Under the pieces are notes generated by a model. The model searched no databases. It was not told where the DNA came from and saw only the letters and a list, made by a program, of their open reading frames with translations. Shown in pieces: positions 1 through 64,000 of a DNA stretch of 64,000 bases (positions are counted from its first letter, which is position 1; every line of letters starts with the position of its first letter). The translations under genes were made by a program, and so were the position numbers. The stretch covers positions 12,091 through 76,090 of the forward strand of contig CAWDZR010000024.1 of assembly GCA_963806755.1 (NCBI GenBank). Direction: 5' to 3'. The stretch comes from an uncultured Gemmatimonadales bacterium. Its GTDB lineage: Bacteria > Gemmatimonadota > Gemmatimonadetes > Gemmatimonadales > JACORV01.

Positions 1-60
1 CTTGCCCTGGGTGCAGCCGGCGAGGACGAACCCCGTCACGATGAGCGCCCGCGCGTTCAT
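1..60 (-). CDS. N-terminus of a probable lipoprotein (runs off window)
   Basis: Minus-strand ATG at 60 with GGAGG just upstream; MNARALIVTGFVLAGCTQGK contains lipobox LAGC. Confidence 0.55.
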   Translation of the reverse strand, partial: MNARALIVTGFVLAGCTQGK

Positions 61-87
61 GGCATCCTCCGAAGTGGGAGTTCAATA

Positions 88-1023
88 ATGCCAACGACCC
101 CGGTCCCTTTGCCAGACCCGCCTCGCGCCGGCTCGCCGACGCGCGCATCCGACGCGGCGCGGCTCGCTCCGGACGCGGCCCGGCTCGAGGCCGACGTGCG
201 CGCGCTGGCGGTGGTGCGTCACCGCATCGCGGCGCCCGCGGCGCTCGCGGCGGTCGAGGACCACGTCGCGCTGGAGCTGGGCTCGGCGGGGCTCCGGGTC
301 GAGCGGCAGCTGTTCGAGTTCGCCGGCGCGGAGTACCACAACGTCGTGGCCACGCGGGACGGCGAAGAGCCGGCGCGACCGTGGGTGGTCGTGGCGGCCC
401 ACTTCGACTCGACGCCGCACACCCCCGGCGCCGACGACAACGCCAGCGGGGTCGCCGCCATGCTGGAGGTGGCGCGGCTGCTGCGGGGCGAGCGGCTGGG
501 CGCCACGATCCAGTTCGTGGGCCTCAACCTCGAGGAAGTGCAGAATCTCCTGGGGCAGTTCCGGGTCGGGAGCCTGGCGTACGCCCGCTGGCTCCGCGCC
601 CGCGGCCAGGCGGTCGCGGGGGCGCTGGTGCTGGAGATGCTCGGCTACACGAGCCCGCGCCAGGCGGCGCTGCTCGGGCTGCGGCTGCTCAAGCGGGTGC
701 CGCGCGAGGGGAACTTCCTGGCGGCGGTCGCCGACTGGCGCTCGCGCGAGCTGCTCGCCGCGTTCGAGCGGGCGGCGGCGCCGCACCTGCCGGTGTTCGG
801 CATGGCCGTTCCGCTCCGGGGATGGGTGGCGCCCGACACGCGGCGCTCCGACAACGCCCGCTTCTGGGACGAGGGCTACCCGGCGCTGATGGTCACCGAC
901 ACGGCCGACCTTCGCAACCCGCACTACCACACGCCCGGCGACACGCCGGAGAGCCTGGACTACGACTTCCTCGCCCGCGCGACGGCCGCCGTCGCCGCGG
1001 CGGCGCGGGGCCTGGCCCGCTAG
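88..1023 (+). CDS. M28 family metallopeptidase
   Basis: AHFDS, PGADDNASGVAA, NLEE, RSDN and YHTPGDT motifs typical of M28/M20 Zn peptidases. Confidence 0.88.
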   Translation: MPTTPVPLPDPPRAGSPTRASDAARLAPDAARLEADVRALAVVRHRIAAPAALAAVEDHVALELGSAGLRVERQLFEFAGAEYHNVVATRDGEEPARPWVVVAAHFDSTPHTPGADDNASGVAAMLEVARLLRGERLGATIQFVGLNLEEVQNLLGQFRVGSLAYARWLRARGQAVAGALVLEMLGYTSPRQAALLGLRLLKRVPREGNFLAAVADWRSRELLAAFERAAAPHLPVFGMAVPLRGWVAPDTRRSDNARFWDEGYPALMVTDTADLRNPHYHTPGDTPESLDYDFLARATAAVAAAARGLAR

Positions 1024-1277
1024 GGCGCGACCTTGAACACCTTGTCGCCGGTCCGCACGCGGTCGGCGACCTGCAGGCCGAACTCGTCGACGGGCTTCGC
1101 CACGTCGATCTTCCGGTGCTCGACTTCCATCGAGGTCACCATCTCGGTGAGATCGGTGTGCGCACCCTTGATGTGGATCTGGTCGCCGACCTTGATCTCC
1201 GCGGCGGTCATCTTGACGATCGCGACGTGGGGACGGTCGAAGTAATGCGTCACGAGACCGACTTCGAGCTCCGGCAT
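1020..1277 (-). CDS. Small EF-Tu domain 2-like beta-barrel protein
   Basis: MPELEVGLVTHYF...VGDQIHIKGAHTD...RTGDKVFKV family pattern; GGGGAGG RBS before ATG 1277. Confidence 0.75.
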   Translation of the reverse strand: MPELEVGLVTHYFDRPHVAIVKMTAAEIKVGDQIHIKGAHTDLTEMVTSMEVEHRKIDVAKPVDEFGLQVADRVRTGDKVFKVAP

Positions 1278-1356
1278 AGCGCCTCCCCTCAGGTCCGCAG
1301 GCAATGCTATCCCGCCGCGGCGGCGCCGGCCAGAGTGCCCCGCTCGTGCCCGCCGC

Positions 1357-2427
1357 TCATGGGCCGCCGGCCTCGAAGGGCGGCCCGCGGACACCCCGTT
1401 CCGTCACCCACCCGGTGATCACTTCCGCCGGCGTCACGTCGAACGCCGGGTTGTAGGCGGCGCTGCCCCGAGGCGCCGCGGGCACGCCGAGCGGCCGGAG
1501 CACTTCGTCCCCGTCGCGCTGCTCGATCGGGATGTCGGCGCCCGTCGCGCACGCGAGGTCGAACGACGACCACGGCACCACCACGTAGAACGGCACGCCG
1601 TGGTGCCGCGCCGCGAGGGCGAGCGGGTACGTGCCCACCTTGTTCGCGGTGTCGCCGTTGCGGGCGACGCGGTCGGCGCCGACCAGAACCAGATCCACGC
1701 GTCCCGCGGCCATCAGGCTCGCGGCCGCGCCGTCGGGCAGCACTGTGTGCGGGACCGCGGCCTTGGCCAGCTCCCACGCCGTGAGCCGGCTCCCCTGCAG
1801 CAGCGGACGCGTCTCGTCCACCCACACGTGCACCCGCGTGCCGCGCTCCGCCGCGACGTGCACGATGCCCAGCGCCGTCCCCACGCCGCCGGTCGCCAGG
1901 AAGCCCGTGTTGCAGTGCGTCAGCACGTTGATGAGCGGCGCCTCCCCGTGCCCCTGTGCCCCCGTGCCCCCGTGCCCCCGTGCCCGCAGCAGTTCCTGCC
2001 CATGCTCGGCGATCCGCCGGCACGCCTCGACGTCCTCGTCCCAGATGGCCTGCGCTTCCGCCTCCAGCGCCGCGAGCACGTCGTCGGGACCACCGGGCGT
2101 CGCCGCGCCGCGGCGCAGCAACCGGTCCATCGCCCAGCCCAGGTTCACGGCCGTTGGCCGGGCCGCGCGCAGGGCGGCCACCCCCGCCTCCAACGCGGCC
2201 AGCAGCTCGCGCCGGCCGCCGGCTCCGCGGCCGCGCAACGCCCCGGAGAGGCCCATGGCCGCGGCGATGCCGATCGCCGGGGCCCCCCGCACCCGCAGCG
2301 CACGGATGGCCTCGGCCACGCTCTCGACCGTGTCCAGCACGAGCCACCGCTCCTCGTGCGGCAGCAGGGTCTGGTCCAGGATCGTGAGCCGCCGGTCGGC
2401 GGTCCATCCCATCGGGTGGTGGCTCAT
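1357..2427 (-). CDS. mtnA: S-methyl-5-thioribose-1-phosphate isomerase
   Basis: LDQTLLP, VRGAPAIG, ARPTAVNL, THCNTGFLAT, ETRPLLQGSRLT, GADR, NKVGTY and NPAFDVTP motifs. Confidence 0.95.
   Translation of the reverse strand: MSHHPMGWTADRRLTILDQTLLPHEERWLVLDTVESVAEAIRALRVRGAPAIGIAAAMGLSGALRGRGAGGRRELLAALEAGVAALRAARPTAVNLGWAMDRLLRRGAATPGGPDDVLAALEAEAQAIWDEDVEACRRIAEHGQELLRARGHGGTGAQGHGEAPLINVLTHCNTGFLATGGVGTALGIVHVAAERGTRVHVWVDETRPLLQGSRLTAWELAKAAVPHTVLPDGAAASLMAAGRVDLVLVGADRVARNGDTANKVGTYPLALAARHHGVPFYVVVPWSSFDLACATGADIPIEQRDGDEVLRPLGVPAAPRGSAAYNPAFDVTPAEVITGWVTERGVRGPPFEAGGP
1944..1985. repeat. Octamer (CCCCCGTG)n tandem inside mtnA
   Basis: About 5 copies; encodes GHGGTGAQGHG insert. Confidence 0.8.
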
Positions 2428-2462
2428 GGCGGGCAACCTAGGCCCGCGCTTACCTTTTCGCC

Positions 2463-3245
2463 ATGAACTTCGAGACCCTGCTCCTCACCGTGTCGGAGGG
2501 CGTCGCCACGCTCACGGTGAACCGTCCCGACAAGCTCAACGCGCTCAACGACCAGGTGGTGCGCGAGCTGCGCGAAGCGGCGCGCCAGCTCGCGGCCGAC
2601 TCCGCGGTTCGCGGCGTCATCCTGACCGGCGCCGGGCCCAAGGCCTTCATCGCCGGCGCCGACATCGGCGACCTCGCGAAGCAGGGCGTGCTCCAGGGCC
2701 GCGCCCGCTCGCTGAACGGCCAGGCGATGCTGCGCGCGTTCGAGGCGATGGGCAAGCCGGTGCTCGCCGCCGTCAACGGCTACGCCCTCGGCGGCGGCTG
2801 CGAGCTGGCGATGGCGTGCCACGTCCGCATCGCGAGCGAAAACGCCAGGTTCGGCCAGCCCGAGGTCAAGCTCGGCATCACCCCTGGCTACGGCGGCACG
2901 CAGCGCCTGCCGCGCATCGTCGGCAAGGGCAACGCGCTGCAGCTGCTGCTGACCGGCGAGCAGATCGACGCCCGCGAGGCGCTCCGGATCGGCCTCGTGA
3001 CCCGCGTCGTGCCCGCCGACCAGATCCTCGCCGAGGCCGGCAAGCTGATGCGCGCCATTCTCGCCAACGCGCCCCTCGCCCTCCAGCTCACGATGGAAGC
3101 GGTGGACCGCGGCCTCGACATGACGCTCGAGCAGGGGCTCGCGCTCGAGGCCGACGCCTTCGGGCTCGTCGCCGCCAGCGACGACATGAAGGAAGGACTG
3201 AACGCCTTCCTGCAGAAGCGCCCGCCGAAGTTCGAGGGCAAGTGA
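2463..3245 (+). CDS. Enoyl-CoA hydratase (crotonase)
   Basis: NRPDKLNALN, FIAGADI, ALGGGCELAMAC and QPEVKLGITPGYGGTQRLPR motifs. Confidence 0.93.
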   Translation: MNFETLLLTVSEGVATLTVNRPDKLNALNDQVVRELREAARQLAADSAVRGVILTGAGPKAFIAGADIGDLAKQGVLQGRARSLNGQAMLRAFEAMGKPVLAAVNGYALGGGCELAMACHVRIASENARFGQPEVKLGITPGYGGTQRLPRIVGKGNALQLLLTGEQIDAREALRIGLVTRVVPADQILAEAGKLMRAILANAPLALQLTMEAVDRGLDMTLEQGLALEADAFGLVAASDDMKEGLNAFLQKRPPKFEGK

Positions 3246-3703
3246 CAGTGGGCACAGGGGCACAGACGCACAGGCGCACGGGCGGGCGGTTCCTCTGCCG
3301 TGCCCCCGTGCCCCCGTGCCCCCGTGCCCGCCTGTTTCTGCCCCTGTGCCTCTGTGCACTCTGGCTTTCCTGCACGGATCCTCGCGCGCGGCCGGCTCCG
3401 CCAAGCGTGAAGCTCATCATCCCGCCCGGCGTCATCGTGCGCAGCCCGGGCACCATCCCGGCCTCGGTCGTCGTCTTCGACGCCGAGGGCGTGGACAGCA
3501 TCCACATGACCCTGCAGAGTCCCTTTCCCGCGCTCCAGGGCGACTCGCTCTATTTCGTTCCCGACACGACCGACTTCACGCAGAGCGTCCTTTGGAGCGT
3601 CCCATCCGGCATCCCGGCCGGCACCAAAATCACCCTCGGCGCAAAAGCCTGGGATTTGCTCGGATTTATGGCCGCGGACAGCGCGATCGTGACCTCGCAG
3701 TAG
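3242..3703 (+). CDS. Hypothetical lipoprotein with Ig-like beta domain
   Basis: GTG overlaps the upstream TGA; hydrophobic stretch ending WLSC, then beta-rich domain; start uncertain because of octamer repeats. Confidence 0.6.
   Translation: MTVGTGAQTHRRTGGRFLCRAPVPPCPRARLFLPLCLCALWLSCTDPRARPAPPSVKLIIPPGVIVRSPGTIPASVVVFDAEGVDSIHMTLQSPFPALQGDSLYFVPDTTDFTQSVLWSVPSGIPAGTKITLGAKAWDLLGFMAADSAIVTSQ
3250..3358. repeat. Octamer GGGCAC/GTGCCC tandems in inverted arrangement
   Basis: gggcacaggggcacagacgcacag...gtgcccccgtgcccccgtgccc. Confidence 0.75.
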
Positions 3704-3727
3704 CCCCGCCGCAGGTGGGGTAAACCC

Positions 3728-3756
3728 TTGTATTGCCTTGATTTCGTAGCTAACTT
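3728..3756 (+). promoter_or_regulatory. Sigma70-type promoter
   Basis: TTGTAT-N17-TAACTT in an AT-rich patch, 7 nt before GTG 3764. Confidence 0.55.
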
Positions 3757-3763
3757 ACCGGGC

Positions 3764-4219
3764 GTGATCGGACCCCCGCAGCGCCAGGGTTTGGCGGTCC
3801 GCCACGGGCGGCGCTGGAGCGGTCGCGCGCTCGCCGGACTGGGCCTCGCGGGGACGCTCGCCTGGGCGGCGTCGGGGTGCCGTCCGGCGACCACGGAACC
3901 CAACACACCGAAGGGTCCGGGCAATGGGGCGCCGCTCGTGGTGATCGATCCGGCGCAGGACACGACGGTGGACTCGATCGGCACGCTGGACATCGTCATC
4001 GCCGTCCACGACGCGGCGTTCATCGACACGGTCGCCGTGACGTTCCAGGGCGCGTCGCTGGCGTATCTCCCGTTTTACTCGGGCGACACCCTCTTTCAGG
4101 CCATCATCCCGGTGGCGCTCGGGCCGCTGAAGCACCAGACGTTCAGCTACGCGGTGAGCGCCTCGAACATCCTCGGCAGGGACACCACGACCTCGAGCGT
4201 GAACGTGAGGGTGCGATAG
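3764..4219 (+). CDS. Hypothetical lipoprotein, Ig-like; possibly related to the upstream gene
   Basis: Signal ending ASGC, Pro-rich linker, beta-strand domain (DAAFIDTV vs DAEGVDSI upstream). Confidence 0.65.
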   Translation: MIGPPQRQGLAVRHGRRWSGRALAGLGLAGTLAWAASGCRPATTEPNTPKGPGNGAPLVVIDPAQDTTVDSIGTLDIVIAVHDAAFIDTVAVTFQGASLAYLPFYSGDTLFQAIIPVALGPLKHQTFSYAVSASNILGRDTTTSSVNVRVR

Positions 4220-5292
4220 CGCGCATCGCGCGGCTCTCGGTCCGGAGCTTCCGCAACCTGGGAGACGCGGACCTGGAGCTGCCGCCGCAGGGGATGGTCC
4301 TCGTCGGGCCGAACGGCCACGGCAAGACGAGCCTGCTGGAGGCGGCGTTGTATCTCGAGGTGTTCCGGTCGTTCCGCGGCGGGCGCGATCGGGAGCTGGT
4401 GCGGTTCGGCGACGACGGATTCCACGTCGAGGTTCAGACGGAGGGCGCGGTCATCGCCGCGGGCTACGACGCGCGGACCGGCGAGAAGCGCGTGACCGCC
4501 GGCGGCCTGCGGGCCGAGCGGCTGGCCGACGCGATCGGGGCGGTGCGGGGCGTGGTCTTGAGTCCTTCGGACGTGGCGCTGGCGACCGGGGGGGCTCGGG
4601 TGCGGCGGGGCTTCCTGGACGTGCTGCTCGCACTGGCCGTGTCCGGCTACGTGGAGTCGCTGGGGGAGTACCGACGCGCACTGCGGCATCGCTGTCACGC
4701 GCGCGGGGGCGACGTCGAGGATTGGGAGGCGCTGCTGGCGCGCTCGGGCGCGCGGGTGGCGGCGGCGCGGCGGCAGTGGGTCGAGCGGTGGGCGGCACGC
4801 TATTGCGGGTACTGCGCCGAGATCGGCGAGCGGCTCGATACGGGACTGCGCTACCACTCGCGCGCGACGGCGAGCGAGGAGGAGCTGGCGGCGGCGCTGG
4901 CGCGGTCGCGGCCGCGGGACCTGGAGCGGGGCACGACCTCGGTGGGCCCGCATCGCGACGATCTCCAGCTGTTGCTGGGCGAGCGGCCGCTGGGGACTTA
5001 CGGCAGCGCCGGGCAGTGGCGGACCGCGGCGCTGGCGCTGCGGCTGGTGGCGGCGGAGACGCTCGCGGAGCAGGACGGCCGTGGCGACGGCGGCCCGCCG
5101 GTGATCTGCCTCGACGACGTGTTCGCCGAGCTGGATGCGGAGCGCAGCGCGCGGCTCGGCACGCTGGTCGAGGAGCTGGCGGCGCGCGGGAGCCAGGTGT
5201 TCGCGACGGTGCCGCGCGAGGGCGAGCTGCCGGCTGCGGTGAGCGCGCTGCCGCGGTGGCACATCAGGGGCGGAGCGATCGAGGCGTCATGA
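4216..5292 (+). CDS. recF: DNA replication/repair protein RecF
   Basis: RLSVRSFRNL, Walker A GPNGHGKT, GPHRDDL, SAGQ and LDDVFAELD; start probably ATA at 4216. Confidence 0.93.
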   Translation: MARIARLSVRSFRNLGDADLELPPQGMVLVGPNGHGKTSLLEAALYLEVFRSFRGGRDRELVRFGDDGFHVEVQTEGAVIAAGYDARTGEKRVTAGGLRAERLADAIGAVRGVVLSPSDVALATGGARVRRGFLDVLLALAVSGYVESLGEYRRALRHRCHARGGDVEDWEALLARSGARVAAARRQWVERWAARYCGYCAEIGERLDTGLRYHSRATASEEELAAALARSRPRDLERGTTSVGPHRDDLQLLLGERPLGTYGSAGQWRTAALALRLVAAETLAEQDGRGDGGPPVICLDDVFAELDAERSARLGTLVEELAARGSQVFATVPREGELPAAVSALPRWHIRGGAIEAS

Positions 5293-5305
5293 GAGCATCG
5301 AACCG

Positions 5306-5677
5306 GTGAGCGAAGCGCGCAAGTCGAAGCCGACGCAGGTCGGGACGGTGCTCGCGGCGTTCCTGAAGTCGTCGGGGCTGGCCGAGCGCGTGGGCCAGGC
5401 CGCGGTGGTGGAGGCGTGGCCCGCCCTGGTGGGCGAGCGCATCGCGCGCGCCGCGCATCCCGAGTCGGTGGCCGCGGACGGCACGCTGTTCGTGCGGGTG
5501 AAGTCGAGCGCCTGGCGGCAGGAGCTGTCGCTGATGACGCCCGAGGTGCTCTCGCTGCTCAACGCGGAGCGCACGGCGGGGCGGATCAAGCGGATCCGCT
5601 GGCTGGTGGGCGGCGAGGCGGCCGAGGCCGCGCCGCGCTTCCCGCGGGGCCGCGGGCGCCGGGGGGCCGCGCCGTGA
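5306..5677 (+). CDS. DUF721 / DciA family protein
   Basis: W..LVG..IA..A.P..V..GTLFVRV.SSAWRQEL pattern; canonical position after recF. Confidence 0.85.
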   Translation: MSEARKSKPTQVGTVLAAFLKSSGLAERVGQAAVVEAWPALVGERIARAAHPESVAADGTLFVRVKSSAWRQELSLMTPEVLSLLNAERTAGRIKRIRWLVGGEAAEAAPRFPRGRGRRGAAP

Positions 5678-6735
5678 AGGCCGCGCTCGCGCCCGCGCCG
5701 GCACTGACGGTCCGCCAGGCCGCGAGCCGCATCGTCGCGCGACAGGTGCGGGGCCTGCTCGCCTACGAGAAGGCGGCGCGCCGCGGCGACGACCCCGAGG
5801 CGGTGCACCAGATGCGGGTGCAGACCCGGCGGCTGCGGGCCGCCTCCGCGCTGTTCGCCGGCGTGCTCCGCGCCCCGCGGCGGGCCCGCGCCTCGCGGCT
5901 GCAGTGGCTCGCCCGCGGCCTCGGCCGCGTGCGCGACCTCGACGTGATCGTCGCGCTGCTCGAGGACCGCCACCTCCCGGAGCTGGGCGGCGCCGAGGCG
6001 GCGCGGCTCGAGGACCTGCTCGCGGCGCTGAAGGAGCGCCGCTGGCGCGCGCAGAAGAAGCTGGGCGCGCGCCTCGCGGGAGGGCGCTGGGAGAAGCTGA
6101 AGGCGGCGCTCGGCGAGTGGGCGCGGCACCCGCGGTTCGCGGGCCGCGGGCACGAGGACGCCGTGGCGGCGCGCTACCTGACCGACGTCATCCACCGCGA
6201 CGCGAACCGCGTGTCCGCGCGCCGCGGGATGACGGAGCGGGTACCCACGGCGGCCGACCTGCACCGGCTGCGCATCGCGGTCAAGCGGCTGCGCTACGTG
6301 CTCGACTTCCACGCCGAGACGTGCGGCTTGGCCTTCGACGCCGAGCGCCGGCTGACCCGGCAACTCCAGGACTGCCTGGGCGAGATCCACGATCACGACC
6401 TGCTGCTGGGGTGGTTCGGCGAGGCGGCGGGCACGGAGGCGCCGGGGCACGGGGGCGCGGCCGGGCGGCGGCGCGGCCGGACCCCGAAACCGCCGGTCGA
6501 GGCGACGCTGTTCGCCGGCGCCTGGCAGGCGCTCCCCGAGCGGCTCGCGGCCGACCGCGCGGCGCTGCTCCGGCGCTTCGCGCGGCTGCGGCGCCAGTGG
6601 CTCGCCCGCACGGCGCCGGCGGGCAGCGTCGCGCCGATCGAGGACCCGCGGTTCGTGAGTCTCGAGGCGGCGCCGGTGCAGCTCAGGCTGGTGGCGCCGC
6701 AGAAGACCGTGGCCTCGCTGAGAATCGTACGATGA
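5674..6735 (+). CDS. CHAD domain protein (polyphosphate-binding)
   Basis: EAVHQMRVQTRRLR, LGRVRDLDV, LHRLRIAVKRLRY and LQDCLGEIHD motifs. Confidence 0.88.
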   Translation: MKAALAPAPALTVRQAASRIVARQVRGLLAYEKAARRGDDPEAVHQMRVQTRRLRAASALFAGVLRAPRRARASRLQWLARGLGRVRDLDVIVALLEDRHLPELGGAEAARLEDLLAALKERRWRAQKKLGARLAGGRWEKLKAALGEWARHPRFAGRGHEDAVAARYLTDVIHRDANRVSARRGMTERVPTAADLHRLRIAVKRLRYVLDFHAETCGLAFDAERRLTRQLQDCLGEIHDHDLLLGWFGEAAGTEAPGHGGAAGRRRGRTPKPPVEATLFAGAWQALPERLAADRAALLRRFARLRRQWLARTAPAGSVAPIEDPRFVSLEAAPVQLRLVAPQKTVASLRIVR

Positions 6736-6801
6736 CGCGGAATCGCGCGGTGGTGTTCCCACAACCCACCACCCACAACCCACCAACCGCCTTCCAGGTA
6801 T

Positions 6802-8808
6802 ATGACTAAAGACCAAGCCACCAAGGCCTACGACGCCGAACAGATCCAGGTCCTCAAGGGCCTCGAGGCCGTGCGCCGCCGCCCCGCGATGTACATCGGC
6901 TCGACCAGCTCGCGCGGGCTGCACCACCTCGTCTACGAGATCGTGGACAACTCGGTGGACGAGGCGCTCGCCGGCTTCTGCGACCGGATCGAAGTCATCA
7001 TCCACACGGACGACAGCGTCACCGTGAAGGACAACGGCCGCGGCATCCCGGTGGACATGCACCCCACCGAGAAGATCCCCGGCGTCGAGCTGGCGCTGAC
7101 GGTGCTGCACGCGGGCGGGAAGTTCGACCGCAACACCTACAAGGTGTCGGGCGGACTCCACGGAGTCGGCCTCTCGGTGGTGAACGCGCTGAGCGAGAAG
7201 CTGCACGTCACGGTGCTGCGGGACGGCCAGCGGCACCAGATGGCGTTCGCGCGCGGTGAGACGGTCGAGAAGCTGGCGGTCAAGGGCAAGGCGCCGGGCA
7301 CCGGCACCATCGTCCGTTTCAAGCCCGACGCCACGATCTTCACCGAGACGCGGTTCGACTACAACATCCTCGCGTCGCGGCTCAGGGAGCTGGCGTTCCT
7401 CAACAAGGGCCTCACCATCACCTTCCAGGACGAGCGCGAGGGCCAGCAGCGCGAGGAGACGTTCTTCTACAAGGGCGGGCTGGTCGAGTTCGTGCAGTGG
7501 CTGAACCAGACCAAGAAGCCGCTGCACCCCAAGCCGATCGCCATCGAGACGGTGCGCGACGACGTGGACGTGCAGCTCGCGCTGCAGTACGACGACGGCT
7601 ACACCGAGAACACGCTCACCTTCGTGAACAACATCAACACCCACGAGGGCGGGACGCACCTCACCGGCTTCAAGAGCGCGCTCACCCGCACGATCAACGA
7701 GTACGCCAAGAAGAGCGGCGCGCTGAAGAAGGCCGACTTCACCCTCTCGGGCGACGACGTGCGCGAGGGCCTGACGGCGGTGCTCTCGGTCAAAGTCAAG
7801 GAGCCGCAGTTCGAGGGGCAGACCAAGACCAAGCTCGGCAACAGCGAGGTCGAGGGCATCGTCAAGAGCGTGGTGAACGACCTCCTCGGCAACTACCTCG
7901 ACGAGCATCCGCCGGTGGCGCGGGCGATCATCGAGAAGGCAGCCTCGGCGGCGCTGGCGCGCGAGGCGGCGCGCAAGGCGCGCGACCTGGTGCGGAAGAA
8001 GAGCGGGCTCGAGGGCGGCATCCTGCCCGGCAAGCTGGCCGACTGCTCGCTCACCGATCCGGCGATGTGCGAGATCTACCTCGTCGAGGGCGACAGCGCC
8101 GGCGGCTCGGCCAAGCAGGGGCGCGACCGCGCCTTCCAGGCCATCCTGCCCTTGAGGGGCAAGATCCTCAACGTGCAGAAGGCGCGGATCGACAAGACCC
8201 TCTCGAACGAAGAGATCCGCACCATCATCACGGCGATCGGCACGGGGGTGGCGGAGGACTTCCAGCTCGAGGAGGCGCGCTACCACAAGATCATCATCAT
8301 GACCGACGCCGACGTGGACGGCGCGCACATCCGCACGCTGCTGCTGACGTTCTTCTACAAGGAGATGAAGCAGCTCATTGACGCGGGGTACATCTACATC
8401 GCGCAGCCGCCGCTCTTCCGCGTGGCGCGCGGCAAGGAGGAGTACTACGCGTTCGACGAGGTGGAGCGGGACGAGTATGTGAAGCGGCTGTCGAACGGCG
8501 CGGCGCCCGCGGCGGCCGCCGTGGCGGCCGAGGGTGAGGAGGAGGGCGAAGAGGAGTCCGAGGGGAACGGCAAGCCGGCGCGCGTGCGGAACGTCGCGAT
8601 CCAGCGCTACAAGGGCCTGGGCGAGATGAACCCCGAGCAGCTGTGGAAGACGACGATGGACCCGTCCAAGCGCACGATCCTCAAGGTCGAGATGGAGGAT
8701 GCGTTCGAGGCGAGCCAGCTCTTCGAAGTGCTGATGGGCGACGAGGTCGAGCCCCGCCGCAAGTTCATCGAGGAGAACGCGAAGTTCGTGCGGAACCTGG
8801 ACGTGTAG
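6802..8808 (+). CDS. gyrB: DNA gyrase subunit B
   Basis: [58 protein letters not shown] and C-terminal NLDV. Confidence 0.98.
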
Positions 8809-8890
8809 GGGGCATCCGATCTCCGTGCCTCCCACCGAACCCGCAGATCCAGTGAGAGGCGCGGAAGGCATGGCGGTGGCCTTACACCCT

Positions 8891-10702
8891 CTACTGGAAC
8901 GTCGCCGTCGCAGTGTTGGCGCCGGTAATGTTGCCCACGACGCAACTCTGTGATGTCGCGAGCGCGCAGATGCCACTCCAGGTTCCGAACGTCGAGCCCG
9001 AAGTCGGCGTTGCGGTCAGGGTTACGAACGTGGGGCTCGGATAGGTTCCGCCGCACGCCCCGCTCGCGACCCCCGCCGTTATCGAGCAGTTGAGCGCCCC
9101 TTGTCCTCCCGCCGCCGGTGCCGTGACTGTCCCATTGCCCGACCCAGCTCCTGTCACTGTGAGCGCGTAGCTCCCGGTAGCGCCGAATCCTGCAATGGCG
9201 GTCCACGGCCCCGTGATGTTCCCCACGATACAGGTCGAGTCCGTCGCCAAGCTACACACCCCAGTCCAACTCGTGAACCCTGATCCCGTGCTGTGGATGG
9301 CCGTCAGCGTCACCAGGGTTGCCTGCGGGTACGTCCCGCTGCACGCCCCACTCGTGACCCCTGCCGTGATCGTGCAGTTCAGCGCTGCCTGGCCCCCGGC
9401 CGCCGGTGCCGTCACCGTCCCGTTCCCCGCCCCCGTCCCCGCTACGGTCAGCGTGTAGGTCGGGGACACTGCCCCGAACGACGCCGTCGCTGTCCACGGC
9501 CCCGTGATGTTCCCGACGATGCAGGTCGAATCCGTCGCCAGACTGCACACCCCGCTCCAGCTGCCGAAGGTCGAGCCCGTCCCCGCCTTCGCCGTCAGCG
9601 TCACCAGGGTTGCCTGCGGGTACGTCCCGCTGCACGCCCCACTCGTGACCCCTGCCGTGATCGTGCAGTTCAGCGCTGCCTGGCCCCCGGCCGCCGGTGC
9701 CGTCACCGTCCCGTTCCCCGCCCCCGTCCCCGCTACGGTCAGCGTGTAGGTCGGGGACACTGCCCCGAACGACGCCGTCGCTGTCCACGGCCCCGTGATG
9801 TTCCCGACGATGCAGGTCGAATCCGTCGCCAGACTGCACACCCCGCTCCAGCTGCCGAAGGTCGAGCCCGTCCCCGCCTTCGCCGTCAGCGTCACCAGGG
9901 TTGCCTGCGGGTACGTCCCGCTGCACGCCCCACTCGTGACCCCTGCCGTGATCGTGCAGTTCAGCGCTGCCTGGCCCCCGGCCGCCGGTGCCGTCACCGT
10001 CCCGTTCCCCGCCCCCGTCCCCGCTACGGTCAGCGTGTAGGTCGGGGACACTGCCCCGAACGACGCCGTCGCTGTCCACGGCCCCGTGATGTTCCCGACG
10101 ATGCAGGTCGAATCCGTCGCCAGACTGCACACCCCGCTCCAGCTGCCGAAGGTCGAGCCCGTCCCCGCCTTCGCCGTCAGCGTCACCAGGGTTGCCTGCG
10201 GGTACGTCCCGCTGCACGCCCCACTCGTGACCCCTGCCGTGATCGTGCAGTTCAGCGCTGCCTGGCCCCCGGCCGCCGGTGCCGTCACCGTCCCGTTCCC
10301 CGCCCCCGTCCCCGCTACGGTCAGCGTGTAGGTCGGGGACACTGCCCCGAACGACGCCGTCGCTGTCCACGGCCCCGTGATGTTCCCGACGATGCAGGTC
10401 GAATCCGTCGCCAGACTGCACACCCCGCTCCAGCTGCCGAAGGTCGAGCCCGTCCCCGCCTTCGCCGTCAGCGTCACCAGGGTTGCCTGCGGGTACGTCC
10501 CGCTGCACGCCCCACTCGTGACCCCTGCCGTGATCGTGCAGTTCAGCGCTGCCTGGCCCCCGGCCGCCGGTGCCGTCACCGTCCCGTTCCCCGCCCCCGT
10601 CCCCGCTACGGTCACGGTATAAGTGGCCGGTTCAGTCGTGCCATTGCACGAAGCGATGCCCACCAGCGCGAGGAGAGTTGAACCCAGAGATCGCGGCCGC
10701 AT
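8891..10702 (-). CDS. Surface lipoprotein with six ~97-aa InlB B-repeat-like (Flg_new-type) domains
   Basis: Lipobox IASC; repeats YTLTV.GTG.GNGTVT...C...C...VTLTA...GSTFGSWSGVC...C..TATASF. Confidence 0.8.
   Translation of the reverse strand: MRPRSLGSTLLALVGIASCNGTTEPATYTVTVAGTGAGNGTVTAPAAGGQAALNCTITAGVTSGACSGTYPQATLVTLTAKAGTGSTFGSWSGVCSLATDSTCIVGNITGPWTATASFGAVSPTYTLTVAGTGAGNGTVTAPAAGGQAALNCTITAGVTSGACSGTYPQATLVTLTAKAGTGSTFGSWSGVCSLATDSTCIVGNITGPWTATASFGAVSPTYTLTVAGTGAGNGTVTAPAAGGQAALNCTITAGVTSGACSGTYPQATLVTLTAKAGTGSTFGSWSGVCSLATDSTCIVGNITGPWTATASFGAVSPTYTLTVAGTGAGNGTVTAPAAGGQAALNCTITAGVTSGACSGTYPQATLVTLTAKAGTGSTFGSWSGVCSLATDSTCIVGNITGPWTATASFGAVSPTYTLTVAGTGAGNGTVTAPAAGGQAALNCTITAGVTSGACSGTYPQATLVTLTAIHSTGSGFTSWTGVCSLATDSTCIVGNITGPWTAIAGFGATGSYALTVTGAGSGNGTVTAPAAGGQGALNCSITAGVASGACGGTYPSPTFVTLTATPTSGSTFGTWSGICALATSQSCVVGNITGANTATATFQ
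9300..10614. repeat. Perfect 291-bp tandem repeat, about 4.5 copies, plus diverged flanking units
   Basis: Identical antisense ORFs at 9504, 9795, 10086 and (one terminal residue differs) 10377; DNA identity read directly. Confidence 0.95.
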
Positions 10703-10914
10703 AGCTCGAACCTCCACTGACGCATTGATCGCACGATCAGCCTTGGATCATGCCGACCCCCCAATCACGCATTTCCGCGCCTTGCCGACCCGCACGCCCA
10801 GACCCTACCTTCTCGGTGCGACCCAATCCGGCAGGACTCGACGAGCGGTGACCGGGGGACCGGTTTCTCTTTCCGGAACTCATAGGTAGGGAACCGAGGT
10901 CACAAGCGAGTCAG

Positions 10915-13900
10915 ATGCCTGCTGGAAGCAGTGTTTCAGGCTCAAATGACGCCCAACTGACGCTCACTACTCTGGGCGGTTGGGGACTCTCGGCGTTGCT
11001 CGGCACAGACCCGGCTTCGCTGTTCGGCCCCTCAAAGCCGTTGGCGCTACTCGCCTATCTCGCCCTCTCCCCCGGCCGGACCGCCCAGCGAGAGCATCTC
11101 CTCGACCTACTGTGGGCCGACCTCGAACCCACCGCCGCGAGACACGCGTACCGCCAGACCATCTGGTACATCCGCCAGCGCCTCGGCGAGGCATCGCTCA
11201 AGGCCGGCGGGAACCAGCTCTCCCTGGTCGCCGCGGTCCTCACGGACTGCGACTCCTTCCTCGCCGCGGTCGAACGCCAGGACTGGGAGCGCGCCGTCGC
11301 AGTCTACGCGGGCGACTTCCTCCCGGGCTTCGCTGCGCCCGGCGGTGCCGAGTTCGAACGGTGGGTCGACCTCGAACGCTTCCGCCTGCGAGGGCTGTTT
11401 GCGCGGGCCGGCGAGGCGCTCGCCCGCCGCCACCTGACCGCCGGCCATGCGCGCGAGGCGGTCGCCCTCGCCCGGCGAGTTCGAGACACGGACCGCGCGT
11501 CCGAGCCCGGTTGGCGCCTGCTGCTCGAGGCCCTAATGGCAGCGGGGGACGCGGTCGGCGCCGCGGTCGAAGCGGACGGACTGGAGCGCATGCTCCAGGA
11601 GGAAGGGCGAGACCCCGAACCGGCCACACGCGCCGCGCTGCGCGTCGCCCGGCAGCAACCTCAGTACCAGTTGGTGGACGGCGCCACGCCGACCACCCTC
11701 GTCGCCGAACTGATTGGCCGCGAGCGGGAGTTCGGCGCGATCGTCGCCGCCTGGGATGCGGCGCGCCACGGGGCATCGCGACACATCCACATCGCCGGCG
11801 CCGCAGGCTTGGGCAAGTCGCGCCTCCTCGCCGACGCGCAGACCCGGCTCCGCGCATCGGGCGCTCGCACGCTGCTGGTGCGCGCGACCCCCGGCGAACG
11901 GACGCTGTCCTACGCCCTGGCCGCGGACCTGGCGGTGGCGCTCGCTACCCTACCCGGCTCCGCGGGAATATCTGCCGCGACCGCCGGCACCCTGGTCGGC
12001 CTCGCACCCGCCCTCGCGTCGCGCTATCCGGCCGCCGAGCCGGATCGCTCGGCGGGCGACGAGCTGCCTCGCCGCCGGGTGCTCGCCGTCGCCGAGCTGT
12101 TAGCCGCGGTCGCCGACGAAGCGCCGCTCGCCCTGCTGCTCGACGACGCTCACTGGATGGACGGCCATTCGCGCCGGCTCGTCGCCACGCTCGTCGGGCG
12201 ACTGGGCCGCAGCCCGGTGCTCGTCGTCAGCACGGCGAGGCCGGGGCCCGAGGGCCAGCTCGAGAGCGGGATCACCGAACTTCTCTCGCTCGAGCCCCTG
12301 ACGGCCTCGCAGGTCGGCGCCCTCGTTGCCTCGTTCGGCCCGATCCCGCATGCAAGTTGGGCCTCGACGCTGCCCGAGCGCCTCCGTGCGGCCGCCGACG
12401 GCTCCCCGCTCATCGTCCTCGAGACGCTCGAGCTGGCCATCGAGCGTGCAATCCTCGACCTGGGCCCAGCAGGCTGGCAGTGCCCGGCTCCAGACGACCT
12501 GGAACGGCTGCTCGCCGGCGGCGCAGCCCTCCGTCAACGACTGGAGCGGCTGTCGCGGGAGCAGCGATGGCTCCTGCTGCTCCTGGCAGTCCACGGTACC
12601 CCGCTGTCGCTCGACATGCTGCTGCTCGCGGCGCCGCGCTCCAGAGACTCGTTCGAATCCGACATCTCGACGCTGGAACAGCGGGGGCTCGTATTACGCC
12701 AGCAGGGAAACTGGCAGCCGATGCATGACGCCATCGCAGAGATGGCGATCGAGCTGGCTCCAGAGGAGGCCATACACGCCGCCCACGCGGCGCTCGGGAG
12801 CGCTGTGGCGGTGAACAGCGCCGACTCCGACGCATTGGCTCGAGCGGCGCAGCACTTTGCTGCCGCGGGCGACGTCCATGCGTTGGACCTCGTGTTCCGG
12901 CGCTGGTTGCGAGCCGTCCGCTCTCAAGGGGACCGCCGCGGCCTGAAACCGCTCGCCCGCGAACTGCTGGGGCACGAGGGCAATGGCCGCGTCGATGCGT
13001 TGGTGCGCGCTTTGCCCGTCCATGTGAGGTTAGGCGTCGTTACCCCGGCGCGTATCGCCGTGCTGGTCGGTCTGGTCGGCCTCGCCGCCGCCGGCGTCGG
13101 TTCCCGACTCGCGTCGCGTTCGGGCGTTGCCATCCGGATTGTCAGTCTCATGCCTGACGGCGACAGCAGCAGACCGGTCCAAATCGAGGTCCGTGACGCC
13201 GACCTCCTCGCGCAGCGGACATTGGACCTCGCCACCGGCGCCCGCGTCTCCGACCTGCCTGGGAAGCTGCCATCCGGCGCGGTCCAATTTACCAGCCTAG
13301 GCGGAGGAGTCTGGTCCTGGGCCCTTGAGACAGGGCGCCCTAACGGACAAGAACCGTTCGTCGGTACGCGGCGAGGCTGGCTGCACGTGCCTCCAGCTCC
13401 CGGAGACGATGCCGTCGAGAGCATCTCGCCTGATGGGGGCTACCTTGCTCTCTACACCGACCGATGGTCCGCCAGCAACGCGGGCGACGTCGCGGTCTTC
13501 GACATCGCTCGACACTCGGTGCGGCAGCTCACTTCGGGACCTACCCGAGACATCGCAGGGGCGTGGTCGCGCGACGGCACGCGCATCGCGTTCATCAGGC
13601 GCCACTATGACCTCCAGCCAGATGAGTTGTGCTGGGTAACATTCGATGGCCGACGAAAGTCCTGCTTTGCCCCACCGGGTTGGAACGTGGTGAGCTTCGC
13701 CGGAGGATGGTTCTCGCCGCACGAAATCCTCGTCCTGGGACTCGATTCCGCTGGCACATCATCGGTGTACTCGGTCAACCTCGACACGCACACGAGCAAT
13801 CAACTCTTCGCCGCCACGGCTGCCAGAGGGCTTGGGAATACAACCTGGATCTTGGGTCTTTGCCCTGCGCAGGCGGGCGGCGGCAATGAGTGGCAACTGC

Positions 13901-14934
13901 GGCGCAGCGACGTCCCCGGCCGTGCCATTCACCTTACGGGGGTATCAGGACTCGTCGCCCCACCCGCGCTGGCCTTCGCCGATCACGAGCACGCATCCCA
14001 GAGCTACCTCTCCAGCATTGGGCTCATCGGACCGCCGGCCGGCGCCGTCGCGCCTGGCGTGCCGTTTCGCTACCGGATCAGCGGCCTTGCAGCAGACGGT
14101 CACCCGATCGAGGTCCCCGTCGTCGAGTGGGCGACGGCGGACAGCTCGATCGCCACGATCAGTGCAGACGGAGTTCTGATCGGCAACCGGCCCGGTCGCA
14201 CCACGGTCTACGCGTCAGCTGGTGGATGGCGCTCCGACTCTGCCGCAGTGAACGTTGCAGCGAAAAGCGAGCACATCGACCTATCCGAAACCTGGACGGG
14301 GCCGTGGGCGGCGCGCTGGCGCGTCTACGGCGAACCGGTGCCACGCGTCGTGCGCGGACCGGGGGGAATGGCGTTGTTCGTCGCCGGAGATAGCAGCTAT
14401 TACAGCGGTGTCTACTCGAGGACCGCCTTTGCTTCCGATAGCGGCCTCGGAGTCCGGTTGACGATTCGAACACCCTCGCCCGTCGGAAAGTGGCAGGAGA
14501 TCCACGTCTCGCTGTCGTCCCTCCTGGACTCGGCGGCCTTGCGAACTTGGGATCACCGCACCGCTGCGCTTCCAAGGACCGCAGAAGACGTCAGGTTGAG
14601 CTGCGAGGCTGGTTATCCGGCAGGTGAGGCCGCATGGAGCAAGAACTACGTCCTGCTATCGGCTGGGGGCGAGGCGGTGTACGCCCCTGTGTCCCCGACG
14701 CTAGCAAACGGGAGTCCATGGGTGCTGACCTTGCAGCTGCTGCCGGACGGGAGGTGCGGCGTTGCCGTCAACGGCAATGCCATGCAGGTGTCAATGGCAG
14801 AAGTGTCCGCATCCGTTTCCCGCCACCTGATCGTTGATGGCCAATCGGTGCGAACCCGGCTCCTTGTGGAGAACATCGAGGTCTGGCGAGGCGTCAAGAA
14901 CGACATCGACTGGACTCGACCCGAAGGACACTAG
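10915..14934 (+). CDS. SARP/BTAD activator + AAA ATPase + TM helix + TolB-like propeller + Big_2 Ig + C-terminal beta-sandwich
   Basis: KPLALLAYLAL, REHLLDLLW, GAAGLGKS, LLLDDAHWMD, TM RIAVLVGLVGLAAAGV, SPDG/WSRDGTRIAF, WATADSSIATISADG. Confidence 0.82.
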   Translation: MPAGSSVSGSNDAQLTLTTLGGWGLSALLGTDPASLFGPSKPLALLAYLALSPGRTAQREHLLDLLWADLEPTAARHAYRQTIWYIRQRLGEASLKAGGNQLSLVAAVLTDCDSFLAAVERQDWERAVAVYAGDFLPGFAAPGGAEFERWVDLERFRLRGLFARAGEALARRHLTAGHAREAVALARRVRDTDRASEPGWRLLLEALMAAGDAVGAAVEADGLERMLQEEGRDPEPATRAALRVARQQPQYQLVDGATPTTLVAELIGREREFGAIVAAWDAARHGASRHIHIAGAAGLGKSRLLADAQTRLRASGARTLLVRATPGERTLSYALAADLAVALATLPGSAGISAATAGTLVGLAPALASRYPAAEPDRSAGDELPRRRVLAVAELLAAVADEAPLALLLDDAHWMDGHSRRLVATLVGRLGRSPVLVVSTARPGPEGQLESGITELLSLEPLTASQVGALVASFGPIPHASWASTLPERLRAAADGSPLIVLETLELAIERAILDLGPAGWQCPAPDDLERLLAGGAALRQRLERLSREQRWLLLLLAVHGTPLSLDMLLLAAPRSRDSFESDISTLEQRGLVLRQQGNWQPMHDAIAEMAIELAPEEAIHAAHAALGSAVAVNSADSDALARAAQHFAAAGDVHALDLVFRRWLRAVRSQGDRRGLKPLARELLGHEGNGRVDALVRALPVHVRLGVVTPARIAVLVGLVGLAAAGVGSRLASRSGVAIRIVSLMPDGDSSRPVQIEVRDADLLAQRTLDLATGARVSDLPGKLPSGAVQFTSLGGGVWSWALETGRPNGQEPFVGTRRGWLHVPPAPGDDAVESISPDGGYLALYTDRWSASNAGDVAVFDIARHSVRQLTSGPTRDIAGAWSRDGTRIAFIRRHYDLQPDELCWVTFDGRRKSCFAPPGWNVVSFAGGWFSPHEILVLGLDSAGTSSVYSVNLDTHTSNQLFAATAARGLGNTTWILGLCPAQAGGGNEWQLRRSDVPGRAIHLTGVSGLVAPPALAFADHEHASQSYLSSIGLIGPPAGAVAPGVPFRYRISGLAADGHPIEVPVVEWATADSSIATISADGVLIGNRPGRTTVYASAGGWRSDSAAVNVAAKSEHIDLSETWTGPWAARWRVYGEPVPRVVRGPGGMALFVAGDSSYYSGVYSRTAFASDSGLGVRLTIRTPSPVGKWQEIHVSLSSLLDSAALRTWDHRTAALPRTAEDVRLSCEAGYPAGEAAWSKNYVLLSAGGEAVYAPVSPTLANGSPWVLTLQLLPDGRCGVAVNGNAMQVSMAEVSASVSRHLIVDGQSVRTRLLVENIEVWRGVKNDIDWTRPEGH

Positions 14935-14963
14935 GTCGCTTCCGCGGAAGCTGGACCAGCCGA

Positions 14964-14994
14964 CCCCCCGGGGGCCCCAATCGGGGCCCCGGGG
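14964..14994. terminator. GC-rich hairpin between convergent genes
   Basis: ccccgggggcccc-aatc-ggggccccgggg inverted repeat with one bulge. Confidence 0.5.
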
Positions 14995-15044
14995 TGTGGT
15001 ATTGCGACCGTGGCGCACGGTCGGCCTTTCCCCGCTGACGGCCC

Positions 15045-15521
15045 CTACCGCCCGGCCGTCGTCCCCCGCGGGTCGTCGGCCGCGTGCACGTACGTGATTT
15101 CGAACGGGCCCTCCCCGTTCACCTGGACCACGGTCTTCCGCGCGGCGACGGCGAAGTGATGCGCCCGCGCCGGCGCCGTGATGAAACCGTCCTGCCCCAG
15201 CGTCATGGCCTGGTGGGTATCCACCGAGTCGCCCATGCCGACGAGGAAGCGACCCGACAGCACCGTCACGTTCTCGTCCGTCGGGTGGAAGTGGGGCGGG
15301 ATGACGTACCCGGCCGGAAACTCGAGCCGGATCGTGAACTCGCCCGACGCCGAGGGGTCGCCGGCCATCACGGCGATCCTCGCGCCGGCCGGCAGGAACG
15401 GCGGCGCGGGACCCCACTTCACGGCGGGAGCCGGCCCCGCCTTGCCGAGGGCCGGCCCGAACGCCGCGGCACCCGAGACGACCGCCACCAGACCGACGAC
15501 TGCCAATCGCATGGCACGCAT
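15045..15521 (-). CDS. Secreted cupin domain protein
   Basis: Signal peptide, GDPS, PPHFHPTDENVTVLSG and PARAHH cupin motifs; GGAGG RBS. Confidence 0.85.
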   Translation of the reverse strand: MRAMRLAVVGLVAVVSGAAAFGPALGKAGPAPAVKWGPAPPFLPAGARIAVMAGDPSASGEFTIRLEFPAGYVIPPHFHPTDENVTVLSGRFLVGMGDSVDTHQAMTLGQDGFITAPARAHHFAVAARKTVVQVNGEGPFEITYVHAADDPRGTTAGR

Positions 15522-15686
15522 GCACAACCTCCGAGCGAGGCCGCGAGCGCTCGCGGCCGGATGAATGGAAACGGGATCGTGGTGTCGGAGGCTATGGTAA
15601 GGCAGCTCGGCGTCCCGCGCTTCGCCCGGTCGGGCCAAGGCCCGCCCGTGGCTCGAAAGGGCCATGGGAAACCCAGGGGCGAGGGA

Positions 15687-17360
15687 CTAGAGCAGGCCCA
15701 GCTTCGCGGCGTGGGCGGCGGCGGCCGCGCGGGTCTTGAGGCCGAGCCGGGTCAGCAGGTTCGCGACGTGGCGCTTGACGGTGTGCTCGCTCAGCGACAG
15801 CCGCCGGGCGATTTCCGCATTGCTGGCGCCCTGCGCCACCAGGCGCAGGATCTCGAGCTGTCGCCGCGTGACCGGCCCGGGCGCCGTTGCGGGGGCGGCA
15901 GGCTCCGGCGCCTTCAGCCGGGCCATGAGAGCCTCGCCCTGCGCCGCGGCGCCGGCCGCACCCAGGTGCGCCAGCGCCCGGGTCGCCTCGGCCGCCTCCT
16001 TCAGGGCCCGGTCGCGCTCGCCGATCCGACCGAGGGCGGCCGCCAGCTCGAGCCGCGTCCGGCCCTCTTCGTAAGGCGCCCCGCTGCGCTGATAGAAGCC
16101 GGCGGATTCCTCCAGAGCGCGGCTCGCCGCACGATCGTCTTCGCGCGCAGACAGCAGTGCGGCGCGAGCCGCGGCCGCCGACGCGCGGAGGGGATCGGTG
16201 GCCACGCCCGCCGCGATCTCCTCCAGATCGGCCAGAGCGGCCGCCGCCTCCTCGAGGTCCCCGGATCCGGCCCGCGCCCGCACCGCCAGCTCGACCAGCG
16301 CCGCGCGGCCGGTGCGATCCTCCGGCTGAAGCTGCCGCAGTAGGCGCTCGGACTCCGCCGCGGCGCTGCGCGCGTCTCCGCGCTCGAGCATCAGGGCCAC
16401 GCGTCCGAGCGAGGCCGACGGGTAGCCGCCGCCCTGCTCGAACAACCGCTCCGCCTCTTCGAGCCGCCCCTGCCGGAGACGCAGCTCGCCCAGCCGCGCC
16501 ATCGCCTGCCCGACCATCGCCGGCTTGGTGGCGCCGAGGTCGGTCGCCGCCTGCGTCAGCTCGGCCTCCGCGGCCGCCCACTCGCCGCGCCAGATCAGCA
16601 CGCCGGCGTACTGCGACCGGCACACGCCCGAGAGCGGCACGTTGCGCCACCGCTTGGCGAACTCCCGGACCCGGATGCACCACTGCGCCGCGCGCTCGTA
16701 GTCGCGCACCCGCTCGCAGGCGAACATCTGCCAGCAGCACACCACGCCGACCGCGTGCAGCTCCTTGACCTCGCCCGCCGTCGCGGCCGCGGTCGCCTCG
16801 TCGAGGCGCCGCATCCCGGCCGCGACCTCCCCGGCCGTCACCAGGGCCAGTCCCTCGAGCGCGAGCCCGTTCATCTCGACCCCGGGATCGCCCACCACCC
16901 GCCCCAGCTCGGCGGCGCGGCGGCCGAGATCCTGCGCGCGCCGCGGGTCGTGATGGCGGAACAGGTCGAGCTCGCCCTCCCGTGTCAGCAGCCAGCCGTA
17001 CTCCGCCGTGCGCTCCCGGCCCTCGAGCAGCCGCCGCGCGCGCTCGAGCCAGCCGCTGGCCACCGCGAATTCGGCGCGGAACGCGAGGTAGTCCCAGGTC
17101 AGCCAGATCGCCATCCGGGCGGCGCCGAGCGCGTCGTCCCGTTCGCGATAGGCGCGGTACGCCCGCTCCCGCGCGTCGAGCGTGAGGGCGCCGTCGTCGA
17201 GCCACCACGCGGCGAGGCCGAGTCCCTCCAGGGCCTCGGCGCGCTCCGCGCCCTCCAGCGCGGCGACGAAATGCGCGCGGGCTTCCTCCCAGGAGCCACC
17301 CGCCAACGCCGTCCGGCCGGCTTCAATCAGCGCATCGGAAGAGAGGTGCAGCGACACCAC
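15687..17360 (-). CDS. TPR-containing LuxR-family transcriptional regulator
   Basis: C-terminal HTH TRRQLEILRLVAQGASNAEIARRLSLSEHTVKRHVANL; helical repeats; start approximate. Confidence 0.88.
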   Translation of the reverse strand: MVSLHLSSDALIEAGRTALAGGSWEEARAHFVAALEGAERAEALEGLGLAAWWLDDGALTLDARERAYRAYRERDDALGAARMAIWLTWDYLAFRAEFAVASGWLERARRLLEGRERTAEYGWLLTREGELDLFRHHDPRRAQDLGRRAAELGRVVGDPGVEMNGLALEGLALVTAGEVAAGMRRLDEATAAATAGEVKELHAVGVVCCWQMFACERVRDYERAAQWCIRVREFAKRWRNVPLSGVCRSQYAGVLIWRGEWAAAEAELTQAATDLGATKPAMVGQAMARLGELRLRQGRLEEAERLFEQGGGYPSASLGRVALMLERGDARSAAAESERLLRQLQPEDRTGRAALVELAVRARAGSGDLEEAAAALADLEEIAAGVATDPLRASAAAARAALLSAREDDRAASRALEESAGFYQRSGAPYEEGRTRLELAAALGRIGERDRALKEAAEATRALAHLGAAGAAAQGEALMARLKAPEPAAPATAPGPVTRRQLEILRLVAQGASNAEIARRLSLSEHTVKRHVANLLTRLGLKTRAAAAAHAAKLGLL

Positions 17361-17497
17361 GGGGTCAACGCTACGGCCGGGCCCCACGGGTGTCAAAGCG
17401 ATTCTCCGGTCGGGCGCCGGGGCCCGCCCGGCGCCGCGGGGGCGGGGTTCCCCCGCGGAGCTTCCCAACCCGGCATCGGCGTGTTTCTTTCTTGACC

Positions 17498-18463
17498 ATG
17501 CCGATATCCGAAGGGCTGCGGGTCGCCGCCGCACTCGCTCGCGCCGTTGACGTGCTCCGACGCTCCCCCGAGCCGGGGCAGGCCCAGAAGGCCGCCCTGC
17601 GCACGCTCATCGCCGTGATGGCCGAGCGCTCGGCGACGTTCCGCCACTACGCGAACACGCTGACCGTGGACGGGGAGACGATCCCCACCGCCGACCCGCG
17701 CCTGGCCGCCTTCGCCGAGCGCCTCACCGGCCAGCACGTCGCCGAAATCGCGATCGCCAAGGGCGCCGGCGCCGACGAGCTGCTTGCCCTCGCGATCGGG
17801 CTCGCCTCCGATCCGGGCCACGGGCGCATCAAGGAGCGGCTGCGCGACGCCAACTCGGCGCGCGTGATGGTCGTCAACCACCAGTACGACACTCCCACTC
17901 CGCGCGGGGTCTCGGCCGCGTTCGAGAAGGTCAAGTTCGACCGCGCCGTGCTCGACGAGTGGAACAAGTTCCTGGAACAGGGCGCGCGGGCGGAAGCGGA
18001 GCGGATGCCAGCCGACGGGGCCGCCGGCGAGCACGCGGACGACCTGGTCGCGGGACAGGGCCAGCCCGCCCAGGCGGCGCCCGCGGCCCGGCGCACCGGT
18101 TTCGGCCCGGCCCTGCAGTCCAAGGACCTGGCCCAGACGCCGCCCCCGCAGCCCCGGCCGTCGCAGATGATCCAGCAGCCGCCGGCGCTGCAGGGCACGC
18201 CGTCGCTCGGCAACTGGTTCACGGCGTTCGAGCGCAGCCTCAAGGGCAAGTTCCCGGATCACTTCGGCGACGTGGACTGGGGCTTCCAGGTGGACCGCGC
18301 GGCGGGGACGGTGAGCGCGGGCGACAAGGGCGGCCGCGGGAGCGTCACGGTCCCGCTCCCCGAGGGCTTCGTCGAGGAGTCGGCGTGGATCCTCGCAGGC
18401 AAGATCCTCGTCGAGCTGCGCCGCCGGGCCGAGAAGGAAACGGGCCTCCGCAAGAAGCGCTGA
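17498..18463 (+). CDS. Hypothetical protein
   Basis: Typical codon usage; two domains joined by a Pro/Gln linker; no family recognised. Confidence 0.65.
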   Translation: MPISEGLRVAAALARAVDVLRRSPEPGQAQKAALRTLIAVMAERSATFRHYANTLTVDGETIPTADPRLAAFAERLTGQHVAEIAIAKGAGADELLALAIGLASDPGHGRIKERLRDANSARVMVVNHQYDTPTPRGVSAAFEKVKFDRAVLDEWNKFLEQGARAEAERMPADGAAGEHADDLVAGQGQPAQAAPAARRTGFGPALQSKDLAQTPPPQPRPSQMIQQPPALQGTPSLGNWFTAFERSLKGKFPDHFGDVDWGFQVDRAAGTVSAGDKGGRGSVTVPLPEGFVEESAWILAGKILVELRRRAEKETGLRKKR

Positions 18464-18487
18464 GCTGTGCGCGCGAGGCACCAAGCA

Positions 18488-18516
18488 CGACGGCCGCCCG
18501 CATGGGGCGGCCGTCG
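18488..18516. terminator. Hairpin between convergent genes
   Basis: cgacggccgccc-gcatg-gggcggccgtcg perfect 12-bp stem. Confidence 0.65.
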
Positions 18517-18543
18517 CGTTTACGGGGCCCGCGGGGCGAGTCG

Positions 18544-20676
18544 CTACGCCGTTCGGATCGCCGCGAGCACCCGCTCCGGCGTCATGGGCAGGTAATAGAC
18601 GCGCCCGCCGGTGGCGTCGAAGATCGCGTTGGCGATCACGGCCCCCATGGTGATGATCCCCGGCTCGCCGCCACCCTGCGTCCCCGGCTCGTCGTTCCTG
18701 AGCAGCGTCACCTCGATCTTCGGCACCCACGAGAACCGCGTGAACGCGTAGGTGTCGAAGTTGGCGTCGTCGATGCGGCCGCCGTCGAACCGGAGCCCTT
18801 CGCTGAGGGCGTAGCCGAGGCCCATCGCGATCGCGCCCTCGGTCTGCATCTTCGCGCCCTCGGGGTTCACGACGATCCCCATGTCCTGGGCGCAGACGAC
18901 GCGGGTGACCTTCACGGCCCCGGTCGCCCGGTCCACGGTCACGTCGGCGATGTGCACGACGTAGGTGCCGACGTCGCTGCCGCAGGCGATGCCCCGCCCG
19001 CTGCCGCTCCGCGCCGGGAACGGCCGCGCCTGCCAGCCGTACGCCTCCGCCGCGGCGTGCAGCACGCCGAGCAGGCGCGGATCCTTCGTGTTCCTGATCC
19101 GGAACTCCAGCGGGTCCATCCCCGCCGCCGCGGCCATCACGTCCATCTGCTGCTCGGCCGCGAAGCGGTTGCTGTTGGCGCCCGGCGCGCGCCACGGGCC
19201 GGTGGCGAACGGATGGTAGCTCTGGGTCCCGCGCGTGTCGCTCTGCTCGCCGAACGCGCGCACCCGCCGGTTGGGCACGTCGTAGATCACGTCGGAGCCG
19301 CGCGAGCCCGCCGCGTACACCGAGTAGTCCCACAGCTTCACGTTGCCGGCCGCGTCCGCCCCGGAGCGGACCTTGATCACCGCCGCGGGCCGGTAGGTGT
19401 CGAAGAAGAACTCCTCGGCGCGCGTGTACGCGACCATCACCGGCTTGCCGGCGGCCTGCGCCAGCCGCGCGGCCTCGACCACCTGGCCGCCCGAGCCCTT
19501 GCCGCCGAACCCGCCCCCCACGTACGGCGTGATGACGCGCACGTTCTGGAGCGGCACGTTGAGCGCGCGGGCCACCTGCCCCTGGTGCCCGAACGGCGAC
19601 TGCGTGGAGGCCCAGATCGTCACCTTGCCGTCCTGCCACTCCGCGACGGCCGTGTGCGGCTCCATCGGTGCGTGGGCGACGTAGGCGTTGTAGTACGTCG
19701 TGTCGAACGTCTTCGCCGACGCGGCGGCGCCCGCGTCGAGGTCGCCGCCCGAGTCCACGGTCTCGCTGCCGGGGGCGGCGTTCACGAGGTGGTCGTAGAT
19801 GGTGTCCGCGTTGACCGTGGCGGCCGGCACGTTCCACTCCGCCTTCACCGCGTCGAGCGCCCGCGCGGCCGTCTCCGGGTCGGGCGCCAGCACCGCCACC
19901 AGTCCGTCGTGGTTCACGACGGTGACGCCCGGCATGGCGGCGGCCGCAGACGTATCGAGGCTCTTCGGCGTGGCGCCGTGCGCCGGCGGGCGCACGATCC
20001 GCGCGTACACCATGCCCGGCCGGCGGATGTCGCCCGCGTACTTGGCGGCGCCGGTCACCTTGTCGCGCCCGTCCAGCCGCCGGGGCGACGTGCCCATCAC
20101 CTTGAACTCGCTCGCCGAGCGCAGCACCGCCTTCTCGTCCACGGTGTGCGTGATCGCCTTGCCCTGCGCCAGCTGGCCGAACGAGACGTGCCGGCGACGG
20201 TCGGCCGTCACGTACACGACGCCGTTCTCGACGGTGAGGGCATCCCGCGCCACGCCGAGCCGCCGCGCCGCCAGATCCGACAGCACCAGCCGCGCCTGCG
20301 CGGCCGCGGCCCGCACCGCGGGCCCGAAGAACCGCGTGGACATCGAACCCCAGGTGCCCGCGTCCCACGGGCAGGAAGCCGTGTCGCCCGCCACGACCGT
20401 GAAGGCGTCGAGCGGCGCCCCCAGCTCCTCGGCCGCCTCCTGGGCGAGCGAGGTCATGATGCCCTGCCCCATCTCGATCTTGCCCGAGTAGAGCGTGACC
20501 TTCCCGTCGGGCGCGATGTGGAGGTAGGCGTTGATGTCGGTGGGATAGGAGCGCCGGCCCTGCGCGTCGAGGTCTCCGCCGATGGCCGGCGCGCTCACCA
20601 GGATCAGGATCCCGCCGCCGAGGGCCTTCACGAAGCCGCGGCGGTCCATGCGGCTGATGCGGGCGAGGTCGGTCAT
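18544..20676 (-). CDS. Xanthine dehydrogenase family molybdopterin subunit (IorB-like)
   Basis: RRGFVK leader, EMGQG, KVTGAAKY, AHAPMEP, GGGFGGK, WRAPG and GGGEPG motifs. Confidence 0.9.
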   Translation of the reverse strand: MTDLARISRMDRRGFVKALGGGILILVSAPAIGGDLDAQGRRSYPTDINAYLHIAPDGKVTLYSGKIEMGQGIMTSLAQEAAEELGAPLDAFTVVAGDTASCPWDAGTWGSMSTRFFGPAVRAAAAQARLVLSDLAARRLGVARDALTVENGVVYVTADRRRHVSFGQLAQGKAITHTVDEKAVLRSASEFKVMGTSPRRLDGRDKVTGAAKYAGDIRRPGMVYARIVRPPAHGATPKSLDTSAAAAMPGVTVVNHDGLVAVLAPDPETAARALDAVKAEWNVPAATVNADTIYDHLVNAAPGSETVDSGGDLDAGAAASAKTFDTTYYNAYVAHAPMEPHTAVAEWQDGKVTIWASTQSPFGHQGQVARALNVPLQNVRVITPYVGGGFGGKGSGGQVVEAARLAQAAGKPVMVAYTRAEEFFFDTYRPAAVIKVRSGADAAGNVKLWDYSVYAAGSRGSDVIYDVPNRRVRAFGEQSDTRGTQSYHPFATGPWRAPGANSNRFAAEQQMDVMAAAAGMDPLEFRIRNTKDPRLLGVLHAAAEAYGWQARPFPARSGSGRGIACGSDVGTYVVHIADVTVDRATGAVKVTRVVCAQDMGIVVNPEGAKMQTEGAIAMGLGYALSEGLRFDGGRIDDANFDTYAFTRFSWVPKIEVTLLRNDEPGTQGGGEPGIITMGAVIANAIFDATGGRVYYLPMTPERVLAAIRTA

Positions 20677-21146
20677 GGCCGGCCTCCCTGCCCCGCGACC
20701 GACTCGATCGCGGCGACGATCCGCTGGTGCGCGCCGCAGCGGCACAGGTTCCCCTCCATCCCCGCGATGATCTGCTCGTGCGTCGCGTGGGGATGCTCGT
20801 GCAGCAGGCCGACCGCGTTCATGATCATCCCCGACGTGCAGTAGCCGCACTGATAGCCGCCGTGGTCGAGGAACGCCTCCTGCACCGGGTGCAGCTTGCC
20901 TGCCTGCTCGAGGCCCTCGATCGTGGTGACCTGCTTGCCGCGCACGGACGCCAGGTCGGTCACGCACGAGCGGACGGCCTCGCCGTCCACCACCACGGTG
21001 CAGGCGCCGCACAGCCCCATGCCGCACCCGTACTTCGAGCCGGTCAGCTCGAGGTCGGTGCGCAGGGCCCACAGCAGCATGCGCGACGGATCGGTGGTGA
21101 GCGAGACCGGTTTGCCGTTGAGGGTGAAGCGGATCGTTTCGCTCAT
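20673..21146 (-). CDS. (2Fe-2S)-binding subunit (IorA-like)
   Basis: GSKYGCGMGLCGACTV, QCGYCTSG and NLCRCG motifs. Confidence 0.92.
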   Translation of the reverse strand: MSETIRFTLNGKPVSLTTDPSRMLLWALRTDLELTGSKYGCGMGLCGACTVVVDGEAVRSCVTDLASVRGKQVTTIEGLEQAGKLHPVQEAFLDHGGYQCGYCTSGMIMNAVGLLHEHPHATHEQIIAGMEGNLCRCGAHQRIVAAIESVAGQGGRP

Positions 21147-21374
21147 CGGTTCCTGCCTGGTGGCGGGTCGAGTCGGAGGGGTCGGCGCGCGTCCGCCGGC
21201 CGTTGGAGCTACCCGCGCCCCGGCCCGGGGGTTCCGGCGCCACGCCGTAGAAAGGCCGGGGCCGGCGGGGGTGTCAAGGGCGGGGGCGCGCGGCGGTGGC
21301 CCGCGATATGCGCCGGAGGGGGCGAGTACGGACCGCGACGATTCGCGGCACCTTCGACGCGCTCGGGCTTCCGC

Positions 21375-24056
21375 ATGGACGTGCACAACCTCGGTCGCAT
21401 CTTCGATCCCGCCCGCATCGCCCTCGTCGGCGTCACGCAGAACCCCAACAGCGTGGGCGGCAAGGTGCTCGCCAACCTCGTCGGCGGCGGCTTCCGGGGC
21501 GTGGTGTACCCGGTCAACGCCGACGCCGAGGCGGTGCTCGGCGTGCCGTGCTATCCGGACGTGGCCCGGCTGCCGCACGCCCCCGACCTCGCCGTCATCT
21601 GCTCGCCGGCCGAGGAGGTGCCGGCCCGGGTGCTCGCGTGCGGCGACGCCGGCATCCGCGGGGTCATCGTCATGTCGGCCGGGTTCAGGGAGACCGGCGC
21701 GGCCGGCCGCAAGCTCGAGGAGGAGATCCGGGCCGCGCAGGCCCGCTTCGAGGGCATGCGCATCATCGGTCCCAACTGCCTCGGCATCGTGGTGCCGCGC
21801 CTCAACCTCAACGCCACCTTCGCACCGGCGCTGCCGCGGGACGGCGACATCGCGTTCATCTCGCAGTCGGGCGCGCTGTGCGCCTCGGTGCTCGACTGGG
21901 CGCTGGAGCAGCACGTCGGGTTCTCGCACTTCGTCTCGATCGGGAACAGCCTCGACGTCGGGTTCGGGGACCTGATCGACTACTTCGGCGAGGACGAGCA
22001 CACCCGGTCCATCATCCTCTACGTCGAGTCCATCGGCGACGCGCGCGGCTTCATGACGGCGGCGCGGGCCTACGCGCGGCAGAAGCCGATCATCGCCTTC
22101 AAGGCGGGCCGGTTCCCGGCCTCCGCGCAGGCCGCCGCCTCGCACACCGGCGCCATGGCCTCCGAGGACGCGGTGTACGACGCCGCGTTCCAGCGCACCG
22201 GCGTCGCCCGCGTCTCCGACCTCGCCGACATCTTCGACTGCGCCGCGCTCATCGGGCGCGGCCGGGTGCCCGGCGGGCCGCGGCTCGCGATCGTGACCAA
22301 CGCCGGCGGGCCGGGCGTGATCGCGACCGACGCGCTGATCGCGCAGCAGGGCGTGCTCGCGCCCCTGGCGCCGGAGACGATGCAGCAGCTCGACGAGGAG
22401 CTGCCGCCGGCGTGGTCGCACGGCAACCCCGTGGACGTGCTGGGCGACGCCAACTCCAAGCGCATCGAGAAGGCGGTGCGCAGCGTGCTGGCCGACCGCG
22501 GCGTGGACGCCGTGCTCGCCATCGTCACGCCCCAGGCGATGACCAACCCCACCGCCACCGCCCGTGTCCTCGGCAAGCTCGCGGCGGAGAGCCGCAAGCC
22601 GCTGCTGGCGGCGTGGCTGGGCGGGCGCGCGATGCGCGACGGGCTCCCCATCCTCGCCGAAGCGGGGGTCGCCGCCTATCCGACGCCGGAGCAGGCGGTG
22701 CGCGCCTTCATGACGCTGGTGGGGTACGCGCGCAACCTGGAGACGCTCTACGAGACGCCCAAGGACGTGGCGATCCAGCTCCCTTACGACCGCGCGGCGG
22801 CCAAGCGCCGCTTCGCGGCCGAGCGCCTCGGCGGGAGCGACGTGCTGAGCGAGGAGGTGTCGAAGGAGCTGCTGGCGTCCTACGGCATTCCGGTGACGCG
22901 GCCGTTGGCGGCGGCCAGCGCCGAGGAGGCGGTCGCGCTCGCCGAGCGGATCGGCTACCCGGTGGTGCTCAAGGTCCGCTCGCCCGACATCACGCACAAG
23001 ACGGACGTGGGCGGCGTCGCGCTCGACCTCGCGGGCCCGGACTCCGTCCTCGCGGCCTACCACCAGATCGTGCGTAGCGCGCACGCGCGCCGGCCCGACG
23101 CGCGCCTCGAGGGCGTCACCGTGCAGCCGATGGTCCAGGCCCGGGACGCGATCGAGCTGATCCTCGGCGTCCGCAAGGACCCCGTCTTCGGCACGGTGAT
23201 CATGGCCGGGATGGGCGGCGTGACCGCCGAGCTGCTGGGCGAGCGCAGCATCGCGTTCCCGCCCCTGAACGAGCGGCTCGCCCGACGGATGCTCGAGTCG
23301 CTCAAGACCTGGCCGCTGTTCACCGGGTACCGCGGCCGGCGTCCGATCAAGCTCGACGCCCTCGTCGAGACGCTGATCCGGCTCTCCTACCTCGCGGCCG
23401 ACTGGCCCGAGATCACGGAGCTGGACGTCAACCCGCTCATCTGCACGCCGGAAGAGGTGGTGGCCGTGGACGCGCGGGTCGTGGTGGACCGCGCGCTGGT
23501 GGGCGCGGCGGCGGAGCCCTACGCCCACCTCGCCCTGCGGCCGTACCCGGAGAAGCTGGTCCGGCGGATCACGCTCCCGGACGGCACCGCGGTGACGCTG
23601 CGGCCGATCAAGCCCGAGGACGAGCCGCTGTGGCTCGCGATGCTGCGCAGCTGCTCGAAGGAGACGATCTACTCGCGGTTCCGCTACCTGTTCGACTGGT
23701 CCACGCACGAGGTCGCCACCCGCTACTGCTACATCGACTACGCGCGCGAGATCGCCATCGTCGCCGAGACCGGCGCCGACGCGGAGCGCGCGCTGATCGG
23801 CGTGGGCCGCCTGGTCGCCGACCCCGGGCACGAGGAGGGCGAGTACGCGGTGCTGGTCGTGGACGCGTTCCAGGGCAAGGAGCTCGGCGGCATCCTGACC
23901 GACACCTGCCTCGAGATCGCCCGCGGCTGGAAGCTGAAGCGCGTGGTGGCCCAGACCACCACCGACAACCACCCGATGATCGCCGTGTTCGAGCACCGCG
24001 GCTTCACCGTCGAGCAGGGCGAGGATTCGGCCGTGGAGGTGTCGAAGGCGCTGTAG
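21375..24056 (+). CDS. ADP-forming acyl-CoA ligase family protein fused to C-terminal GNAT (Pat/YfiQ-type)
   Basis: GPNCLG, SQSGA, AASHTGAMA, TNAGGPG, NPVDVLGDA, THKTDVGGV and RPIKPEDE GNAT domain. Confidence 0.9.
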   Translation: MDVHNLGRIFDPARIALVGVTQNPNSVGGKVLANLVGGGFRGVVYPVNADAEAVLGVPCYPDVARLPHAPDLAVICSPAEEVPARVLACGDAGIRGVIVMSAGFRETGAAGRKLEEEIRAAQARFEGMRIIGPNCLGIVVPRLNLNATFAPALPRDGDIAFISQSGALCASVLDWALEQHVGFSHFVSIGNSLDVGFGDLIDYFGEDEHTRSIILYVESIGDARGFMTAARAYARQKPIIAFKAGRFPASAQAAASHTGAMASEDAVYDAAFQRTGVARVSDLADIFDCAALIGRGRVPGGPRLAIVTNAGGPGVIATDALIAQQGVLAPLAPETMQQLDEELPPAWSHGNPVDVLGDANSKRIEKAVRSVLADRGVDAVLAIVTPQAMTNPTATARVLGKLAAESRKPLLAAWLGGRAMRDGLPILAEAGVAAYPTPEQAVRAFMTLVGYARNLETLYETPKDVAIQLPYDRAAAKRRFAAERLGGSDVLSEEVSKELLASYGIPVTRPLAAASAEEAVALAERIGYPVVLKVRSPDITHKTDVGGVALDLAGPDSVLAAYHQIVRSAHARRPDARLEGVTVQPMVQARDAIELILGVRKDPVFGTVIMAGMGGVTAELLGERSIAFPPLNERLARRMLESLKTWPLFTGYRGRRPIKLDALVETLIRLSYLAADWPEITELDVNPLICTPEEVVAVDARVVVDRALVGAAAEPYAHLALRPYPEKLVRRITLPDGTAVTLRPIKPEDEPLWLAMLRSCSKETIYSRFRYLFDWSTHEVATRYCYIDYAREIAIVAETGADAERALIGVGRLVADPGHEEGEYAVLVVDAFQGKELGGILTDTCLEIARGWKLKRVVAQTTTDNHPMIAVFEHRGFTVEQGEDSAVEVSKAL

Positions 24057-24131
24057 ACCGGGACAGCCCGCCCGGCCAAGCTCTCTGGCAATTCCTACCG
24101 AGACAGTCCGATATCCCCCGCCTCGCCCGCC

Positions 24132-24178
24132 TTGACAATCCCGACTACGAGTTCAAAAATTGAACGGTGTTCAAATTT
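24132..24178 (+). promoter_or_regulatory. Promoter with overlapping TetR-like operators
   Basis: TTGACA at 24132; inverted repeats GTTCAA-aaa-TTGAAC (24151-24165) and TTGAAC-ggt-GTTCAA (24160-24174). Confidence 0.7.
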
Positions 24179-24196
24179 CTGAAGGGAGCGGCGCCC

Positions 24197-24814
24197 GTGT
24201 CCGACGGCAGCCCGGCCTCGCTTACCCGCTCGCCCCGCATCCGGGCGAAGCGCGACCGGCGGCGCAAGGAGATCCTCCACGCCGCGCTGCGCGCCTTCCG
24301 CGAGCAGGGCTATCACGGCACCACGCTCGACGACATCGCCGAGCGGTTCGGCGTCCGGAAGACCGCCCTCTACCACTATTTCCCCGACAAGGAAGCGATC
24401 CTGTACGCCTGCCATCAGGAGTCGCTGGCGGAGCTGGACCGCATCATCCGCGGCTCGCGCGGCCAGGAGACGGCCGGCGCGCGGCTCGCGTACGTGATTC
24501 GCGAGCACGTGAAGGTCATGACCGACACCCTGGAGGGCTCGCCGCTCGCCTTCGAGGTCACCGCCCTCTCGGCGGAGCGGCAGCGGGCCGTCATCGCCGG
24601 CCGCGACCGCTACGAGCGGGCGCTGCGGCGCATCATCGCCCAGGGGGTGGCCGACCACGAGTTCCGGAAGCTGAACCCGAAGATCGCCGTGTTCGCGATC
24701 CTCGGCTCCATCAACTGGATCTCGCGCTGGTACCGCCCCGAGGGCGCCCTGCACGCCGACGAGCTGGGCCGCGAATTCGCCGAGCACCTGGTCGGGGGCC
24801 TGACGTGCGGCTGA
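24197..24814 (+). CDS. TetR family regulator (KstR2-like C-terminus)
   Basis: [32 protein letters not shown]; [11 protein letters not shown]; GAAGGGAG RBS before GTG 24197. Confidence 0.9.
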
Positions 24815-24823
24815 GCGTCGGTA

Positions 24824-24863
24824 CCCCTGTGCCCGCGTGCCCCCGTGCCCCTGTGCCCGCGTG
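24824..24863. repeat. Octamer (CCCC[TC]GTG)n tandem
   Basis: 5 degenerate copies between tetR and had. Confidence 0.75.
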
Positions 24864-25907
24864 CTAGCTCTGCAGCTCGTCGCTCCCGGCACGATCGAGC
24901 TGCGCGAGGTGCCGCGCCCCTCCCCCGCCGCGGGCGAGGTGTTGGTGCGCGTCGCGGGCTGCGGCGTCTGCCACACCGACATCGGCTTCTGGAAGGACGG
25001 GGTCGGCACGCGCAAGCCGCTCCCCCTCACCCTCGGCCACGAGGTGAGCGGCAGCGTCGTCGAGGCGGGCGCGGAGTTCCGGCACCTGGTGGGCCGCGAG
25101 GTGATCGTGCCGGCCGTCATCCCCTGCGGGTCGTGCGACCTGTGCCGCCAAGGCCGCGGCAACGTCTGCCGCAAACAGGTGATGCCGGGCAACGACATCG
25201 ACGGCGGGTTCGCGGAGTTCGTCGCCGTGCCCGGCCGCGGCCTCTGCATCGTCGGCCGCCGGGGGCCCTACGCCCTGGCCGACCTCAGCGTGGTGGCCGA
25301 CGCGGTGACGACCCCCTACCAGGCGGTGGCGCGGAGCGGGCTCGCCGCCGGCGAGCTGGCGATCGTCGTCGGCGTGGGCGGCGTCGGCGGCTACGCGGTG
25401 CAGGTGGCCTCCGCCTTCGGCGCCCACGTCGTGGCGCTCGACGTGGACGACGCGCGCCTCGAGGCGATCGCGGTGCACGGCGCCGGCCTCACCGTGAACT
25501 CCGCCACGACGGACTTCAAGGACCTGCGCGGCCGGGTGCGCGACTTCGCGAAAGCGCGTGGCTGCGCCGAGACCGGCTGGAAGATCTTCGAGTGCTCCGG
25601 CCATCCCGGCGGGCAGGAGACGGCGTGGGGACTGCTCACGCACGCCGCCACGCTGATGGTGGTCGGCTTCACCATGGCCAAGGTGGCGCTGCGCCTCAGC
25701 AACGCGATGGCCTTCGACGCCACGATCCAGGGGACGTGGGGGTGCCGGCCGGAGCTGTACCCCGCCGCCCTGGAGCTGGTGACCGGCGGGCGCGTGACGC
25801 TCTCGTCCTTCATCGAGCGGCATCCCCTCGCCGACGGCCTGGCGGTGCTCGAGGCCGTCGCGGCACACCGCCTCACCCGGCGCGCCATCCTGACGCCCGG
25901 CGCCTGA
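24861..25907 (+). CDS. had: 6-hydroxycyclohex-1-ene-1-carbonyl-CoA dehydrogenase
   Basis: [53 protein letters not shown] and WGCRPELYP motifs. Confidence 0.88.
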
Positions 25908-25968
25908 ACACCCTAGTCCCTAACCCCTAGCCCCTAACCCCACCCGCCACCCGCCCGGATCTCAGCCC

Positions 25969-27060
25969 ATGAAATCCCACACCCTCGTTGACGACTATGC
26001 CTATCGGCTGATCCGCTACGACCTCAAGCCCGCGCGCGACGCGGCCGGCGCCGAGGTGCCCGGGCTCTGCAACGCCTGGATCGCGCTCGACAACCCGGCG
26101 CAGCTCAACAGCTACACGACCGACACGGTGAAGGAGCTGATCCTCGCTTTCCGGCAGGCTTCGATGGACCGGAGCGTGGTGGCGGTGGTGTTCACCGCGA
26201 CGGGCGACAAGGCGTTCTGCACCGGCGGCAACACCAAGGAGTACGCCGAGTGCTACGCCGGGAACCCACAGGAATACAAGCAGTACATGCGGCTGTTCAA
26301 CGACATGATCGACGCCATCCTGCGCTGCGACAAGCCGGTCATCAACCGCGTCAACGGGCTCCGGATCGCCGGCGGGCAGGAGATCGGCATGGCGTGCGAT
26401 TTCACCATCGCGGTGGACACCGCGCGCTTCGGGCAGGCGGGGCCCAAGCACGGCTCCGCGCCCGACGGCGGCTCGACCGACTTCCTCCCCCTCTACGTGG
26501 GATTCGCCCGCGCGGTCGAGAGCGCGGTGCTGTGCGAGACGTGGAGCGCGGCGAAGGCGCAGCACATCGGCCTTCTCAACCAGGTCGTGCCCGCGCTGAA
26601 GCTGGACGGGCGCTGGATCCCGAACCCGCTGGTGGTGACCGACCGGTTCGTGGACGAATTCGGGGCGATCGTCTACGGCGACTGGAAGACGGGCGCCGAG
26701 GCCGAGGCCGCGAAGGCGGTGCTGGCGCGGGCGACCATCGACCTCGCGAAGCTCGACGAGGCCGTCGAGGCGTTGTGCACCAAGCTGCTCTACCTCATGC
26801 CCGATTGCACCGCCAAGACGCTCTCGAGCCTCCGCAAGCACAAGACGCGGCCGTGGGACGAGGCCAGCGCGACCAACCGCGAGTGGCTCGCGCTCAACAT
26901 GATGACGGAGGCGAAGGCCGGCTTCCGCGCCTTCAACGAGGGCCCCAAGGGGCACCGCGAAGTGGATTTCATCCGGCTCCGCCAGCTGTTGGCCGAGGGG
27001 CACCCGTGGGACGACGAGCTGGTCCGGGCGATCTCGCCCCAGTGCCAGGTGGTGGCCTGA
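25969..27060 (+). CDS. oah: 6-oxocyclohex-1-ene-1-carbonyl-CoA hydrolase
   Basis: FCTGGNTKEYAECYAGNPQEYKQYMRLFNDM, QAGPKHGSAP and LALNMMTEA motifs. Confidence 0.93.
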   Translation: MKSHTLVDDYAYRLIRYDLKPARDAAGAEVPGLCNAWIALDNPAQLNSYTTDTVKELILAFRQASMDRSVVAVVFTATGDKAFCTGGNTKEYAECYAGNPQEYKQYMRLFNDMIDAILRCDKPVINRVNGLRIAGGQEIGMACDFTIAVDTARFGQAGPKHGSAPDGGSTDFLPLYVGFARAVESAVLCETWSAAKAQHIGLLNQVVPALKLDGRWIPNPLVVTDRFVDEFGAIVYGDWKTGAEAEAAKAVLARATIDLAKLDEAVEALCTKLLYLMPDCTAKTLSSLRKHKTRPWDEASATNREWLALNMMTEAKAGFRAFNEGPKGHREVDFIRLRQLLAEGHPWDDELVRAISPQCQVVA

Positions 27061-27809
27061 TGGACCTCGAGCTGAAGGACCAGGCCGCGATCGTCACCGG
27101 TGGCCGGAGCGGCATCGGCGCGGCGATCGCGAAGGCGCTCGCCCATGAGGGTTGCGACGTCGCGGTGGTGGACCGTGTGGTGGACGACCATGCGCGCGAG
27201 GTGGCACGCGGGATCGAGGCCGCGGGCCGGCGCGCGCTGCTGCTCGAGGCCGACGTGCGCGACTTCGCCGCGGCCGAAACGGTGGTCGGGAGCGTGACGA
27301 AGGCGTTCGGCCGCCTCGACATCGTCGTCGGCAATGCCGGCACGACCGCCGACGCGTTCAGCTGGAAAATGTCCGAAGACCAGTGGGATACCGTCCTCGA
27401 CGTGAACCTCAAGGGGTGTTTCGCGTACGCGCGCGCCGCGGCGCCGGTGCTGCGGGAGCGCCACCATGGCCGGATCGTGTTCATCGCCTCGATCAACGGG
27501 CTGCGCGGCAAGGCCGGCCAGGCCAACTACGCGGCCTCGAAGGCGGGCGTCATCGCGCTGGGCAAGACCCTCGCCCGCGAGCTGGGGCGCTCCAACGTGA
27601 CGGTGAACATCGTCGCTCCCGGGATGGTGCGCACGGGCATGACCGACGCGCTGCCGGGCGAAGTGGTCCAGCGCGCCGTGGACGAAACCGTGCTCGGCAG
27701 GATCGCGACCCCCGAGGACATCGCCGACGCGGTCGTGTTTCTCTGCTCGGAGCGCGCGCGGCACGTCACCGGGGCCGTGCTCCGGGTGGATGGCGGGCAG
27801 GATATCTGA
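27060..27809 (+). CDS. SDR family oxidoreductase (FabG-like)
   Basis: TGGRSGIG, NAG, YAASK and VDGG; ATG overlaps the oah stop. Confidence 0.88.
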   Translation: MDLELKDQAAIVTGGRSGIGAAIAKALAHEGCDVAVVDRVVDDHAREVARGIEAAGRRALLLEADVRDFAAAETVVGSVTKAFGRLDIVVGNAGTTADAFSWKMSEDQWDTVLDVNLKGCFAYARAAAPVLRERHHGRIVFIASINGLRGKAGQANYAASKAGVIALGKTLARELGRSNVTVNIVAPGMVRTGMTDALPGEVVQRAVDETVLGRIATPEDIADAVVFLCSERARHVTGAVLRVDGGQDI

Positions 27810-27814
27810 CGGGA

Positions 27815-27912
27815 AGGTGATGAGGTGATGAAGGTGATGAAGGTGAGGAGGTCAGAGGTGAGAAGTGAGAGGCGAGAAGTGAGAAGTGAGACGTCACGGT
27901 GAGAGGTGAGAG
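27815..27912. repeat. Nonamer (AGGTGATGA)n followed by heptamer (GTGAGAR)n tandems
   Basis: Read directly in the SDR-dch intergenic region. Confidence 0.8.
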
Positions 27913-27920
27913 GGACAACC

Positions 27921-28694
27921 ATGAGCAACAGTGAGCACGTCGCGAGCACGACCGAGAACGGCATCGCCAGGGTGACGCTGAGCCATCCGCCCCTGAACAT
28001 CCTGACCCGGGAGCTGCTGGCGGAGCTGCGCGGCCAGCTCAACGCCCTGGCGGCCGATGCCACACTCCGCGTCGTGGTGCTCGGCGCCGAGGGCAAGCAC
28101 TTCTCGGCCGGCGCCGACGTCGGCGAGCACCTGCCTCCCGCCTGGAAGGGCATGGTCCCCGAATTCCTCGAGACCATCGTGGCGCTCAGGGCCTTCCCGC
28201 TGCCGCTCATCGCGGCCGTGCGCGGCCGGTGCCTGGGTGGCGGCTTCGAGCTGGTGCAGGGCGTGGACCTCGTGGTGGCGGGCGAGGGCGCGTCGTTCGG
28301 CCAGCCCGAGATCGTGCTCGGCGTCGTCGCGCCCGCGGCCTGCGCACTCCTGCCCTCGCTCGCCGGCCAGGCGCGCGCCGCCGAGATCCTGTTCACCGGC
28401 GACCCGATGACCGCCGCCGAGGCGCGGGACGCCGGGCTGGTCTCGCGCGTGGTGCCGGACGACGCGGTGGACGCCGAGGCCCTCGCGCTCGCCCGGCGGA
28501 TCGCGCGCCACAGCGCGGCGGCGCTGCGGGTGGCCAAGCGCACGCTGCGCTCGCCCGCGCGGGAACGCGCCGAGGGCGAAGCGCTGGCCGCGGCGGGGCG
28601 GCACTACGCCCGCGACCTGATGCACACCGCCGACGCGACCGAGGGCCTGACGGCCTTCGTCGAGAAGCGGACCCCCGTGTGGTCGCACCGGTGA
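27921..28694 (+). CDS. dch: Cyclohexa-1,5-diene-1-carbonyl-CoA hydratase
   Basis: Crotonase with PPLNIL, HFSAGADVGEH, CLGGGFEL and QPEIVLGVVAPAA in benzoyl-CoA context. Confidence 0.8.
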   Translation: MSNSEHVASTTENGIARVTLSHPPLNILTRELLAELRGQLNALAADATLRVVVLGAEGKHFSAGADVGEHLPPAWKGMVPEFLETIVALRAFPLPLIAAVRGRCLGGGFELVQGVDLVVAGEGASFGQPEIVLGVVAPAACALLPSLAGQARAAEILFTGDPMTAAEARDAGLVSRVVPDDAVDAEALALARRIARHSAAALRVAKRTLRSPARERAEGEALAAAGRHYARDLMHTADATEGLTAFVEKRTPVWSHR

Positions 28695-29860
28695 GCGCGG
28701 CCGAAGTCTTCCCCGATTGGCGGGACCGCCCGCTCGAGGAGGTGCTGGCGCGCTGCGCCGACCTCCTCGACGACGACACCTTCCCCACCGTGGCGCGCTG
28801 GCGCGCGGCCGGGGGCAGGGTGGCGGGACACTTCCAGGTGTATTTCCCCGAGGAGATCGTGCACGCGGCGGGGATGCTCCCCTTCAAGGTGCGGGGCGCA
28901 CCCATCGAGCCGGCGCAGGCCGACTCGCGTTTCGGCTCCTACCTCTGCTCCATCGTGAAGACCTCGCTCGAGCTGGCGCTGAGCGGCCGCGTCGAGCTGG
29001 ACCTGTTCGTCACCCACCCCATCTGCGACGCGGCGCGCAACCTCGGCGCCGTGTGGGGCCGCAACTTCCCGTACCCCTGCGAGATCCTCTACCTCCCGCA
29101 GAACGCCAATTCGGCGCACGCGCCGGCGTACCTCCGCGGGGAGTACGACCGGCTGCGGCGCACCATCGAGCGGGTCGCGGGACGGGCCGTCACCGACGCG
29201 GACCTGCGGCGCTCGATCGCCGTCTTCAACGACAACCGGACGCTGATCCGCGAGCTGTACGTCCTCAAGCGCGACGCGCCGCACCTGGTGCGCGCGGACG
29301 AGGCGTACGCGCTGGTGGCGATGGGCGGCCTCATCCCGCGCGAGGAGCACAACGCCCTCCTCGCCACCGTCCTCCCCCAGTTGCGGGTGCGGCCGGTGAA
29401 GAGGCTCGACAAGGTGCGCGTCGTCTTCGAAGGGGGCTTCTGCGAGCAGCCCCCCCTCGACCTGCTGAAGGCCATTGGCCGCTCCTGCGACGTGGTGGAC
29501 GACGACCTCCTGATCGGGCTGCGCTGGCTCGTCGCGGACGTAGCCGCCGACGGCGATCCGCTCGGCGCGCTGGCCCACGCCTACCTCGAGCACTCCACCT
29601 ACAGCCCCGTGCAGCACGACCTCCGCAAGCCGAAGGAGGAGATGCTGCTCGAGCGCGTGCGGGCCTCGGGGGCGCAGGCCGCTATCGTCGCCGCGGCCAA
29701 GATGTGCGAGCCGGGGCTCGAGGAGCAGGTGGCGTATGCGCACGCCCTCGAACGGGGCGGCGTGCCGTTCTTCGTGACCGAGTTCGAGGAGAACATGTCG
29801 AGCTTCGAACAGCTCGAGGTGCAGCTCGAGACGTTCGTCGAGAACCTGCTGTTCGAATGA
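28691..29860 (+). CDS. bcrC: Benzoyl-CoA reductase subunit C
   Basis: PEEIVHAAGMLP, SYLCSI, ICDAARNL, GGFCEQPPL, VVDDD and KMCEP motifs. Confidence 0.8.
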   Translation: MSAAEVFPDWRDRPLEEVLARCADLLDDDTFPTVARWRAAGGRVAGHFQVYFPEEIVHAAGMLPFKVRGAPIEPAQADSRFGSYLCSIVKTSLELALSGRVELDLFVTHPICDAARNLGAVWGRNFPYPCEILYLPQNANSAHAPAYLRGEYDRLRRTIERVAGRAVTDADLRRSIAVFNDNRTLIRELYVLKRDAPHLVRADEAYALVAMGGLIPREEHNALLATVLPQLRVRPVKRLDKVRVVFEGGFCEQPPLDLLKAIGRSCDVVDDDLLIGLRWLVADVAADGDPLGALAHAYLEHSTYSPVQHDLRKPKEEMLLERVRASGAQAAIVAAAKMCEPGLEEQVAYAHALERGGVPFFVTEFEENMSSFEQLEVQLETFVENLLFE

Positions 29861-29870
29861 GGAGGACGGC

Positions 29871-31181
29871 GTGACGCACGCGGGGGGCGCAACGGGCATC
29901 GTGGGGCGCGGCAACGACGAGGGCGCGCGGTTGTTCCGCGCCTGGTTCCAGGAGCTGGCGGCGGCGGCGGCATCCGGTCGCCCCGCGGCCTACGTCTTCG
30001 TGATGGGGAGCCTCGGCGAGCTGATGCGCACCTTCGACCTGCCCGTCGTCTTCCCCGAGATCAATTCGCTCCAGACCGCGGTGCGCCGCGTGGCGCACGA
30101 GTACCTCAACGAAGCGGAGGACTACGGCTACTCCCCCGACATCTGCGGTTACGTGAAGGCCGACGTCGCCACGCAGCTCCGGGGCGGCGAGCTGCCCATG
30201 GGGCGGATCCCCAAGCCCTCCATCGCGGTCTACACCAACGCCTGCAACACCTACATCAAGTGGGCCGAGATCTGGGAGCGGATGTACAAGATCCCGACGT
30301 TCACCCTCGATGTGCCGGGGACGCGCGCCGCGGGCACCCAGACCTGGCCGGGCAATCCCGACTTCGAGAGCGACCGGCGCTACGTCGAGGCGCAGCTGCG
30401 CGAGCTGATCCCCATGCTCGAAAGGGTCTCGGGCGTGAAGTTCGACGTGGATCGCCTGCGCGAGGCGATGGGCCACGCCAACGCCCTCGGCCGCGGCTGG
30501 CAGCAGGTGCTCGCCCTCAATGCCAGCCGGCCGTCGGTCTTCAACGCGCTCACCGACGGCACCATCTACCTCGGCGTCGCCAACGGCTTCCGCGGCGCCC
30601 CGGAGGGCGCGGCGTACTTCACCGACCTCGTCGAGGAGATGGCGTACAAGAGCGCCCACGGCATCGGCACGTCCACCGACGAGCGTTACCGGCTGCTGTT
30701 CGTCGGCGTCCCGTGCTACCCGATCTTCCGCCGCTTCTCGGAGATGTTCACCGAGCTGGGCGGCAGCTTCGTCGGCTCGACCTACCTGCACTTCGCCTCG
30801 GGCGGCGCCAACCTCGGCTACGCGTACGACCTCGCGCGGCCCATCGAGAGCCTCGCCGAAGGCGTCCTGATCGGGGTGCGCGACGCGATGGACAGCATGT
30901 TCCACCAGACGCCGGTCCTGCTCCGCATGCTCGACGAGCTGGGGGCCGACGGGATCGTGTACCACCCCATCAAGAGCTGCCGCACCGTCTCGACCGGCCT
31001 CGCCGACAGCCGCCGCGCGCTGCTGGCCGCGCGCGACGTGCCGAGCCTGTTCATCGAGTCGGACATGATGGACCGTCGGGTGGTCTCCGAGGCGCAGCTC
31101 AAGAACCGGATTGACGCCTTTTTCGAGGGGTTGGCGTCGCGCCGCGCGGTGGCGGCCGGCCGGACCCTCCCCCAGGCCTGA
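29871..31181 (+). CDS. bcrB: Benzoyl-CoA reductase subunit B
   Basis: [30 protein letters not shown] and NRIDAFFE (HgdA/BcrB family). Confidence 0.8.
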
Positions 31182-31192
31182 GGAGAACGCAC

Positions 31193-32002
31193 ATGGCGTA
31201 CGCGGCAGGGGTGGACGTCGGGTCCACCCAGACCAAGGCGGTGATCGTGGACGAGCGGCGGAGGATCGTGGCGCGCTCGCTCACCATGACCGGCGCCAAC
31301 GTCACCCGCGCCGCGGAGGAGGCGTTCGCCGAGGCGCTGCGGGCCGGGAACCTCGAGGAGGAGGAGGTCGAGTACGTCGTCGGGACGGGGTACGGGCGCT
31401 ACAAGGTCACCTTCGGCAACACCCAGGTGACCGAGATCAGCTGCCACGGCCGCGGCGCGGTGCAGATGTTTCCGCGGACGCGGACGGTCGTGGACATGGG
31501 CGGCCAGGACACCAAGGCGATTCGGGTCGCGCCGACGGGCGAGATCCAGGATTTCTGCATGAACGACAAGTGCGCGGCGGGCACCGGGCGCTTTCTCGGC
31601 GCCGCCGCCAGCGCGCTCGACATTCCTCTCGACGCGCTCGGCGCCACCGCGCTCAAGGGCGAGAAGGCGGTGAAGATCAGCACCACCTGCACCGTCTTCG
31701 CCGAGTCGGAGGTGCTGGCGTGGCTCGGCCGGGGGAAGAAGATCGAGGACATCCTCCTCGGCGTGCACCAGTCCATCGCCGGCCGCTCGGCCGGGCTCGC
31801 GCGCCGCGTCGGGATCGAGACGGAGGTCACCTTCACGGGCGGCGTGGCGAAGAACGTCGCGATGATCGAGACCCTCACCCGCGCGATCGGCGTGCCCCTC
31901 AACGTGAGCGAGGACTCGCATTACATGGGCGCGCTCGGGGCGGCGCTCTTCGCCCTCGACCACGTCCTCGACGCCCGCAACCCCGCGAGGCAGCCCGCAT
32001 GA
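31193..32002 (+). CDS. bcrA: Benzoyl-CoA reductase ATPase subunit (short BcrA/BzdQ-type)
   Basis: [37 protein letters not shown] and CTVFAESE motifs. Confidence 0.75.
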
Positions 32003-32871
32003 GCGCCTGGACCGCCGGCATCGACGTCGGATCCACCTACACCAAGGCCGTGGTGATGGGGCCCGACCTCGCCATCGCCGGCCGGGCGATGCGGCCCACC
32101 GGCTTCCAGCTCTCGCGGGTGGCGGAGGAGACCCTCGCCGCCGCCGTGCTGGACGCCGGCATCGCGGCGTCGGAGGTCGCGTACACCGTGGCCACCGGTT
32201 TCGGCCGGCACCAGGTCATGGTGGGCGACGTGAAGGTCACCGACCTGACCGCGGCGGCGCGCGGGGCCACCCTGCTCTTCCCCGGCACGCGCACCATCCT
32301 CGACGTGGGCGGGCAGACCATGAAGGCGAGCCGGCTCGGCGACGGCGCCAAGGTCCGCTCCTTCCGGCTCAACGACAAGTGCGCGGCCGGCACCGGCGCC
32401 TTTCTCGAGAAGACGGCCCGCTACATGGGGTACGGCACGGAGGAAATCGGCCCCCTCGTCGCGACCTCGAAGATGGCCACGGCCATTTCCGGGGTGTGCG
32501 CCGTGTTCGCGGAATCGGAGGTCATCAACCAGCTTTCCCAGGGGGCCGCCCCCGCCGACATCATGCACGGCGCCGTCGTCTCGCTGGTCGGCCGCTCGGT
32601 GCAGCTCATGAAGCGCGTGGGGATGGAGCCGGAGTTCACGCTGATCGGCGGAATCCTGCGCTTCGAGCGGATGGCGCAGGAGGTGCGCGAGCAGCTCGGC
32701 GCCGAGGTCAACGTGCCCCCCGGCGACCTGGTGCAGTTCACCGCCGCGCTCGGAGCGGCGCTCCTGGGCCGCCGTCGGCTGGAGCGGCTGGCGGGCCCGG
32801 CCAGCACGCTCGCGGCGCCCCTGCCGAACGGGACGGGCGCCTTACGGGCGGCGCCGGCCCCGCGCGCGTGA
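31999..32871 (+). CDS. bcrD: Benzoyl-CoA reductase ATPase subunit (BcrD/BzdP-type)
   Basis: [31 protein letters not shown] and CAVFAESE motifs. Confidence 0.75.
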
Positions 32872-33167
32872 GCGGCGATCCCGCCGCCCCCCTGGGGAGG
32901 CTGGTGCGGCACGAGGCGCACCTGCTTTCTTCAGAGGCCCGGCTGGCGCCCGATCCGGCGCGCGTCGCGGCGGGCTGGGAGCGCCGCTTCGTCGCCGACG
33001 CAGCGCGGGCCGAGGAAGCGATGCGGCTGTACGCGGAGCTGGGCTTCGAGGTGTGCGCCGACCCGCTCGAGCCGGACGCGCTGGCCGGCGAGTGCGAGGA
33101 CTGCCGGCTGCTGATGCTGCGGACGTTCAGGACGATCTACACCCGGCGCGCGCCGGGACGAGGATGA
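32868..33167 (+). CDS. Small hypothetical protein with CxxC
   Basis: GTGA/ATGA overlaps on both sides; GWERRF...LYAELGFEV...CEDC...TIYTR. Confidence 0.7.
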   Translation: MSGDPAAPLGRLVRHEAHLLSSEARLAPDPARVAAGWERRFVADAARAEEAMRLYAELGFEVCADPLEPDALAGECEDCRLLMLRTFRTIYTRRAPGRG

Positions 33168-33874
33168 TCATGCGCTGCACCCGCTGCGGCCGCGAGGCCG
33201 CCGAACAGGACAAGTTCTGCGCCGAGTGCGGGATGTTCCTGCGCGACGCCTGGGCGGACCAGCGGTTCCAGCTGGCGCTGACGCTTGAAGCCGAGGGCAA
33301 GCCGCAGGAGGCACGCCACGAGCTGGAGCGACTGGTCGAGCTGCACCCCGACGCCGCGCTGCCGTGGCACTGCCTCGGCACCATGCACTTCCATCAGGGC
33401 ACCCTCAACCGCGCGATCGACTGCTACCGCAAGTCGCTCGACCTGGCGCCGCGGTTCCTGCTGTGCTGGTACGATCTCGGCGTGGCCTATTACCACCGCG
33501 GCAACATGCCGGCGTCCATCGCCGCCTACCGGCGCTGCCTGGAGATCGACCCGCACTACAACGCCGCCCACTATCGCCTCGGTGTCGCCCTTTTCCATGC
33601 CGGGGAACTGGACGGCGCCCGGGAGCAGTTCGAGCAGTGCACCGCGCTGACGCCCGAATACCTCCTCGCCCGTTATCACGTCGGCGTCATTCTCGAGCGG
33701 CAGGGGGACCTCAAGGCCGCCGAGCGCGAGTTCCGCTCCAACGCGGACGAGGGCGTCGGCGAGGTCAGCAGCCTCTTCCATCTGGCCGAGATCCAGAAGG
33801 GCCGGGGCGACGCGAAGGGCGCCGCCGAGCTGCTGGAGCGGGCGCGGCAGTTCGGGCGCAAGGCCTCGGCCTGA
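33164..33874 (+). CDS. Zinc-ribbon + TPR protein
   Basis: CTRCG...FCAECG followed by several TPR repeats. Confidence 0.85.
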   Translation: MIMRCTRCGREAAEQDKFCAECGMFLRDAWADQRFQLALTLEAEGKPQEARHELERLVELHPDAALPWHCLGTMHFHQGTLNRAIDCYRKSLDLAPRFLLCWYDLGVAYYHRGNMPASIAAYRRCLEIDPHYNAAHYRLGVALFHAGELDGAREQFEQCTALTPEYLLARYHVGVILERQGDLKAAEREFRSNADEGVGEVSSLFHLAEIQKGRGDAKGAAELLERARQFGRKASA

Positions 33875-33881
33875 GCGGCGC

Positions 33882-35135
33882 GTGACCGTCCCGTCGGAGG
33901 ACCGCCTCATCTACGACTGGGCCGCGGCCGGCACGGACGGCGCGGCACCGGCGCCCCGCCTCGCCATGCTCGACGACGAGACCCTGCGCGACGGCCTCCA
34001 GAGCCCGTCCGTCACCGACCCGCCGGTCGCCGCCAAGGTGGAGATCCTCCACCTCATGAACGGCCTCGGGATCGAGACCGCCGACATCGGCCTGCCGGGC
34101 GCGGGACCGCGGCAGCGCGAGGCGGTGGAGCGGCTGTGCCGGGAGATCCGCGACCAGCGGCTGCGCATCCGTGCCAACTGCGCCGGCCGGACGGTGATCG
34201 CCGACATCCAGCCGATGGCCGATGTCCAGCAGAAGACCGGCGTGCCGATCGAGGCCTGCATCTTCATCGGCTCGAGCCCGATCCGGCAGTACGCCGAGGA
34301 GTGGGGCGTGGACCGCATCCTCCGGCACACCGAGGAGGCGGTCCGCTTCGCGGTGGCCGAGGGGCTCGAGGTCATGTACGTGACGGAAGACACCATCCGC
34401 TCCCATCCCGACGATCTTCGGCTGCTGCTCACGGCCGCGGTGCGGGCGGGGGCGAAGCGGGTCTGCCTGTGCGACACGGTGGGCGCCGCGGTGCCACAGG
34501 GCGTCCGCAACCTGGTGTCGTGGACGGCGAGCCTGCTCGCCGAGCTCGGCGTAGCGGACGATGTGGGGATCGACTGGCACGGCCACCGCGACCGCGGGCT
34601 CGACGTCGCCAATACGCTGGCCGCGCTCGAAGCGGGGGCCACCCGCGTGCACGGCACCGCGCTGGGCGTCGGGGAGCGGGTCGGCAACACGCCGATCGAG
34701 CAGCTGCTGGTGAACCTCAAGCTCCTCGGCTGGCGCGACGACGATCTCACCACGCTGCCCGAGTACTCGCTCGCCGTCTCCCGCGCCGTCGGCGTACCCA
34801 TCCCGGCCAACTGGCCGATCGTCGGCCGCGACGCGTTCCGCACCGCGACCGGCGTCCACGCAGCCGCCGTGGTCAAGGCGCAGCGCAAGGGGGCCGGCTG
34901 GCTCGCCGACCGCGTCTATTCCGGTGTGCCCGCGAGCTGGGTCGGCCGCGAGCAGGAGATCGAGATCGGCCACATGTCGGGCAGCTCGAACGTGCTGTAC
35001 TACCTGCGCTCCCGCGGCCTCCCCACGGACCAGCCCGTCGTGGACGCCGTGATGGCGCTCGCCAAGCGCGCCGAGAAGCTGCTCACGGAGCGGGAGGTGC
35101 ACGACGTGGTGGAGGCGGTGACGAAGGTCAGGTGA
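33882..35135 (+). CDS. LeuA/homocitrate synthase-like DRE-TIM enzyme lacking the regulatory domain
   Basis: DETLRDGLQ, CDTVG, HGHRDRGL, GERVGN, GVHAAA and MSGSSN; 417 aa. Confidence 0.85.
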   Translation: MTVPSEDRLIYDWAAAGTDGAAPAPRLAMLDDETLRDGLQSPSVTDPPVAAKVEILHLMNGLGIETADIGLPGAGPRQREAVERLCREIRDQRLRIRANCAGRTVIADIQPMADVQQKTGVPIEACIFIGSSPIRQYAEEWGVDRILRHTEEAVRFAVAEGLEVMYVTEDTIRSHPDDLRLLLTAAVRAGAKRVCLCDTVGAAVPQGVRNLVSWTASLLAELGVADDVGIDWHGHRDRGLDVANTLAALEAGATRVHGTALGVGERVGNTPIEQLLVNLKLLGWRDDDLTTLPEYSLAVSRAVGVPIPANWPIVGRDAFRTATGVHAAAVVKAQRKGAGWLADRVYSGVPASWVGREQEIEIGHMSGSSNVLYYLRSRGLPTDQPVVDAVMALAKRAEKLLTEREVHDVVEAVTKVR

Positions 35136-35178
35136 AGTTCAGGGCGCGTCCGGGAAGTCGGCGAGGGAGCCCGACCTC

Positions 35179-36516
35179 ATGGCATCGGTGAACGACCCCG
35201 GAGGCGCGGCGGCCCACGCGGAGCGGACGCGCTTCGCCGCCCGCTTCGAGTGCATCGGCGGCGCGTGCGAGGACAGCTGCTGCTCGTTCAACTGGCGCGT
35301 CGGCCTCGACCGTGACGACTACTCGCGGCTGAAGGCCGCGCTGAGCGGCACGCCCGTGGATCGGGAGCGGTTCGAGCGCGGCTGCGCGCGCACGCCCGGG
35401 GCCCGTCCGGGCGACCGCGCCTGGGCCACGCTGCAGCGGACGGACGCAGGCGCGTGCGTCTTCCTCGCGGCCGACCGGCGCTGCTCGGTGCAGGCCGCGC
35501 ACGGGGCGGCCGCCCTTCCGGGCGTGTGCGCGACCTATCCGCGCATCCTCACGCGGGTTGGCGACCGGCTCTCGCTCACCGATACGCTGTCGTGTCCGGA
35601 GGCGGCGCGCCTGTGCCTCCTCGCCGACGACGCCTGCGCGCTGGAGCCGACCGATCCCGCGTCGCTCGCGCGGCTGCTGGTGCGTCGCCACGTGCCGCGC
35701 GCGACCCGCGACGCCCTGGTGCGCCACTTCGTGCCCGTGCGCGATGCGTTCCTCGGCCTGCTGGCCGGAAACGCGTACCCGGTGCCGAGCCGGCTGGTCT
35801 TCGCGCTGCACCTCGCGCGGCGCCTCGACGGCGTGCGGGGCACGGGCCGGACCGCGGGAGCCGCCGCAGACATCGGGGAGGTGATTCGCGACGCCCTCCG
35901 GCCCGCCATGCTCGACCGGCTGCACCGGGAGTGCCGGGCCGTCTCCGCCTCCGGCACCGGGCCGCTCGACCTGGTTCAGGAGATCCTGTCCGCGACGCTG
36001 CGCCAGCAGCACGACTCCCGTCTCGCGTCGCTGGTGCGCACCGTCACCGTGCCGTTCCCGGGCGAGGGTGGGCGCGTCGCGGAGGCGGACGACGCAGGCG
36101 GCCCCGCGGTCCGCGGGCCCGAGCTGGCCGCGGCCTACGGCCGCTCCCGCGGCGCGTGGGAAGACGCCTTCGCCGGCCGCATCGCGCGGTACCTGGCCAA
36201 TTACGTCGCGAACTTGTGGCTCCAGGAGCCGTTCACCGCCTCGCCCGACCTCACCGCCCACGTCCTGGGGCACCTGGCGCGGGTCGCGACGGTGCGGTTC
36301 CTGCTCTTCATGCACCCGGCGCTGCGCGAGGTGGGCCCTCCGCGCGCGGCCGATCCGCGCCACGGCGAGGCGCTCGACCGCGCCGTGGTCGAGGTCGTGT
36401 ACCTGTTCTCCCGCGCCATCGAGCACGGACCGGGGATGGGCACGCTGCTGCAGCAGATCGTCGCGGAGCACCGGGTGAAGGGGCGGCGCCGCGCCCTGGA
36501 GTTGGCGGCTTTCTAG
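35179..36516 (+). CDS. FliB-like flagellin lysine N-methylase family protein
   Basis: FECIGGACEDSCC..W, CVFL...CSVQ, CATYPR and LSCPEAARL motifs. Confidence 0.75.
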   Translation: MASVNDPGGAAAHAERTRFAARFECIGGACEDSCCSFNWRVGLDRDDYSRLKAALSGTPVDRERFERGCARTPGARPGDRAWATLQRTDAGACVFLAADRRCSVQAAHGAAALPGVCATYPRILTRVGDRLSLTDTLSCPEAARLCLLADDACALEPTDPASLARLLVRRHVPRATRDALVRHFVPVRDAFLGLLAGNAYPVPSRLVFALHLARRLDGVRGTGRTAGAAADIGEVIRDALRPAMLDRLHRECRAVSASGTGPLDLVQEILSATLRQQHDSRLASLVRTVTVPFPGEGGRVAEADDAGGPAVRGPELAAAYGRSRGAWEDAFAGRIARYLANYVANLWLQEPFTASPDLTAHVLGHLARVATVRFLLFMHPALREVGPPRAADPRHGEALDRAVVEVVYLFSRAIEHGPGMGTLLQQIVAEHRVKGRRRALELAAF

Positions 36517-36618
36517 ACGTACGTTCTCGCCCGTCGTCCAAGGAGCGCCGGGGTGCCGCGGATCTCTCGCGTCGCCGTCGGCTCGAAGCGCCCGCTCGAA
36601 GTCCGCCCGTGGGGGAAC

Positions 36619-37689
36619 ATGGCCGACGTTCGCGCCAGCATCGACCTCGCGCTGTCGCCCGCCGCGGCGTTCGACGCCCTGGTGGAGGAGCTGGCCAACG
36701 CGCTCGCGCGCCTGGGCATGCGCTTCGAGCCCGGCCGCGGCGGGCGCGTCGCCGAGGGCGCCTTCGACGTGGGCAAGGTCGTGGAGTGGGAGCCGGGCCG
36801 CGGGCTCGCCCTCGAGTGGCGCCACGCCAGCTGGAGCCCGGGCGTGGTCACCGAGATGCGGCTCACGCTCGAGCCGGTCGCCGGCGGAACACGGGCGACG
36901 CTGGAGCACCGCGGCTGGGACGCCGCCATCGGCGATCCGGTGGAGCTCGCCGGGTGGTTCGCAGGCCAGGTGCTGGCGCCCCTGCTGAGCGCGAGCAGTC
37001 CCGGCGCGTTCGGCGACTGGTTCACGGACCGCCGGGCCCGGCGGCCGTCGGGCCCGGCCGCCCGCGCCACCTACCTGCATCCGCTCTACCACCTTCCGAA
37101 CTTCCGGGTCATCCTCGCCGAGCTGGCGCTGACCCGCGACGATCACCTGCTCGAGGTCGGTTGCGGCGGTGGCGCCTTCCTGGGGGCGGCGCTCCACAGC
37201 GGCTGCCGCGCGTGGGGAATCGATCACAGCCGCGACATGGTGCGGCTCGCGGCGGAGGCGAACCGCGAGGCTGTCGCGGCCGGGCGCCTCGACGTCCGCG
37301 AGGCGGACGCGGCATCGCTCCCCTTCCCCGACGCCACGTTCACCTGCGCGGCGATGACGGGGGTGCTCGGCTTCCTGCCCGATCCCGTGGCGGCCCTGAG
37401 GGAGATCCGGCGCGCGCTCCGTCCCGGCGGCCGGTTCGTCGGGCAAGGCACTGATCCCGAGCTCAAGGGCACGCCCGCCGCGCCCGAGCCGATGGCCTCG
37501 CGGCTCCGCTTCTACGACAGCGCGCAGCTGGAGAGCCTGGCGCGAGAGGCCGGGTTCGACGACGTCCGCGTCGTGCGCCGCGACCTCGAGCCGTTCGCCC
37601 GCGAGGCGGGCGTACCCGAGGAGCACCTCCCGATGTTCGCCGCCGGCCGGGAAGGCGGCGCGCGGTTCCTGCTGGCCCGGAAGTCCTGA
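36619..37689 (+). CDS. SRPBCC domain + class I SAM methyltransferase fusion
   Basis: N-terminal GGTRATLEHRGW (SRPBCC); LEVGCGGG and LPFPDATF. Confidence 0.8.
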   Translation: MADVRASIDLALSPAAAFDALVEELANALARLGMRFEPGRGGRVAEGAFDVGKVVEWEPGRGLALEWRHASWSPGVVTEMRLTLEPVAGGTRATLEHRGWDAAIGDPVELAGWFAGQVLAPLLSASSPGAFGDWFTDRRARRPSGPAARATYLHPLYHLPNFRVILAELALTRDDHLLEVGCGGGAFLGAALHSGCRAWGIDHSRDMVRLAAEANREAVAAGRLDVREADAASLPFPDATFTCAAMTGVLGFLPDPVAALREIRRALRPGGRFVGQGTDPELKGTPAAPEPMASRLRFYDSAQLESLAREAGFDDVRVVRRDLEPFAREAGVPEEHLPMFAAGREGGARFLLARKS

Positions 37690-37818
37690 CTGGAATTTCA
37701 ACGGCAGGCTCAACGCGGGTGGACGGGATCCGCTGACGAACCCCTGGGTTCGCGCGGGGTACGGCACATGCCTGCGATCCGGGCAGGCCGCGCAGTTGAA
37801 CCTCCACCAGGAGAGCCC

Positions 37819-38301
37819 ATGTCCACTGCGAGCAGCGCCAGGCGCTACGTCTGGCTGATCCCTACCCTCGGGTTGCTGGCGTGCGGGGAGAAGAAAGCGG
37901 CCCCGCCCCCGGCGGCGGCCGCGGCCGAGAGCACCACGGCCATGGCGGCGCCCCCCGCGCCCGTGACGGCGACGCTGTCCGAGAAGAACGGCAGCGGCAT
38001 CACCGGCACCGTGACCCTGACGAAGCAGGGCGACTCCACGCAGGTCACCCTGACGCTGAACGGGGGCCGGGCGGGCCTCAAGTACCCGAGCCACATCCAC
38101 GGCGGCACCTGCACGACGCCCGGCGCGGTGGTGGCGCCGCTCGGCGACGTCGCGGTCGGCAAGGACAAGTCCGGCAGCACGACGACGATGGTGCTGACCA
38201 GCGTGCTCGACTCGGCGCGGATGAAGCTCGGCGGGCTCATCGAGCAGTCCCACCTGGCGCGCGGGATGAAGCCGGTGGCCTGCGCGGAGATCCCGCAGTA
38301 A
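37819..38301 (+). CDS. Lipoprotein with Cu/Zn SOD- or CHRD-like domain
   Basis: LLAC lipobox; NGSGITGTVTL, PSHIHGGTC and VACAEI. Confidence 0.7.
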   Translation: MSTASSARRYVWLIPTLGLLACGEKKAAPPPAAAAAESTTAMAAPPAPVTATLSEKNGSGITGTVTLTKQGDSTQVTLTLNGGRAGLKYPSHIHGGTCTTPGAVVAPLGDVAVGKDKSGSTTTMVLTSVLDSARMKLGGLIEQSHLARGMKPVACAEIPQ

Positions 38302-38315
38302 GGCCCCGGAACGGG

Positions 38316-38354
38316 GAACGCCTCACCGGCTCGCCCGAGCCCGGTGAGGCGTTC
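38316..38354. terminator. Hairpin between convergent genes
   Basis: gaacgcctcaccgg...ccggtgaggcgttc 14-bp stem. Confidence 0.7.
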
Positions 38355-38377
38355 GCCTGCCGTCGCCGGCCCGCGGG

Positions 38378-40213
38378 TCAGGAGCCCGCCGCCCCGCAGC
38401 GCGACGCCGGCATCGTGGCCGTCGGCGCCACGTGCGCGAAGTACAGCGCCCGCACCGCCGGCACCGGGATCGGCCCGTACGACAGCACGGCGTCGTGGAA
38501 CCGGCACAGGTTGAACGCCTTGCCCTCCTGCGCCTCCGCCGCGCGGCGGAAGTCCCACCACTCCCGCACCCCGACCGGGTACGTGTTCAGCTGCACGTAG
38601 TCGAGCTGCGCCCGCTGCAGCTTGGCCACCGCCTCCGGCCGCTCCTGGAAGGCGTCGCGCGTCATCAGCGCGACGGCGCTGTCGCCGTTCATTCCCAGGG
38701 TGTGCAGCCGCACGTCGATGATGACGTTGGCGTACATCCGGAGGTCCGCCTTCAGCGCCACGAGGTGCGCCTTCACCGCGTCGCCGCCGTTCTCGCCCAT
38801 CGCCTCCATCATCTGCTCGGTGTAAACCGCCCACCCTTCGATGTAGGAGTTGGGCCCGTACACGACCCGCAACAGCCGGCGCCACTCCGGCGTCACCCGG
38901 TTGGCGTAGTCGCCCTGGACGATGTGCCCCGGCATGGCCTCGTGGATCGTGAGCGACAGCATCTTGTAGCGGTTGTACTCGCGGAGCTTGGCCTCGGCGT
39001 CGGCCGCCTTCCACTCCTTCGGGATCGGCGTGACCCAGTAGAAGGCGCTGAGGTTGGGTTCGAGCGCCGGCGCGAACACCGCGCCGCCCACGCCGTACGT
39101 GCCGCGCATGAAGGGCGGCGTCGGGATCACCCGCAGGTTCGAGAAGTCGGTCTGGGAGAGGACGTGGTGGTCCACCACGAACTTCTCGAGGTCCGCGACG
39201 GTGCGCTGGCCCATTTCGACCAGCGAGTCCCGGTTGGTGTGGTCCTGCCCGATCCGGGCCAGCACCTCGCCCACGACGGCGTTGAGGACCGCGGCGCTGT
39301 CGCCCGCGTGCCGGTGGCCGGGGAACCAGGCGTCGTGCAGCGGCCGGGCCAGGGCTAGCATCTCGCCGCGGATCGTGCGCATGCTGTCTTCGGCGGACTT
39401 CAGCATCTCCTGCGGGGTCACCGAGGCCTGGAGGTAGTACGCCCACTTCTGGGCGAACATCGAGCGCCCCATCCGCCAGTCGAAGGCCGCCCTCTTCGGC
39501 AGCGTGTCCCGCACGAAGGCCGCGTAGTGCGCCAGCGCGGCGATCGCGGGCGCCTGCGCGGCCCGGTACGACGACTCCGCGGGCGTCCCCTGCACGAAGG
39601 CGGCGGCGGGGCCGTTGACGAGGTCCACCACCCCCTGCAGCTCCTCGAGCGCCACCTTGCGGTACACCTCGTTCGACGCGTCGAGGTTCGCCACCGCGGT
39701 CTCCACGAACACCGGCACCGCGGCCAGACGCTTCGCGAGGTCGCGCGCCCGGGTGGCCGTGTCGGCGTACTCGAGGCTGATGTTCGCGAACAGCGCGTTG
39801 CCCAGCACCTCGGGATACAGCTGCGGGCGGCGGCGGAAGAACTGCTCGCTGTCGAGGCTGAACTGCGCGAACTTGATCGCGTTCGACAGCAGGTCGTAGT
39901 CCGCCTGCGTCTGCGGGTCGAGCCGGCCCCGCGGGATCGCGGCCAGCTTCGCCGCGAAGTCGCGGTAGTGCGCCCGCTGGTGGTCCAGCGCGGCGGGCGA
40001 GAAGTTGTCCAGCAGCGCGTCGAGCCGCAGCGTGTCCCCCGTCGTGGGGTCCACGTACACGTGCAGCCCGACCTGGGTCGCGCCCGACGGCGAGAAGCTC
40101 AGGCTGGTGTAAACGAAGTCGGTGGCCAGGGCCGGAAAGCGCGTGTCGGTGCGGCTGCACGCGGCGGCGCCGGCGGCGAGCAGGGCGAGGACGGCGAGCG
40201 ACTTGCGGGACAT
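38378..40213 (-). CDS. DUF885 family lipoprotein (putative metallopeptidase)
   Basis: AAAC lipobox; TIHEAMPGHIVQ, IEGWAVYTE and FHDAVLSYG motifs. Confidence 0.88.
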   Translation of the reverse strand: MSRKSLAVLALLAAGAAACSRTDTRFPALATDFVYTSLSFSPSGATQVGLHVYVDPTTGDTLRLDALLDNFSPAALDHQRAHYRDFAAKLAAIPRGRLDPQTQADYDLLSNAIKFAQFSLDSEQFFRRRPQLYPEVLGNALFANISLEYADTATRARDLAKRLAAVPVFVETAVANLDASNEVYRKVALEELQGVVDLVNGPAAAFVQGTPAESSYRAAQAPAIAALAHYAAFVRDTLPKRAAFDWRMGRSMFAQKWAYYLQASVTPQEMLKSAEDSMRTIRGEMLALARPLHDAWFPGHRHAGDSAAVLNAVVGEVLARIGQDHTNRDSLVEMGQRTVADLEKFVVDHHVLSQTDFSNLRVIPTPPFMRGTYGVGGAVFAPALEPNLSAFYWVTPIPKEWKAADAEAKLREYNRYKMLSLTIHEAMPGHIVQGDYANRVTPEWRRLLRVVYGPNSYIEGWAVYTEQMMEAMGENGGDAVKAHLVALKADLRMYANVIIDVRLHTLGMNGDSAVALMTRDAFQERPEAVAKLQRAQLDYVQLNTYPVGVREWWDFRRAAEAQEGKAFNLCRFHDAVLSYGPIPVPAVRALYFAHVAPTATMPASRCGAAGS

Positions 40214-40316
40214 GCGGGGGACCTCGGTGGTGGGACACGAGAACGGCGGCGCACAATCCGCGCCGCCGTCCCCACGATCCTGGCCGGAACCGCCGGTGAA
40301 TGCCGAGTGACTTGGT

Positions 40317-41099
40317 CTAGAACTTCAGCGTCTCACCGGGGGTCATCATCCGCAGCCGCCGGTCGCCGCGGAACGCCGCGCGCACGTCGGCCGCGGTCGC
40401 CAGGGGCGGGAAGGTGGCGTAGTGCATCGGGATGATGACGCGCGGGTGGAAGTACTTCCGCACCGCCAGCGCCGCCACCTGGGGGTTCTCGGTGTACGGC
40501 CCGCCGCCCGCGCACAGCAGGATGATGCCCGGGTGGTACAGCGCCTGGATCAGCGCCATGTCGCCGAAGATCCAGGTGTCGCCCGTGTCGTACAGCGTCC
40601 GGCCGTCGGCGAACTGGAGGACGAAGCCCACCGGCCGCCCGTCCGGGACGCTGCCGTGCATGGCCGGCACCACGTGGATCGTGACGTCGCCGATCTTGAC
40701 CGTGCCGCCGACGTTCACACCGACGTTCTGCGAGTCGGGCAGGCCCAACGTCTGCTCCCAGTCGAACGCGCCCACGACCCGCGCGCCGCTCGCCGTGGCG
40801 ATCTCCTTGACGTCGGCCGTGTGGTCGAAGTGCGAGTGGGTGACGAGGATCGCCGAGGGGTGGTAGCGCGCGAGGTCCTTGAGCGAGTCGGGGGTGGACG
40901 GGTCCTGCTTCAGGTACGGATCGAGCAACAGCTGCGTGCCGCCCGGCGAGGTCACGAGGAACGACGCGTGACCGAGCCAGGTGACCGTGATCTTCCCGGC
41001 GCGCGCCGGGTGGCGGGGCGGCGCCGCGGCGGTTAGCGCGACGGCGCCCAGGAGCGCGAGCAGGGCCGGCGCAGCGACGCTGGCAAGACCTCGATGCAT
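40317..41099 (-). CDS. Exported MBL-fold metal-dependent hydrolase (UPF0173)
   Basis: WLGHASF, THSHFDH, GDT and IPMHY; signal peptide. Confidence 0.88.
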   Translation of the reverse strand: MHRGLASVAAPALLALLGAVALTAAAPPRHPARAGKITVTWLGHASFLVTSPGGTQLLLDPYLKQDPSTPDSLKDLARYHPSAILVTHSHFDHTADVKEIATASGARVVGAFDWEQTLGLPDSQNVGVNVGGTVKIGDVTIHVVPAMHGSVPDGRPVGFVLQFADGRTLYDTGDTWIFGDMALIQALYHPGIILLCAGGGPYTENPQVAALAVRKYFHPRVIIPMHYATFPPLATAADVRAAFRGDRRLRMMTPGETLKF

Positions 41100-41204
41100 G
41101 CGTGGACTCTCCCTTCGATCGGGGTGCAGATTACGATGGATGTCGCCGAGGCGAGCATCTTACCCAGGAGCCCGGTGACGGTCCAGTGCAGCCCGGAGGT
41201 GCCG

Positions 41205-42242
41205 ATGCCCACGACCCGCGCGATCCTCATCGACCGCCTCGGCCCCCCCGAGGCGCTGGTCGAGCGCGAGGTTCCGCTGCCGGACCCCGGCCCCGACGAG
41301 CTGCACCTCGCGGTGCGCGCCGCGGGCGTGAACTTCGCCGACCTGCTGCAGCGGGCGGGCCTCTACGGCACCATGCCGCCGCGGCCGTTCGCGCCGGGAT
41401 TCGAAGTCGCGGGCGAGGTGGTGCGTGCCGGTTCCGCCGTGAAGGACTGGAAGGCCGGCGACCGCGCCGTGGCCCTGCTCCGCCACGGCGGGTACGCGCG
41501 CGACGTGATCGTGGCGGCGCACCAGGTCTTTCGCTACCCCGGCGCGCTCACGCCGGTGCAGGCGGCCGCCGCGCCGGTCGTGTTCCTGACCGGGCACGTG
41601 TGCCTGTTCGAGGCGGCGCGCGCGCGGCCCGGTGAGACCGCCCTGGTCCTCGGCGCCGGCGGCGGCGTGGGCACGGCGGCCGTGCAACTCGCGGTACGGC
41701 GCGGTCTCACGGCCATCGGCACGGCGGGCACCGCGGCCAAGCGCGACTTCGTCGTGCGGGAGCTCGGTGCCGCGGCGTGCTTCGACTCGCGGGGCGAATG
41801 GGAGAGCGACGTGCGCGCGGCCGCACCGCGGGGCGTGGACGTCGCGCTCGACCCGGTCGGCGGCCGGGCGACCCGGTCCTGCGTCCGCGTGATGGCCCCG
41901 CTCGGGAGGCTCGTGACCTACGGGCTCAGCGAGGCGCTGCCCGGCGGGCGCCGCAACTGGCTCAGGGCGGGCCTGGCGGCGCTGCGCACGCCGCGCTTCC
42001 ACCCGCTGGCGTTGTTCGAGCGGAACCTCGGCGTGTTCGGCGTGCAGCTGCTGCACCTCTTCGACCGGGAAGCGATGCTCCGGCCGGCGCTCGAGGAGAT
42101 CTACGGCGGCATCGCCGCCGGCGACCTGCGCGCCATCGTGGACCGCACGTTCCCGCTGACGCGCGACGGGGCCGTCGCCGCACACCACTACCTGCACGAG
42201 CGCAAGAACCTCGGCAAGATCGTCCTGGTCGCGGGCCAGTAG
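41205..42242 (+). CDS. NADPH:quinone oxidoreductase family (VAT-1-like MDR)
   Basis: GVNFAD, PGFEVAG, GAGGGVG and RKNLGKIVL motifs. Confidence 0.88.
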   Translation: MPTTRAILIDRLGPPEALVEREVPLPDPGPDELHLAVRAAGVNFADLLQRAGLYGTMPPRPFAPGFEVAGEVVRAGSAVKDWKAGDRAVALLRHGGYARDVIVAAHQVFRYPGALTPVQAAAAPVVFLTGHVCLFEAARARPGETALVLGAGGGVGTAAVQLAVRRGLTAIGTAGTAAKRDFVVRELGAAACFDSRGEWESDVRAAAPRGVDVALDPVGGRATRSCVRVMAPLGRLVTYGLSEALPGGRRNWLRAGLAALRTPRFHPLALFERNLGVFGVQLLHLFDREAMLRPALEEIYGGIAAGDLRAIVDRTFPLTRDGAVAAHHYLHERKNLGKIVLVAGQ

Positions 42243-42247
42243 GGCTG

Positions 42248-42279
42248 GAAGGCGAGAAGGGCGCCGGCATCTCGCCTTC
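42248..42279. terminator. Hairpin between convergent genes
   Basis: gaaggcgaga...tctcgccttc 10-bp stem. Confidence 0.55.
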
Positions 42280-42305
42280 GGGGCGACGGCGCGGGTGCTG
42301 CGGTG

Positions 42306-42461
42306 TCACTTCTGGCGGATCACCTTCATCCGGGCGATCCGCTCCTCCAGCTCCTCGACCGTCAGCTCGATCGCATCGGCCATCTTGCCCGTCGCCTTCC
42401 GGATCGTCTCCTTCTGCTCCGCCGTCAGCTTGATCCGGACGGGATCCTTCGGCTCTGCCAT
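42306..42461 (-). CDS. 51-aa peptide with VEELEERIA motif
   Basis: GGAGGAG RBS, biased codons, own promoter; MAEPKDPVRIKLTAEQKETIRKATGKMADAIELTVEELEERIARMKVIRQK. Confidence 0.8.
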   Translation of the reverse strand: MAEPKDPVRIKLTAEQKETIRKATGKMADAIELTVEELEERIARMKVIRQK

Positions 42462-42514
42462 GGCTCTCCTCCGTCGGACGGGATCCGCCACCCACGGCGG
42501 CGCTCGCGTGCGGG

Positions 42515-42568
42515 ACGATAGGCACCCGGCGTGAATGCCGCGTGAACCACCTTGCGGGCCCGTGAACG
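42515..42568 (-). promoter_or_regulatory. SARP-like direct-repeat promoter (site A)
   Basis: Minus-strand TTCACG x3 (spacing 20, 11), then 9 nt, then TATCGT. Confidence 0.7.
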
Positions 42569-42605
42569 GGGCGTACCTTAGCTCGAAACGACGCTGGGCG
42601 GCGCC

Positions 42606-44879
42606 ATGGATGGCCTAGCTTTCCACCTCTTCGGCCCCCCCGAAGTGGCGCTCCCGCGCGGAGAACCCGCGCGCAGCCTTGCTTCGCCCAAGTGCCTCGC
42701 GCTGCTCGCCTACCTCGCCCTCGAACCCGGTCCCCACACTCGAGAGGAACTCGCGGCACTCCTCTGGGGCGAGTTTCCCGACAAGGCCGCTCGGGCTTCG
42801 CTCCGGCAGGCGTTGAAGCGGATCCGCGGCGCCGTCGGCGACCAGTTCCGGGTCGGACGGAACGCGGTCGAGCTCGCGCCTCGATTCTCGTGTGACGTGA
42901 CGGACTTCCTGGAGGCCGCGCGCCGCGATCCGGCCGACGCGGCCCGCTTCGACGTCACGCACTTCCTGAGCGGGCTCGCCCCGCGGAAGGCCGTGGCCTT
43001 CGAGGAGTGGGCTTCGGCACGCCGGCAGCACCTGACACGCGTGTACGAGCAGGTCGCGGCAGAGCTGGCGCGGCGGGCGATGGGGGCCTCGCGCTGGTCC
43101 GAGGCGGCCAAGTGGGCCGACGCGTGGCTCGAGTGCGAGCCGATGTCGGAGGACGGCACGCGGCTCGCCATGGAAGCCTGGTACCTCGCGGGCGATCGCG
43201 GCGCCGCGCTGGCGCGGTTTGCGAGCTACCGCGACCGGCTCTCCGCGAACCTCGGCGCCCGGCCCGGCGCGGCGCTGCTGCAGCTGCAGCGCCGCATCGA
43301 TGGGGACGGCGCGGCACGCCACGCCCAGTCGCGCGCGCCGGGCCGGACGCCCGAGCCGGCGGCGCCCTCCTTCGCGTGCAGCCTCATCGGCCGCGAGCAG
43401 GCCTGGCGCGCGCTCACGCGCGCGTGGGCGGCGCTCGCCCCGGGCCGGGGCGGCTTCGTCCTGATCGAGGGGGAGGCGGGCGTGGGGAAGACCCGGCTCG
43501 CCGAGGAATTCCTGCGCTACGCCGCGACGGAGGGCGGCACGGTGCTCCGGGGCCGCGGCTACGACGCCCGGAGCGGGATCCCGTTCGGGCCGGTGGTGGA
43601 GCTGCTGCGGGGCGCGCTCGACGCGCCGGGTGTGGCGACGGCCGAGACCTCGTGGCTGAGCGAGGTGGCGCGCCTCGTGCCCGAGGTGCGGCGCGCCTTC
43701 CCCGCCGTGCCGGAGCCGGGCGCGCCCGCGCGCGCCACCGAGCGGTGGCGGCTCTTCGAGGGCGTCGCGCAGGTCCTGCTCGCCGTGGCGGACGAGCGGC
43801 CGACGGCCGTCTTCGTGGACGATCTCCAGTGGTGCGACGCCGACACCTGCGCCCTGCTCCACTTCCTGGTGCGCCGGCTCGAGGCGAGCCCGGCGCTCGT
43901 CGTCGCCGCCCTGGCGGTGGACGAGCTGGAGCGCGATGCCCCGGCCGCCCGCCTGTGCCGTGCGCTTCGCGCGAGGGCCCGCGCCACCGTCGTGGCGCTG
44001 CCGGCGCTCACGGAGGAGCAGGTCTGGCAGATGATCCGCGAGATGGGGCACCTCAAGAGCGCGGCGGCGGCCCGGCGCTTCGCCGGCCGGGTGTTCGGCG
44101 TGACCGACGGCAATCCGTTCCACATCGTGGAGCTGCTCAAGACGCTGTTCGCGCAGAGCCTCCTGGCGGTGGACGACGCCCGCGGCGAGTGGACCGCGGC
44201 GCACGCCGAGCCCTACGGCATGCACGAGTTCCCGCTGCCGGCGACCGTCCAGGCCGCCATCGCCGAGCGGGTGGCGCGGCTGCCGTACGTGCTCCGCGAC
44301 CTGCTCGCGGTGGTCGCCGTCGCGAGCGCGGGGTGCCGGGTGGAGATCCTGTCCGCCGTGCTCGGCATGTCGCGCCTCAGGGCGGCCGCGCTGGCCGACG
44401 AGCTGGCGGAGCGCCATCTCCTGGTCGCCGAAGGGCCGCTGTATCGCTGCGCCCACCCGATGATCGCCGCCGTCGTCCGGAGCGACCTCACCGCCTCGCG
44501 CGAGCTGGAACTGCACCGCGCGCTCGCCCTCGCGCTGGCGGACGCGGCCGAGGGGCGCGACGCGCGCGCAACGGCCGGCGAGGTGGCGCGGCACGCCGAC
44601 CGCGGCGACGAGCCGGCCATGGCCTACCGCCACGCGCTGCTCGCGGCCGAGGGCGCGGCGGCACGCTTCGCCTTCGAGGAGGCGCTGAGCTGGCTCGACC
44701 TCGCGGCGGCACGGAGCGGCAGCGACGAGGAAACGCAGGAGGTCAACCGCCGCACGGCCGACGTGTTGCGCCTGGCCGGATGGACGGAGCCGCCGCGCCC
44801 CGTGCCGCGGCCGGGGACGCCGGCCCGCGGCTTCGCCCAGAGTGACCTCGACCTGCAGGCGGAGGAAGTGCCGCGCTGA
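42606..44879 (+). CDS. SARP/BTAD transcriptional activator with AAA ATPase
   Basis: KCLALLAYLAL, REELAALLW, ASLRQAL, GEAGVGKT, VDDLQWCD, TDGNPF and AHPMI motifs. Confidence 0.88.
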   Translation: MDGLAFHLFGPPEVALPRGEPARSLASPKCLALLAYLALEPGPHTREELAALLWGEFPDKAARASLRQALKRIRGAVGDQFRVGRNAVELAPRFSCDVTDFLEAARRDPADAARFDVTHFLSGLAPRKAVAFEEWASARRQHLTRVYEQVAAELARRAMGASRWSEAAKWADAWLECEPMSEDGTRLAMEAWYLAGDRGAALARFASYRDRLSANLGARPGAALLQLQRRIDGDGAARHAQSRAPGRTPEPAAPSFACSLIGREQAWRALTRAWAALAPGRGGFVLIEGEAGVGKTRLAEEFLRYAATEGGTVLRGRGYDARSGIPFGPVVELLRGALDAPGVATAETSWLSEVARLVPEVRRAFPAVPEPGAPARATERWRLFEGVAQVLLAVADERPTAVFVDDLQWCDADTCALLHFLVRRLEASPALVVAALAVDELERDAPAARLCRALRARARATVVALPALTEEQVWQMIREMGHLKSAAAARRFAGRVFGVTDGNPFHIVELLKTLFAQSLLAVDDARGEWTAAHAEPYGMHEFPLPATVQAAIAERVARLPYVLRDLLAVVAVASAGCRVEILSAVLGMSRLRAAALADELAERHLLVAEGPLYRCAHPMIAAVVRSDLTASRELELHRALALALADAAEGRDARATAGEVARHADRGDEPAMAYRHALLAAEGAAARFAFEEALSWLDLAAARSGSDEETQEVNRRTADVLRLAGWTEPPRPVPRPGTPARGFAQSDLDLQAEEVPR

Positions 44880-44912
44880 CGGCAGCCCCGGCCGGCGCGC
44901 CGAGCGCGCCCG

Positions 44913-46157
44913 TCAGCCGATGGTGCGGGTGGCCGCGAGCAGCGTCACGTCGTCGTGCGGCTCGGCCGGCCCGGTGAACACGCGCAGCGCCTCGAGGACC
45001 CCCCGGACGAGCGTGGAGGCGGAGGCGTGGTTCGCCCGAAGGGCGTTGCGGAGGCGCTCGGCGCCGAACGCCTCGCCGGCCGGGCTCAGCGCCTCCACCA
45101 GCCCGTCGGTGAACGCGACGAGACCGTGGCCGGGCTCGACCGTCACCTGGCCCGCGCCGTACACCACGTCCGGCATGAGGCCGAGCGCGGGGCCCGTCGG
45201 TCGCAGCTCCCGGGTGGTGCCGTCCGGCGCGATGACGATGGCCGGCTCGTGACCGGCGTTGACGAAGTCGAGCTGCCCGTCCCTGGGGTCCAGCGCTCCC
45301 AGGAACACCGTGGCGAACATGTTGGTGCGCCCGTGCAGCCTGGCGATGTAGTCGTTGGTGAAGCCCGCGACGCGGGTCAGCAGGTCGGCCGGCGTCGCGG
45401 CTTCCAGCGACTGGCGCACGATGGTCCGGCGGCCGCCGATCATCTGGATGGCGCCGCCCCCGATGGGATCGGCGGAGGCGCGGATGAGGCTGCGGAACAG
45501 GGCCATGAACAGCGCCGCACCGACCCCCTTGTCGCACACGTCGCCGACGACCATGACGATCGTGCCGGAAGGCGGCAGCAGGAAGGCGTCGTAGAAATCG
45601 CCGGAGACCTGGCGGGCGGGTTGCAGCGCCGCTTCGAGCTGCACGCCCCTGGCCACCGGGAGCGAGTCCGGCAGGAAGTCGCGCTGGATGTTCCGGGCGA
45701 CCGCCATCTCGCGCGAGAGGCTCTCGGCGTCGCGCAGGCGCCTGCGGTCCAGCGCGGCGCCGAGGCGCGCCCGCAGCATGGACGGCCGGAACGCCGCCGG
45801 GAGATAGTCGTCGGCGCCCGACTCCAGGCATCGCTCGACGGTCTCGAGGTCGTCCACCGCCGCCACCACGATGACCGGGATCCGCTCCAGCTCGGCGTCG
45901 CTCCGGAGCGCCTCCAGGAACCGCGGGCCGTCCATCCCGGGCGTCCGCGCGTCCAGCAACACCAGGTCGAATGCCTCCGCCCGGAGCTTCCGGAGGGCCT
46001 CGCCGGCCTCTCCAGCCGTGTCCACGCCGTGCCCTTCCCGCTGCACGTGACCGCTGAGCGCCTCGCGACCGGCGGCGGCAGGCTCGACGACCAGCACGCG
46101 CGCCGGCACGGCGTCGGGCGCCGGCGCGGTCGTTCCCGGGTGCGGTGGGGTGGTCAT
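44913..46157 (-). CDS. Receiver + SpoIIE/PP2C phosphatase
   Basis: LVLLD..PGMDG receiver; VSGDFYD, GDVCDKG, NAGH, FTDGL and DDVT. Confidence 0.9.
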   Translation of the reverse strand: MTTPPHPGTTAPAPDAVPARVLVVEPAAAGREALSGHVQREGHGVDTAGEAGEALRKLRAEAFDLVLLDARTPGMDGPRFLEALRSDAELERIPVIVVAAVDDLETVERCLESGADDYLPAAFRPSMLRARLGAALDRRRLRDAESLSREMAVARNIQRDFLPDSLPVARGVQLEAALQPARQVSGDFYDAFLLPPSGTIVMVVGDVCDKGVGAALFMALFRSLIRASADPIGGGAIQMIGGRRTIVRQSLEAATPADLLTRVAGFTNDYIARLHGRTNMFATVFLGALDPRDGQLDFVNAGHEPAIVIAPDGTTRELRPTGPALGLMPDVVYGAGQVTVEPGHGLVAFTDGLVEALSPAGEAFGAERLRNALRANHASASTLVRGVLEALRVFTGPAEPHDDVTLLAATRTIG

Positions 46158-46167
46158 CGGGCGCTGC

Positions 46168-47175
46168 TCACCCTCCGTTGAGCACGTTGAGCTGCCAGAG
46201 GTCCCGCGTGCCGGTGTGCAGGAACGGACTGATGGCGAGCGCCCCCGTCTTCCCGATGCTCTGCTCCAGGTAGCGCAGCTCCTCGAGCTGGTCCTTCAGC
46301 TTCGGTTCCGGCACGGCGTCGAACCCGGCCTCGCGCATCATCAGGATCCCCTTGGCGCGGATGGCGAGCTCGGCGCGCAGGCGCAGGAGGCACATCATGT
46401 CCACGATCACCTCCGCGGAGAAGCGGCGTCGCAGGGTCTTGAGGTACTGCCCGACCGGCGTCCCCGAGACCTGCCCCGAACGGAGGAGCCGCAACAGCTC
46501 CTGGTCGGTGTCGAACCCCGACCCCAGCCAGGCCTTTGTGTCCCGCTCGCTCTGCTGGAACACGGCGACGGTGAGGTACGGAAAGACCAGGACGATCAGC
46601 GCCGTCGCCAGCAGCGGCTGCACCAGGAAGTGATTGTACAGCGAGTGCAGGACCACGGCCACGCCGAGCCCGGGGAGGACGAGGGGGAGCCGGAAGGCGT
46701 CGGAGCGGTTGAGCGTCTTCGCGACCATCGCCACGATGGACGTGGCGCCGCCGTGCATGATCGCGGTGCCGAGCCCCCGCACGATCCAGAGCCAGAACGT
46801 CGCGTCCGGATTCGCCTGCAGGTAGTAGAGGTTCTCGAGGAACGCGAAGCCCGTGCCGATGCCGAAGCCGTGGATGGCCGCGTCCACGACGAACCCCACC
46901 TTGTTCCGCTGCAGCAGCCAGACGACGAAGGCGGCCTTGAGCGATTCCTCCACGACGGGGGCGACGTACCGGGAGTACCGATCCCAGTCCAGGCCGAGAG
47001 CCGGCCGCAGCCAGACGTTGGCCGCGTACGCGGCGAGGCCGGCGACCACGCCGGCGGCGACCGACAGCAGGATCGCCCGCAGCGCGACGAGCTTGTAGCT
47101 GTCGATGAGCAGCAGCGCCCCGAGGAACACGAAGACCGGCAGGATGCTGACGGCGACCGCGAGGACGGTCGTCAC
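46168..47175 (-). CDS. prsW: PrsW family intramembrane glutamic protease
   Basis: EESLK, GFAFLEN, IMHG and LHSLYN motifs; multiple TM helices. Confidence 0.85.
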   Translation of the reverse strand: MTTVLAVAVSILPVFVFLGALLLIDSYKLVALRAILLSVAAGVVAGLAAYAANVWLRPALGLDWDRYSRYVAPVVEESLKAAFVVWLLQRNKVGFVVDAAIHGFGIGTGFAFLENLYYLQANPDATFWLWIVRGLGTAIMHGGATSIVAMVAKTLNRSDAFRLPLVLPGLGVAVVLHSLYNHFLVQPLLATALIVLVFPYLTVAVFQQSERDTKAWLGSGFDTDQELLRLLRSGQVSGTPVGQYLKTLRRRFSAEVIVDMMCLLRLRAELAIRAKGILMMREAGFDAVPEPKLKDQLEELRYLEQSIGKTGALAISPFLHTGTRDLWQLNVLNGG

Positions 47176-50165
47176 ATGATCTTGAACGAGAACATCCAGG
47201 CGGAGTGGCGCGGGCCGCCTTGCTCCCGGACCACGGCGAACCCGGTCGACAACGTGGACTCGAGATGGGAGAGCGTGATCAGGCGGACGTCGAGCTGCGC
47301 GCCCACGCTCAGCAGGGTGCGGCGGGTAGCCGGGTCGTCAACGTTGACCGAGAGCCCCGTCCCGAACAGCGACAGGTCGGCCCATTGCAGGTAGAAGCTC
47401 GGGGTGCCGACGCGGCGGAACCGGAGCGGTGGCGTCACCCATTGCACCTGGGCCCTGCCGTAGTTGGCGCCGCCGACGCTGTCGATGTCGATGCCCGGGA
47501 AGCTCCCGATGTTCCCGAACTGCTGGATGTCGCGGTAGTCCACCCAGTTGTTGCCGAAACCGCCAAAGAAGAAGTTGGCGAACGGGTCGGTCCGGGCGCC
47601 CGCCAGTGCCGCTCCCGCGGCGGCGCGGAACCACAGCGACGAATGGTCGAGCGGCAGCAGGAACCCCCGGGACGCGTCCAGACTCACGCGGGGATACAGC
47701 CTCCCGTTCACCGCGTTGCCCTGAACGCCCGCGCCCCAGGTCGAGCCCAGCTCGTCGTCCACGGCTCCGAGGGAGCGACGGAGGGAGGTGTACGCGAGGT
47801 CGCCGGAGAACGAGAGGAGCGTGCGGAAGGGAGCCGCGATGCCCTGGTACTCCGGCAGGGTCGCCAGGCCGCCGTAGCCCGCCGCCGTGAGCGTGTACGT
47901 CAGCTTCCTCGGCTCGTCATAGAGGAGGTTGCCCTGGTACTGCAGCCCCAGGGAATACCCCTTGCGGCTCACCCTCGTGGGCCCGAAGAGGTCGTAGAAG
48001 TCGGCCGGGTTGAGCGCCGCCGACACCTGCCAGTTCCAGTAGTGGAAGTTCGCGCGCAGGTGGAGGCGCTCGGCGGACGCCAGGCGCCGGTCGGGAGAGT
48101 AGCTCCCGGTCAGGTCGAGGGCGGTGGTGCCGATCCGGTCGGACACGTTCACGCGCATGCCGACGGCCACGGCATCGGTGCCGGCCGCATCCTGGTAGCC
48201 CTCGAGGACCGGGTACGCACTGTCCAGCTTGAGGTTGCCCAGCGGCCGGTAGGGTCCCTGCGAGATCGTGACCGAGTCGAGGTCGACCCGCGACGCGGGC
48301 GGCACCGCCCACGACCGCACGTCGGGACGCTTGTCGGCGATCTCGCTCCCCAGGAAGCGAATCGCGCTCACGCTGTCCACGGCCCGGTTCGCGATCAGCG
48401 AGGGGACGAATCCCCAGCGCGTGTACGCGAAGACGAGGACGGAATCCCTGGAGACGGGCACCGGCCTGAAGAAGCCGGTCTCCGCGTTGCTCAGCGCGTC
48501 GATGTCCTTCGCGTCGAGGTCATAGCGGAAGATGTTCGAGACACCCGAGAGGTACGAGGAGCCGTACAGGTACCTGCCGTCCGGCGAGAACACGAAGTTC
48601 TGCGGCGCCGCGTCGCCGAAGTCGTACAGGGTCTGGGATGTCGTGTCCCCTTGCACCAGGGCCGGGATGTCCATCCTCACCAGCCGCTGGCTTCCGCTGA
48701 TCTCCGACATCGAGCCGACGAGGGTCGCGCCGTCCGGCGAGACGTCCAGGTCGAACAGGTCCCGCCCGTACGGCAGGGTGCGGACCTGATGCCACTCGTG
48801 ATACGGCGGCGGAATGCGGACCAGGGTCGAGAACCCGTTGTCGTGCCGGACGCCCCACAGCGAGCTGTCCGCGGGGTCGAAGGCGAGATCCCCGACCCGC
48901 GCGTCCCTCATCAGGGTCTCGTACCGGCCGGACGCCAGATTCAACGACACGAGGTTCCGCCAGTTGGCGTTGTTGGTCGTGTAGAAGAGCGTGCGGGACG
49001 CCGGATCGTACGCCAGCGAGGTGACGTAGAGCCCCGCGGCCCCCAGCACCTCCCTGATGTTCGTGAGCTTGCCGGTCGCGACGTTGATGGCGGCGATGTG
49101 GCCGACCTGGCCCGGATAGCGGAGGGCCAGGTAGAGGTTCCCGCTCGCCGAGTCGTAGTACGCCCGGGAGACGGCGCCCAGCGCCCGGTTCGAGACCGGG
49201 CGGGCCGTGGTAACCGGGTGCCGCCGGATGGCCGCGAGGTTGGAATCCTGCCAGTCGCGCTCCCACGCGATCCAGCGCGACCACTCGTCCTCGAGCGACC
49301 GGCCGTACACGTGCTGGAACTGCGCCGAGAAGTAACGCCGGCTGCCCGCGGTCCGGTTGAACCACGAGAGCAGACTGTCGTCGCCGTAGCGCAGCGCCAG
49401 GTAGCTGACGAACCGGGTGCCGTAGAGATAGGAGTTGGCCCCGACCAGGTAGTCGACCGTCGTCCCTTCCGCCTCCAGCCCGACGACGTCGTAGATCCGG
49501 GCGCTGTCGCGGACGAGGGTGCGGAACACCATCTCGTCGTAGGGGCCGATCACTCGCCCCACGCCCCCGTTCATCCACGTCTCGAGATAGACGGCGATCC
49601 CCTCCAGATACCATCGCGGCGAGTACCACCGCGGCACGGTGAGGTAGCCGTACAGCATGGACGGCGGGGCGGCCGGGTTGGGCGTGACCTTGCCGAAGAA
49701 GACGGATCGGAAGAACCGGTCCGACGCGGTGGCCTTGTCGGTCGTCACGAGGTGGACCATCTCGTGGTTGAACGAGGAGATGATCCGCTCCTGCGCGGGC
49801 GCCGACTCGTACTCCACTTCGTACGGCGCGATCCCCACGGTGATGTGGTTCTCCGGCAGCGGGCTCGCTCCCGCGTTGCCGTAGTGCCACAGGTCGTGGA
49901 TCAGCACGTCGATCTTGCCCCCGGGCGACCAGTCCCAGAGGCGCTCGTGGAACTGCAGCGAGTTTTCGAAGGCGCCGACCACCAGAGGCACCAGGTAGGA
50001 CTGGAGCGGCGACGTGTACACGAGCCGCATGTCCCGGGTGTCGACCATCTGGAACTGCGCCAGGAGATCGGAGGGCGCCGCCGCCCCCGCGAAGGCGAGG
50101 AAGGCCAGGACCTCCCAGAGGCGCGCCGTGCGGCGGGGGGTCGTCGCGAATCGGTGCGGATGCAT
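47172..50165 (-). CDS. Outer-membrane protein: gluzincin domain + beta-propeller + beta-barrel
   Basis: Signal peptide; HEMVH and WYLEGIA; SPDG repeats; amphipathic C-terminal strands ending WMFSFKIM. Confidence 0.72.
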   Translation of the reverse strand: MHPHRFATTPRRTARLWEVLAFLAFAGAAAPSDLLAQFQMVDTRDMRLVYTSPLQSYLVPLVVGAFENSLQFHERLWDWSPGGKIDVLIHDLWHYGNAGASPLPENHITVGIAPYEVEYESAPAQERIISSFNHEMVHLVTTDKATASDRFFRSVFFGKVTPNPAAPPSMLYGYLTVPRWYSPRWYLEGIAVYLETWMNGGVGRVIGPYDEMVFRTLVRDSARIYDVVGLEAEGTTVDYLVGANSYLYGTRFVSYLALRYGDDSLLSWFNRTAGSRRYFSAQFQHVYGRSLEDEWSRWIAWERDWQDSNLAAIRRHPVTTARPVSNRALGAVSRAYYDSASGNLYLALRYPGQVGHIAAINVATGKLTNIREVLGAAGLYVTSLAYDPASRTLFYTTNNANWRNLVSLNLASGRYETLMRDARVGDLAFDPADSSLWGVRHDNGFSTLVRIPPPYHEWHQVRTLPYGRDLFDLDVSPDGATLVGSMSEISGSQRLVRMDIPALVQGDTTSQTLYDFGDAAPQNFVFSPDGRYLYGSSYLSGVSNIFRYDLDAKDIDALSNAETGFFRPVPVSRDSVLVFAYTRWGFVPSLIANRAVDSVSAIRFLGSEIADKRPDVRSWAVPPASRVDLDSVTISQGPYRPLGNLKLDSAYPVLEGYQDAAGTDAVAVGMRVNVSDRIGTTALDLTGSYSPDRRLASAERLHLRANFHYWNWQVSAALNPADFYDLFGPTRVSRKGYSLGLQYQGNLLYDEPRKLTYTLTAAGYGGLATLPEYQGIAAPFRTLLSFSGDLAYTSLRRSLGAVDDELGSTWGAGVQGNAVNGRLYPRVSLDASRGFLLPLDHSSLWFRAAAGAALAGARTDPFANFFFGGFGNNWVDYRDIQQFGNIGSFPGIDIDSVGGANYGRAQVQWVTPPLRFRRVGTPSFYLQWADLSLFGTGLSVNVDDPATRRTLLSVGAQLDVRLITLSHLESTLSTGFAVVREQGGPRHSAWMFSFKIM

Positions 50166-50276
50166 GGTCAAGGGGACAAAAGGTAGGCGGTGATCCGGGT
50201 TCGCGTTAGGGCGAGCCTGGACCACCGCCTGGGAACCGCCCCGGGCTGAAGGGGCGCTGCGGAAAACTGCCTCAGG

Positions 50277-51398
50277 TCAGTTCTGCGTGCGCATCGCCGC
50301 CTGCATGAACGCCTCAGCCAGCGCCTGACTCTGCGCCAGGGAGCGGAACGCTTCGTTCTGCTGCAGCGTCCGGAACGCCTGGTTGGCCACGATGTCGCGG
50401 AAGGACTGGTTGGCCATCATCTGCGCGTACGCCGAGTTGGCCTGCAGATTCCGGAACGCCTGGTTGGCCATCAGCGACTGGTAGGCCGTGTTGGCCATCA
50501 GCGACTGGTAGGCCGTGTTGGCAATCAGCTGCTGGTAGACCTGGCTGGCCATCACCTGCTGGTAGGCCGAGTTGGCCTGCAGATTCCGGAATGCCTGGTT
50601 GGCCACCAGCTGCTGGTAGGCCTGGTTGGCCGCCGCTTTCTGATAGGACTGGCTCGCCATCAGCTGCTGATAGGCCGAGTTGGCCTGCATGTCCCGGAAC
50701 GCCTGGTTGGCGATCAGCTGCTGGTAGACCGCGCTGGCCATCAGTTGCTGGTAGGACTGGCTCGCGATCAGCTGCTGGTAGGCCTGGTTGGCAACGATCG
50801 TCCGGTAGGCGTCGCTGGCCGCGAGTGTGCGGAACGACTGGTTGTTCATGGCCTGCCGGAACGCGTCGCTCCGGACCAGCTGCAGGACCTGGTCGTTCTG
50901 GAACAGGGCCTGGATCTCGGGGTTCTTGAGCGTCACGTCGGCCTGGGTCATGGCCCGGCCATGATACCGCGCCGCCGCCTCCACCCCGCCGATCGTGCCG
51001 GATCCGCCGCTCAGGGGCGGCCAGCCGGTGACGATCCCGGCGACGACAAGCACGACCGCCACCGCCGCGGTTCCGATGAGCACAGCCTTCCTGTTCATGA
51101 TCGTCTCCCCCATGTGTTCGGCAACCTGTCTCAGTGCCCCGACGGCCCATCGTCCGATGGACGGCGGTGACGCGCCCACCGGCTGCGGCAGCGCGTCGAG
51201 GATCGTCCGCTTCAGGTGGGGCGGCGGCTGGCGCTCCCCCACCTGCCCGAAGAGCACGGCGACGCGGCGCAACTCGGCCGCGAGCGCCCTGGCCTCCGGA
51301 TCCGTCTCCACCAGCGACCGGAACGCGGCACTCCCCTCCGGAGTGTTCGCGCCATCGATCTCCTGGTGGATCAGCTCGACCTGGTTCTGGCTCAGCAT
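50277..51398 (-). CDS. Anti-sigma factor with TM helix and about 22 nine-residue repeats
   Basis: Directly after the ECF gene; ZAS-like N-domain without Zn ligands (IDG...PPPHLK); ANQAYQQLM-type repeats. Confidence 0.72.
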   Translation of the reverse strand: MLSQNQVELIHQEIDGANTPEGSAAFRSLVETDPEARALAAELRRVAVLFGQVGERQPPPHLKRTILDALPQPVGASPPSIGRWAVGALRQVAEHMGETIMNRKAVLIGTAAVAVVLVVAGIVTGWPPLSGGSGTIGGVEAAARYHGRAMTQADVTLKNPEIQALFQNDQVLQLVRSDAFRQAMNNQSFRTLAASDAYRTIVANQAYQQLIASQSYQQLMASAVYQQLIANQAFRDMQANSAYQQLMASQSYQKAAANQAYQQLVANQAFRNLQANSAYQQVMASQVYQQLIANTAYQSLMANTAYQSLMANQAFRNLQANSAYAQMMANQSFRDIVANQAFRTLQQNEAFRSLAQSQALAEAFMQAAMRTQN

Positions 51399-51400
51399 CG

Positions 51401-51952
51401 CTACCGGACTCCTTCACCGAGCGCCAGCCGCAACCGCTCCCGCGCCGTGAACAGCCGTGACTTGACGGTGCGGACGGGAATCTCCAGCACGTCGGCGATC
51501 TCCTGGTACGAGAAGGACACGAAATGCTTCAGCACCACCACGGCCCGATCGTCGGGCTTCAAGCTCATCAACGCCCTCCCGACCAGGTCCTCCGCCTCCG
51601 CCGCCCCATCGGGTGCGGCGCCCGGCGCCGGGATGTCGAGGTCGTCCTCCAGCGTCACCGTCGGTTTCCGGCGCTTCAGCACGTTCAACGACTCGTTCAC
51701 CGCCATGCGATAGATCCAGCTGAAGAACCGGTACCGCGGGTCGTAGGTCCGGAGCTGGCGAAACACGTTCAGAAACACCGTCTGCGTGACGTCCTCCGCG
51801 TCCTGCACGTCGTGGAGCATCCGGAGCGCGACGTTGAACAGCCGTTGCTGGTAGCGATCGACGAGCTCGCCGGCCGCGTTCCGGTCATTCTCGAGGCACC
51901 GCCTGACGAGAGCGCGGTCCTGTTCGTCAGCCGCCACAGGTGTCTCTATCAA
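51401..51952 (-). CDS. ECF RNA polymerase sigma factor
   Basis: DAEDVTQTVF, FFSWIYRMAVN and SYQEIADVLEIPVRTVKSRL motifs. Confidence 0.93.
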   Translation of the reverse strand: MIETPVAADEQDRALVRRCLENDRNAAGELVDRYQQRLFNVALRMLHDVQDAEDVTQTVFLNVFRQLRTYDPRYRFFSWIYRMAVNESLNVLKRRKPTVTLEDDLDIPAPGAAPDGAAEAEDLVGRALMSLKPDDRAVVVLKHFVSFSYQEIADVLEIPVRTVKSRLFTARERLRLALGEGVR

Positions 51953-52153
51953 TTACAACCCAGCCCGCCAAAGGTTGGAGGAGCCCGTCCGGCGGGCCCC
52001 CGGGGGGAAGAACGTGCATCGTGGGGCGCCCCGCTGCAATGCCGGGCCCGGGGCTCTCCGGCACCGGGTGGCGGCTCCCCGCGCCGTGGCGCGGCGGGCT
52101 GGCGGTTTTTGACCTGTTGAGGTCTCATTCAGCGGCCCGCCCCGGAGGGCGAC

Positions 52154-52960
52154 ATGGGGCCCAGCTTCCGGATGACGATCGGCACCGAACCCGGCCAGGT
52201 CGCCGAGGTGGGCGCGGCGTTCGCCGAGTTCGCGGATGCGCACGCCGTCCCGGCCGCGATCCGGCGCAGCCTGAGCGTCGCCCTCGACGACCTCCTGAAC
52301 AACACCATCGCGTACGGATTCGCGGGGCGGGAGGGCGGCGAGGTGCGCATCGAGGTGGAGGTGCGCGCCGATCGGGTGTGCGCCACGCTCACCGACGACG
52401 GCAGGCCCTTCAACCCGTTGGACGCGGCCGCCCCCGACACCGCACTCTCGGTGGAGGAGCGGCAGGTCGGCGGGCTCGGCATTCACCTCGTCCGGCGGAT
52501 GATGGACGAGGTCGGCTATCAACGCCGGGGCGATCACAACGTCGTCACCCTGGCCAAGCTCCTGACGGGCAGGAGCGCGGCGGGTCGTCGCGGAGGACGG
52601 TCCATGGACATCACCACACGCACGCAGAACGGTGTCACCCTGGTCGCCTTCGCGGGCAAGCTCGACAGCAACACGTCGCCGCAGGCCCAGCAGGCCCTCG
52701 ACGCGATGCTCGCGGGCGGCGCGCGGAAGATGGTCGTGGACTTCACGGCGCTCGACTACATCAGCAGCGCCGGGCTCCGGGTCCTGCTCGGCACGGCCAA
52801 GCGGCTGAGCGCGGCGGGAGCAGGAAGCGCGGCAGGCGGGGGGGGCGGGCTGCGCCTGTTCGGCCTGAACGACACGATCCGGGAGGTGTTCGACATCTCC
52901 GGGTTCTCCACGATTCTCGCCGTGTTCGCCACGGAAGCGGACGCGCTTAAGGGGTTCTAG
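52154..52960 (+). CDS. RsbW-like kinase fused to STAS anti-anti-sigma domain
   Basis: DDLLNNTIAY, DDGRPFNP and GGLGIHLV, then GKLDSNT and LDYISSAGLRVL in one frame. Confidence 0.85.
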   Translation: MGPSFRMTIGTEPGQVAEVGAAFAEFADAHAVPAAIRRSLSVALDDLLNNTIAYGFAGREGGEVRIEVEVRADRVCATLTDDGRPFNPLDAAAPDTALSVEERQVGGLGIHLVRRMMDEVGYQRRGDHNVVTLAKLLTGRSAAGRRGGRSMDITTRTQNGVTLVAFAGKLDSNTSPQAQQALDAMLAGGARKMVVDFTALDYISSAGLRVLLGTAKRLSAAGAGSAAGGGGGLRLFGLNDTIREVFDISGFSTILAVFATEADALKGF

Positions 52961-52983
52961 CGAGTCGATCCGCGGCCGGCGCG

Positions 52984-53412
52984 TCAGCTGCCCGCCGCGG
53001 GCTCGAACATGCCGAAGACGACCGTAGTGAACCCCAGCGCCAACGCGGCGATCCAGCTCTGGTACCAGGCGAACCCCTTGAACGGGCCGCCGATCGCGAA
53101 CACCCAGACCGGGAAGGCGATCGTCGCCAGGATGACCTGCGGCCAGAGCGCCTTGCCGCCTTCCCTCCGCGTCGCATGCCACATGTACACGAAGGTGAGG
53201 ACGCAGCACACCGCGAACACCACCCACTGCGCGGTGGTATTCGACGGGCCGGGCGTCTCCGGGATCACCCCGGTCACAAAGAGGAAGAGGCCGACGATCT
53301 CGGCCGGGATGTATTTCGCCAGACGGCTGAGATAGTCGTCCGTGGTCGGGGCCGGGGCGCCCCCGCTCGGTCCGGCAGGGGGCGTGGCCCCCGTCACGAT
53401 GCGCCTGCCCAT
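52984..53412 (-). CDS. Small multi-TM hypothetical protein
   Basis: DDYLSRLAKYIPAEIV plus about 4 TM helices; GAGGGAG RBS. Confidence 0.75.
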   Translation of the reverse strand: MGRRIVTGATPPAGPSGGAPAPTTDDYLSRLAKYIPAEIVGLFLFVTGVIPETPGPSNTTAQWVVFAVCCVLTFVYMWHATRREGGKALWPQVILATIAFPVWVFAIGGPFKGFAWYQSWIAALALGFTTVVFGMFEPAAGS

Positions 53413-53459
53413 GGATAGCTCCCTCGGCGAGGGGACTACCGACTCCGCGCCTTCGCAAA

Positions 53460-53571
53460 TCGAAGACCTGTGTCACCAACGCGGCCCGCTGGTCCTGGCG
53501 CGGCGCCAGGAGCAGGCGTGCCAACAGGAGCTGCTCCTCGGCCGCCGGCGGGACGTGCGGACGTCGGTCAC
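53460..53571 (-). pseudogene. Internally deleted remnant of a kinase-TPR paralog
   Basis: VTDVRTS start identical to the kinase at 59682, joined out of frame to AEEQLLLARLLLAPRQD..V..VFD, matching the kinase C-terminal AEERLLLARLLLGRGRD..V..VLD. Confidence 0.75.
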
Positions 53572-53681
53572 GCCGCGCCTCGCCTTCCGAGCAGACGCCT
53601 CCTGCTCTCAGGACTGACGCCGAACGTTAGGAGGTGACCGTCAGCCGACCGTTAGGGCGACGCCCAACCATGCCCCCAAAG
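53551..53681. repeat. 131-bp direct repeat, copy 1
   Basis: Matches 59662-59792 with about 4 mismatches. Confidence 0.92.
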
Positions 53682-53804
53682 ACGCGCGTTACGCGAGCCG
53701 GATTGACCATGAGATATCCGAGCCGTTTCGACCGGATTACGCACGCGACGCGCCTAACGCCCGCCGAGCGATATCTGCATTGTAGCGCGAAACAGGAGGC
53801 GATC

Positions 53805-55082
53805 ATGAGCCATCGTATCGGCGCTGCTCTGTCAATCGCGTTACCGGCATTGACGCTCCTGGCGTGTCATTGCGGACGCAACCGCGCTCCCAAGCCTGGC
53901 GAGCCTGCTGCGCCGACCCGAGAGGGCGTTCTCGCGACGCCTCTGGCAGATACCCTGCCCGTGATTCCCGTCAAGCAACAGGGGCGCTGGTGGTGCTGGG
54001 CAGCCAGCGGGCAGATGGTGATGACGTACTTTCAACATCCCGTGCTGCAGTGCGTGGAGGCCGACACGGCGTGGAACAGACTCAATTGCTGCCCCGCCCC
54101 CGGCGCATCGGGATGCGATCAGGGTGGCTGGCCTCCGTTCCAGCAGCTCGGATTCTCGTCCACGCAGACGTTGGACCAGCCTGTTTCCTGGGAGGGCCTC
54201 AAGGCCGAGATTCGGGCGCGACGACCCGTGGCCTTCAGCTGGCACTGGCTCGGAGATGGCGGGCACATGATGGTGCTGACCGGATACCAGGACGATCCGG
54301 AAGGGACACTCGTCAAGGTCGCCGACCCCGACGTGCCCAAGCCGTCGACGTCGTGGATGACGTACATGGAATACGTCGCCGACTCCTTCCACGAGGGCGA
54401 GTATCCCCGGCACACCCACTGGAACGACTACTACGCGATCGCGTACACGGGCGCGCCGGCGCCTTCGGCGCAGGGCGGCGTGGGCCCCGGGGCCAGGCCC
54501 GTCGGTTCGGAGATGCCGCCGCAGCAACCCTCGTACGGGACGCCCGGAGCCGCGGCGCAAGCTGCCCTGAGACTGTTGCGCCGGTCACCGGCGGTGGCCC
54601 AGTCACTGGTTCACAGCCAGTCGCTCGTCGGGCTTACGACGGGCGCCGGGCTCGACGACTACATGGTGCGCTTGGATTCCCTGCGCGCCTACACGACAGC
54701 GAAGGACCCGCTAAGCCTGCTCGTGAAACTGGGTCGGGTCGTCTTTCCACTGCAGGGTGCCGGCGCGGTCTATACGTCCATCGCGGTCCGGCGCTCGGCG
54801 ACGGGGTGGCAGCTGGCGTCCTTTGGAGAATACGATCTGACGCGGATCCCCGGGTCGAGCTTGAGCCATCTGGCCGCCGCCGGGCAGGCGATTGTCGTCG
54901 AGATCCCGGGGCTGCACGGCATCAGCTTCCTGGGAGCGCTGGGCCCCCCCCTGGCGCTGGTGGCGCTCACGAGCGACGTGGACCTGCGTCTCGTCGCTGG
55001 CCAAACGGTGACCGACGTCCCGGCGCTGTTCCTGGTCCTCGCCGCCGCCGCGAGGAGCGACACCACGCCGGCACCGCACTAG
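53805..55082 (+). CDS. Exported papain-like (C39/C70-like) cysteine peptidase with unknown C-terminal domain
   Basis: Q...WCWAAS, GHMMVLTGY and VADP catalytic pattern; lipoprotein-like leader; AGGAGG RBS. Confidence 0.78.
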   Translation: MSHRIGAALSIALPALTLLACHCGRNRAPKPGEPAAPTREGVLATPLADTLPVIPVKQQGRWWCWAASGQMVMTYFQHPVLQCVEADTAWNRLNCCPAPGASGCDQGGWPPFQQLGFSSTQTLDQPVSWEGLKAEIRARRPVAFSWHWLGDGGHMMVLTGYQDDPEGTLVKVADPDVPKPSTSWMTYMEYVADSFHEGEYPRHTHWNDYYAIAYTGAPAPSAQGGVGPGARPVGSEMPPQQPSYGTPGAAAQAALRLLRRSPAVAQSLVHSQSLVGLTTGAGLDDYMVRLDSLRAYTTAKDPLSLLVKLGRVVFPLQGAGAVYTSIAVRRSATGWQLASFGEYDLTRIPGSSLSHLAAAGQAIVVEIPGLHGISFLGALGPPLALVALTSDVDLRLVAGQTVTDVPALFLVLAAAARSDTTPAPH

Positions 55083-55155
55083 ACGCGCAACCGCGCGCCA
55101 CCGTACCGGCTCTTCCGGCTGCCGCGCGTCCGCGGCAGCCGGAACGGCCGACCGG

Positions 55156-56373
55156 CTAAGGAATCTGGACGGCGAACGTCACGCCAAGGCCCGGCCGGAA
55201 TCCATACTGCACGATGTCGCTCACGCTCTTCACGCTCGCCGGGAGGGCGCTGCCGACCGCCCCCTGCGAGAGGCCCACTGGCACGCGCGAGAGCGCCAGG
55301 CCGACGCCGACGCTGAGGTGGTCTCCCGCCAGGGACGCGCCACCGCGGAACGTCACACCGGCGAAAATGTCCGATACCGTCTTCTCGGCCGACGCGACTC
55401 CCAGCGTCGCCCACAACCAGCGGATGTCGCCCAGCCGGGCGAGCGCAAAGACGGCCGCGTGGGCGCCGACGCTGTGATCCGGCGTCTGCGTCACCACGCC
55501 ACCCTGCAGGCCTATCGTGCTCTTGTCCTGCGTGCCGACGCTGAGCAGGAACCCCGGCTCCACCAGGAAGGTCCGCTCGTCCCGTGGGTCCACGATGACC
55601 GTGAGGATGCTGTCTCCCACGGGCCGCAGCGGCTTGCCGGCGCTGTCGGTCAGGGTGCGGGCGATTTGGAGCGTCACGCGCAGGCGACTCGTCCCGACCG
55701 GCGTGCACATCGGATCGCCCGCGATCTCGAGCGCGTGGCGGAATCGAGCGTTGATGACGCCGATGCGGCCCCAGGTCTCCGCACGCACGGCGCGCAGCAG
55801 CTCCTGCACTCCGGGGCCCAACGTAGTGTCGCGCTGCTGCAGGAGCGACTCCGCCAGGCGGTTGATGCCCGTCGCCTCGAGGTAGAGGCTACCCATTCTC
55901 GCCGCCGCCTGAGCGAAGTCCGCGATGGAATCGGAGGCGAACTGGTAGACCTGCATCTCCAGCAGCTTGGCATACAGGCTGGCGACCTGGACGATCACCG
56001 GACTCGCCCCGGAGCCGCCGCCGGGGCCGGGCTTCGTGATGGCGCCGCTGAGCTGAGTGATCAGCGCACTCAGCCCGGCGATCGTGTCCGGCGGCAGTGT
56101 CTTCGCGAGGAGCGAATAGGCGTAGAGCGCCGGATTGCCGTGCACGACCTCGATGCACAGTCGAGACCCGGACGGGATGACCAAGGTCGGCGGCCGGCCC
56201 AGGAGGTGCGCCCCGGAGTCGTGGCCGGAGGGCACGTAGCTCACACGGCCGTCGAGCCCTGCAGCGCCCGGGTGGTGGTCGTAGTAGACGAAGGCGTCCT
56301 GGGCGCGTAACCCCTTCGCCGCGAGCGAGCCGACAAGGACCAGCATGCCGGCGCAACACGGGAGTGATCGCAT
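55156..56373 (-). CDS. Hypothetical secreted protein, possible C-terminal beta-barrel
   Basis: Signal peptide LRA-Q; helical middle; amphipathic strands at the C-terminus. Confidence 0.65.
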   Translation of the reverse strand: MRSLPCCAGMLVLVGSLAAKGLRAQDAFVYYDHHPGAAGLDGRVSYVPSGHDSGAHLLGRPPTLVIPSGSRLCIEVVHGNPALYAYSLLAKTLPPDTIAGLSALITQLSGAITKPGPGGGSGASPVIVQVASLYAKLLEMQVYQFASDSIADFAQAAARMGSLYLEATGINRLAESLLQQRDTTLGPGVQELLRAVRAETWGRIGVINARFRHALEIAGDPMCTPVGTSRLRVTLQIARTLTDSAGKPLRPVGDSILTVIVDPRDERTFLVEPGFLLSVGTQDKSTIGLQGGVVTQTPDHSVGAHAAVFALARLGDIRWLWATLGVASAEKTVSDIFAGVTFRGGASLAGDHLSVGVGLALSRVPVGLSQGAVGSALPASVKSVSDIVQYGFRPGLGVTFAVQIP

Positions 56374-56493
56374 GGCTGCCTCGCAGAGATCAGAGTGTTC
56401 GGGTGGCTGTGAAGGGCGCCTCGGACAAGAGGGCGGCGCCGAGCGGTCGGGTGGGGCGCAGGTGCCCGCGCCCCGCCCGTGCCGCCCCCGCGC

Positions 56494-56805
56494 TCACGGC
56501 CACTTCGGCCCGTTCGTCGGCGGATCGGTCGTTTGCCCTGGTCTCGCCGGAATCACTGGACACTTCATCTCCGCCGGCGCACTCTTGGCCGCCCAACCGC
56601 ACAGGGCCGTCAGCTTGAGCCCCTGGTCATCGAGCCTGTTGCGGGTCGCTGCCGGCTGTGAATCCATCCAGGCCGCGAGTCCGTCGGGCTTGGTGATGTA
56701 GTTCTCGATCCGAGCCGTGGACTTGTGGTCGTTCCACAGCAGGACTGCGAGCACCACGACAGCCACCAGCAGGACGAACACCAGCGCATCAATCACCTTT
56801 CTCAT
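56494..56805 (-). CDS. Small membrane-anchored hypothetical protein
   Basis: N-terminal TM helix; AAGGAGGAGG RBS. Confidence 0.7.
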   Translation of the reverse strand: MRKVIDALVFVLLVAVVVLAVLLWNDHKSTARIENYITKPDGLAAWMDSQPAATRNRLDDQGLKLTALCGWAAKSAPAEMKCPVIPARPGQTTDPPTNGPKWP

Positions 56806-56844
56806 GGTCCCTCCTCCTTGGTAGGCGTGTTCCCCACCCGTTGG

Positions 56845-59682
56845 TCATCCTCCACGAGCCTTCTGCAGCAGCGCCAGCCGCCTTCGGAATTCCGCCGCCA
56901 GCGCGCCCCTGCCCAGCGCGTCTGCCGCGCGGGCGCGCACCGCGAGACCGTCCGGCAAATACAGCGCGTAGGCCATCGCCTGCGCGGCATCCAGCACGCC
57001 GGCCACGGCGAGCGCGTCGGCATCACGGCCCCGGCCCAGCAGCAGCCGGGCGAGCAGCAGCCGCTCCTCCGCCAAGGACGCCATCCACTCCCAGGCGATG
57101 GCCCCCATGGACCCACGCGGCGTCAGCGACGACAGCAGCGCGATCGCGCGCGCGGTGTCCCCCTGCAGCAGGGCCAGCCGGGCCGAGAACGCTCCGTACA
57201 GCATCGTGTCCGAGCCGTCGCGCTCGCCCACCCGCATGGTGTCCGCGAGCACGGCGACGATCCCCTGGATTCGCACGGCGTCGCGTCGCAGCCAGGCCGC
57301 CTCTCCCTGCCACCACAGCCAGCGCGGTCCGTGGCCGTGAAGCGCCGCGCGCGGGCCGCCGAGCGCCGGATCCTGCAAGCCGGCAAACGCCCCGCTGTCG
57401 GTCCCGACGCCCGCGACCGCGTCCACGAGCTGCAGCGTCCGCGTCGCCATGTGCACGCTGTCCACGCCCCAGGCGAGGAGTCGTCGCACCTCCGGGTACC
57501 TGCCCTCGGCCACGAGCACCGTCTGCAAGCCGACGAGAGCGTCCCACCGGGTCGCGAGCGACTCGCGCGGTGCCGCGTACAGCGCCGCGCGCATCGCGCG
57601 CTCCGCGCAGACCGGCTGCACCTTCGCGATCCCATGGCCCACGACGATCACGTCGGAGGCCGCATCGCCCGCGCCGCGCGCCGCGCGCTCCCAGTCCACG
57701 GCGTCCGGACCGTCGCGCACGCACCGCATCATCCACGTCGCCTTGCGGAGCCAGGTGCTGTCCGGTCCGGCCCGCCGCAGCGCGCGATACAGCGAATCGG
57801 CCCGCGGCGTCCAGCCGCGACGCATCTCGATCTCGCCGAGGTGGTAGAGCGCCGGCGTGAAGCCCGGATCGAGCCGGCGCGCACGCTCGAAGTCGAGCGC
57901 CGCGAGCGAATCCGGATTCCAACCGCCGAACAGGAAGTGGTAGTGCACCTCGCCGCGCGCCATCCACGCCTCGGTCCAGTCGGAGTCGAGCGCGATCGCG
58001 CGGTCGAATGCCGCGGCCGCATTTTCGGGATCGTTGGCGAGGTACGCGTGAAGACCATCGGCGAACGAGCGGTACTTGGCAGGCGCGCCGCGCCCATTGC
58101 GGAGAGCGACCAGCACCAGCCCCATGGCCGCAGCGGAGTCGTGATCCCAGTTCGCCGCCGAAGCACCCTTCAGGGCCGCCAGGACCATCGTCGAATCCAG
58201 CTCGAGCGCGTGGCGGTAGTGCGCGAGCGCGGACGAGAACTTCCCATCGCGGTAGTCGAGATCTCCGCCCACCGTCGCCACGACCGCCGCGGGGTCGTGG
58301 CCCTGCAGGAGCTGCAGGTCCACACGGCGTCCCGGCGCCAGGAACCGCGACAGCACGCCCACCACCGCACGGAGACCGAGGTCGGCGATGAACTGCGGGC
58401 CAAAGACCCCTGCCGCGCTCACCTGCGGCAGCGTCGAGTCGCCCCTGACGTCGAGCAGCTGCACGGCCACCCGCGCCGAGTCCCCCGAGCGCAGCACCCA
58501 GCCGCCGAGCGCGTAACGCGCGTGCTGAGCGCGCGCGATCCGGCGCAGGTCGCCAGCGGCTATCAGGGTCGGGTCGCGGCGCTGCTCCGGGGCGAGCCAC
58601 GTCCAGCCGTCGACGGCCTTCAGCGGTTCCGCGTTCTCCAGGGCGGAGTTGAACAGCGATCCCAGCGCCACCCCATCGCCCCGGAGCGCGCTGTCGCCGC
58701 GCGCCTGGAGCGGGAAGACGACGATCTTGAGCGGGTCGAGATAGGGTGCGCGCGGCCACAGCAGCCACGCCCCCACGGCCGCCACGACCAGCCCCGCGAC
58801 CGCGCCCGCGACCCGCCGCCGCCGGGCCGTCCCCCACCCCGGCGCTCGCCGCGCCCGCTCCAGCGCCACGACGAACTCCCCCACCGTCCCGTACCGGTCC
58901 GCCGCCACCTTCGCCAGCGCCGTCTCGATGACCCCCTGCAGCGCCGGCGATACCGTCGCCCGCACCACGTGCAGCGAGCGCGGCGCTTCCGAGATCTGCC
59001 GCGCCAACACCGCCTGCGCCGACGGCCCCGTGAACGGCGGCTCCCCCCCCAGCATCTCGTACAGCACGCACCCCAGCGCGTAGATGTCCGTCCGCCCGTC
59101 CAGGTGCGCCGCGCCCCCCGCCTGCTCCGGACTCATGTACGCCGGCGTCCCGATCGCCATCCCGGTCGAGGTCAGCCGCGGGCCCCCCGCCGCCGTGATC
59201 GCCCGCGCCACGCCGAAGTCCGTGACCAGCGCGTGGCCCCCGGCCAGCAGGATGTTCTCCGGCTTGATGTCGCGGTGGATGATGCCGTGCGCGTGCGCGC
59301 ACCGCAGCGCCTCCGCCACCTCCCCCGCGATCCGCAACGCCTCGTCCAGCGGCAGCTGCGTCTCGCGCACCAGCCGCGCGCGCAGCGTCTCGCCCTCCAC
59401 GAGCGGCATCGTGTAGTAGAGCAGCCCGCCGTCTTCGCCCGACTCGTACACGGGCACGATGTTGGGATGCTGCAGCGCCCCCGCGATCGCCACCTCGCGG
59501 TGGAAGCGGTCGGGACCAAGCAGGTGGGTCAGCTCGGGATGGAGGACCTTGACGGCGACGGGGCGGCCCAGCTGGCGGTCGAACGCGCGGAACACGGTCG
59601 CCATGCCCCCACGGCCCACCTCACCCTGGACCTCGTAGCGGATCCCGAGTGCAGCCTGGATGGACGTGCGGACGTCGGTCAC
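56845..59682 (-). CDS. Ser/Thr protein kinase with TM, TolB-N-like and TPR regions
   Basis: GRGGMATV, VAVKV, HRDIKPEN, DFG and GTPAYMSPEQ; TM; TPRs. Confidence 0.92.
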   Translation of the reverse strand: MTDVRTSIQAALGIRYEVQGEVGRGGMATVFRAFDRQLGRPVAVKVLHPELTHLLGPDRFHREVAIAGALQHPNIVPVYESGEDGGLLYYTMPLVEGETLRARLVRETQLPLDEALRIAGEVAEALRCAHAHGIIHRDIKPENILLAGGHALVTDFGVARAITAAGGPRLTSTGMAIGTPAYMSPEQAGGAAHLDGRTDIYALGCVLYEMLGGEPPFTGPSAQAVLARQISEAPRSLHVVRATVSPALQGVIETALAKVAADRYGTVGEFVVALERARRAPGWGTARRRRVAGAVAGLVVAAVGAWLLWPRAPYLDPLKIVVFPLQARGDSALRGDGVALGSLFNSALENAEPLKAVDGWTWLAPEQRRDPTLIAAGDLRRIARAQHARYALGGWVLRSGDSARVAVQLLDVRGDSTLPQVSAAGVFGPQFIADLGLRAVVGVLSRFLAPGRRVDLQLLQGHDPAAVVATVGGDLDYRDGKFSSALAHYRHALELDSTMVLAALKGASAANWDHDSAAAMGLVLVALRNGRGAPAKYRSFADGLHAYLANDPENAAAAFDRAIALDSDWTEAWMARGEVHYHFLFGGWNPDSLAALDFERARRLDPGFTPALYHLGEIEMRRGWTPRADSLYRALRRAGPDSTWLRKATWMMRCVRDGPDAVDWERAARGAGDAASDVIVVGHGIAKVQPVCAERAMRAALYAAPRESLATRWDALVGLQTVLVAEGRYPEVRRLLAWGVDSVHMATRTLQLVDAVAGVGTDSGAFAGLQDPALGGPRAALHGHGPRWLWWQGEAAWLRRDAVRIQGIVAVLADTMRVGERDGSDTMLYGAFSARLALLQGDTARAIALLSSLTPRGSMGAIAWEWMASLAEERLLLARLLLGRGRDADALAVAGVLDAAQAMAYALYLPDGLAVRARAADALGRGALAAEFRRRLALLQKARGG

Positions 59683-59792
59683 GCCGCGCCTCGCCTTCCG
59701 AGCAGACGCATCCTGCTCTCAGGACTGACGCCGAACGTTAGGAGGTGACCGTTAGCCGACCGTTAGGGCGACACTCAACCATGCCCCCAAAG
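59662..59792. repeat. 131-bp direct repeat, copy 2 (kinase start plus promoter)
   Basis: Matches 53551-53681. Confidence 0.92.
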
Positions 59793-59875
59793 TCGAGTGG
59801 AGCGCGAGTGCACGAGCCCACAACAATCCGACTTGATTCATCGCATTTCCGCTGGCCGACTGGCGTAGCATCGGC

Positions 59876-59914
59876 TTGCCGAACGGCTGCCGGCGCCGTA
59901 TCATGATATCATGA
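59876..59914 (+). promoter_or_regulatory. vapBC promoter and palindromic operator
   Basis: TTGCCG-N17-TATCAT; perfect palindrome TCATGATATCATGA (59901-59914) covering the ATG. Confidence 0.75.
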
Positions 59915-60210
59915 AACGCGCTCATGAAGTGCGGAGCCGCGGCCGGGAGGCCGAGCCGGTCCAGGTCTACCTGGATCCCCCGGACCGCGAGCGGCTGCAG
60001 CGCCTCGCGACGGAGCTCGACGCCACCAAGTCCGACGTGCTCCGGCGCGGCCTCGCGGCCCTCGAGTCGTCCCTCCGCCGGCCGGCCCCGCGCCCCGCGG
60101 CGCCGGGCGCCCTGCCGATCTTCAAGGGCAAGGGCCTGCAGCCCGGCGTGGACCTCGACGACACCGCCAGCCTGCTCGACCTGATGCAGGCGCCCCATGC
60201 GGCTCGCTGA
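59911..60210 (+). CDS. vapB: CopG/RHH antitoxin
   Basis: VQVYL...TKSDVLRRGL RHH; PGVDLDD tail; overlaps the toxin gene. Confidence 0.8.
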   Translation: MKRAHEVRSRGREAEPVQVYLDPPDRERLQRLATELDATKSDVLRRGLAALESSLRRPAPRPAAPGALPIFKGKGLQPGVDLDDTASLLDLMQAPHAAR

Positions 60211-60637
60211 CGTCAACGTTCTCGTCCACGCGTTCCGCGCCGACGCGCCCGGTCACGCGGCGCACCGCGCGTGGGTCGCGTCGCTGGTCGCGTCGGACGA
60301 AGCCTACGCGGTGTCGGACCATGTCCTCGCGGGATTCCTGCGCGTGGTGACGCACCCCAGGGTGTTCCATCCACCCACGCCGATCGCGGCGGCCCTGGCG
60401 TTCGCGCACGCGTTCCGCGACCGGGCCAACGCGGTCCCCGTCGCGCCGGGGGCACGCCACTGGAGCATCTTCACGCGGTTGTGCCGGGACGCCGCCGCCC
60501 GGGGCAACCTGGTGCCGGACGCCTGGCTGGCGGCGCTGGCCATCGAGTCCGGCTGCGAATTCGTCACGACGGATCGCGACTACGCCCGCTTCCCGGGCTT
60601 GCGCTGGCGGCACCCGCTCGACGAAGAGCGGCCGTGA
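60197..60637 (+). CDS. vapC: PIN-domain toxin
   Basis: DVNVLV, GNLVPDAWLAALAIE and TTDRDYARFPGL motifs. Confidence 0.92.
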   Translation: MRLADVNVLVHAFRADAPGHAAHRAWVASLVASDEAYAVSDHVLAGFLRVVTHPRVFHPPTPIAAALAFAHAFRDRANAVPVAPGARHWSIFTRLCRDAAARGNLVPDAWLAALAIESGCEFVTTDRDYARFPGLRWRHPLDEERP

Positions 60638-60716
60638 GCGCGCGCGTGCGCCTACCCGCGTCCGCCGCCATCGTCGCGAGGCAAGGGACGCCTTCCATGT
60701 GTCCGAAAGGTTCGCC

Positions 60717-61946
60717 ATGAACACGCCGAACGTACCGAGCAGCACCCGCCGTTTCACCGCGATCGCGGCGCTCGCCCTTCTCGCCGTGACGGCCGCCGCC
60801 CCGGCCCACGCGCAGGCCGCACCGTTCCTGCTCGAATCCGTCACCGCGGGCAAGGACCACGCCTGCGGCCTCACCGCCGGCCACGTCGCCTACTGCTGGG
60901 GCGACAACGCCGACGGCGAGCTGGGCAACCCGGCCGTCACGACCCCGTGCGCCGGCGCGAGCGACCCGTGCAGCACCAAGCCCGTCCGCGTCGCCACGAG
61001 CGTGCTGTTCTCCACCATCAGCGCCGGCGACGCCTTCACGTGCGCCGTCTCCACGGCCGGCGCGCCGTATTGCTGGGGCAACAACACTTACGGGCAGCTC
61101 GGCATCGGCTCGCAGACCTCGACGGGGCGCCCGGCCAAGGTCGGCATCGAGGGCGTCACCTTCGCCGCCATCAGCGCCGGCGACTCGCACGCATGTGCCG
61201 TCACCACGGCCGGCGCGGCGTACTGCTGGGGGAGCAACGACGGCGGCAAGCTGGGCACCGGGCGCGCGGGCGGCGGGCACACCGTCCCGGTCCTGGTCGC
61301 CGGGCACCTGGTCTTCCGCACCATCAGCGCCGGGTACTTCCACAGCTGCGGCATCACGCGCGACGGCAGAGCGTACTGCTGGGGGCGCGACGAGCAGGGC
61401 GAGGTCGGCAACGCGCCGAAGGCGCCGAGCGCCGCGCCGGTGCGCGTCGCGGCCGACACCACGTTCCGGGTCGTGGAGGCCGCCGGGCAGTTCGACTACA
61501 GCTGCGGCGTGGACGCGGGCGGCGCGGTCCGCTGCTGGGGCGCCAACTGCTTCAACCAGCTGGGCGTGGATTCGCTCACCGAGCAGTGCGGCACGCCGCC
61601 GATGCCCTGCAGCACGAAACCTTCGATCGTGCGGGCGATCAGCGCCGTGCGGGAGGTCGGCGTCGCGTTCTCCCACACCTGCGCGCTCGGCGCCGACGGC
61701 ATCGTGCACTGCTGGGGCGACAACAACAACGGCCAGCTCGGCAACGGCAACACGGGCGACCTGAGCGGCACGCCCGTGCCCGTGGTGGGCGGCCAGACCT
61801 ACCGCGCCCTCGCCGTCGGGCGCGAATTCACCTGCGCCATCACGGCCGCCGGCGTGCCGCAATGCTGGGGCCTCGACGAGCACGGGCAGCTCGGAACCGG
61901 GGACGGAGGCAACCGGAACCAGCCGACGCCGCTCGCCGCGCCCTGA
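60717..61946 (+). CDS. Secreted RCC1-repeat protein
   Basis: Signal AHA-Q; seven AG..H.C......YCWG.N..GQLG repeats. Confidence 0.9.
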   Translation: MNTPNVPSSTRRFTAIAALALLAVTAAAPAHAQAAPFLLESVTAGKDHACGLTAGHVAYCWGDNADGELGNPAVTTPCAGASDPCSTKPVRVATSVLFSTISAGDAFTCAVSTAGAPYCWGNNTYGQLGIGSQTSTGRPAKVGIEGVTFAAISAGDSHACAVTTAGAAYCWGSNDGGKLGTGRAGGGHTVPVLVAGHLVFRTISAGYFHSCGITRDGRAYCWGRDEQGEVGNAPKAPSAAPVRVAADTTFRVVEAAGQFDYSCGVDAGGAVRCWGANCFNQLGVDSLTEQCGTPPMPCSTKPSIVRAISAVREVGVAFSHTCALGADGIVHCWGDNNNGQLGNGNTGDLSGTPVPVVGGQTYRALAVGREFTCAITAAGVPQCWGLDEHGQLGTGDGGNRNQPTPLAAP

Positions 61947-61978
61947 GCCGGCGGCGGCGGCGCCTGGTCGCACCCGCG

Positions 61979-62032
61979 ATTCACACCCGGACTCGGGGCA
62001 TTCACGGCACATTCACGCGCGCCACCTAGGCT
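61979..62032 (+). promoter_or_regulatory. SARP-like direct-repeat promoter (site B)
   Basis: ATTCAC at 61979, 62000 and 62011, then 9 nt, then TAGGCT at 62027. Confidence 0.7.
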
Positions 62033-62073
62033 GGGGCGGAATTCCAACGCCCCAGCTTCGGTGGAGGACTGCC

Positions 62074-62706
62074 ATGCGCGCGCCGTTCCTGCTCACCGCG
62101 ATCGCCGCCCCGCTCCTGGCGGTACAGGTCATCACCTTCCCGAGTGCCCGCGCCCAGGCCGGAGGTCCGTGGCGGGAGGGGCACGTCCGCCGCTGTTCCC
62201 GCGCCGACACGCTCTTCGGTCGGCTGTGGCGCTCGCACGGATCACTGGTCCGCGTGAGCTATTCGTCCCAACACGACTCGACCACCATCAAGTCGCGCTT
62301 CCGCAACTACTCGTGGGAGCCCGGCGCCAGCCGTCTCGTCGCGACGGAATCCGAGGTCGAGCTCCCCGGCCAGATGCGCCCGGCCGATTCCGCGCGGATC
62401 ACGCTGCACCTCAGCTTCGTGGATTCCATCTACCGGTCGCCGGAACAGGCGCACCTCCAGCTCCAGCTCGGCGATTCCGCGCGCATGGACTTCGACGCGC
62501 CGCAGGTGGACTACCCGATGGACATCAAGACCTCGGGAACCCCGCTCGTCGTCACCGTCCTGCTGACGCCCGAGCAGAGCCTGGCGCTGGCACGCGTGCC
62601 GGGGGACGTCAAGGGAACCATGGGTCCCTTCCCCTTCATCCTCTACAGCTTCGAGCTGTGGGAGGCGAACGCGGTCTACCGCGCGAGCGTCTGCGGCCTG
62701 GAGTAG
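62074..62706 (+). CDS. Hypothetical secreted protein
   Basis: GGAGG RBS; signal ARA-Q; Cys pair. Confidence 0.75.
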   Translation: MRAPFLLTAIAAPLLAVQVITFPSARAQAGGPWREGHVRRCSRADTLFGRLWRSHGSLVRVSYSSQHDSTTIKSRFRNYSWEPGASRLVATESEVELPGQMRPADSARITLHLSFVDSIYRSPEQAHLQLQLGDSARMDFDAPQVDYPMDIKTSGTPLVVTVLLTPEQSLALARVPGDVKGTMGPFPFILYSFELWEANAVYRASVCGLE

Positions 62707-62764
62707 CGGAAAGCGAATCGAGGAGTCCACCTGCCGCCGAGCACGGCCTCGGGGAGGCCAGCCG

Positions 62765-63667
62765 CTACGCGAGATCCTTGCACTCCGCCAGCGCGGCCCG
62801 CATCTCCGCGGCCGTCTGCCACCGGTCCGACGGGTTCTTGGCGAGCGCCTTCTTGATCAGGTTCGCGAGCTTGGGCGGCACGTGGGGGCGCAGCTTGCGC
62901 ACGTCGGGGACCGCGGCGCGCAGATGCATCCCGAACACCACCCGGTCGTCGGTGTGCTCGAACGGCGGCGAGCCGGTGAGGCACTCGTAGATCACGCACC
63001 CGAGCGAATAGAGGTCGCTGCGCGGGTCGATGTTCTTCTCTCCCGCCACCTGCTCCGGGCTCATGTACAGCGAGGTGCCCAGCGTGAAGCCGGAGCGGGT
63101 CAGCCGCGACCGGCTCAGCGCCGAGGCCGTCACGGCCTTCGCGATCCCGAAGTCCATCAGGATCGCGCCGCTCGGCGAGATCTTGATGTTCTCGGGCTTC
63201 ACGTCGCGGTGCACCACGCCCAGGCCGTGGGCGTACTCCAGGGCGTCGAGCACCTCGCACGTCCCGCGCAGCGTGTCCTCCACCGAGACGCGGCGAGCGC
63301 GATCCAGCGTTTCCCGCAGGGTCGGGCCCTCGATGTACGTCATCACGTAGTACACCAGCCACTCCCGCTCCCCGTAGTCGAGGAGGCGGCAGATGCGCGG
63401 GTGGTCGAGATGCGTGAGGAGGCTGATCTCGTTCAGGAATCGCTCGGCGGTCAGGCTGACCACCAGCTCCGGGCGCAGGACCTTGAGCGCCACCGCGGTC
63501 CCCGCGCGGTCCCGCGCCAGGAAGATCCGCGACGCGCCGCCCACCGCGATCTCCCGCTCCACGGTGTAGCGGTCGCCCAGGGCGGCCTGCACCAGAGGAC
63601 GCAGGTCACGATGTGAGCCCGCCGGCGGCGCCCAGCTTCCAGGGTCCATCACGGGTCCCGCGCTCAA
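62765..63667 (-). CDS. Ser/Thr protein kinase (kinase domain only)
   Basis: VALKV, HRDVKPEN, DFG, YMSPEQ and SDLYSLG; start uncertain. Confidence 0.92.
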   Translation of the reverse strand: MSAGPVMDPGSWAPPAGSHRDLRPLVQAALGDRYTVEREIAVGGASRIFLARDRAGTAVALKVLRPELVVSLTAERFLNEISLLTHLDHPRICRLLDYGEREWLVYYVMTYIEGPTLRETLDRARRVSVEDTLRGTCEVLDALEYAHGLGVVHRDVKPENIKISPSGAILMDFGIAKAVTASALSRSRLTRSGFTLGTSLYMSPEQVAGEKNIDPRSDLYSLGCVIYECLTGSPPFEHTDDRVVFGMHLRAAVPDVRKLRPHVPPKLANLIKKALAKNPSDRWQTAAEMRAALAECKDLA

Positions 63668-63735
63668 GGTGCCTGGTCCTCACGGCCCCGGCCGCGGGCC
63701 GGCCACACGGGCCTGCCGCGCCGGGAACGTGATCC

Positions 63736-63790
63736 AGGCTACAAACTAAGCGTGAACGGGGCGTGAACGCGACCTCCCCGCGCGTGAACG
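63736..63790 (-). promoter_or_regulatory. SARP-like direct-repeat promoter (site C)
   Basis: CGTGAACG at 63751, 63762 and 63783 on the plus strand; 9 nt to minus-strand TAGCCT. Confidence 0.72.
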
Positions 63791-63794
63791 GGCG

Positions 63795-64000
63795 TCACCC
63801 CGGCTCCCGGCGGTAAAACCGGCGCAGCTGCTCGTACATCTCGGGCAGCCGCTCCCGCAGCACGAGCGGGCGCTCGAAGAACGTCTCCGTCGCCACGGCG
63901 AAGAACTCGGCAGGGCTGGTCGCGCCGTACGGGTGGATCGGCGTCTCGTTCCCCGCCTGGAACTCGCCGACCTGACGCGCGTACGCCTCGGCCACCACCC
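63795..64000 (-). CDS. mtfA: C-terminus of MtfA/M90 zinc-dependent peptidase (partial)
   Basis: YGATSPAEFFAVATETFFERP motif. Confidence 0.8.
   Translation of the reverse strand, partial: VVAEAYARQVGEFQAGNETPIHPYGATSPAEFFAVATETFFERPLVLRERLPEMYEQLRRFYRREPG

What the first reader, a model, noticed from the sequence alone, without database searches (positions are those of the whole stretch)
42515..63790. Dispersed regulon with a shared SARP-like promoter: TTCACG x3, 9 nt, TAnnnT
Seen: three unlinked intergenic regions have the same geometry in the orientation of the downstream gene. Site A (42515-42568) precedes the 51-aa peptide, site B (61979-62032) a secreted protein and site C (63736-63790) a Ser/Thr kinase. 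Each has three RTTCAC(G) repeats spaced 20-21 then 11 bp, followed by exactly 9 nt and a -10 hexamer (TATCGT, TAGGCT, TAGCCT), with no -35. Known: Streptomyces SARP activators (ActII-ORF4, AfsR, DnrI) bind direct repeats on an 11-bp helical phase just upstream of the -10. Inference: the BTAD-AAA protein at 42606, divergent from site A, activates a peptide + kinase + secreted-protein regulon. This parallels the AfsR/AfsS/AfsK circuit in a non-actinobacterial genome.
Basis: partly seen in the sequence, partly recalled or inferred. Interest (0 to 1): 0.82.

Follow-up and report, generated by a model that had tools for sequence, protein, structure and literature searches.

The report
SARP-type promoter boxes in Gemmatimonadales
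A soil-type bacterium outside the actinomycetes carries a small set of promoters built like those switched on by Streptomyces antibiotic regulators, next to the likely regulator gene, and the same arrangement recurs across its phylum in front of a family of unknown 50-residue proteins.

Summary
Three sites read RTTCACR-N13/14-RTTCACG-N4-RTTCACG-N9-TANNNT, each pointing at the downstream gene. None of 100 shuffles gave a match, and these are the only full matches in the 3.25-Mb genome. A fourth site lies on another contig, before an outer-membrane efflux gene.

The element is conserved. I found 88 distinct sites in 60 of 68 related loci, almost all titled Gemmatimonadota. They keep TTCACG twice at 11 bp, then exactly 9 nt, then a -10-like hexamer (A2 84/88, T6 85/88).

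A homologue of the regulator at 42606-44879 lies in 53 of those 68 loci. Its N-terminus folds like AfsR and EmbR. The motif tracks this orthologue: 12 of 12 genomes with it against 1 of 29 without, and 27 of 31 against 25 of 270 in a phylum sample.

The geometry equals the afsS promoter of AfsR. The best reading is a SARP-LAL-type activator with a small regulon: 50-aa peptides, secreted proteins and lipoproteins, and in this genus one Ser/Thr kinase. Binding, activation and start sites are untested. "Dispersed" is overstated, because the three sites lie within 21 kb. This is a new member of a known kind.

The parts
42306..42461 (-). Gene for a 51-aa peptide (MAEPKDPVRIKLTAEQKETIRKATGK...ELTVEELEERIA...). 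It is the target of site A and a member of a Gemmatimonadota-wide family of about 50-aa proteins.
   Evidence: Translation. GGAGG lies upstream of the ATG. Orthologues lie beside the regulator in 9 of 11 relatives. 79 distinct family members were found in the 68 loci. The AF2 model is beta-alpha-beta-alpha with pLDDT 78.8.
42515..42520 (-). Site A -10-like hexamer TATCGT, 9 nt after the proximal repeat.
   Evidence: In 88 aligned sites from other genomes the hexamer at this fixed offset has A2 in 84/88, T5 in 67/88 and T6 in 85/88.
42530..42547 (-). Site A middle repeat (GTTCACG 42541-42547) and proximal repeat (ATTCACG 42530-42536), 11 bp apart. The middle repeat sits where a -35 would be, but 20 nt from the hexamer.
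   Evidence: The 11-bp spacing is nearly exclusive in related loci: 68 of 108 close pairs are at 11 bp, 29 at 21-23 bp and 8 at 32-33 bp.
42561..42567 (-). Site A distal repeat GTTCACG, 20 bp upstream of the middle repeat. On the other strand it lies inside the spacer of the regulator gene's own promoter.
42552..42579 (+). Probable promoter of the regulator gene: TTGCGG (42552-42557), 16 nt, TACCTT (42574-42579). The distal repeat lies inside the spacer, which suggests autoregulation.
   Evidence: TTGCNN-N16-TANNNT, mostly TTGCCS-N16-TASSTT, was found at the same place in 39 of 52 regulator-adjacent loci. That it is a promoter and that it is autoregulated are inferences.
42606..44879 (+). Regulator, 757 aa: an N-terminal SARP domain (OmpR-type winged helix plus BTAD) and an AAA_16 STAND ATPase (Walker A GEAGVGKT, Walker B VFVDDLQW), with no LuxR helix-turn-helix.
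61979..62032 (+). Site B: ATTCACA 61979-61985, ATTCACG 62000-62006, ATTCACG 62011-62017, then 9 nt, then TAGGCT 62027-62032.
   Evidence: The same three-repeat site lies upstream of the orthologous gene in G008.
62074..62706 (+). Target of site B: a 210-aa protein with an N-terminal signal-like hydrophobic stretch and no Pfam or NCBIfam family.
   Evidence: It has a 60%-identical orthologue in G008 with the same box.
62765..63649 (-). Target of site C: a 294-aa Ser/Thr protein kinase consisting of the kinase domain only.
   Evidence: Pfam Pkinase 4.1e-46. Orthologues of 75-84% identity in G004, G008 and G010 each carry the box, while about 40 paralogous hits in the own genome are at most 49% identical.
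63736..63789 (-). Site C: GTTCACG 63783-63789, 63762-63768 and 63751-63757, then 9 nt, then TAGCCT 63736-63741.

Best explanation
These are activator-dependent sigma-70-type promoters. Each has a -10-like hexamer and no usable -35. In place of the -35 there are two heptamer repeats (RTTCACG) on an 11-bp phase, ending 9 nt before the hexamer, with a third repeat one or two helical turns further upstream.

The most likely binder is the divergently encoded 757-aa protein at 42606-44879. It is a SARP-LAL-type regulator: an OmpR-type winged helix, a BTAD domain and an AAA_16 STAND ATPase.

By analogy with AfsR at afsS, protomers would bind side by side, one per repeat, on one face of the DNA. They would cover the -35 region and recruit RNA polymerase through sigma region 4, the beta flap and alpha-CTD. 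The ATPase domain, and perhaps Ser/Thr phosphorylation, would set activity.

The regulon is small, at 1-6 boxes per genome. Its core target across the phylum is a family of about 50-aa peptides, often in tandem with one box each. Accessory targets are secreted proteins and lipoproteins, an outer-membrane efflux protein, and in this genus one specific Ser/Thr kinase.

At site A the distal repeat lies in the spacer of the regulator's own TTGCGG-N16-TACCTT promoter. Occupancy there would probably repress the regulator gene.

Shown here: the sequence anatomy, its conservation, the fold of the regulator and the co-occurrence of regulator and motif. Inferred: binding, activation, start sites, autoregulation and any role of phosphorylation.
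For: Anatomy and chance:
- 3 matches in the window, 0 in 100 shuffles.
- These are the only 3 full matches in the genome, plus a fourth variant site.

Conservation, using columns not used to pick the sites:
- 88 distinct sites in 60 of 68 loci.
- G after each TTCAC in 84/88 and 86/88.
- Hexamer A2 84/88, T5 67/88, T6 85/88 at a fixed 9-nt gap.
- NANNTT occurs at gap 9 in 55 of 72 exact sites, at gap 10 in 5, and at gaps 7 and 11 once each.
- Repeat spacings fall on whole helical turns: 11 bp x68, 21-23 bp x29, 32-33 bp x8, other spacings x3.

Regulator:
- BTAD 1.1e-11 and AAA_16 1.5e-27.
- Only AfsR and EmbR are hit in the PDB by sequence profile.
- They are also the best hits by fold, with E 1.6e-10 to 1.1e-08 and TM 0.61-0.68.

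Linkage:
- A homologue of 42-62% identity lies in 53 of the 68 peptide loci, nearly always divergent and within about 250 bp.
- Among 41 related genomes, 12 of 12 with the orthologue carry the box, against 1 of 29 without. The reversed-pattern control gave 0.
- In 301 genomes of the phylum, 27 of 31 with the orthologue carry the box (57 sites), against 25 of 270 without (33 sites). The reversed control gave 2 sites. Without the unpublished genome G086 the counts are 26 of 30 and 55 sites.
- Paralogous BTAD-AAA proteins match in 37 of 41 genomes at E <= 1e-20, so they do not explain the distribution.

Geometry equals known SARP sites:
- The rule is repeats 11 or 22 bp apart, with the 3' repeat about 8 bp from the -10. 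In afsS the TTCAGC '-35' lies at positions 3-8 of the upstream 11-bp repeat (PMC10936776, introduction and section 7 read).
- afsS has a 20-bp spacer (PMC11301090, passages read). Here TTCACG is followed by 20 nt and then the hexamer.
- Some SARP sites have three heptamers, and PimR's has 4-nt spacers (PMC10972967, passages read).

No canonical promoter is called at the sites.
Against: - No binding, transcription or start-site data exist. No RNA run holds the stretch.
- Pfam Trans_reg_C was not detected at E <= 0.01. The winged helix is supported only by fold and by alignment to AfsR and EmbR.
- The recognition helix differs from AfsR's. AfsR T88 aligns with an invariant Q68. AfsR R92, which contacts the first T, aligns with a variable position (PMC10936776 section 7). 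The shared TTCA core may therefore be coincidence.
- 25 of 270 genomes without a detected orthologue still have a pattern match, and 4 of 31 with it have none.
- At least two matches are inside genes and look like chance: L092, which is the only match counted for G217, and L105.
- Kinase genes next to the regulator in more distant genomes lack the box.
- Related genomes are not independent samples.
Confidence: 0.78

Rival explanations
1. The repeats are PHO-box-like sites bound by an OmpR/PhoB-family response regulator, not by the BTAD protein. In Streptomyces, PhoP binds 11-nt direct-repeat units, and it competes with AfsR at afsS.
For: PhoB-type regulators also bind direct repeats at about 11 bp in place of a -35. 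PhoP and AfsR are reported to bind overlapping sequences at afsS (PMC6988585, passages read). The GTTCACC core of the Streptomyces PHO box was seen only as a search term that hit papers; otherwise it is recalled. PhoB and YycF effector domains appear as weak fold hits for the winged helix (E 0.04-0.06).
Against: The whole genome has only four such sites, and none precedes a phosphate-related gene. The targets are a peptide, a secreted protein, a kinase and an OEP protein. The motif follows the presence of the BTAD orthologue and lies beside it. The only receiver-domain gene next to the regulator here is fused to a PP2C phosphatase, has no DNA-binding domain, and was found in none of the 68 loci. 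I did not search the genome for phoB or pstS.
Confidence: 0.06
2. The BTAD protein binds the repeats but acts mainly as a repressor or roadblock, and the hexamers are not the -10 of the regulated promoters.
For: The distal repeat sits inside the spacer of the regulator's own putative promoter, which is a repressing position. No start sites are known.
Against: The hexamer has the two most critical -10 bases (A2, T6) conserved at a fixed distance in 84-85 of 88 sites. There is no -35 at 16-18 nt. The layout is that of experimentally defined SARP-activated promoters (PMC10936776, PMC11301090).
Confidence: 0.08
3. The sites are promoters of an alternative sigma factor, for instance the ECF sigma encoded at 51401-51952. 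The repeats would be its -35 element, duplicated.
For: An ECF sigma gene with a possible partner lies between sites A and B.
Against: That sigma gene was found in none of the 68 related loci. The conserved hexamer is NANNTT, like the housekeeping -10 and like the regulator's own TASSTT. It is not a CGT-type ECF -10 (that consensus is recalled). Two or three phased repeats are not a feature of sigma recognition.
Confidence: 0.03
4. The similarity is chance or a dispersed repeat element with no regulatory role.
For: The genome has 71% G+C, and the bare heptamer is only about twofold enriched.
Against: 0 of 100 shuffles reproduce even one composite match. The reversed-pattern controls gave 0 of 41 genomes and 2 sites in 301 genomes, against 21 and 90 true matches. 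Sites always lie upstream of a start codon and point towards it. They are conserved between genomes whose regulators are only 42-58% identical.
Confidence: 0.01

Closest known systems
AfsR and the afsS promoter (afs box) of Streptomyces coelicolor
   Same: An N-terminal SARP domain, which is the best sequence and fold match in the PDB. A large regulator with a STAND-type ATPase behind the SARP domain. The target is a small-protein gene. Two 11-bp direct repeats have a TTCA core at positions 3-6, and the upstream one overlaps a poor -35 (TTCAGC there, TTCACG here). Both have a 20-bp gap to the -10 and 6 nt between the end of the second 11-bp unit and the -10 (PMC10936776, PMC11301090). A Ser/Thr kinase is linked to the system.
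   Different: The ATPase is AAA_16, not NB-ARC, and no TPR was detected. Identity to AfsR is about 25%. The recognition-helix contacts are not conserved. The peptide matches no Pfam or NCBIfam family and was not compared with AfsS directly. The kinase is not an AfsK orthologue. The organism is a Gemmatimonadales bacterium. Most sites have a third repeat.
SARP-LAL regulators (PimR, SanG, FilR) of Streptomyces
   Same: The domain order is a SARP domain followed by a LAL/guanylate-cyclase-type ATP-binding region without the LuxR helix-turn-helix (PMC10972967 passages; AAA_16 and a TIGR03903 partial match). The PimR site has three heptamers with 4-nt spacers, which is the layout of the fourth site on contig C34.
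   Different: The protein is 757 aa, against about 1,000 residues given for large SARPs in the review. It is not inside a biosynthetic gene cluster. The PimR site is reported not to overlap the -35 (PMC10972967 passage), whereas here the repeats replace it.
EmbR of Mycobacterium tuberculosis
   Same: The SARP-domain fold (profile E 3e-07 over residues 6-244; TM 0.64-0.65). It is a regulator functionally tied to a Ser/Thr kinase (recalled).
   Different: EmbR carries an FHA domain instead of an ATPase, and it has no comparable defined repeat box (the latter is recalled).
PhoB/PhoP PHO boxes
   Same: Direct repeats on an 11-bp phase replace the -35. In Streptomyces the PHO box and the AfsR box overlap (PMC6988585).
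   Different: There is no phosphate regulon here. The motif tracks a BTAD protein, not a two-component regulator.

Membership tests
SARP family (SARP domain = OmpR-type DNA-binding domain + BTAD) | N-terminal OmpR-type winged helix-turn-helix | tested here: met
   In the AF2 model of residues 1-260 (pLDDT 89.8), the six best Foldseek hits are AfsR and EmbR over 252-270 columns, with E 1.6e-10 to 1.1e-08. The profile aligns to EmbR residues 13-267. phmmer aligns residues 4-231 to AfsR. Caveat: Pfam Trans_reg_C gave no hit at E <= 0.01.
SARP family (SARP domain = OmpR-type DNA-binding domain + BTAD) | Bacterial transcriptional activation domain (BTAD) directly after the DNA-binding domain | tested here: met
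   Pfam PF03704, E 1.1e-11, 45.7 bits against a cut-off of 22.1, residues 131-231.
SARP family (SARP domain = OmpR-type DNA-binding domain + BTAD) | Target promoters with heptamer direct repeats 11 or 22 bp apart, the 3' repeat about 8 bp from the -10, overlapping the -35 | tested here: met
   This holds for the candidate sites: in the window, and in 60 related loci. The rule is taken from PMC10936776 and PMC10972967 (passages). Counted from the last base of the RTTCACG heptamer the gap is 9 nt. In 11-bp units it is 6 nt, as at afsS.
SARP family (SARP domain = OmpR-type DNA-binding domain + BTAD) | The protein binds those repeats and activates transcription | not testable with these tools
   Only adjacency and co-occurrence support it.
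SARP family (SARP domain = OmpR-type DNA-binding domain + BTAD) | Actinomycete host; control of a secondary-metabolite gene cluster | tested here: not met
   65 of 68 related loci are titled Gemmatimonadota taxa. Neighbouring genes are signalling and proteolysis genes, not biosynthetic ones. This is a habit of the family rather than a structural criterion.
SARP-LAL subclass (PimR/SanG/FilR) | SARP domain followed by a LAL/cyclase-type ATP-binding region, without a LuxR helix-turn-helix | tested here: met
   AAA_16 at 1.5e-27, residues 260-433. A partial match to the ATPase part of TIGR03903, residues 258-696. No GerE/LuxR hit. Walker A and B motifs are visible. The definition is from PMC10972967 (passages). 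I did not compare the protein with PimR itself.
AfsR orthologue (SARP + NB-ARC + TPR) | Central NB-ARC domain and C-terminal TPR | tested here: not met
   Pfam finds AAA_16, AAA_22 and weak nSTAND3, but no NB-ARC and no TPR. Full-length AfsR chains match only through the BTAD region.
AfsK/AfsR/AfsS circuit | Target small protein homologous to AfsS | not tested
   No AfsS sequence was available from a tool. The peptide family has no Pfam or NCBIfam family at threshold: sub-threshold DUF1192 in 57 of 80 members, best E 8e-4, and nothing in NCBIfam.
AfsK/AfsR/AfsS circuit | Kinase orthologous to AfsK | tested here: not met
   The NCBIfam AfsK model NF053615 scores 96.8 bits against a cut-off of 1300. 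The protein is a bare 294-aa kinase domain.

The most novel reading that the evidence does not exclude
Gemmatimonadota have an AfsK/AfsR/AfsS-like circuit that is not homologous in its output. A SARP-LAL STAND regulator is genomically tied to a dedicated Ser/Thr kinase. Through AfsR-type boxes it drives tandem arrays of a previously undescribed family of 50-aa beta-alpha-beta-alpha proteins (signature LTPEQ..ATGK..ELSVEELEERIAP). These small proteins would be the real effectors, acting on RNA polymerase or other regulators as AfsS is thought to do. If so, 'SARP plus small-protein effector' would be an ancient, phylum-spanning regulatory design rather than a Streptomyces speciality.
Probability: 0.3. 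Interest if true: 0.7.

Novelty: new member of a known kind. Interest (0 to 1): 0.55.

Why it matters
SARP activators have been studied almost only in Streptomyces, as switches of antibiotic clusters.

This finding gives a base-precise, conserved and directly testable operator and promoter model for a SARP-type regulator in a poorly studied, mostly uncultured phylum. It comes with a defined small regulon.

It also shows that the afsS-type promoter design occurs outside the actinomycetes. That design is repeats replacing the -35, a 20-nt gap, and a weak -10.

It singles out an uncharacterised family of about 50-residue proteins as the main output. It also gives a first view of housekeeping-type promoter elements in Gemmatimonadales: TTGCCS, 16 nt, TASSTT.

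My searches of the held paper library found nothing on this system. Supplementary files were not consulted.

Tried and rejected
1. Expression and start sites. The look-up of sequencing runs was unreachable four times. When it answered it listed no RNA holder and only DNA runs with small shares (at most 0.13). Read laying was therefore not used, and nothing can be said about expression.

3. Frame error, corrected. (protein 1) and alignment A2 used 42306-42462, which is one base too long and so out of frame. Those three results are void. They were redone with 42306-42461.

4. Peptide function.
- No Pfam family at threshold. Only sub-threshold DUF1192 appears, sharing the LSVEELEERIA-like stretch.
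- No NCBIfam family.
- No Foldseek PDB match at E <= 0.001 for the 51-aa model.
- The ESM Atlas returned only unnamed clusters of about 50-aa hypothetical proteins.
- A RiPP-precursor reading was considered and set aside. No modifying enzyme is conserved beside the genes, and the variable tail is only 5-12 residues.

5. Conserved neighbours of the regulator. Of 12 window proteins searched against the 68 loci, only the kinase recurred (14 loci, 8 listed at 51-59% identity). The RR-PP2C, PrsW, ECF sigma, RCC1, ADH and secreted-protein genes did not.

6. Box upstream of those distant, regulator-adjacent kinases: none found.

7. The strict pattern with TANNNT and R before the second repeat found sites in only 4 of 41 genomes. 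It was too narrow, because many sites have a C, G or A first base in the hexamer. It was replaced by the looser pattern.

8. The paper PMC3133061 (PhoP/AfsR at afsS) is not held. The exact afs-box and PHO-box letters were therefore not seen.

9. I did not search for phoB/pstS in the genome, did not compare the protein with PimR, and did not run complex prediction.

Full report
WHAT IS THERE

The window is contig C24:12091-76090 of a 3.25-Mb genome with 71% G+C, assembled in 35 contigs and rated 92% complete. Read in the direction of the downstream gene:
- Site A: GTTCACG-N13-GTTCACG-N4-ATTCACG-N9-TATCGT
- Site B: ATTCACA-N14-ATTCACG-N4-ATTCACG-N9-TAGGCT
- Site C: GTTCACG-N14-GTTCACG-N4-GTTCACG-N9-TAGCCT

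A composite pattern finds these three places and nothing else in the window. It finds nothing in any of 100 dinucleotide-preserving shuffles. In the whole genome the three-repeat pattern occurs only here.

Allowing one mismatch in TTCACG-N5-TTCACG gives 14 places. Only four of them have a TANNNT 8-10 nt downstream. The fourth is on contig C34: ATTCACG-N4-GTTCACG-N4-ATTAACG-N9-TAGCGT. It lies 24 nt upstream of the open frame of a lipoprotein of the outer-membrane efflux family (Pfam OEP 1.4e-38).

No canonical sigma-70 promoter is called around any of the three window sites.

THE GENES
- Site A drives a 51-aa peptide. The correct coordinates are 42306-42461, with GGAGG before the ATG.
- Site B drives a 210-aa protein with a signal-like N-terminus and no known family.
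- Site C drives a 294-aa Ser/Thr kinase (Pkinase 4.1e-46).
- Divergent from site A is a 757-aa protein with BTAD (1.1e-11) and AAA_16 (1.5e-27), intact Walker A and B motifs, and no LuxR helix-turn-helix.

The regulator's first 250 residues form a SARP domain:
- phmmer finds only AfsR in the PDB.
- A profile of 12 orthologues finds only AfsR (three entries) and EmbR.
- An AlphaFold model (pLDDT 89.8, pTM 0.81) has AfsR and EmbR as its six best Foldseek matches, with E 1.6e-10 to 1.1e-08 and TM 0.61-0.68 over 252-270 columns. The next hit is at E 2e-03.

Pfam's Trans_reg_C model did not fire. The winged helix therefore rests on fold and alignment.

The 17 kb between sites A and B is full of signalling genes:
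- a receiver-PP2C phosphatase and a PrsW protease;
- an ECF sigma and an RsbW-like kinase fused to STAS;
- a C70/C39-like peptidase and a 945-aa kinase with TPR;
- a PIN-domain toxin pair and an RCC1-repeat protein.

CONSERVATION

Full-length orthologues of the regulator (51-80% identity) are present in 11 of 40 related genomes. Paralogues at about 30% identity are almost everywhere, matching in 37 of 41 genomes, including four more in this genome. In 9 of those 11 relatives the orthologue is divergent from a peptide orthologue, with TTCAC repeats between the two genes.

I used an alignment of these peptides to scan one genome per GTDB species. Of these, 65 are titled Gemmatimonadota, Gemmatimonadales, Gemmatimonadaceae or Longimicrobiales, and all are MAGs. 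The organism is therefore a Gemmatimonadales bacterium, as its relatives' titles indicate.

A homologue of the regulator lies in 53 of the 68 loci, nearly always on the opposite strand just upstream of the peptide gene. Many loci have two or three peptide genes in tandem.

I scanned for TTCAC-N6-TTCAC with at most one mismatch, upstream of an ORF containing the EELE-type signature. This gave 88 distinct sites in 60 of the 68 loci. Columns that were not part of the selection are strongly conserved:
- G after each TTCAC: 84/88 and 86/88.
- A or T before the first repeat: 81/88.
- At a fixed 9-nt gap, a hexamer with A2 in 84/88, T5 in 67/88 and T6 in 85/88 (consensus cAgaTT).

Among 72 exact sites, NANNTT lies at gap 9 in 55, at gap 10 in 5, and at gaps 7 and 11 once each. 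Successive TTCACG hexamers lie 11 bp apart 68 times, 21-23 bp 29 times, 32-33 bp 8 times, and at other spacings up to 40 bp only 3 times. These spacings are whole helical turns. The tandem peptide genes each have their own box.

WHO BINDS

The motif tracks the orthologue.

Among the 41 related genomes:
- The pattern TTCAC-N6-TTCACG-N10-ANNNT occurs in 13 genomes (21 sites). The reversed control found none.
- Those 13 are all 12 genomes with the orthologue plus one of the 29 without.

In an even sample of 301 genomes of the phylum:
- The pattern occurs in 52 genomes (90 sites). The reversed control found 2 sites.
- The orthologue (E <= 1e-120) is in 31 genomes.
- 27 of the 31 carry the pattern (57 sites), against 25 of the other 270 (33 sites).
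- One of the 31 (G086) is flagged unpublished. Without it the figures are 26 of 30 and 55 sites.
- One of the 27 (G217) owes its only match to a site inside a gene.

Some matches in genomes without the orthologue are tandem boxes at contig ends, for example in G280. The regulator gene may simply be unassembled there. I did not check this.

These genomes are related, so the counts are not independent trials. Even so, the patchy distribution argues for a unit that is gained and lost together: 5 of 13 species in this genus, and 16 of 18 with the pattern in genus g12.

Five further genomes reached through the loci carry 1-6 boxes each. In the richest of them, four boxes precede peptides and two precede lipoproteins.

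TARGETS IN THIS GENUS
- The kinase is a specific orthologue group. Identity is 75-84% in G004, G008 and G010, against at most 49% for about 40 paralogous hits in this genome. All four species have the box in front of it, with three repeats in G010.
- The secreted protein has one orthologue, in G008 (60% identity), with the three-repeat box.
- In G008 the regulator, secreted-protein and kinase genes lie within about 10 kb in the same order, with the same M90 peptidase gene beyond the kinase. The window's layout is this cluster with 17 kb inserted.
- In more distant Gemmatimonadales a kinase of the same subgroup (51-59% identity) lies convergent, directly after the regulator gene, in at least 8 of the 68 loci. 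It has no box there.
- The kinase is thus linked to the regulator more widely than it is regulated by it.

COMPARISON WITH KNOWN SARP PROMOTERS

The AfsR cryo-EM paper states the general rule: direct repeats 11 or 22 bp apart, with the 3' repeat 8 bp from the -10. It describes the afs box as two 11-bp repeats from -40 to -19. The upstream repeat overlaps a poor -35 (TTCAGC, -38 to -33). The -10 is weak (CACTGT), and only the first 8 bp of each repeat are contacted (PMC10936776; introduction and section 7 read). A second structure paper notes the unusual 20-bp gap between the -35 and -10 of afsS (PMC11301090; passages read).

Laid on that frame, the sites here are the same. TTCACG occupies positions 3-8 of an 11-bp unit. 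A second unit follows, then 6 nt, then the hexamer. That makes 20 nt between the first TTCACG and the hexamer.

A review lists three-heptamer sites for DnrI, ActII-ORF4, VlmI and FdmR1. It also lists a site of three heptamers with 4-nt spacers for the SARP-LAL regulator PimR. It defines SARP-LALs as a SARP domain plus a LAL/cyclase-type ATPase without the LuxR motif (PMC10972967; passages read). That is the architecture found here.

The DNA-reading residues are not the same as in AfsR. W74, R87 and R94 of AfsR align with the invariant or near-invariant W54, R67 and R74. T88 aligns with an invariant Q68, and R92 with a variable position. The shared TTCA core is therefore not explained by shared contacts.

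AUTOREGULATION (INFERENCE)

In the direction of the regulator gene, 39 of 52 regulator-adjacent loci show TTGCNN, 16 nt, then TANNNT, mostly TTGCCS and TASSTT. The reverse complement of the distal repeat (CGTGAAT) lies inside the spacer. In the window this is TTGCGG 42552-42557 and TACCTT 42574-42579. A protomer on the distal repeat would sit on the regulator's own promoter.

THE PEPTIDE FAMILY

I collected 79 distinct members from the 68 loci. They share LTPEQ..(I/V)R.ATGK.AEA(L/V)ELSVEELEERIAP followed by a short, variable, often basic tail.

AlphaFold gives a beta-alpha-beta-alpha unit with pLDDT 78.8. It has no significant PDB match. There is no Pfam or NCBIfam family at threshold; DUF1192 appears sub-threshold in 57 of 80 members. 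The ESM Atlas returned only unnamed clusters. The function of the family remains unknown.

VERDICT

The interpretation as a SARP-type activator with its boxes is well supported by anatomy, fold, adjacency, phylogenetic profile and exact agreement with experimentally defined SARP promoters. Binding, activation, start sites and any kinase-regulator phosphorylation remain untested.

It is a new member of a known kind of system, in a phylum where I found nothing in print. Its main output is an undescribed small-protein family.

Noticed in passing
window 11002-12885 (C24:23092-24975); also C35:106767-108863, C17:236278-238296, C21:11464-13356: Four further BTAD/AAA-type paralogues of the regulator (30-33% identity) are in this genome, one of them inside the window. 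No TTCACG boxes were seen beside them in the genome-wide scans, and their targets are unknown.
   Followed up: partly
G000 contig C15, about 19-48000: At least 15 Ser/Thr kinase paralogues (42-49% identical to the window's kinase) lie in an array on one contig, spaced about 2.5-5 kb apart.
   Followed up: no
window 59911-60637: A PIN-domain gene (60197-60637, Pfam 2.4e-14) is overlapped by a 99-aa upstream ORF with no family. The pair looks like a VapBC-type toxin-antitoxin.
   Followed up: no
L100 (G008:C9) about 4100-4320, between the ADH gene and the regulator: In G008 the peptide gene is missing. In its place is a fragment resembling the first 70-90 residues of a Ser/Thr kinase (49% identity to residues 24-94). 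The distal-repeat region is degenerate there.
   Followed up: partly
window 44913-52960: A dense signalling neighbourhood lies next to the regulator: receiver-PP2C (SpoIIE) phosphatase, PrsW protease, a 1017-aa PD40 protein, an ECF sigma with a possible partner, and an RsbW-like kinase fused to a STAS domain. None of these recurred beside the regulator in the 68 other loci.
   Followed up: partly
L018:1028-1150 (-), L089 (second ORF), L043:3789-3929: A shorter variant of the peptide family (about 40 aa, MSK..KKPATE.KPK...EELK(V/I)EELE(D/E)RIAP) lacks the LTPEQ..ATGK half. It follows a full-length member in some genomes.
   Followed up: no
L010 (G010) upstream of the peptide gene: This site has three repeats at 11 + 11 bp and a 10-nt gap to TATGGT. 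The ancestral distal repeat is degenerate (CCCACGG). This shows turnover of repeat number and position between close species.
   Followed up: partly
L020, about 600-720: A heptanucleotide tandem repeat (GCCATCT, 6 full copies) lies upstream of the regulator-adjacent kinase gene in one Gemmatimonadota MAG.
   Followed up: no

Follow-up and report, generated by a model that had tools for sequence, protein, structure and literature searches.

Anti-sigma factor proteolysis is the textbook means by which bacteria report envelope stress. In Bacillus, the protease PrsW cuts RsiW. In the sigmaE/RseA/DegS/RseP pathway of E. coli, outer-membrane status is signalled through periplasmic proteolysis of a single-pass anti-sigma factor, followed by the action of an M50 protease. 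These diderm (DegS/RseP) and monoderm (PrsW/RasP) routes have so far been treated as separate. Anti-sigma factors of the RsbW/SpoIIAB type, which belong to the partner switches RsbU/RsbP-RsbV-RsbW and SpoIIE-SpoIIAA-SpoIIAB, act on group-3 sigma factors through a region that ECF sigma factors lack.

A relative of another kind is found in the Omp85 superfamily, in which subfamilies devoid of POTRA domains were accepted by Heinz and Lithgow (2014; PMC4104836). According to the available part of that work, an architecture of peptidase, propeller and barrel was catalogued in 2014 as the "WD40-like" Omp85 family, which was regarded as a fusion resembling BamA-BamB, with no function assigned; row H1XQ58 of its Table S3 gives matches to a BamA barrel, a TolB WD40 propeller and an aminopeptidase (1z5h). 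Our literature search for a later study of "WD40-like" Omp85 proteins found none.

We analysed a stretch of 64,000 nucleotides from an uncultured Gemmatimonadales bacterium, hereafter the window. The original prediction described five co-directional genes divergent from an RsbW-STAS fusion, and ORF calls with Pfam and NCBIfam searches over the window recovered all six genes with the predicted domains (Table 1). The ECF and anti-sigma genes, as well as the barrel and prsW genes, overlap by 4 nt, and only 10 nt separate prsW from the PP2C gene; this spacing of the minus-strand genes fits an operon. The six-gene cassette probably forms a device, not studied so far, for proteolytic signalling between both membranes. 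Its combination of parts had been thought undescribed, and the literature search indeed turned up no paper on a system of ECF sigma factor, tail, Omp85-peptidase, PrsW and partner switch.

Table 1. Genes, domains and sequence elements of the cassette (nucleotide positions in the window; residues numbered within each protein).
Feature	Residues	Position	Strand	Evidence or remark
Rec-PP2C phosphatase, 414 aa		44913..46157	-	last operon gene; SpoIIE 5.1e-41 (aa 197-411), Response_reg 1.7e-18
PrsW-family intramembrane protease, 335 aa		46168..47175	-	PF13367 3.9e-20
PrsW catalytic core	31-202			
PrsW cytoplasmic C-terminal domain	203-335	46171-46566		conserved
Outer-membrane peptidase-propeller-barrel protein, 1017 aa		47172..50225	-	HExxH, AlphaFold, Foldseek, VIA
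Signal peptide of the 1017-aa protein	N-terminus			
Gluzincin peptidase domain	~59-333	49227-50051		HEMVH at 49752-49766
TolB-like six-bladed propeller	~336-618	48372-49220		
Omp85/BamA-like barrel	~655-1017	47175-48263		
Anti-sigma factor with repeat tail, 373 aa		50277..51398	-	NF052375 3.2e-5, TM helix, repeats
Cys-less anti-sigma domain	1-~95	51114-51398		
TM helix of the anti-sigma factor	104-125	51024-51092		one only
Juxtamembrane motif GTIGGVEAAARYHGRAMTQADV	134-155	50934-50999		
22 nonapeptide repeats	176-373	50280-50873		perfect register
ECF sigma factor, 183 aa		51401..51952	-	start codon uncertain; Sigma70_r2 2.4e-16, r4_2 4.9e-15, Sigma70_ECF
ECF-type promoter-like motif CCAAC-N16-TGTA		51954..51978	-	abuts the ECF start codon
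Second intergenic element TTGCAG-N15-TGCACGTT		52011..52039	-	Gemmatimonadota only; internal palindrome
RsbW-STAS fusion		52154..52960	+	divergent from the ECF operon; HATPase_c_2 5.5e-24, STAS 2.5e-15
RsbW-like serine kinase part	1-145	52154-52588	+	
STAS antagonist part	149-268	52598-52957	+	

The outer-membrane protein of about 1000 residues announced by the original prediction could be refined to a zinc peptidase, a TolB-like propeller and a BamA-type barrel in a single chain, encoded once in the genome (an alternative start at Met21, position 50165, is possible). Residues H154, E155, H158 and E208, which form the HExxH plus Glu signature of gluzincins, are invariant across 29 sequences, and Atlas clusters named Peptidase_MA_2 score 0.95 against the protein. 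TolB is the best Foldseek match of the propeller (E 4e-9; VIA Z 22). An AlphaFold model of the barrel alone (pLDDT 83.6) presents about 16-17 long strands by DSSP, and its best Foldseek matches are BamA barrels (7nre_A, 5.8e-6). Similarly, the best 16 VIA rows all belong to the Omp85 superfamily (Z 19.2-15.6), headed by the BamA of D. radiodurans (Z 19.2, rmsd 4.7, 291 aligned residues) and including the translocators FhaC (Z 17.2) and CdiB (Z 16.8), with porins below (Z about 15). As modelled, the C-terminal barrel is thus a 16-stranded one of the BamA/FhaC type in the Omp85/TpsB superfamily. Neither the Pfam Omp85 barrel model nor POTRA matched the 1017-aa protein at E <= 0.01; peptidase and propeller take the place of POTRA ahead of the barrel and, purely by analogy with Omp85 proteins, probably lie on the periplasmic side. 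A TolB-like propeller and an M1-like aminopeptidase region preceding the barrel are the defining parts of the "WD40-like" family, and the same three parts are found in H1XQ58, likened here by its Table S3 row. PrsW, a sigma factor and a tail protein accompany the barrel in the cassette, and the available part of Heinz and Lithgow (2014; PMC4104836) makes no mention of them.

The only PrsW of the genome is the one of the cassette, whose gene starts within the end of the barrel gene and whose match to PF13367 reaches 72.6 bits (cut-off 23.5). Residues E76, E77, K80, E114, N115, H141, H177 and N181 are invariant in 29 sequences, and E76, E77, H141, H177 and N181 presumably correspond to the catalytic residues of B. 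subtilis PrsW; the C-terminal domain adds about 20 further invariant positions. As in the B. subtilis sigmaW/RsiW/PrsW/RasP system, an ECF sigma factor adjoins a single-pass class I anti-sigma factor, a PrsW-family protease has the conserved Glu-Glu and His residues, and an M50 site-2 protease is available, here an RseP homologue on contig C10 (PF02163, 203.4 bits). Unlike in that system, the host is a diderm, prsW lies in the same operon and encodes an additional conserved cytoplasmic domain of 130 residues, and the Omp85-peptidase and the partner switch are obligatory neighbours. The cassette shares with the E. coli sigmaE pathway its diderm setting, ECF sigma factor, single-pass anti-sigma factor and M50 protease. 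It differs by a block devoid of a DegS-type PDZ serine protease, by the outer-membrane anchoring of the candidate sensor itself and by PrsW as the membrane-proximal protease.

The anti-sigma domain, whose match to NF052375 is weak and below cut-off, departs from RsiW by its lack of zinc-binding Cys residues and by its long repeat tail. Autocorrelation of the tail peaks at lags 9, 18, 27 and 36, and TRF gives a period of 27 nt. A regular expression for the juxtamembrane motif (GTIGGV…RY…DV), located just outside the membrane, matched tail proteins in 43 of 47 loci. An anti-sigma domain is fused to 31 of these tails, and the other 12 are proteins of their own; by the logic of gene fusions, this connects tail and anti-sigma factor. 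In the 12 loci with a separate tail, its cleavage would not directly free the sigma factor. Repeat sequence and tail length (226 to 725 aa) vary greatly between lineages, and no recognisable effector domain was found in the tails, which are of simple composition, rich in Q, A, S and L.

SigW was the best NCBIfam match of the ECF sigma factor, yet at 122.6 bits against a cut-off of 209 (113.9 against 243 for a second SigW model), so that we rejected orthology to SigW. The promoter motif nevertheless resembles the SigW type, whose consensus we take to be AAC at -35 and GTA at -10. It occurs once in the window (0 expected), and of 45 regions upstream of ECF genes, drawn from several phyla, 44 have it directly against the ECF start. 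A genome-wide PWM scan gave 34.5 bits to the ECF site and 18.9 bits, the control level, to the runner-up. Because the motif is unique in the genome, the sigma factor probably controls only its own operon, and the two proteases may be output as much as input; such a regulon suits them as effectors as well as sensors. One apparent operon and a compact promoter also make a clean, testable circuit.

As in the classical switches, the partner-switch genes combine a PP2C phosphatase with a serine kinase of the GHKL family and a STAS protein whose Ser is conserved. The RsbW-STAS fusion is specific to a lineage: of 25 Gemmatimonadota relatives, 6 share the single ORF of the window, whereas 19 encode the two parts in separate genes. 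N50 and G106/G109 of the RsbW boxes are invariant, as are S204 and S205 of STAS (14 of 14 sequences), and 17 PP2C orthologues share long invariant runs, including GDFYD, GDVCDKG, TDG and DDVT; we take these to be the ATP-binding, phosphorylatable and catalytic residues, respectively. The Rec-PP2C protein, akin in architecture to phosphatases of the RsbY/RssB type, matches Pseudomonas RssB end to end, far below the cut-off (62.7 against 700 bits). Its receiver is less conserved than the PP2C half and, judged by eye against what we take to be the canonical positions, has the Asp (Asp69) and lacks the usual Thr and Lys. The input domain changes with lineage: Rec in the window, GAF in locus L060 and an unknown domain in L055.

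The original prediction of one composite module depended on the genes staying together in other genomes, and a synteny survey of related loci, in which they do, strongly favours a functional unit. Of the 65 loci with room for it, 63 have prsW directly downstream of the barrel gene and on its strand (30 of them with a gap of 0 nt), and an ECF sigma factor lies upstream in 38 of 40. Within 3.5 kb, all of 24 loci have RsbW and STAS, and 21 of these 24 have PP2C; all eight genes of an Ignavibacteriae locus are co-directional. The genes flanking the block in the window (BTAD/AAA_16, Peptidase_C70, a 405-aa ORF, a 142-aa ORF and ADH) are not kept with it, with a single weak BTAD match among 76 loci. 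Among the loci, at least six phylum-level labels are represented (Gemmatimonadota, Bacteroidota, Ignavibacteria/Chlorobi, Acidobacteriota, KSB1 and others), which puts PrsW in diderms of at least six phylum-level groups, locked to an Omp85-type zinc protease, a phospho-switch and a repeat tail that may span the periplasm. Full-length orthologues occur in only 9 of 201 sampled Gemmatimonadota genomes, and the module is thus accessory. Three variants without ECF sigma factor (L047, L014 and L083) retain the tail, the barrel protease, PrsW and STAS, and one of them keeps PP2C, STAS and RsbW. Sigma release is therefore not the sole purpose of the trio of tail, barrel protease and PrsW, sigma control looks like an addition to a protease device, and the phospho-switch may serve that device instead of the sigma factor.

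We see an even chance that the cassette is a self-contained envelope module combining proteolytic release of the ECF sigma factor, feedback on its own operon and a phospho-switch input. The inner-membrane anti-sigma factor, with a cytoplasmic domain, a TM helix, the motif and a periplasmic repeat tail, would keep the sigma factor inactive; the zinc peptidase and propeller, hung from the barrel, would engage or trim the tail; PrsW, presumably co-translated with the barrel protein, would cut the anti-sigma factor near the membrane, and the RseP-type protease encoded elsewhere would complete the degradation. The freed sigma factor would then drive essentially its own operon alone and replenish the tail, both proteases and the phosphatase, making a homeostatic feedback loop and not a broad stress regulon, while PP2C, RsbW and STAS would supply a cytoplasmic phosphorylation input. 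The anatomy of PrsW, of the single-pass anti-sigma factor with its motif and of the RseP-type protease is compatible with the cascade originally predicted, in which an outer-membrane protease and PrsW degrade the anti-sigma factor. That cascade has to be qualified, given the own-operon promoter and the protease device retained by ECF-less variants. If the module works in this way, an Omp85 subfamily without a function since 2014 would gain one, two membranes would have a new way to communicate and partner switches possibly a new class of target.

A further reading, tentative and of rather low probability, is that of an ancestral two-membrane device of tail, Omp85 zinc peptidase and PrsW gated by STAS, RsbW and PP2C, onto which the ECF and anti-sigma factors were grafted later. 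The phospho-switch would act through the conserved C-terminal domain of PrsW, GTIGGV…RY…DV would be the collar of a tail anchored in the inner membrane, and fusion of an anti-sigma domain to this anchor would give feedback on the device's own synthesis; it would be the first case of a partner switch controlling an intramembrane protease, and the first of an Omp85 protein serving as a protease in signalling. We hold it quite improbable that the switch is instead a classical second anti-sigma layer, in which RsbW binds the ECF sigma factor until STAS, dephosphorylated by PP2C as the trigger, displaces it. The constant presence of RsbW and STAS beside the ECF gene, the conserved ATP-binding boxes and Ser-Ser pair, and a STAS gene ending about 50 bp before the ECF gene in loci outside Gemmatimonadota speak for such a layer, but the ECF sigma factor already has a cognate membrane anti-sigma factor and lacks the region that RsbW-type proteins recognise, and the switch genes persist in ECF-less cassettes. 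The ECF being the only sigma factor of the block, a kinase acting on a neighbouring group-3 sigma factor, as in classical switches, was rejected as well.

The proteases could also be output only: the ECF/anti-sigma pair would sense envelope stress otherwise and induce the Omp85-peptidase and PrsW as effectors, the former clearing damaged envelope proteins as an outer-membrane-anchored quality-control protease, a single-chain analogue of BepA at BAM. The BamA-like barrel and a predicted regulon limited to the co-transcribed proteins agree with this, and there is precedent for a periplasmic zinc protease at BAM (BepA; PMC8423444). We judge it unlikely, since it accounts neither for the near-obligate pairing with PrsW nor for the tail protein with its juxtamembrane motif, nor for a trio that persists where no sigma factor is present. 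A secretion route appears more doubtful still: PrsW would free the tail at the juxtamembrane motif, a TpsB-like barrel would export or present it and the peptidase would mature it, the fusion to the anti-sigma factor merely coupling export to expression. Release and export dependent on PrsW were proposed earlier (Zhang et al., 2012; PMC3482391), and the translocators among the barrel's relatives, the variability of the tails and the ECF-less variants would accord with it; however, no POTRA or TPS-type domain was detected by Pfam or in the AlphaFold model, the simple tails do not resemble effectors, and with a peptidase and propeller ahead of the barrel, capture in the periplasm is more plausible than export.

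Finally, the second intergenic element, TTGCAG-N15-TGCACGTT, matches once in the window, where 0.01 would be expected, and twice in the genome, compared with 1 match for the control; it occurs as one copy, at the same place, in 19 Gemmatimonadota loci.

The six open reading frames of the block, five on one strand and an RsbW-STAS fusion on the other, were all recovered by ORF calls and by Pfam and NCBIfam matches, with the coordinates and the domains claimed by the original prediction, whose observation is confirmed. The genes for the ECF sigma factor and the anti-sigma overlap by 4 nt, as do those for the 1017-aa barrel protease and PrsW, and 10 nt separate PrsW from the PP2C gene. In this stretch of about 70% G+C, a scan returned no sigma-70 promoter and two terminator-like sites, at chance level and within genes. 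The barrel protein and PrsW each occur once in the genome of the window. Genes flanking the block in the window, among them a 757-aa BTAD and AAA_16 (SARP/STAND-like) regulator, convergent with the PP2C gene, and a 482-aa ORF similar to Pfam Peptidase_C70 (papain-like, AvrRpt2 family, 2.6e-12) and Peptidase_C39_2, are not conserved with it in related loci.

Features of the block in the window and of the related loci (L-numbers) used for comparison
Feature	Coordinates	Strand	Remarks
ECF sigma	51401-51952	-	sigma domain matches; start codon uncertain
Anti-sigma, 373 aa	50277-51398	-	domain match
Barrel protease, 1017 aa	47172-50225	-	
PrsW	46168-47175	-	domain match
Receiver-PP2C	44913-46157	-	domain matches
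RsbW-STAS fusion	52154-52960	+	domain matches; opposite to the other five
CCAAC-N16-TGTA site	51954-51978	-	sole match in the window, 0 expected
TTGCAG-N15-TGCACGTT	52011-52039	-	second conserved element; internal GGGGCGCCCC palindrome
BTAD/AAA_16 regulator	42606-44879	+	
Peptidase_C70-like ORF	53634-55082	+	
L047 cassette			STAS, tail, barrel, PrsW
L014 cassette			tail, barrel, PrsW and divergent STAS
L083 cassette (G112:C10)	6154-14887		second copy in G112; tail, barrel, PrsW, then directly PP2C-STAS-RsbW
Tail protein, L047	6134-7102		
Tail protein, L014	8889-9881		
Tail protein, L055	8711-9772		
Tail protein, L060	8496-9896		

A word-indexed search returned at least 4731 homologues of the barrel protease, the best 120 of which are all unnamed or "hypothetical". 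Synteny was surveyed in 76 loci from GTDB representative genomes, drawn as the best 80 of 159 confirmed stretches and not a random sample, and labeled as Gemmatimonadota, Bacteroidota, Chlorobiaceae/Ignavibacteriae, Acidobacteriota (Thermoanaerobaculia, Aminicenantia), KSB1 and Neomarinimicrobiota. PrsW lies directly downstream of the barrel gene, in the same orientation, in 63 of the 65 loci that leave room for it (1.1 kb or more; exceptions L067 and L068), with a gap of 0 nt in 30 loci. Upstream, 38 of the 40 loci with sufficient room (4 kb or more; exceptions L014 and L047) have an ECF gene in this orientation. With HMMs built for the purpose, RsbW and STAS were found within 3.5 kb in all 24 loci with enough flank, and PP2C in 21 of these 24. 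The co-occurrence on which the original prediction depended was therefore found, and chance adjacency of the cassette genes is rejected by these counts. Of the phospho-switch (PP2C, the kinase RsbW and STAS), RsbW and STAS are divergent from the operon in Gemmatimonadota, whereas RsbW, STAS and ECF are co-directional in the other phyla, where the STAS gene ends about 50 bp ahead of the ECF gene; in L055, all eight genes point in one direction. The RsbW-STAS fusion of the window recurs in 6 of 25 relatives. Full-length orthologues were present in 9 of 201 Gemmatimonadota genomes at least 90% complete (two of the 201 unpublished and counted in the denominator only), a patchy distribution of the module within the phylum; in this sample one genome, G112, carries two copies, and another, G097, a partial match ending at a contig end.

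The 29 homologues of the barrel protease that were aligned, from several phyla, have a mean column identity of 60%. Residues H154, E155 and H158 of an HExxH motif are invariant among them, as is E208 in the context W-Y-L-E-G-I-A, which we take to be similar to that of the third zinc ligand of M1 gluzincins. For aa 55-340, the Atlas look-alikes were clusters named Peptidase_MA_2 (0.95). The full AlphaFold model (pLDDT 74.9) comprises a signal-like helix, a helical domain of low confidence, a six-bladed propeller and a C-terminal barrel, the pLDDT of the peptidase domain being low. The propeller (about aa 336-618) matches TolB best (Foldseek 4e-9; VIA Z 22.1, rmsd 3.1, 244 aligned residues). Because propeller matches filled the fold-search lists of the whole model, the barrel was folded alone (pLDDT 83.6), and BamA barrels matched best (7nre_A, 5.8e-6); in VIA, the top 16 rows all belonged to the Omp85 superfamily (BamA, FhaC, CdiB, TamA, Sam50, Toc75; Z 19.2-15.6), ahead of porins. 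Searches of PDB sequences with the protein gave only weak propeller matches. In the alignment and the barrel model, the longest barrel loop follows approximately the 11th strand and bears the most conserved barrel motif, FGGFGNNWVDY; by the position of that loop in BamA, it is similar to L6, a conserved loop of Omp85 proteins.

This peptidase-propeller-barrel architecture was catalogued as the "WD40-like" Omp85 cluster, the H1XQ58 row of Table S3 recording BamA, TolB and aminopeptidase matches, and the available parts of that study assign the cluster no function (Heinz and Lithgow, 2014; PMC4104836). In the literature searched, names of the cluster were found only there and in a citing paper. 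Gemmatimonadota commonly encode proteins of about 1000-1100 aa that share, over roughly their first 300-600 residues, 27-30% identity with the peptidase, or with peptidase and propeller together. In the four regions examined (L079-L082; G026, G043, G184 and G060), these weaker paralogues have no adjoining PrsW, ECF or partner switch, and they therefore look like a separate, likewise unnamed, family.

The anti-sigma begins with an anti-sigma domain that has no Cys, followed by a single hydrophobic helix (aa 104-125) and a tail whose 22 nonapeptide repeats (A-N-Q-A-[YF]-[QR]-x-[LM]-x) start at aa 176 and keep perfect register up to the C-terminus. Just outside the transmembrane helix, every tail protein examined carries the motif G-T-I-G-(G)-V…[KRQ]…[YF][RHK]…[TS]..D[VI]; the corresponding regular expression matched 43 of 47 loci, and two of the four misses are variants by eye. 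Tail and anti-sigma domain form one protein in 31 loci, the arrangement seen in the window; in 12 the tail is a separate, N-terminally anchored protein beside a shorter anti-sigma. Repeat units differ between lineages (ANEAFQQLQ, KNDAFAAAF, the 12-aa unit SAPLDMQASLLK and irregular MQ-rich repeats), and tail length ranges from 226 to 725 aa while the juxtamembrane motif is constant. The tails are evolving fast through repeat turnover.

The sequence CCAAC-N16/17-TGTA abuts the ECF start codon in 44 of 45 upstream regions, with all phyla represented. The operon mRNA would have little or no leader; the position of the ECF start codon is uncertain. In a PWM scan of the whole genome (3.25 Mb, 92% complete), the site of the window scored 34.5 bits and the runner-up 18.9, no better than a reversed-sequence control, which predicts a regulon confined to this operon. 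Three cassettes (L047, L014 and L083) lack the ECF and the anti-sigma domain and keep the tail, the barrel protease and PrsW. L083 is a divergent copy (44% identity) with a short, non-repeat tail protein. Together with the one-operon regulon, these variants suggest, from three loci, that the protease device is the core of the system and the sigma loop a feedback, and they favour PrsW, acted on through its C-terminal domain, over the ECF as the candidate target of the phospho-switch.

All sequences of the PrsW alignment share the catalytic Glu-Glu, His and Asn, and the 130-aa cytoplasmic C-terminal domain has about 20 invariant positions. The profile of this domain had 655 matches (E ≤ 0.001) among 1.84 billion representatives; the 150 listed were PrsW-length proteins or fragments, and in these the domain is confined to the end of PrsW proteins of this subfamily. 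A Pfam scan of eight matches of odd length found nothing relevant, the top Atlas score was 0.80, and a PDB search with the PrsW profile gave no match. PrsW proteins fused to cytoplasmic signalling domains have been argued to be signalling peptidases (Zhang et al., 2012; PMC3482391, accessible part). Among fusion partners, only three longer PrsW forms were found, each with an extra membrane region and none with a signalling domain. All 14 STAS sequences compared, those of L047 and L014 among them, share the Ser-Ser. By eye, the receiver part of the PP2C (aa 20-131) has the phospho-acceptor Asp69, but the Thr and Lys normally conserved in receivers are missing (…VVAAVDD…, …DDYLPAAF…); among 17 orthologues, 'YLP..F' is nearly invariant and Asp69 is less than 90% conserved. 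It may be a pseudo-receiver. The conserved block has no histidine kinase gene.

The best-supported reading is that the block forms a proteolytic module that spans the envelope and is self-contained. The anti-sigma, with its tail, would keep hold of the ECF, the Omp85-anchored peptidase and propeller would act on the distal tail, PrsW would cut near the conserved juxtamembrane collar, and an M50 protease encoded elsewhere in the genome (203 bits) would finish the release of the sigma factor, which would express the same operon again. The interpretation in the original prediction stands in part: synteny supports a functional unit and the combination was not found in the literature searched; each cleavage and contact of the cascade is inferred, as is the periplasmic orientation. 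With a regulon predicted to be the operon itself, the proteases may instead be induced quality-control effectors. In another reading, the tail may be released and exported. RsbW may be a second anti-sigma; a complex prediction of two copies of its domain with the ECF sigma, run without controls, scored 0.01 against a mark of 0.32 and weighs neither for nor against.

The reclassification of ECFs has neither PrsW nor STAS in its main text (Casas-Pastor et al., 2021; PMC7826278), and in the accessible part of its supplement PrsW is named under two Firmicutes groups alone, ECF30 and ECF227, with no such context under ECF25. In the available literature on PrsW with ECF or anti-sigma, Omp85 or STAS, no description of the combination was found, a point on which that supplement might bear. 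The module would be a new form of sigma control by regulated proteolysis, built on an uncharacterised Omp85 subfamily, and the CCAAC-N16-TGTA promoter, the juxtamembrane motif of the tail and the ECF-less cassettes are new here.

A second exact match to the promoter pattern, on contig C20 of the same assembly, is antisense within an ORF in a region of lower G+C by eye, and drops out in the PWM scan. By eye, L078 on this contig (G000:C20:239500-246500) has a G+C content markedly below that of the window; it may be of foreign origin or a contaminant from binning. The TTGCAG element lies 55-110 bp upstream of the ECF gene, in the intergenic region common to rsbW-STAS, and 19 loci of Gemmatimonadota have one copy each. 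The genome as a whole has 2 matches, against 1 in the control, which makes the element nearly unique; an operator, a basal promoter and an RNA hairpin are candidate identities for it.
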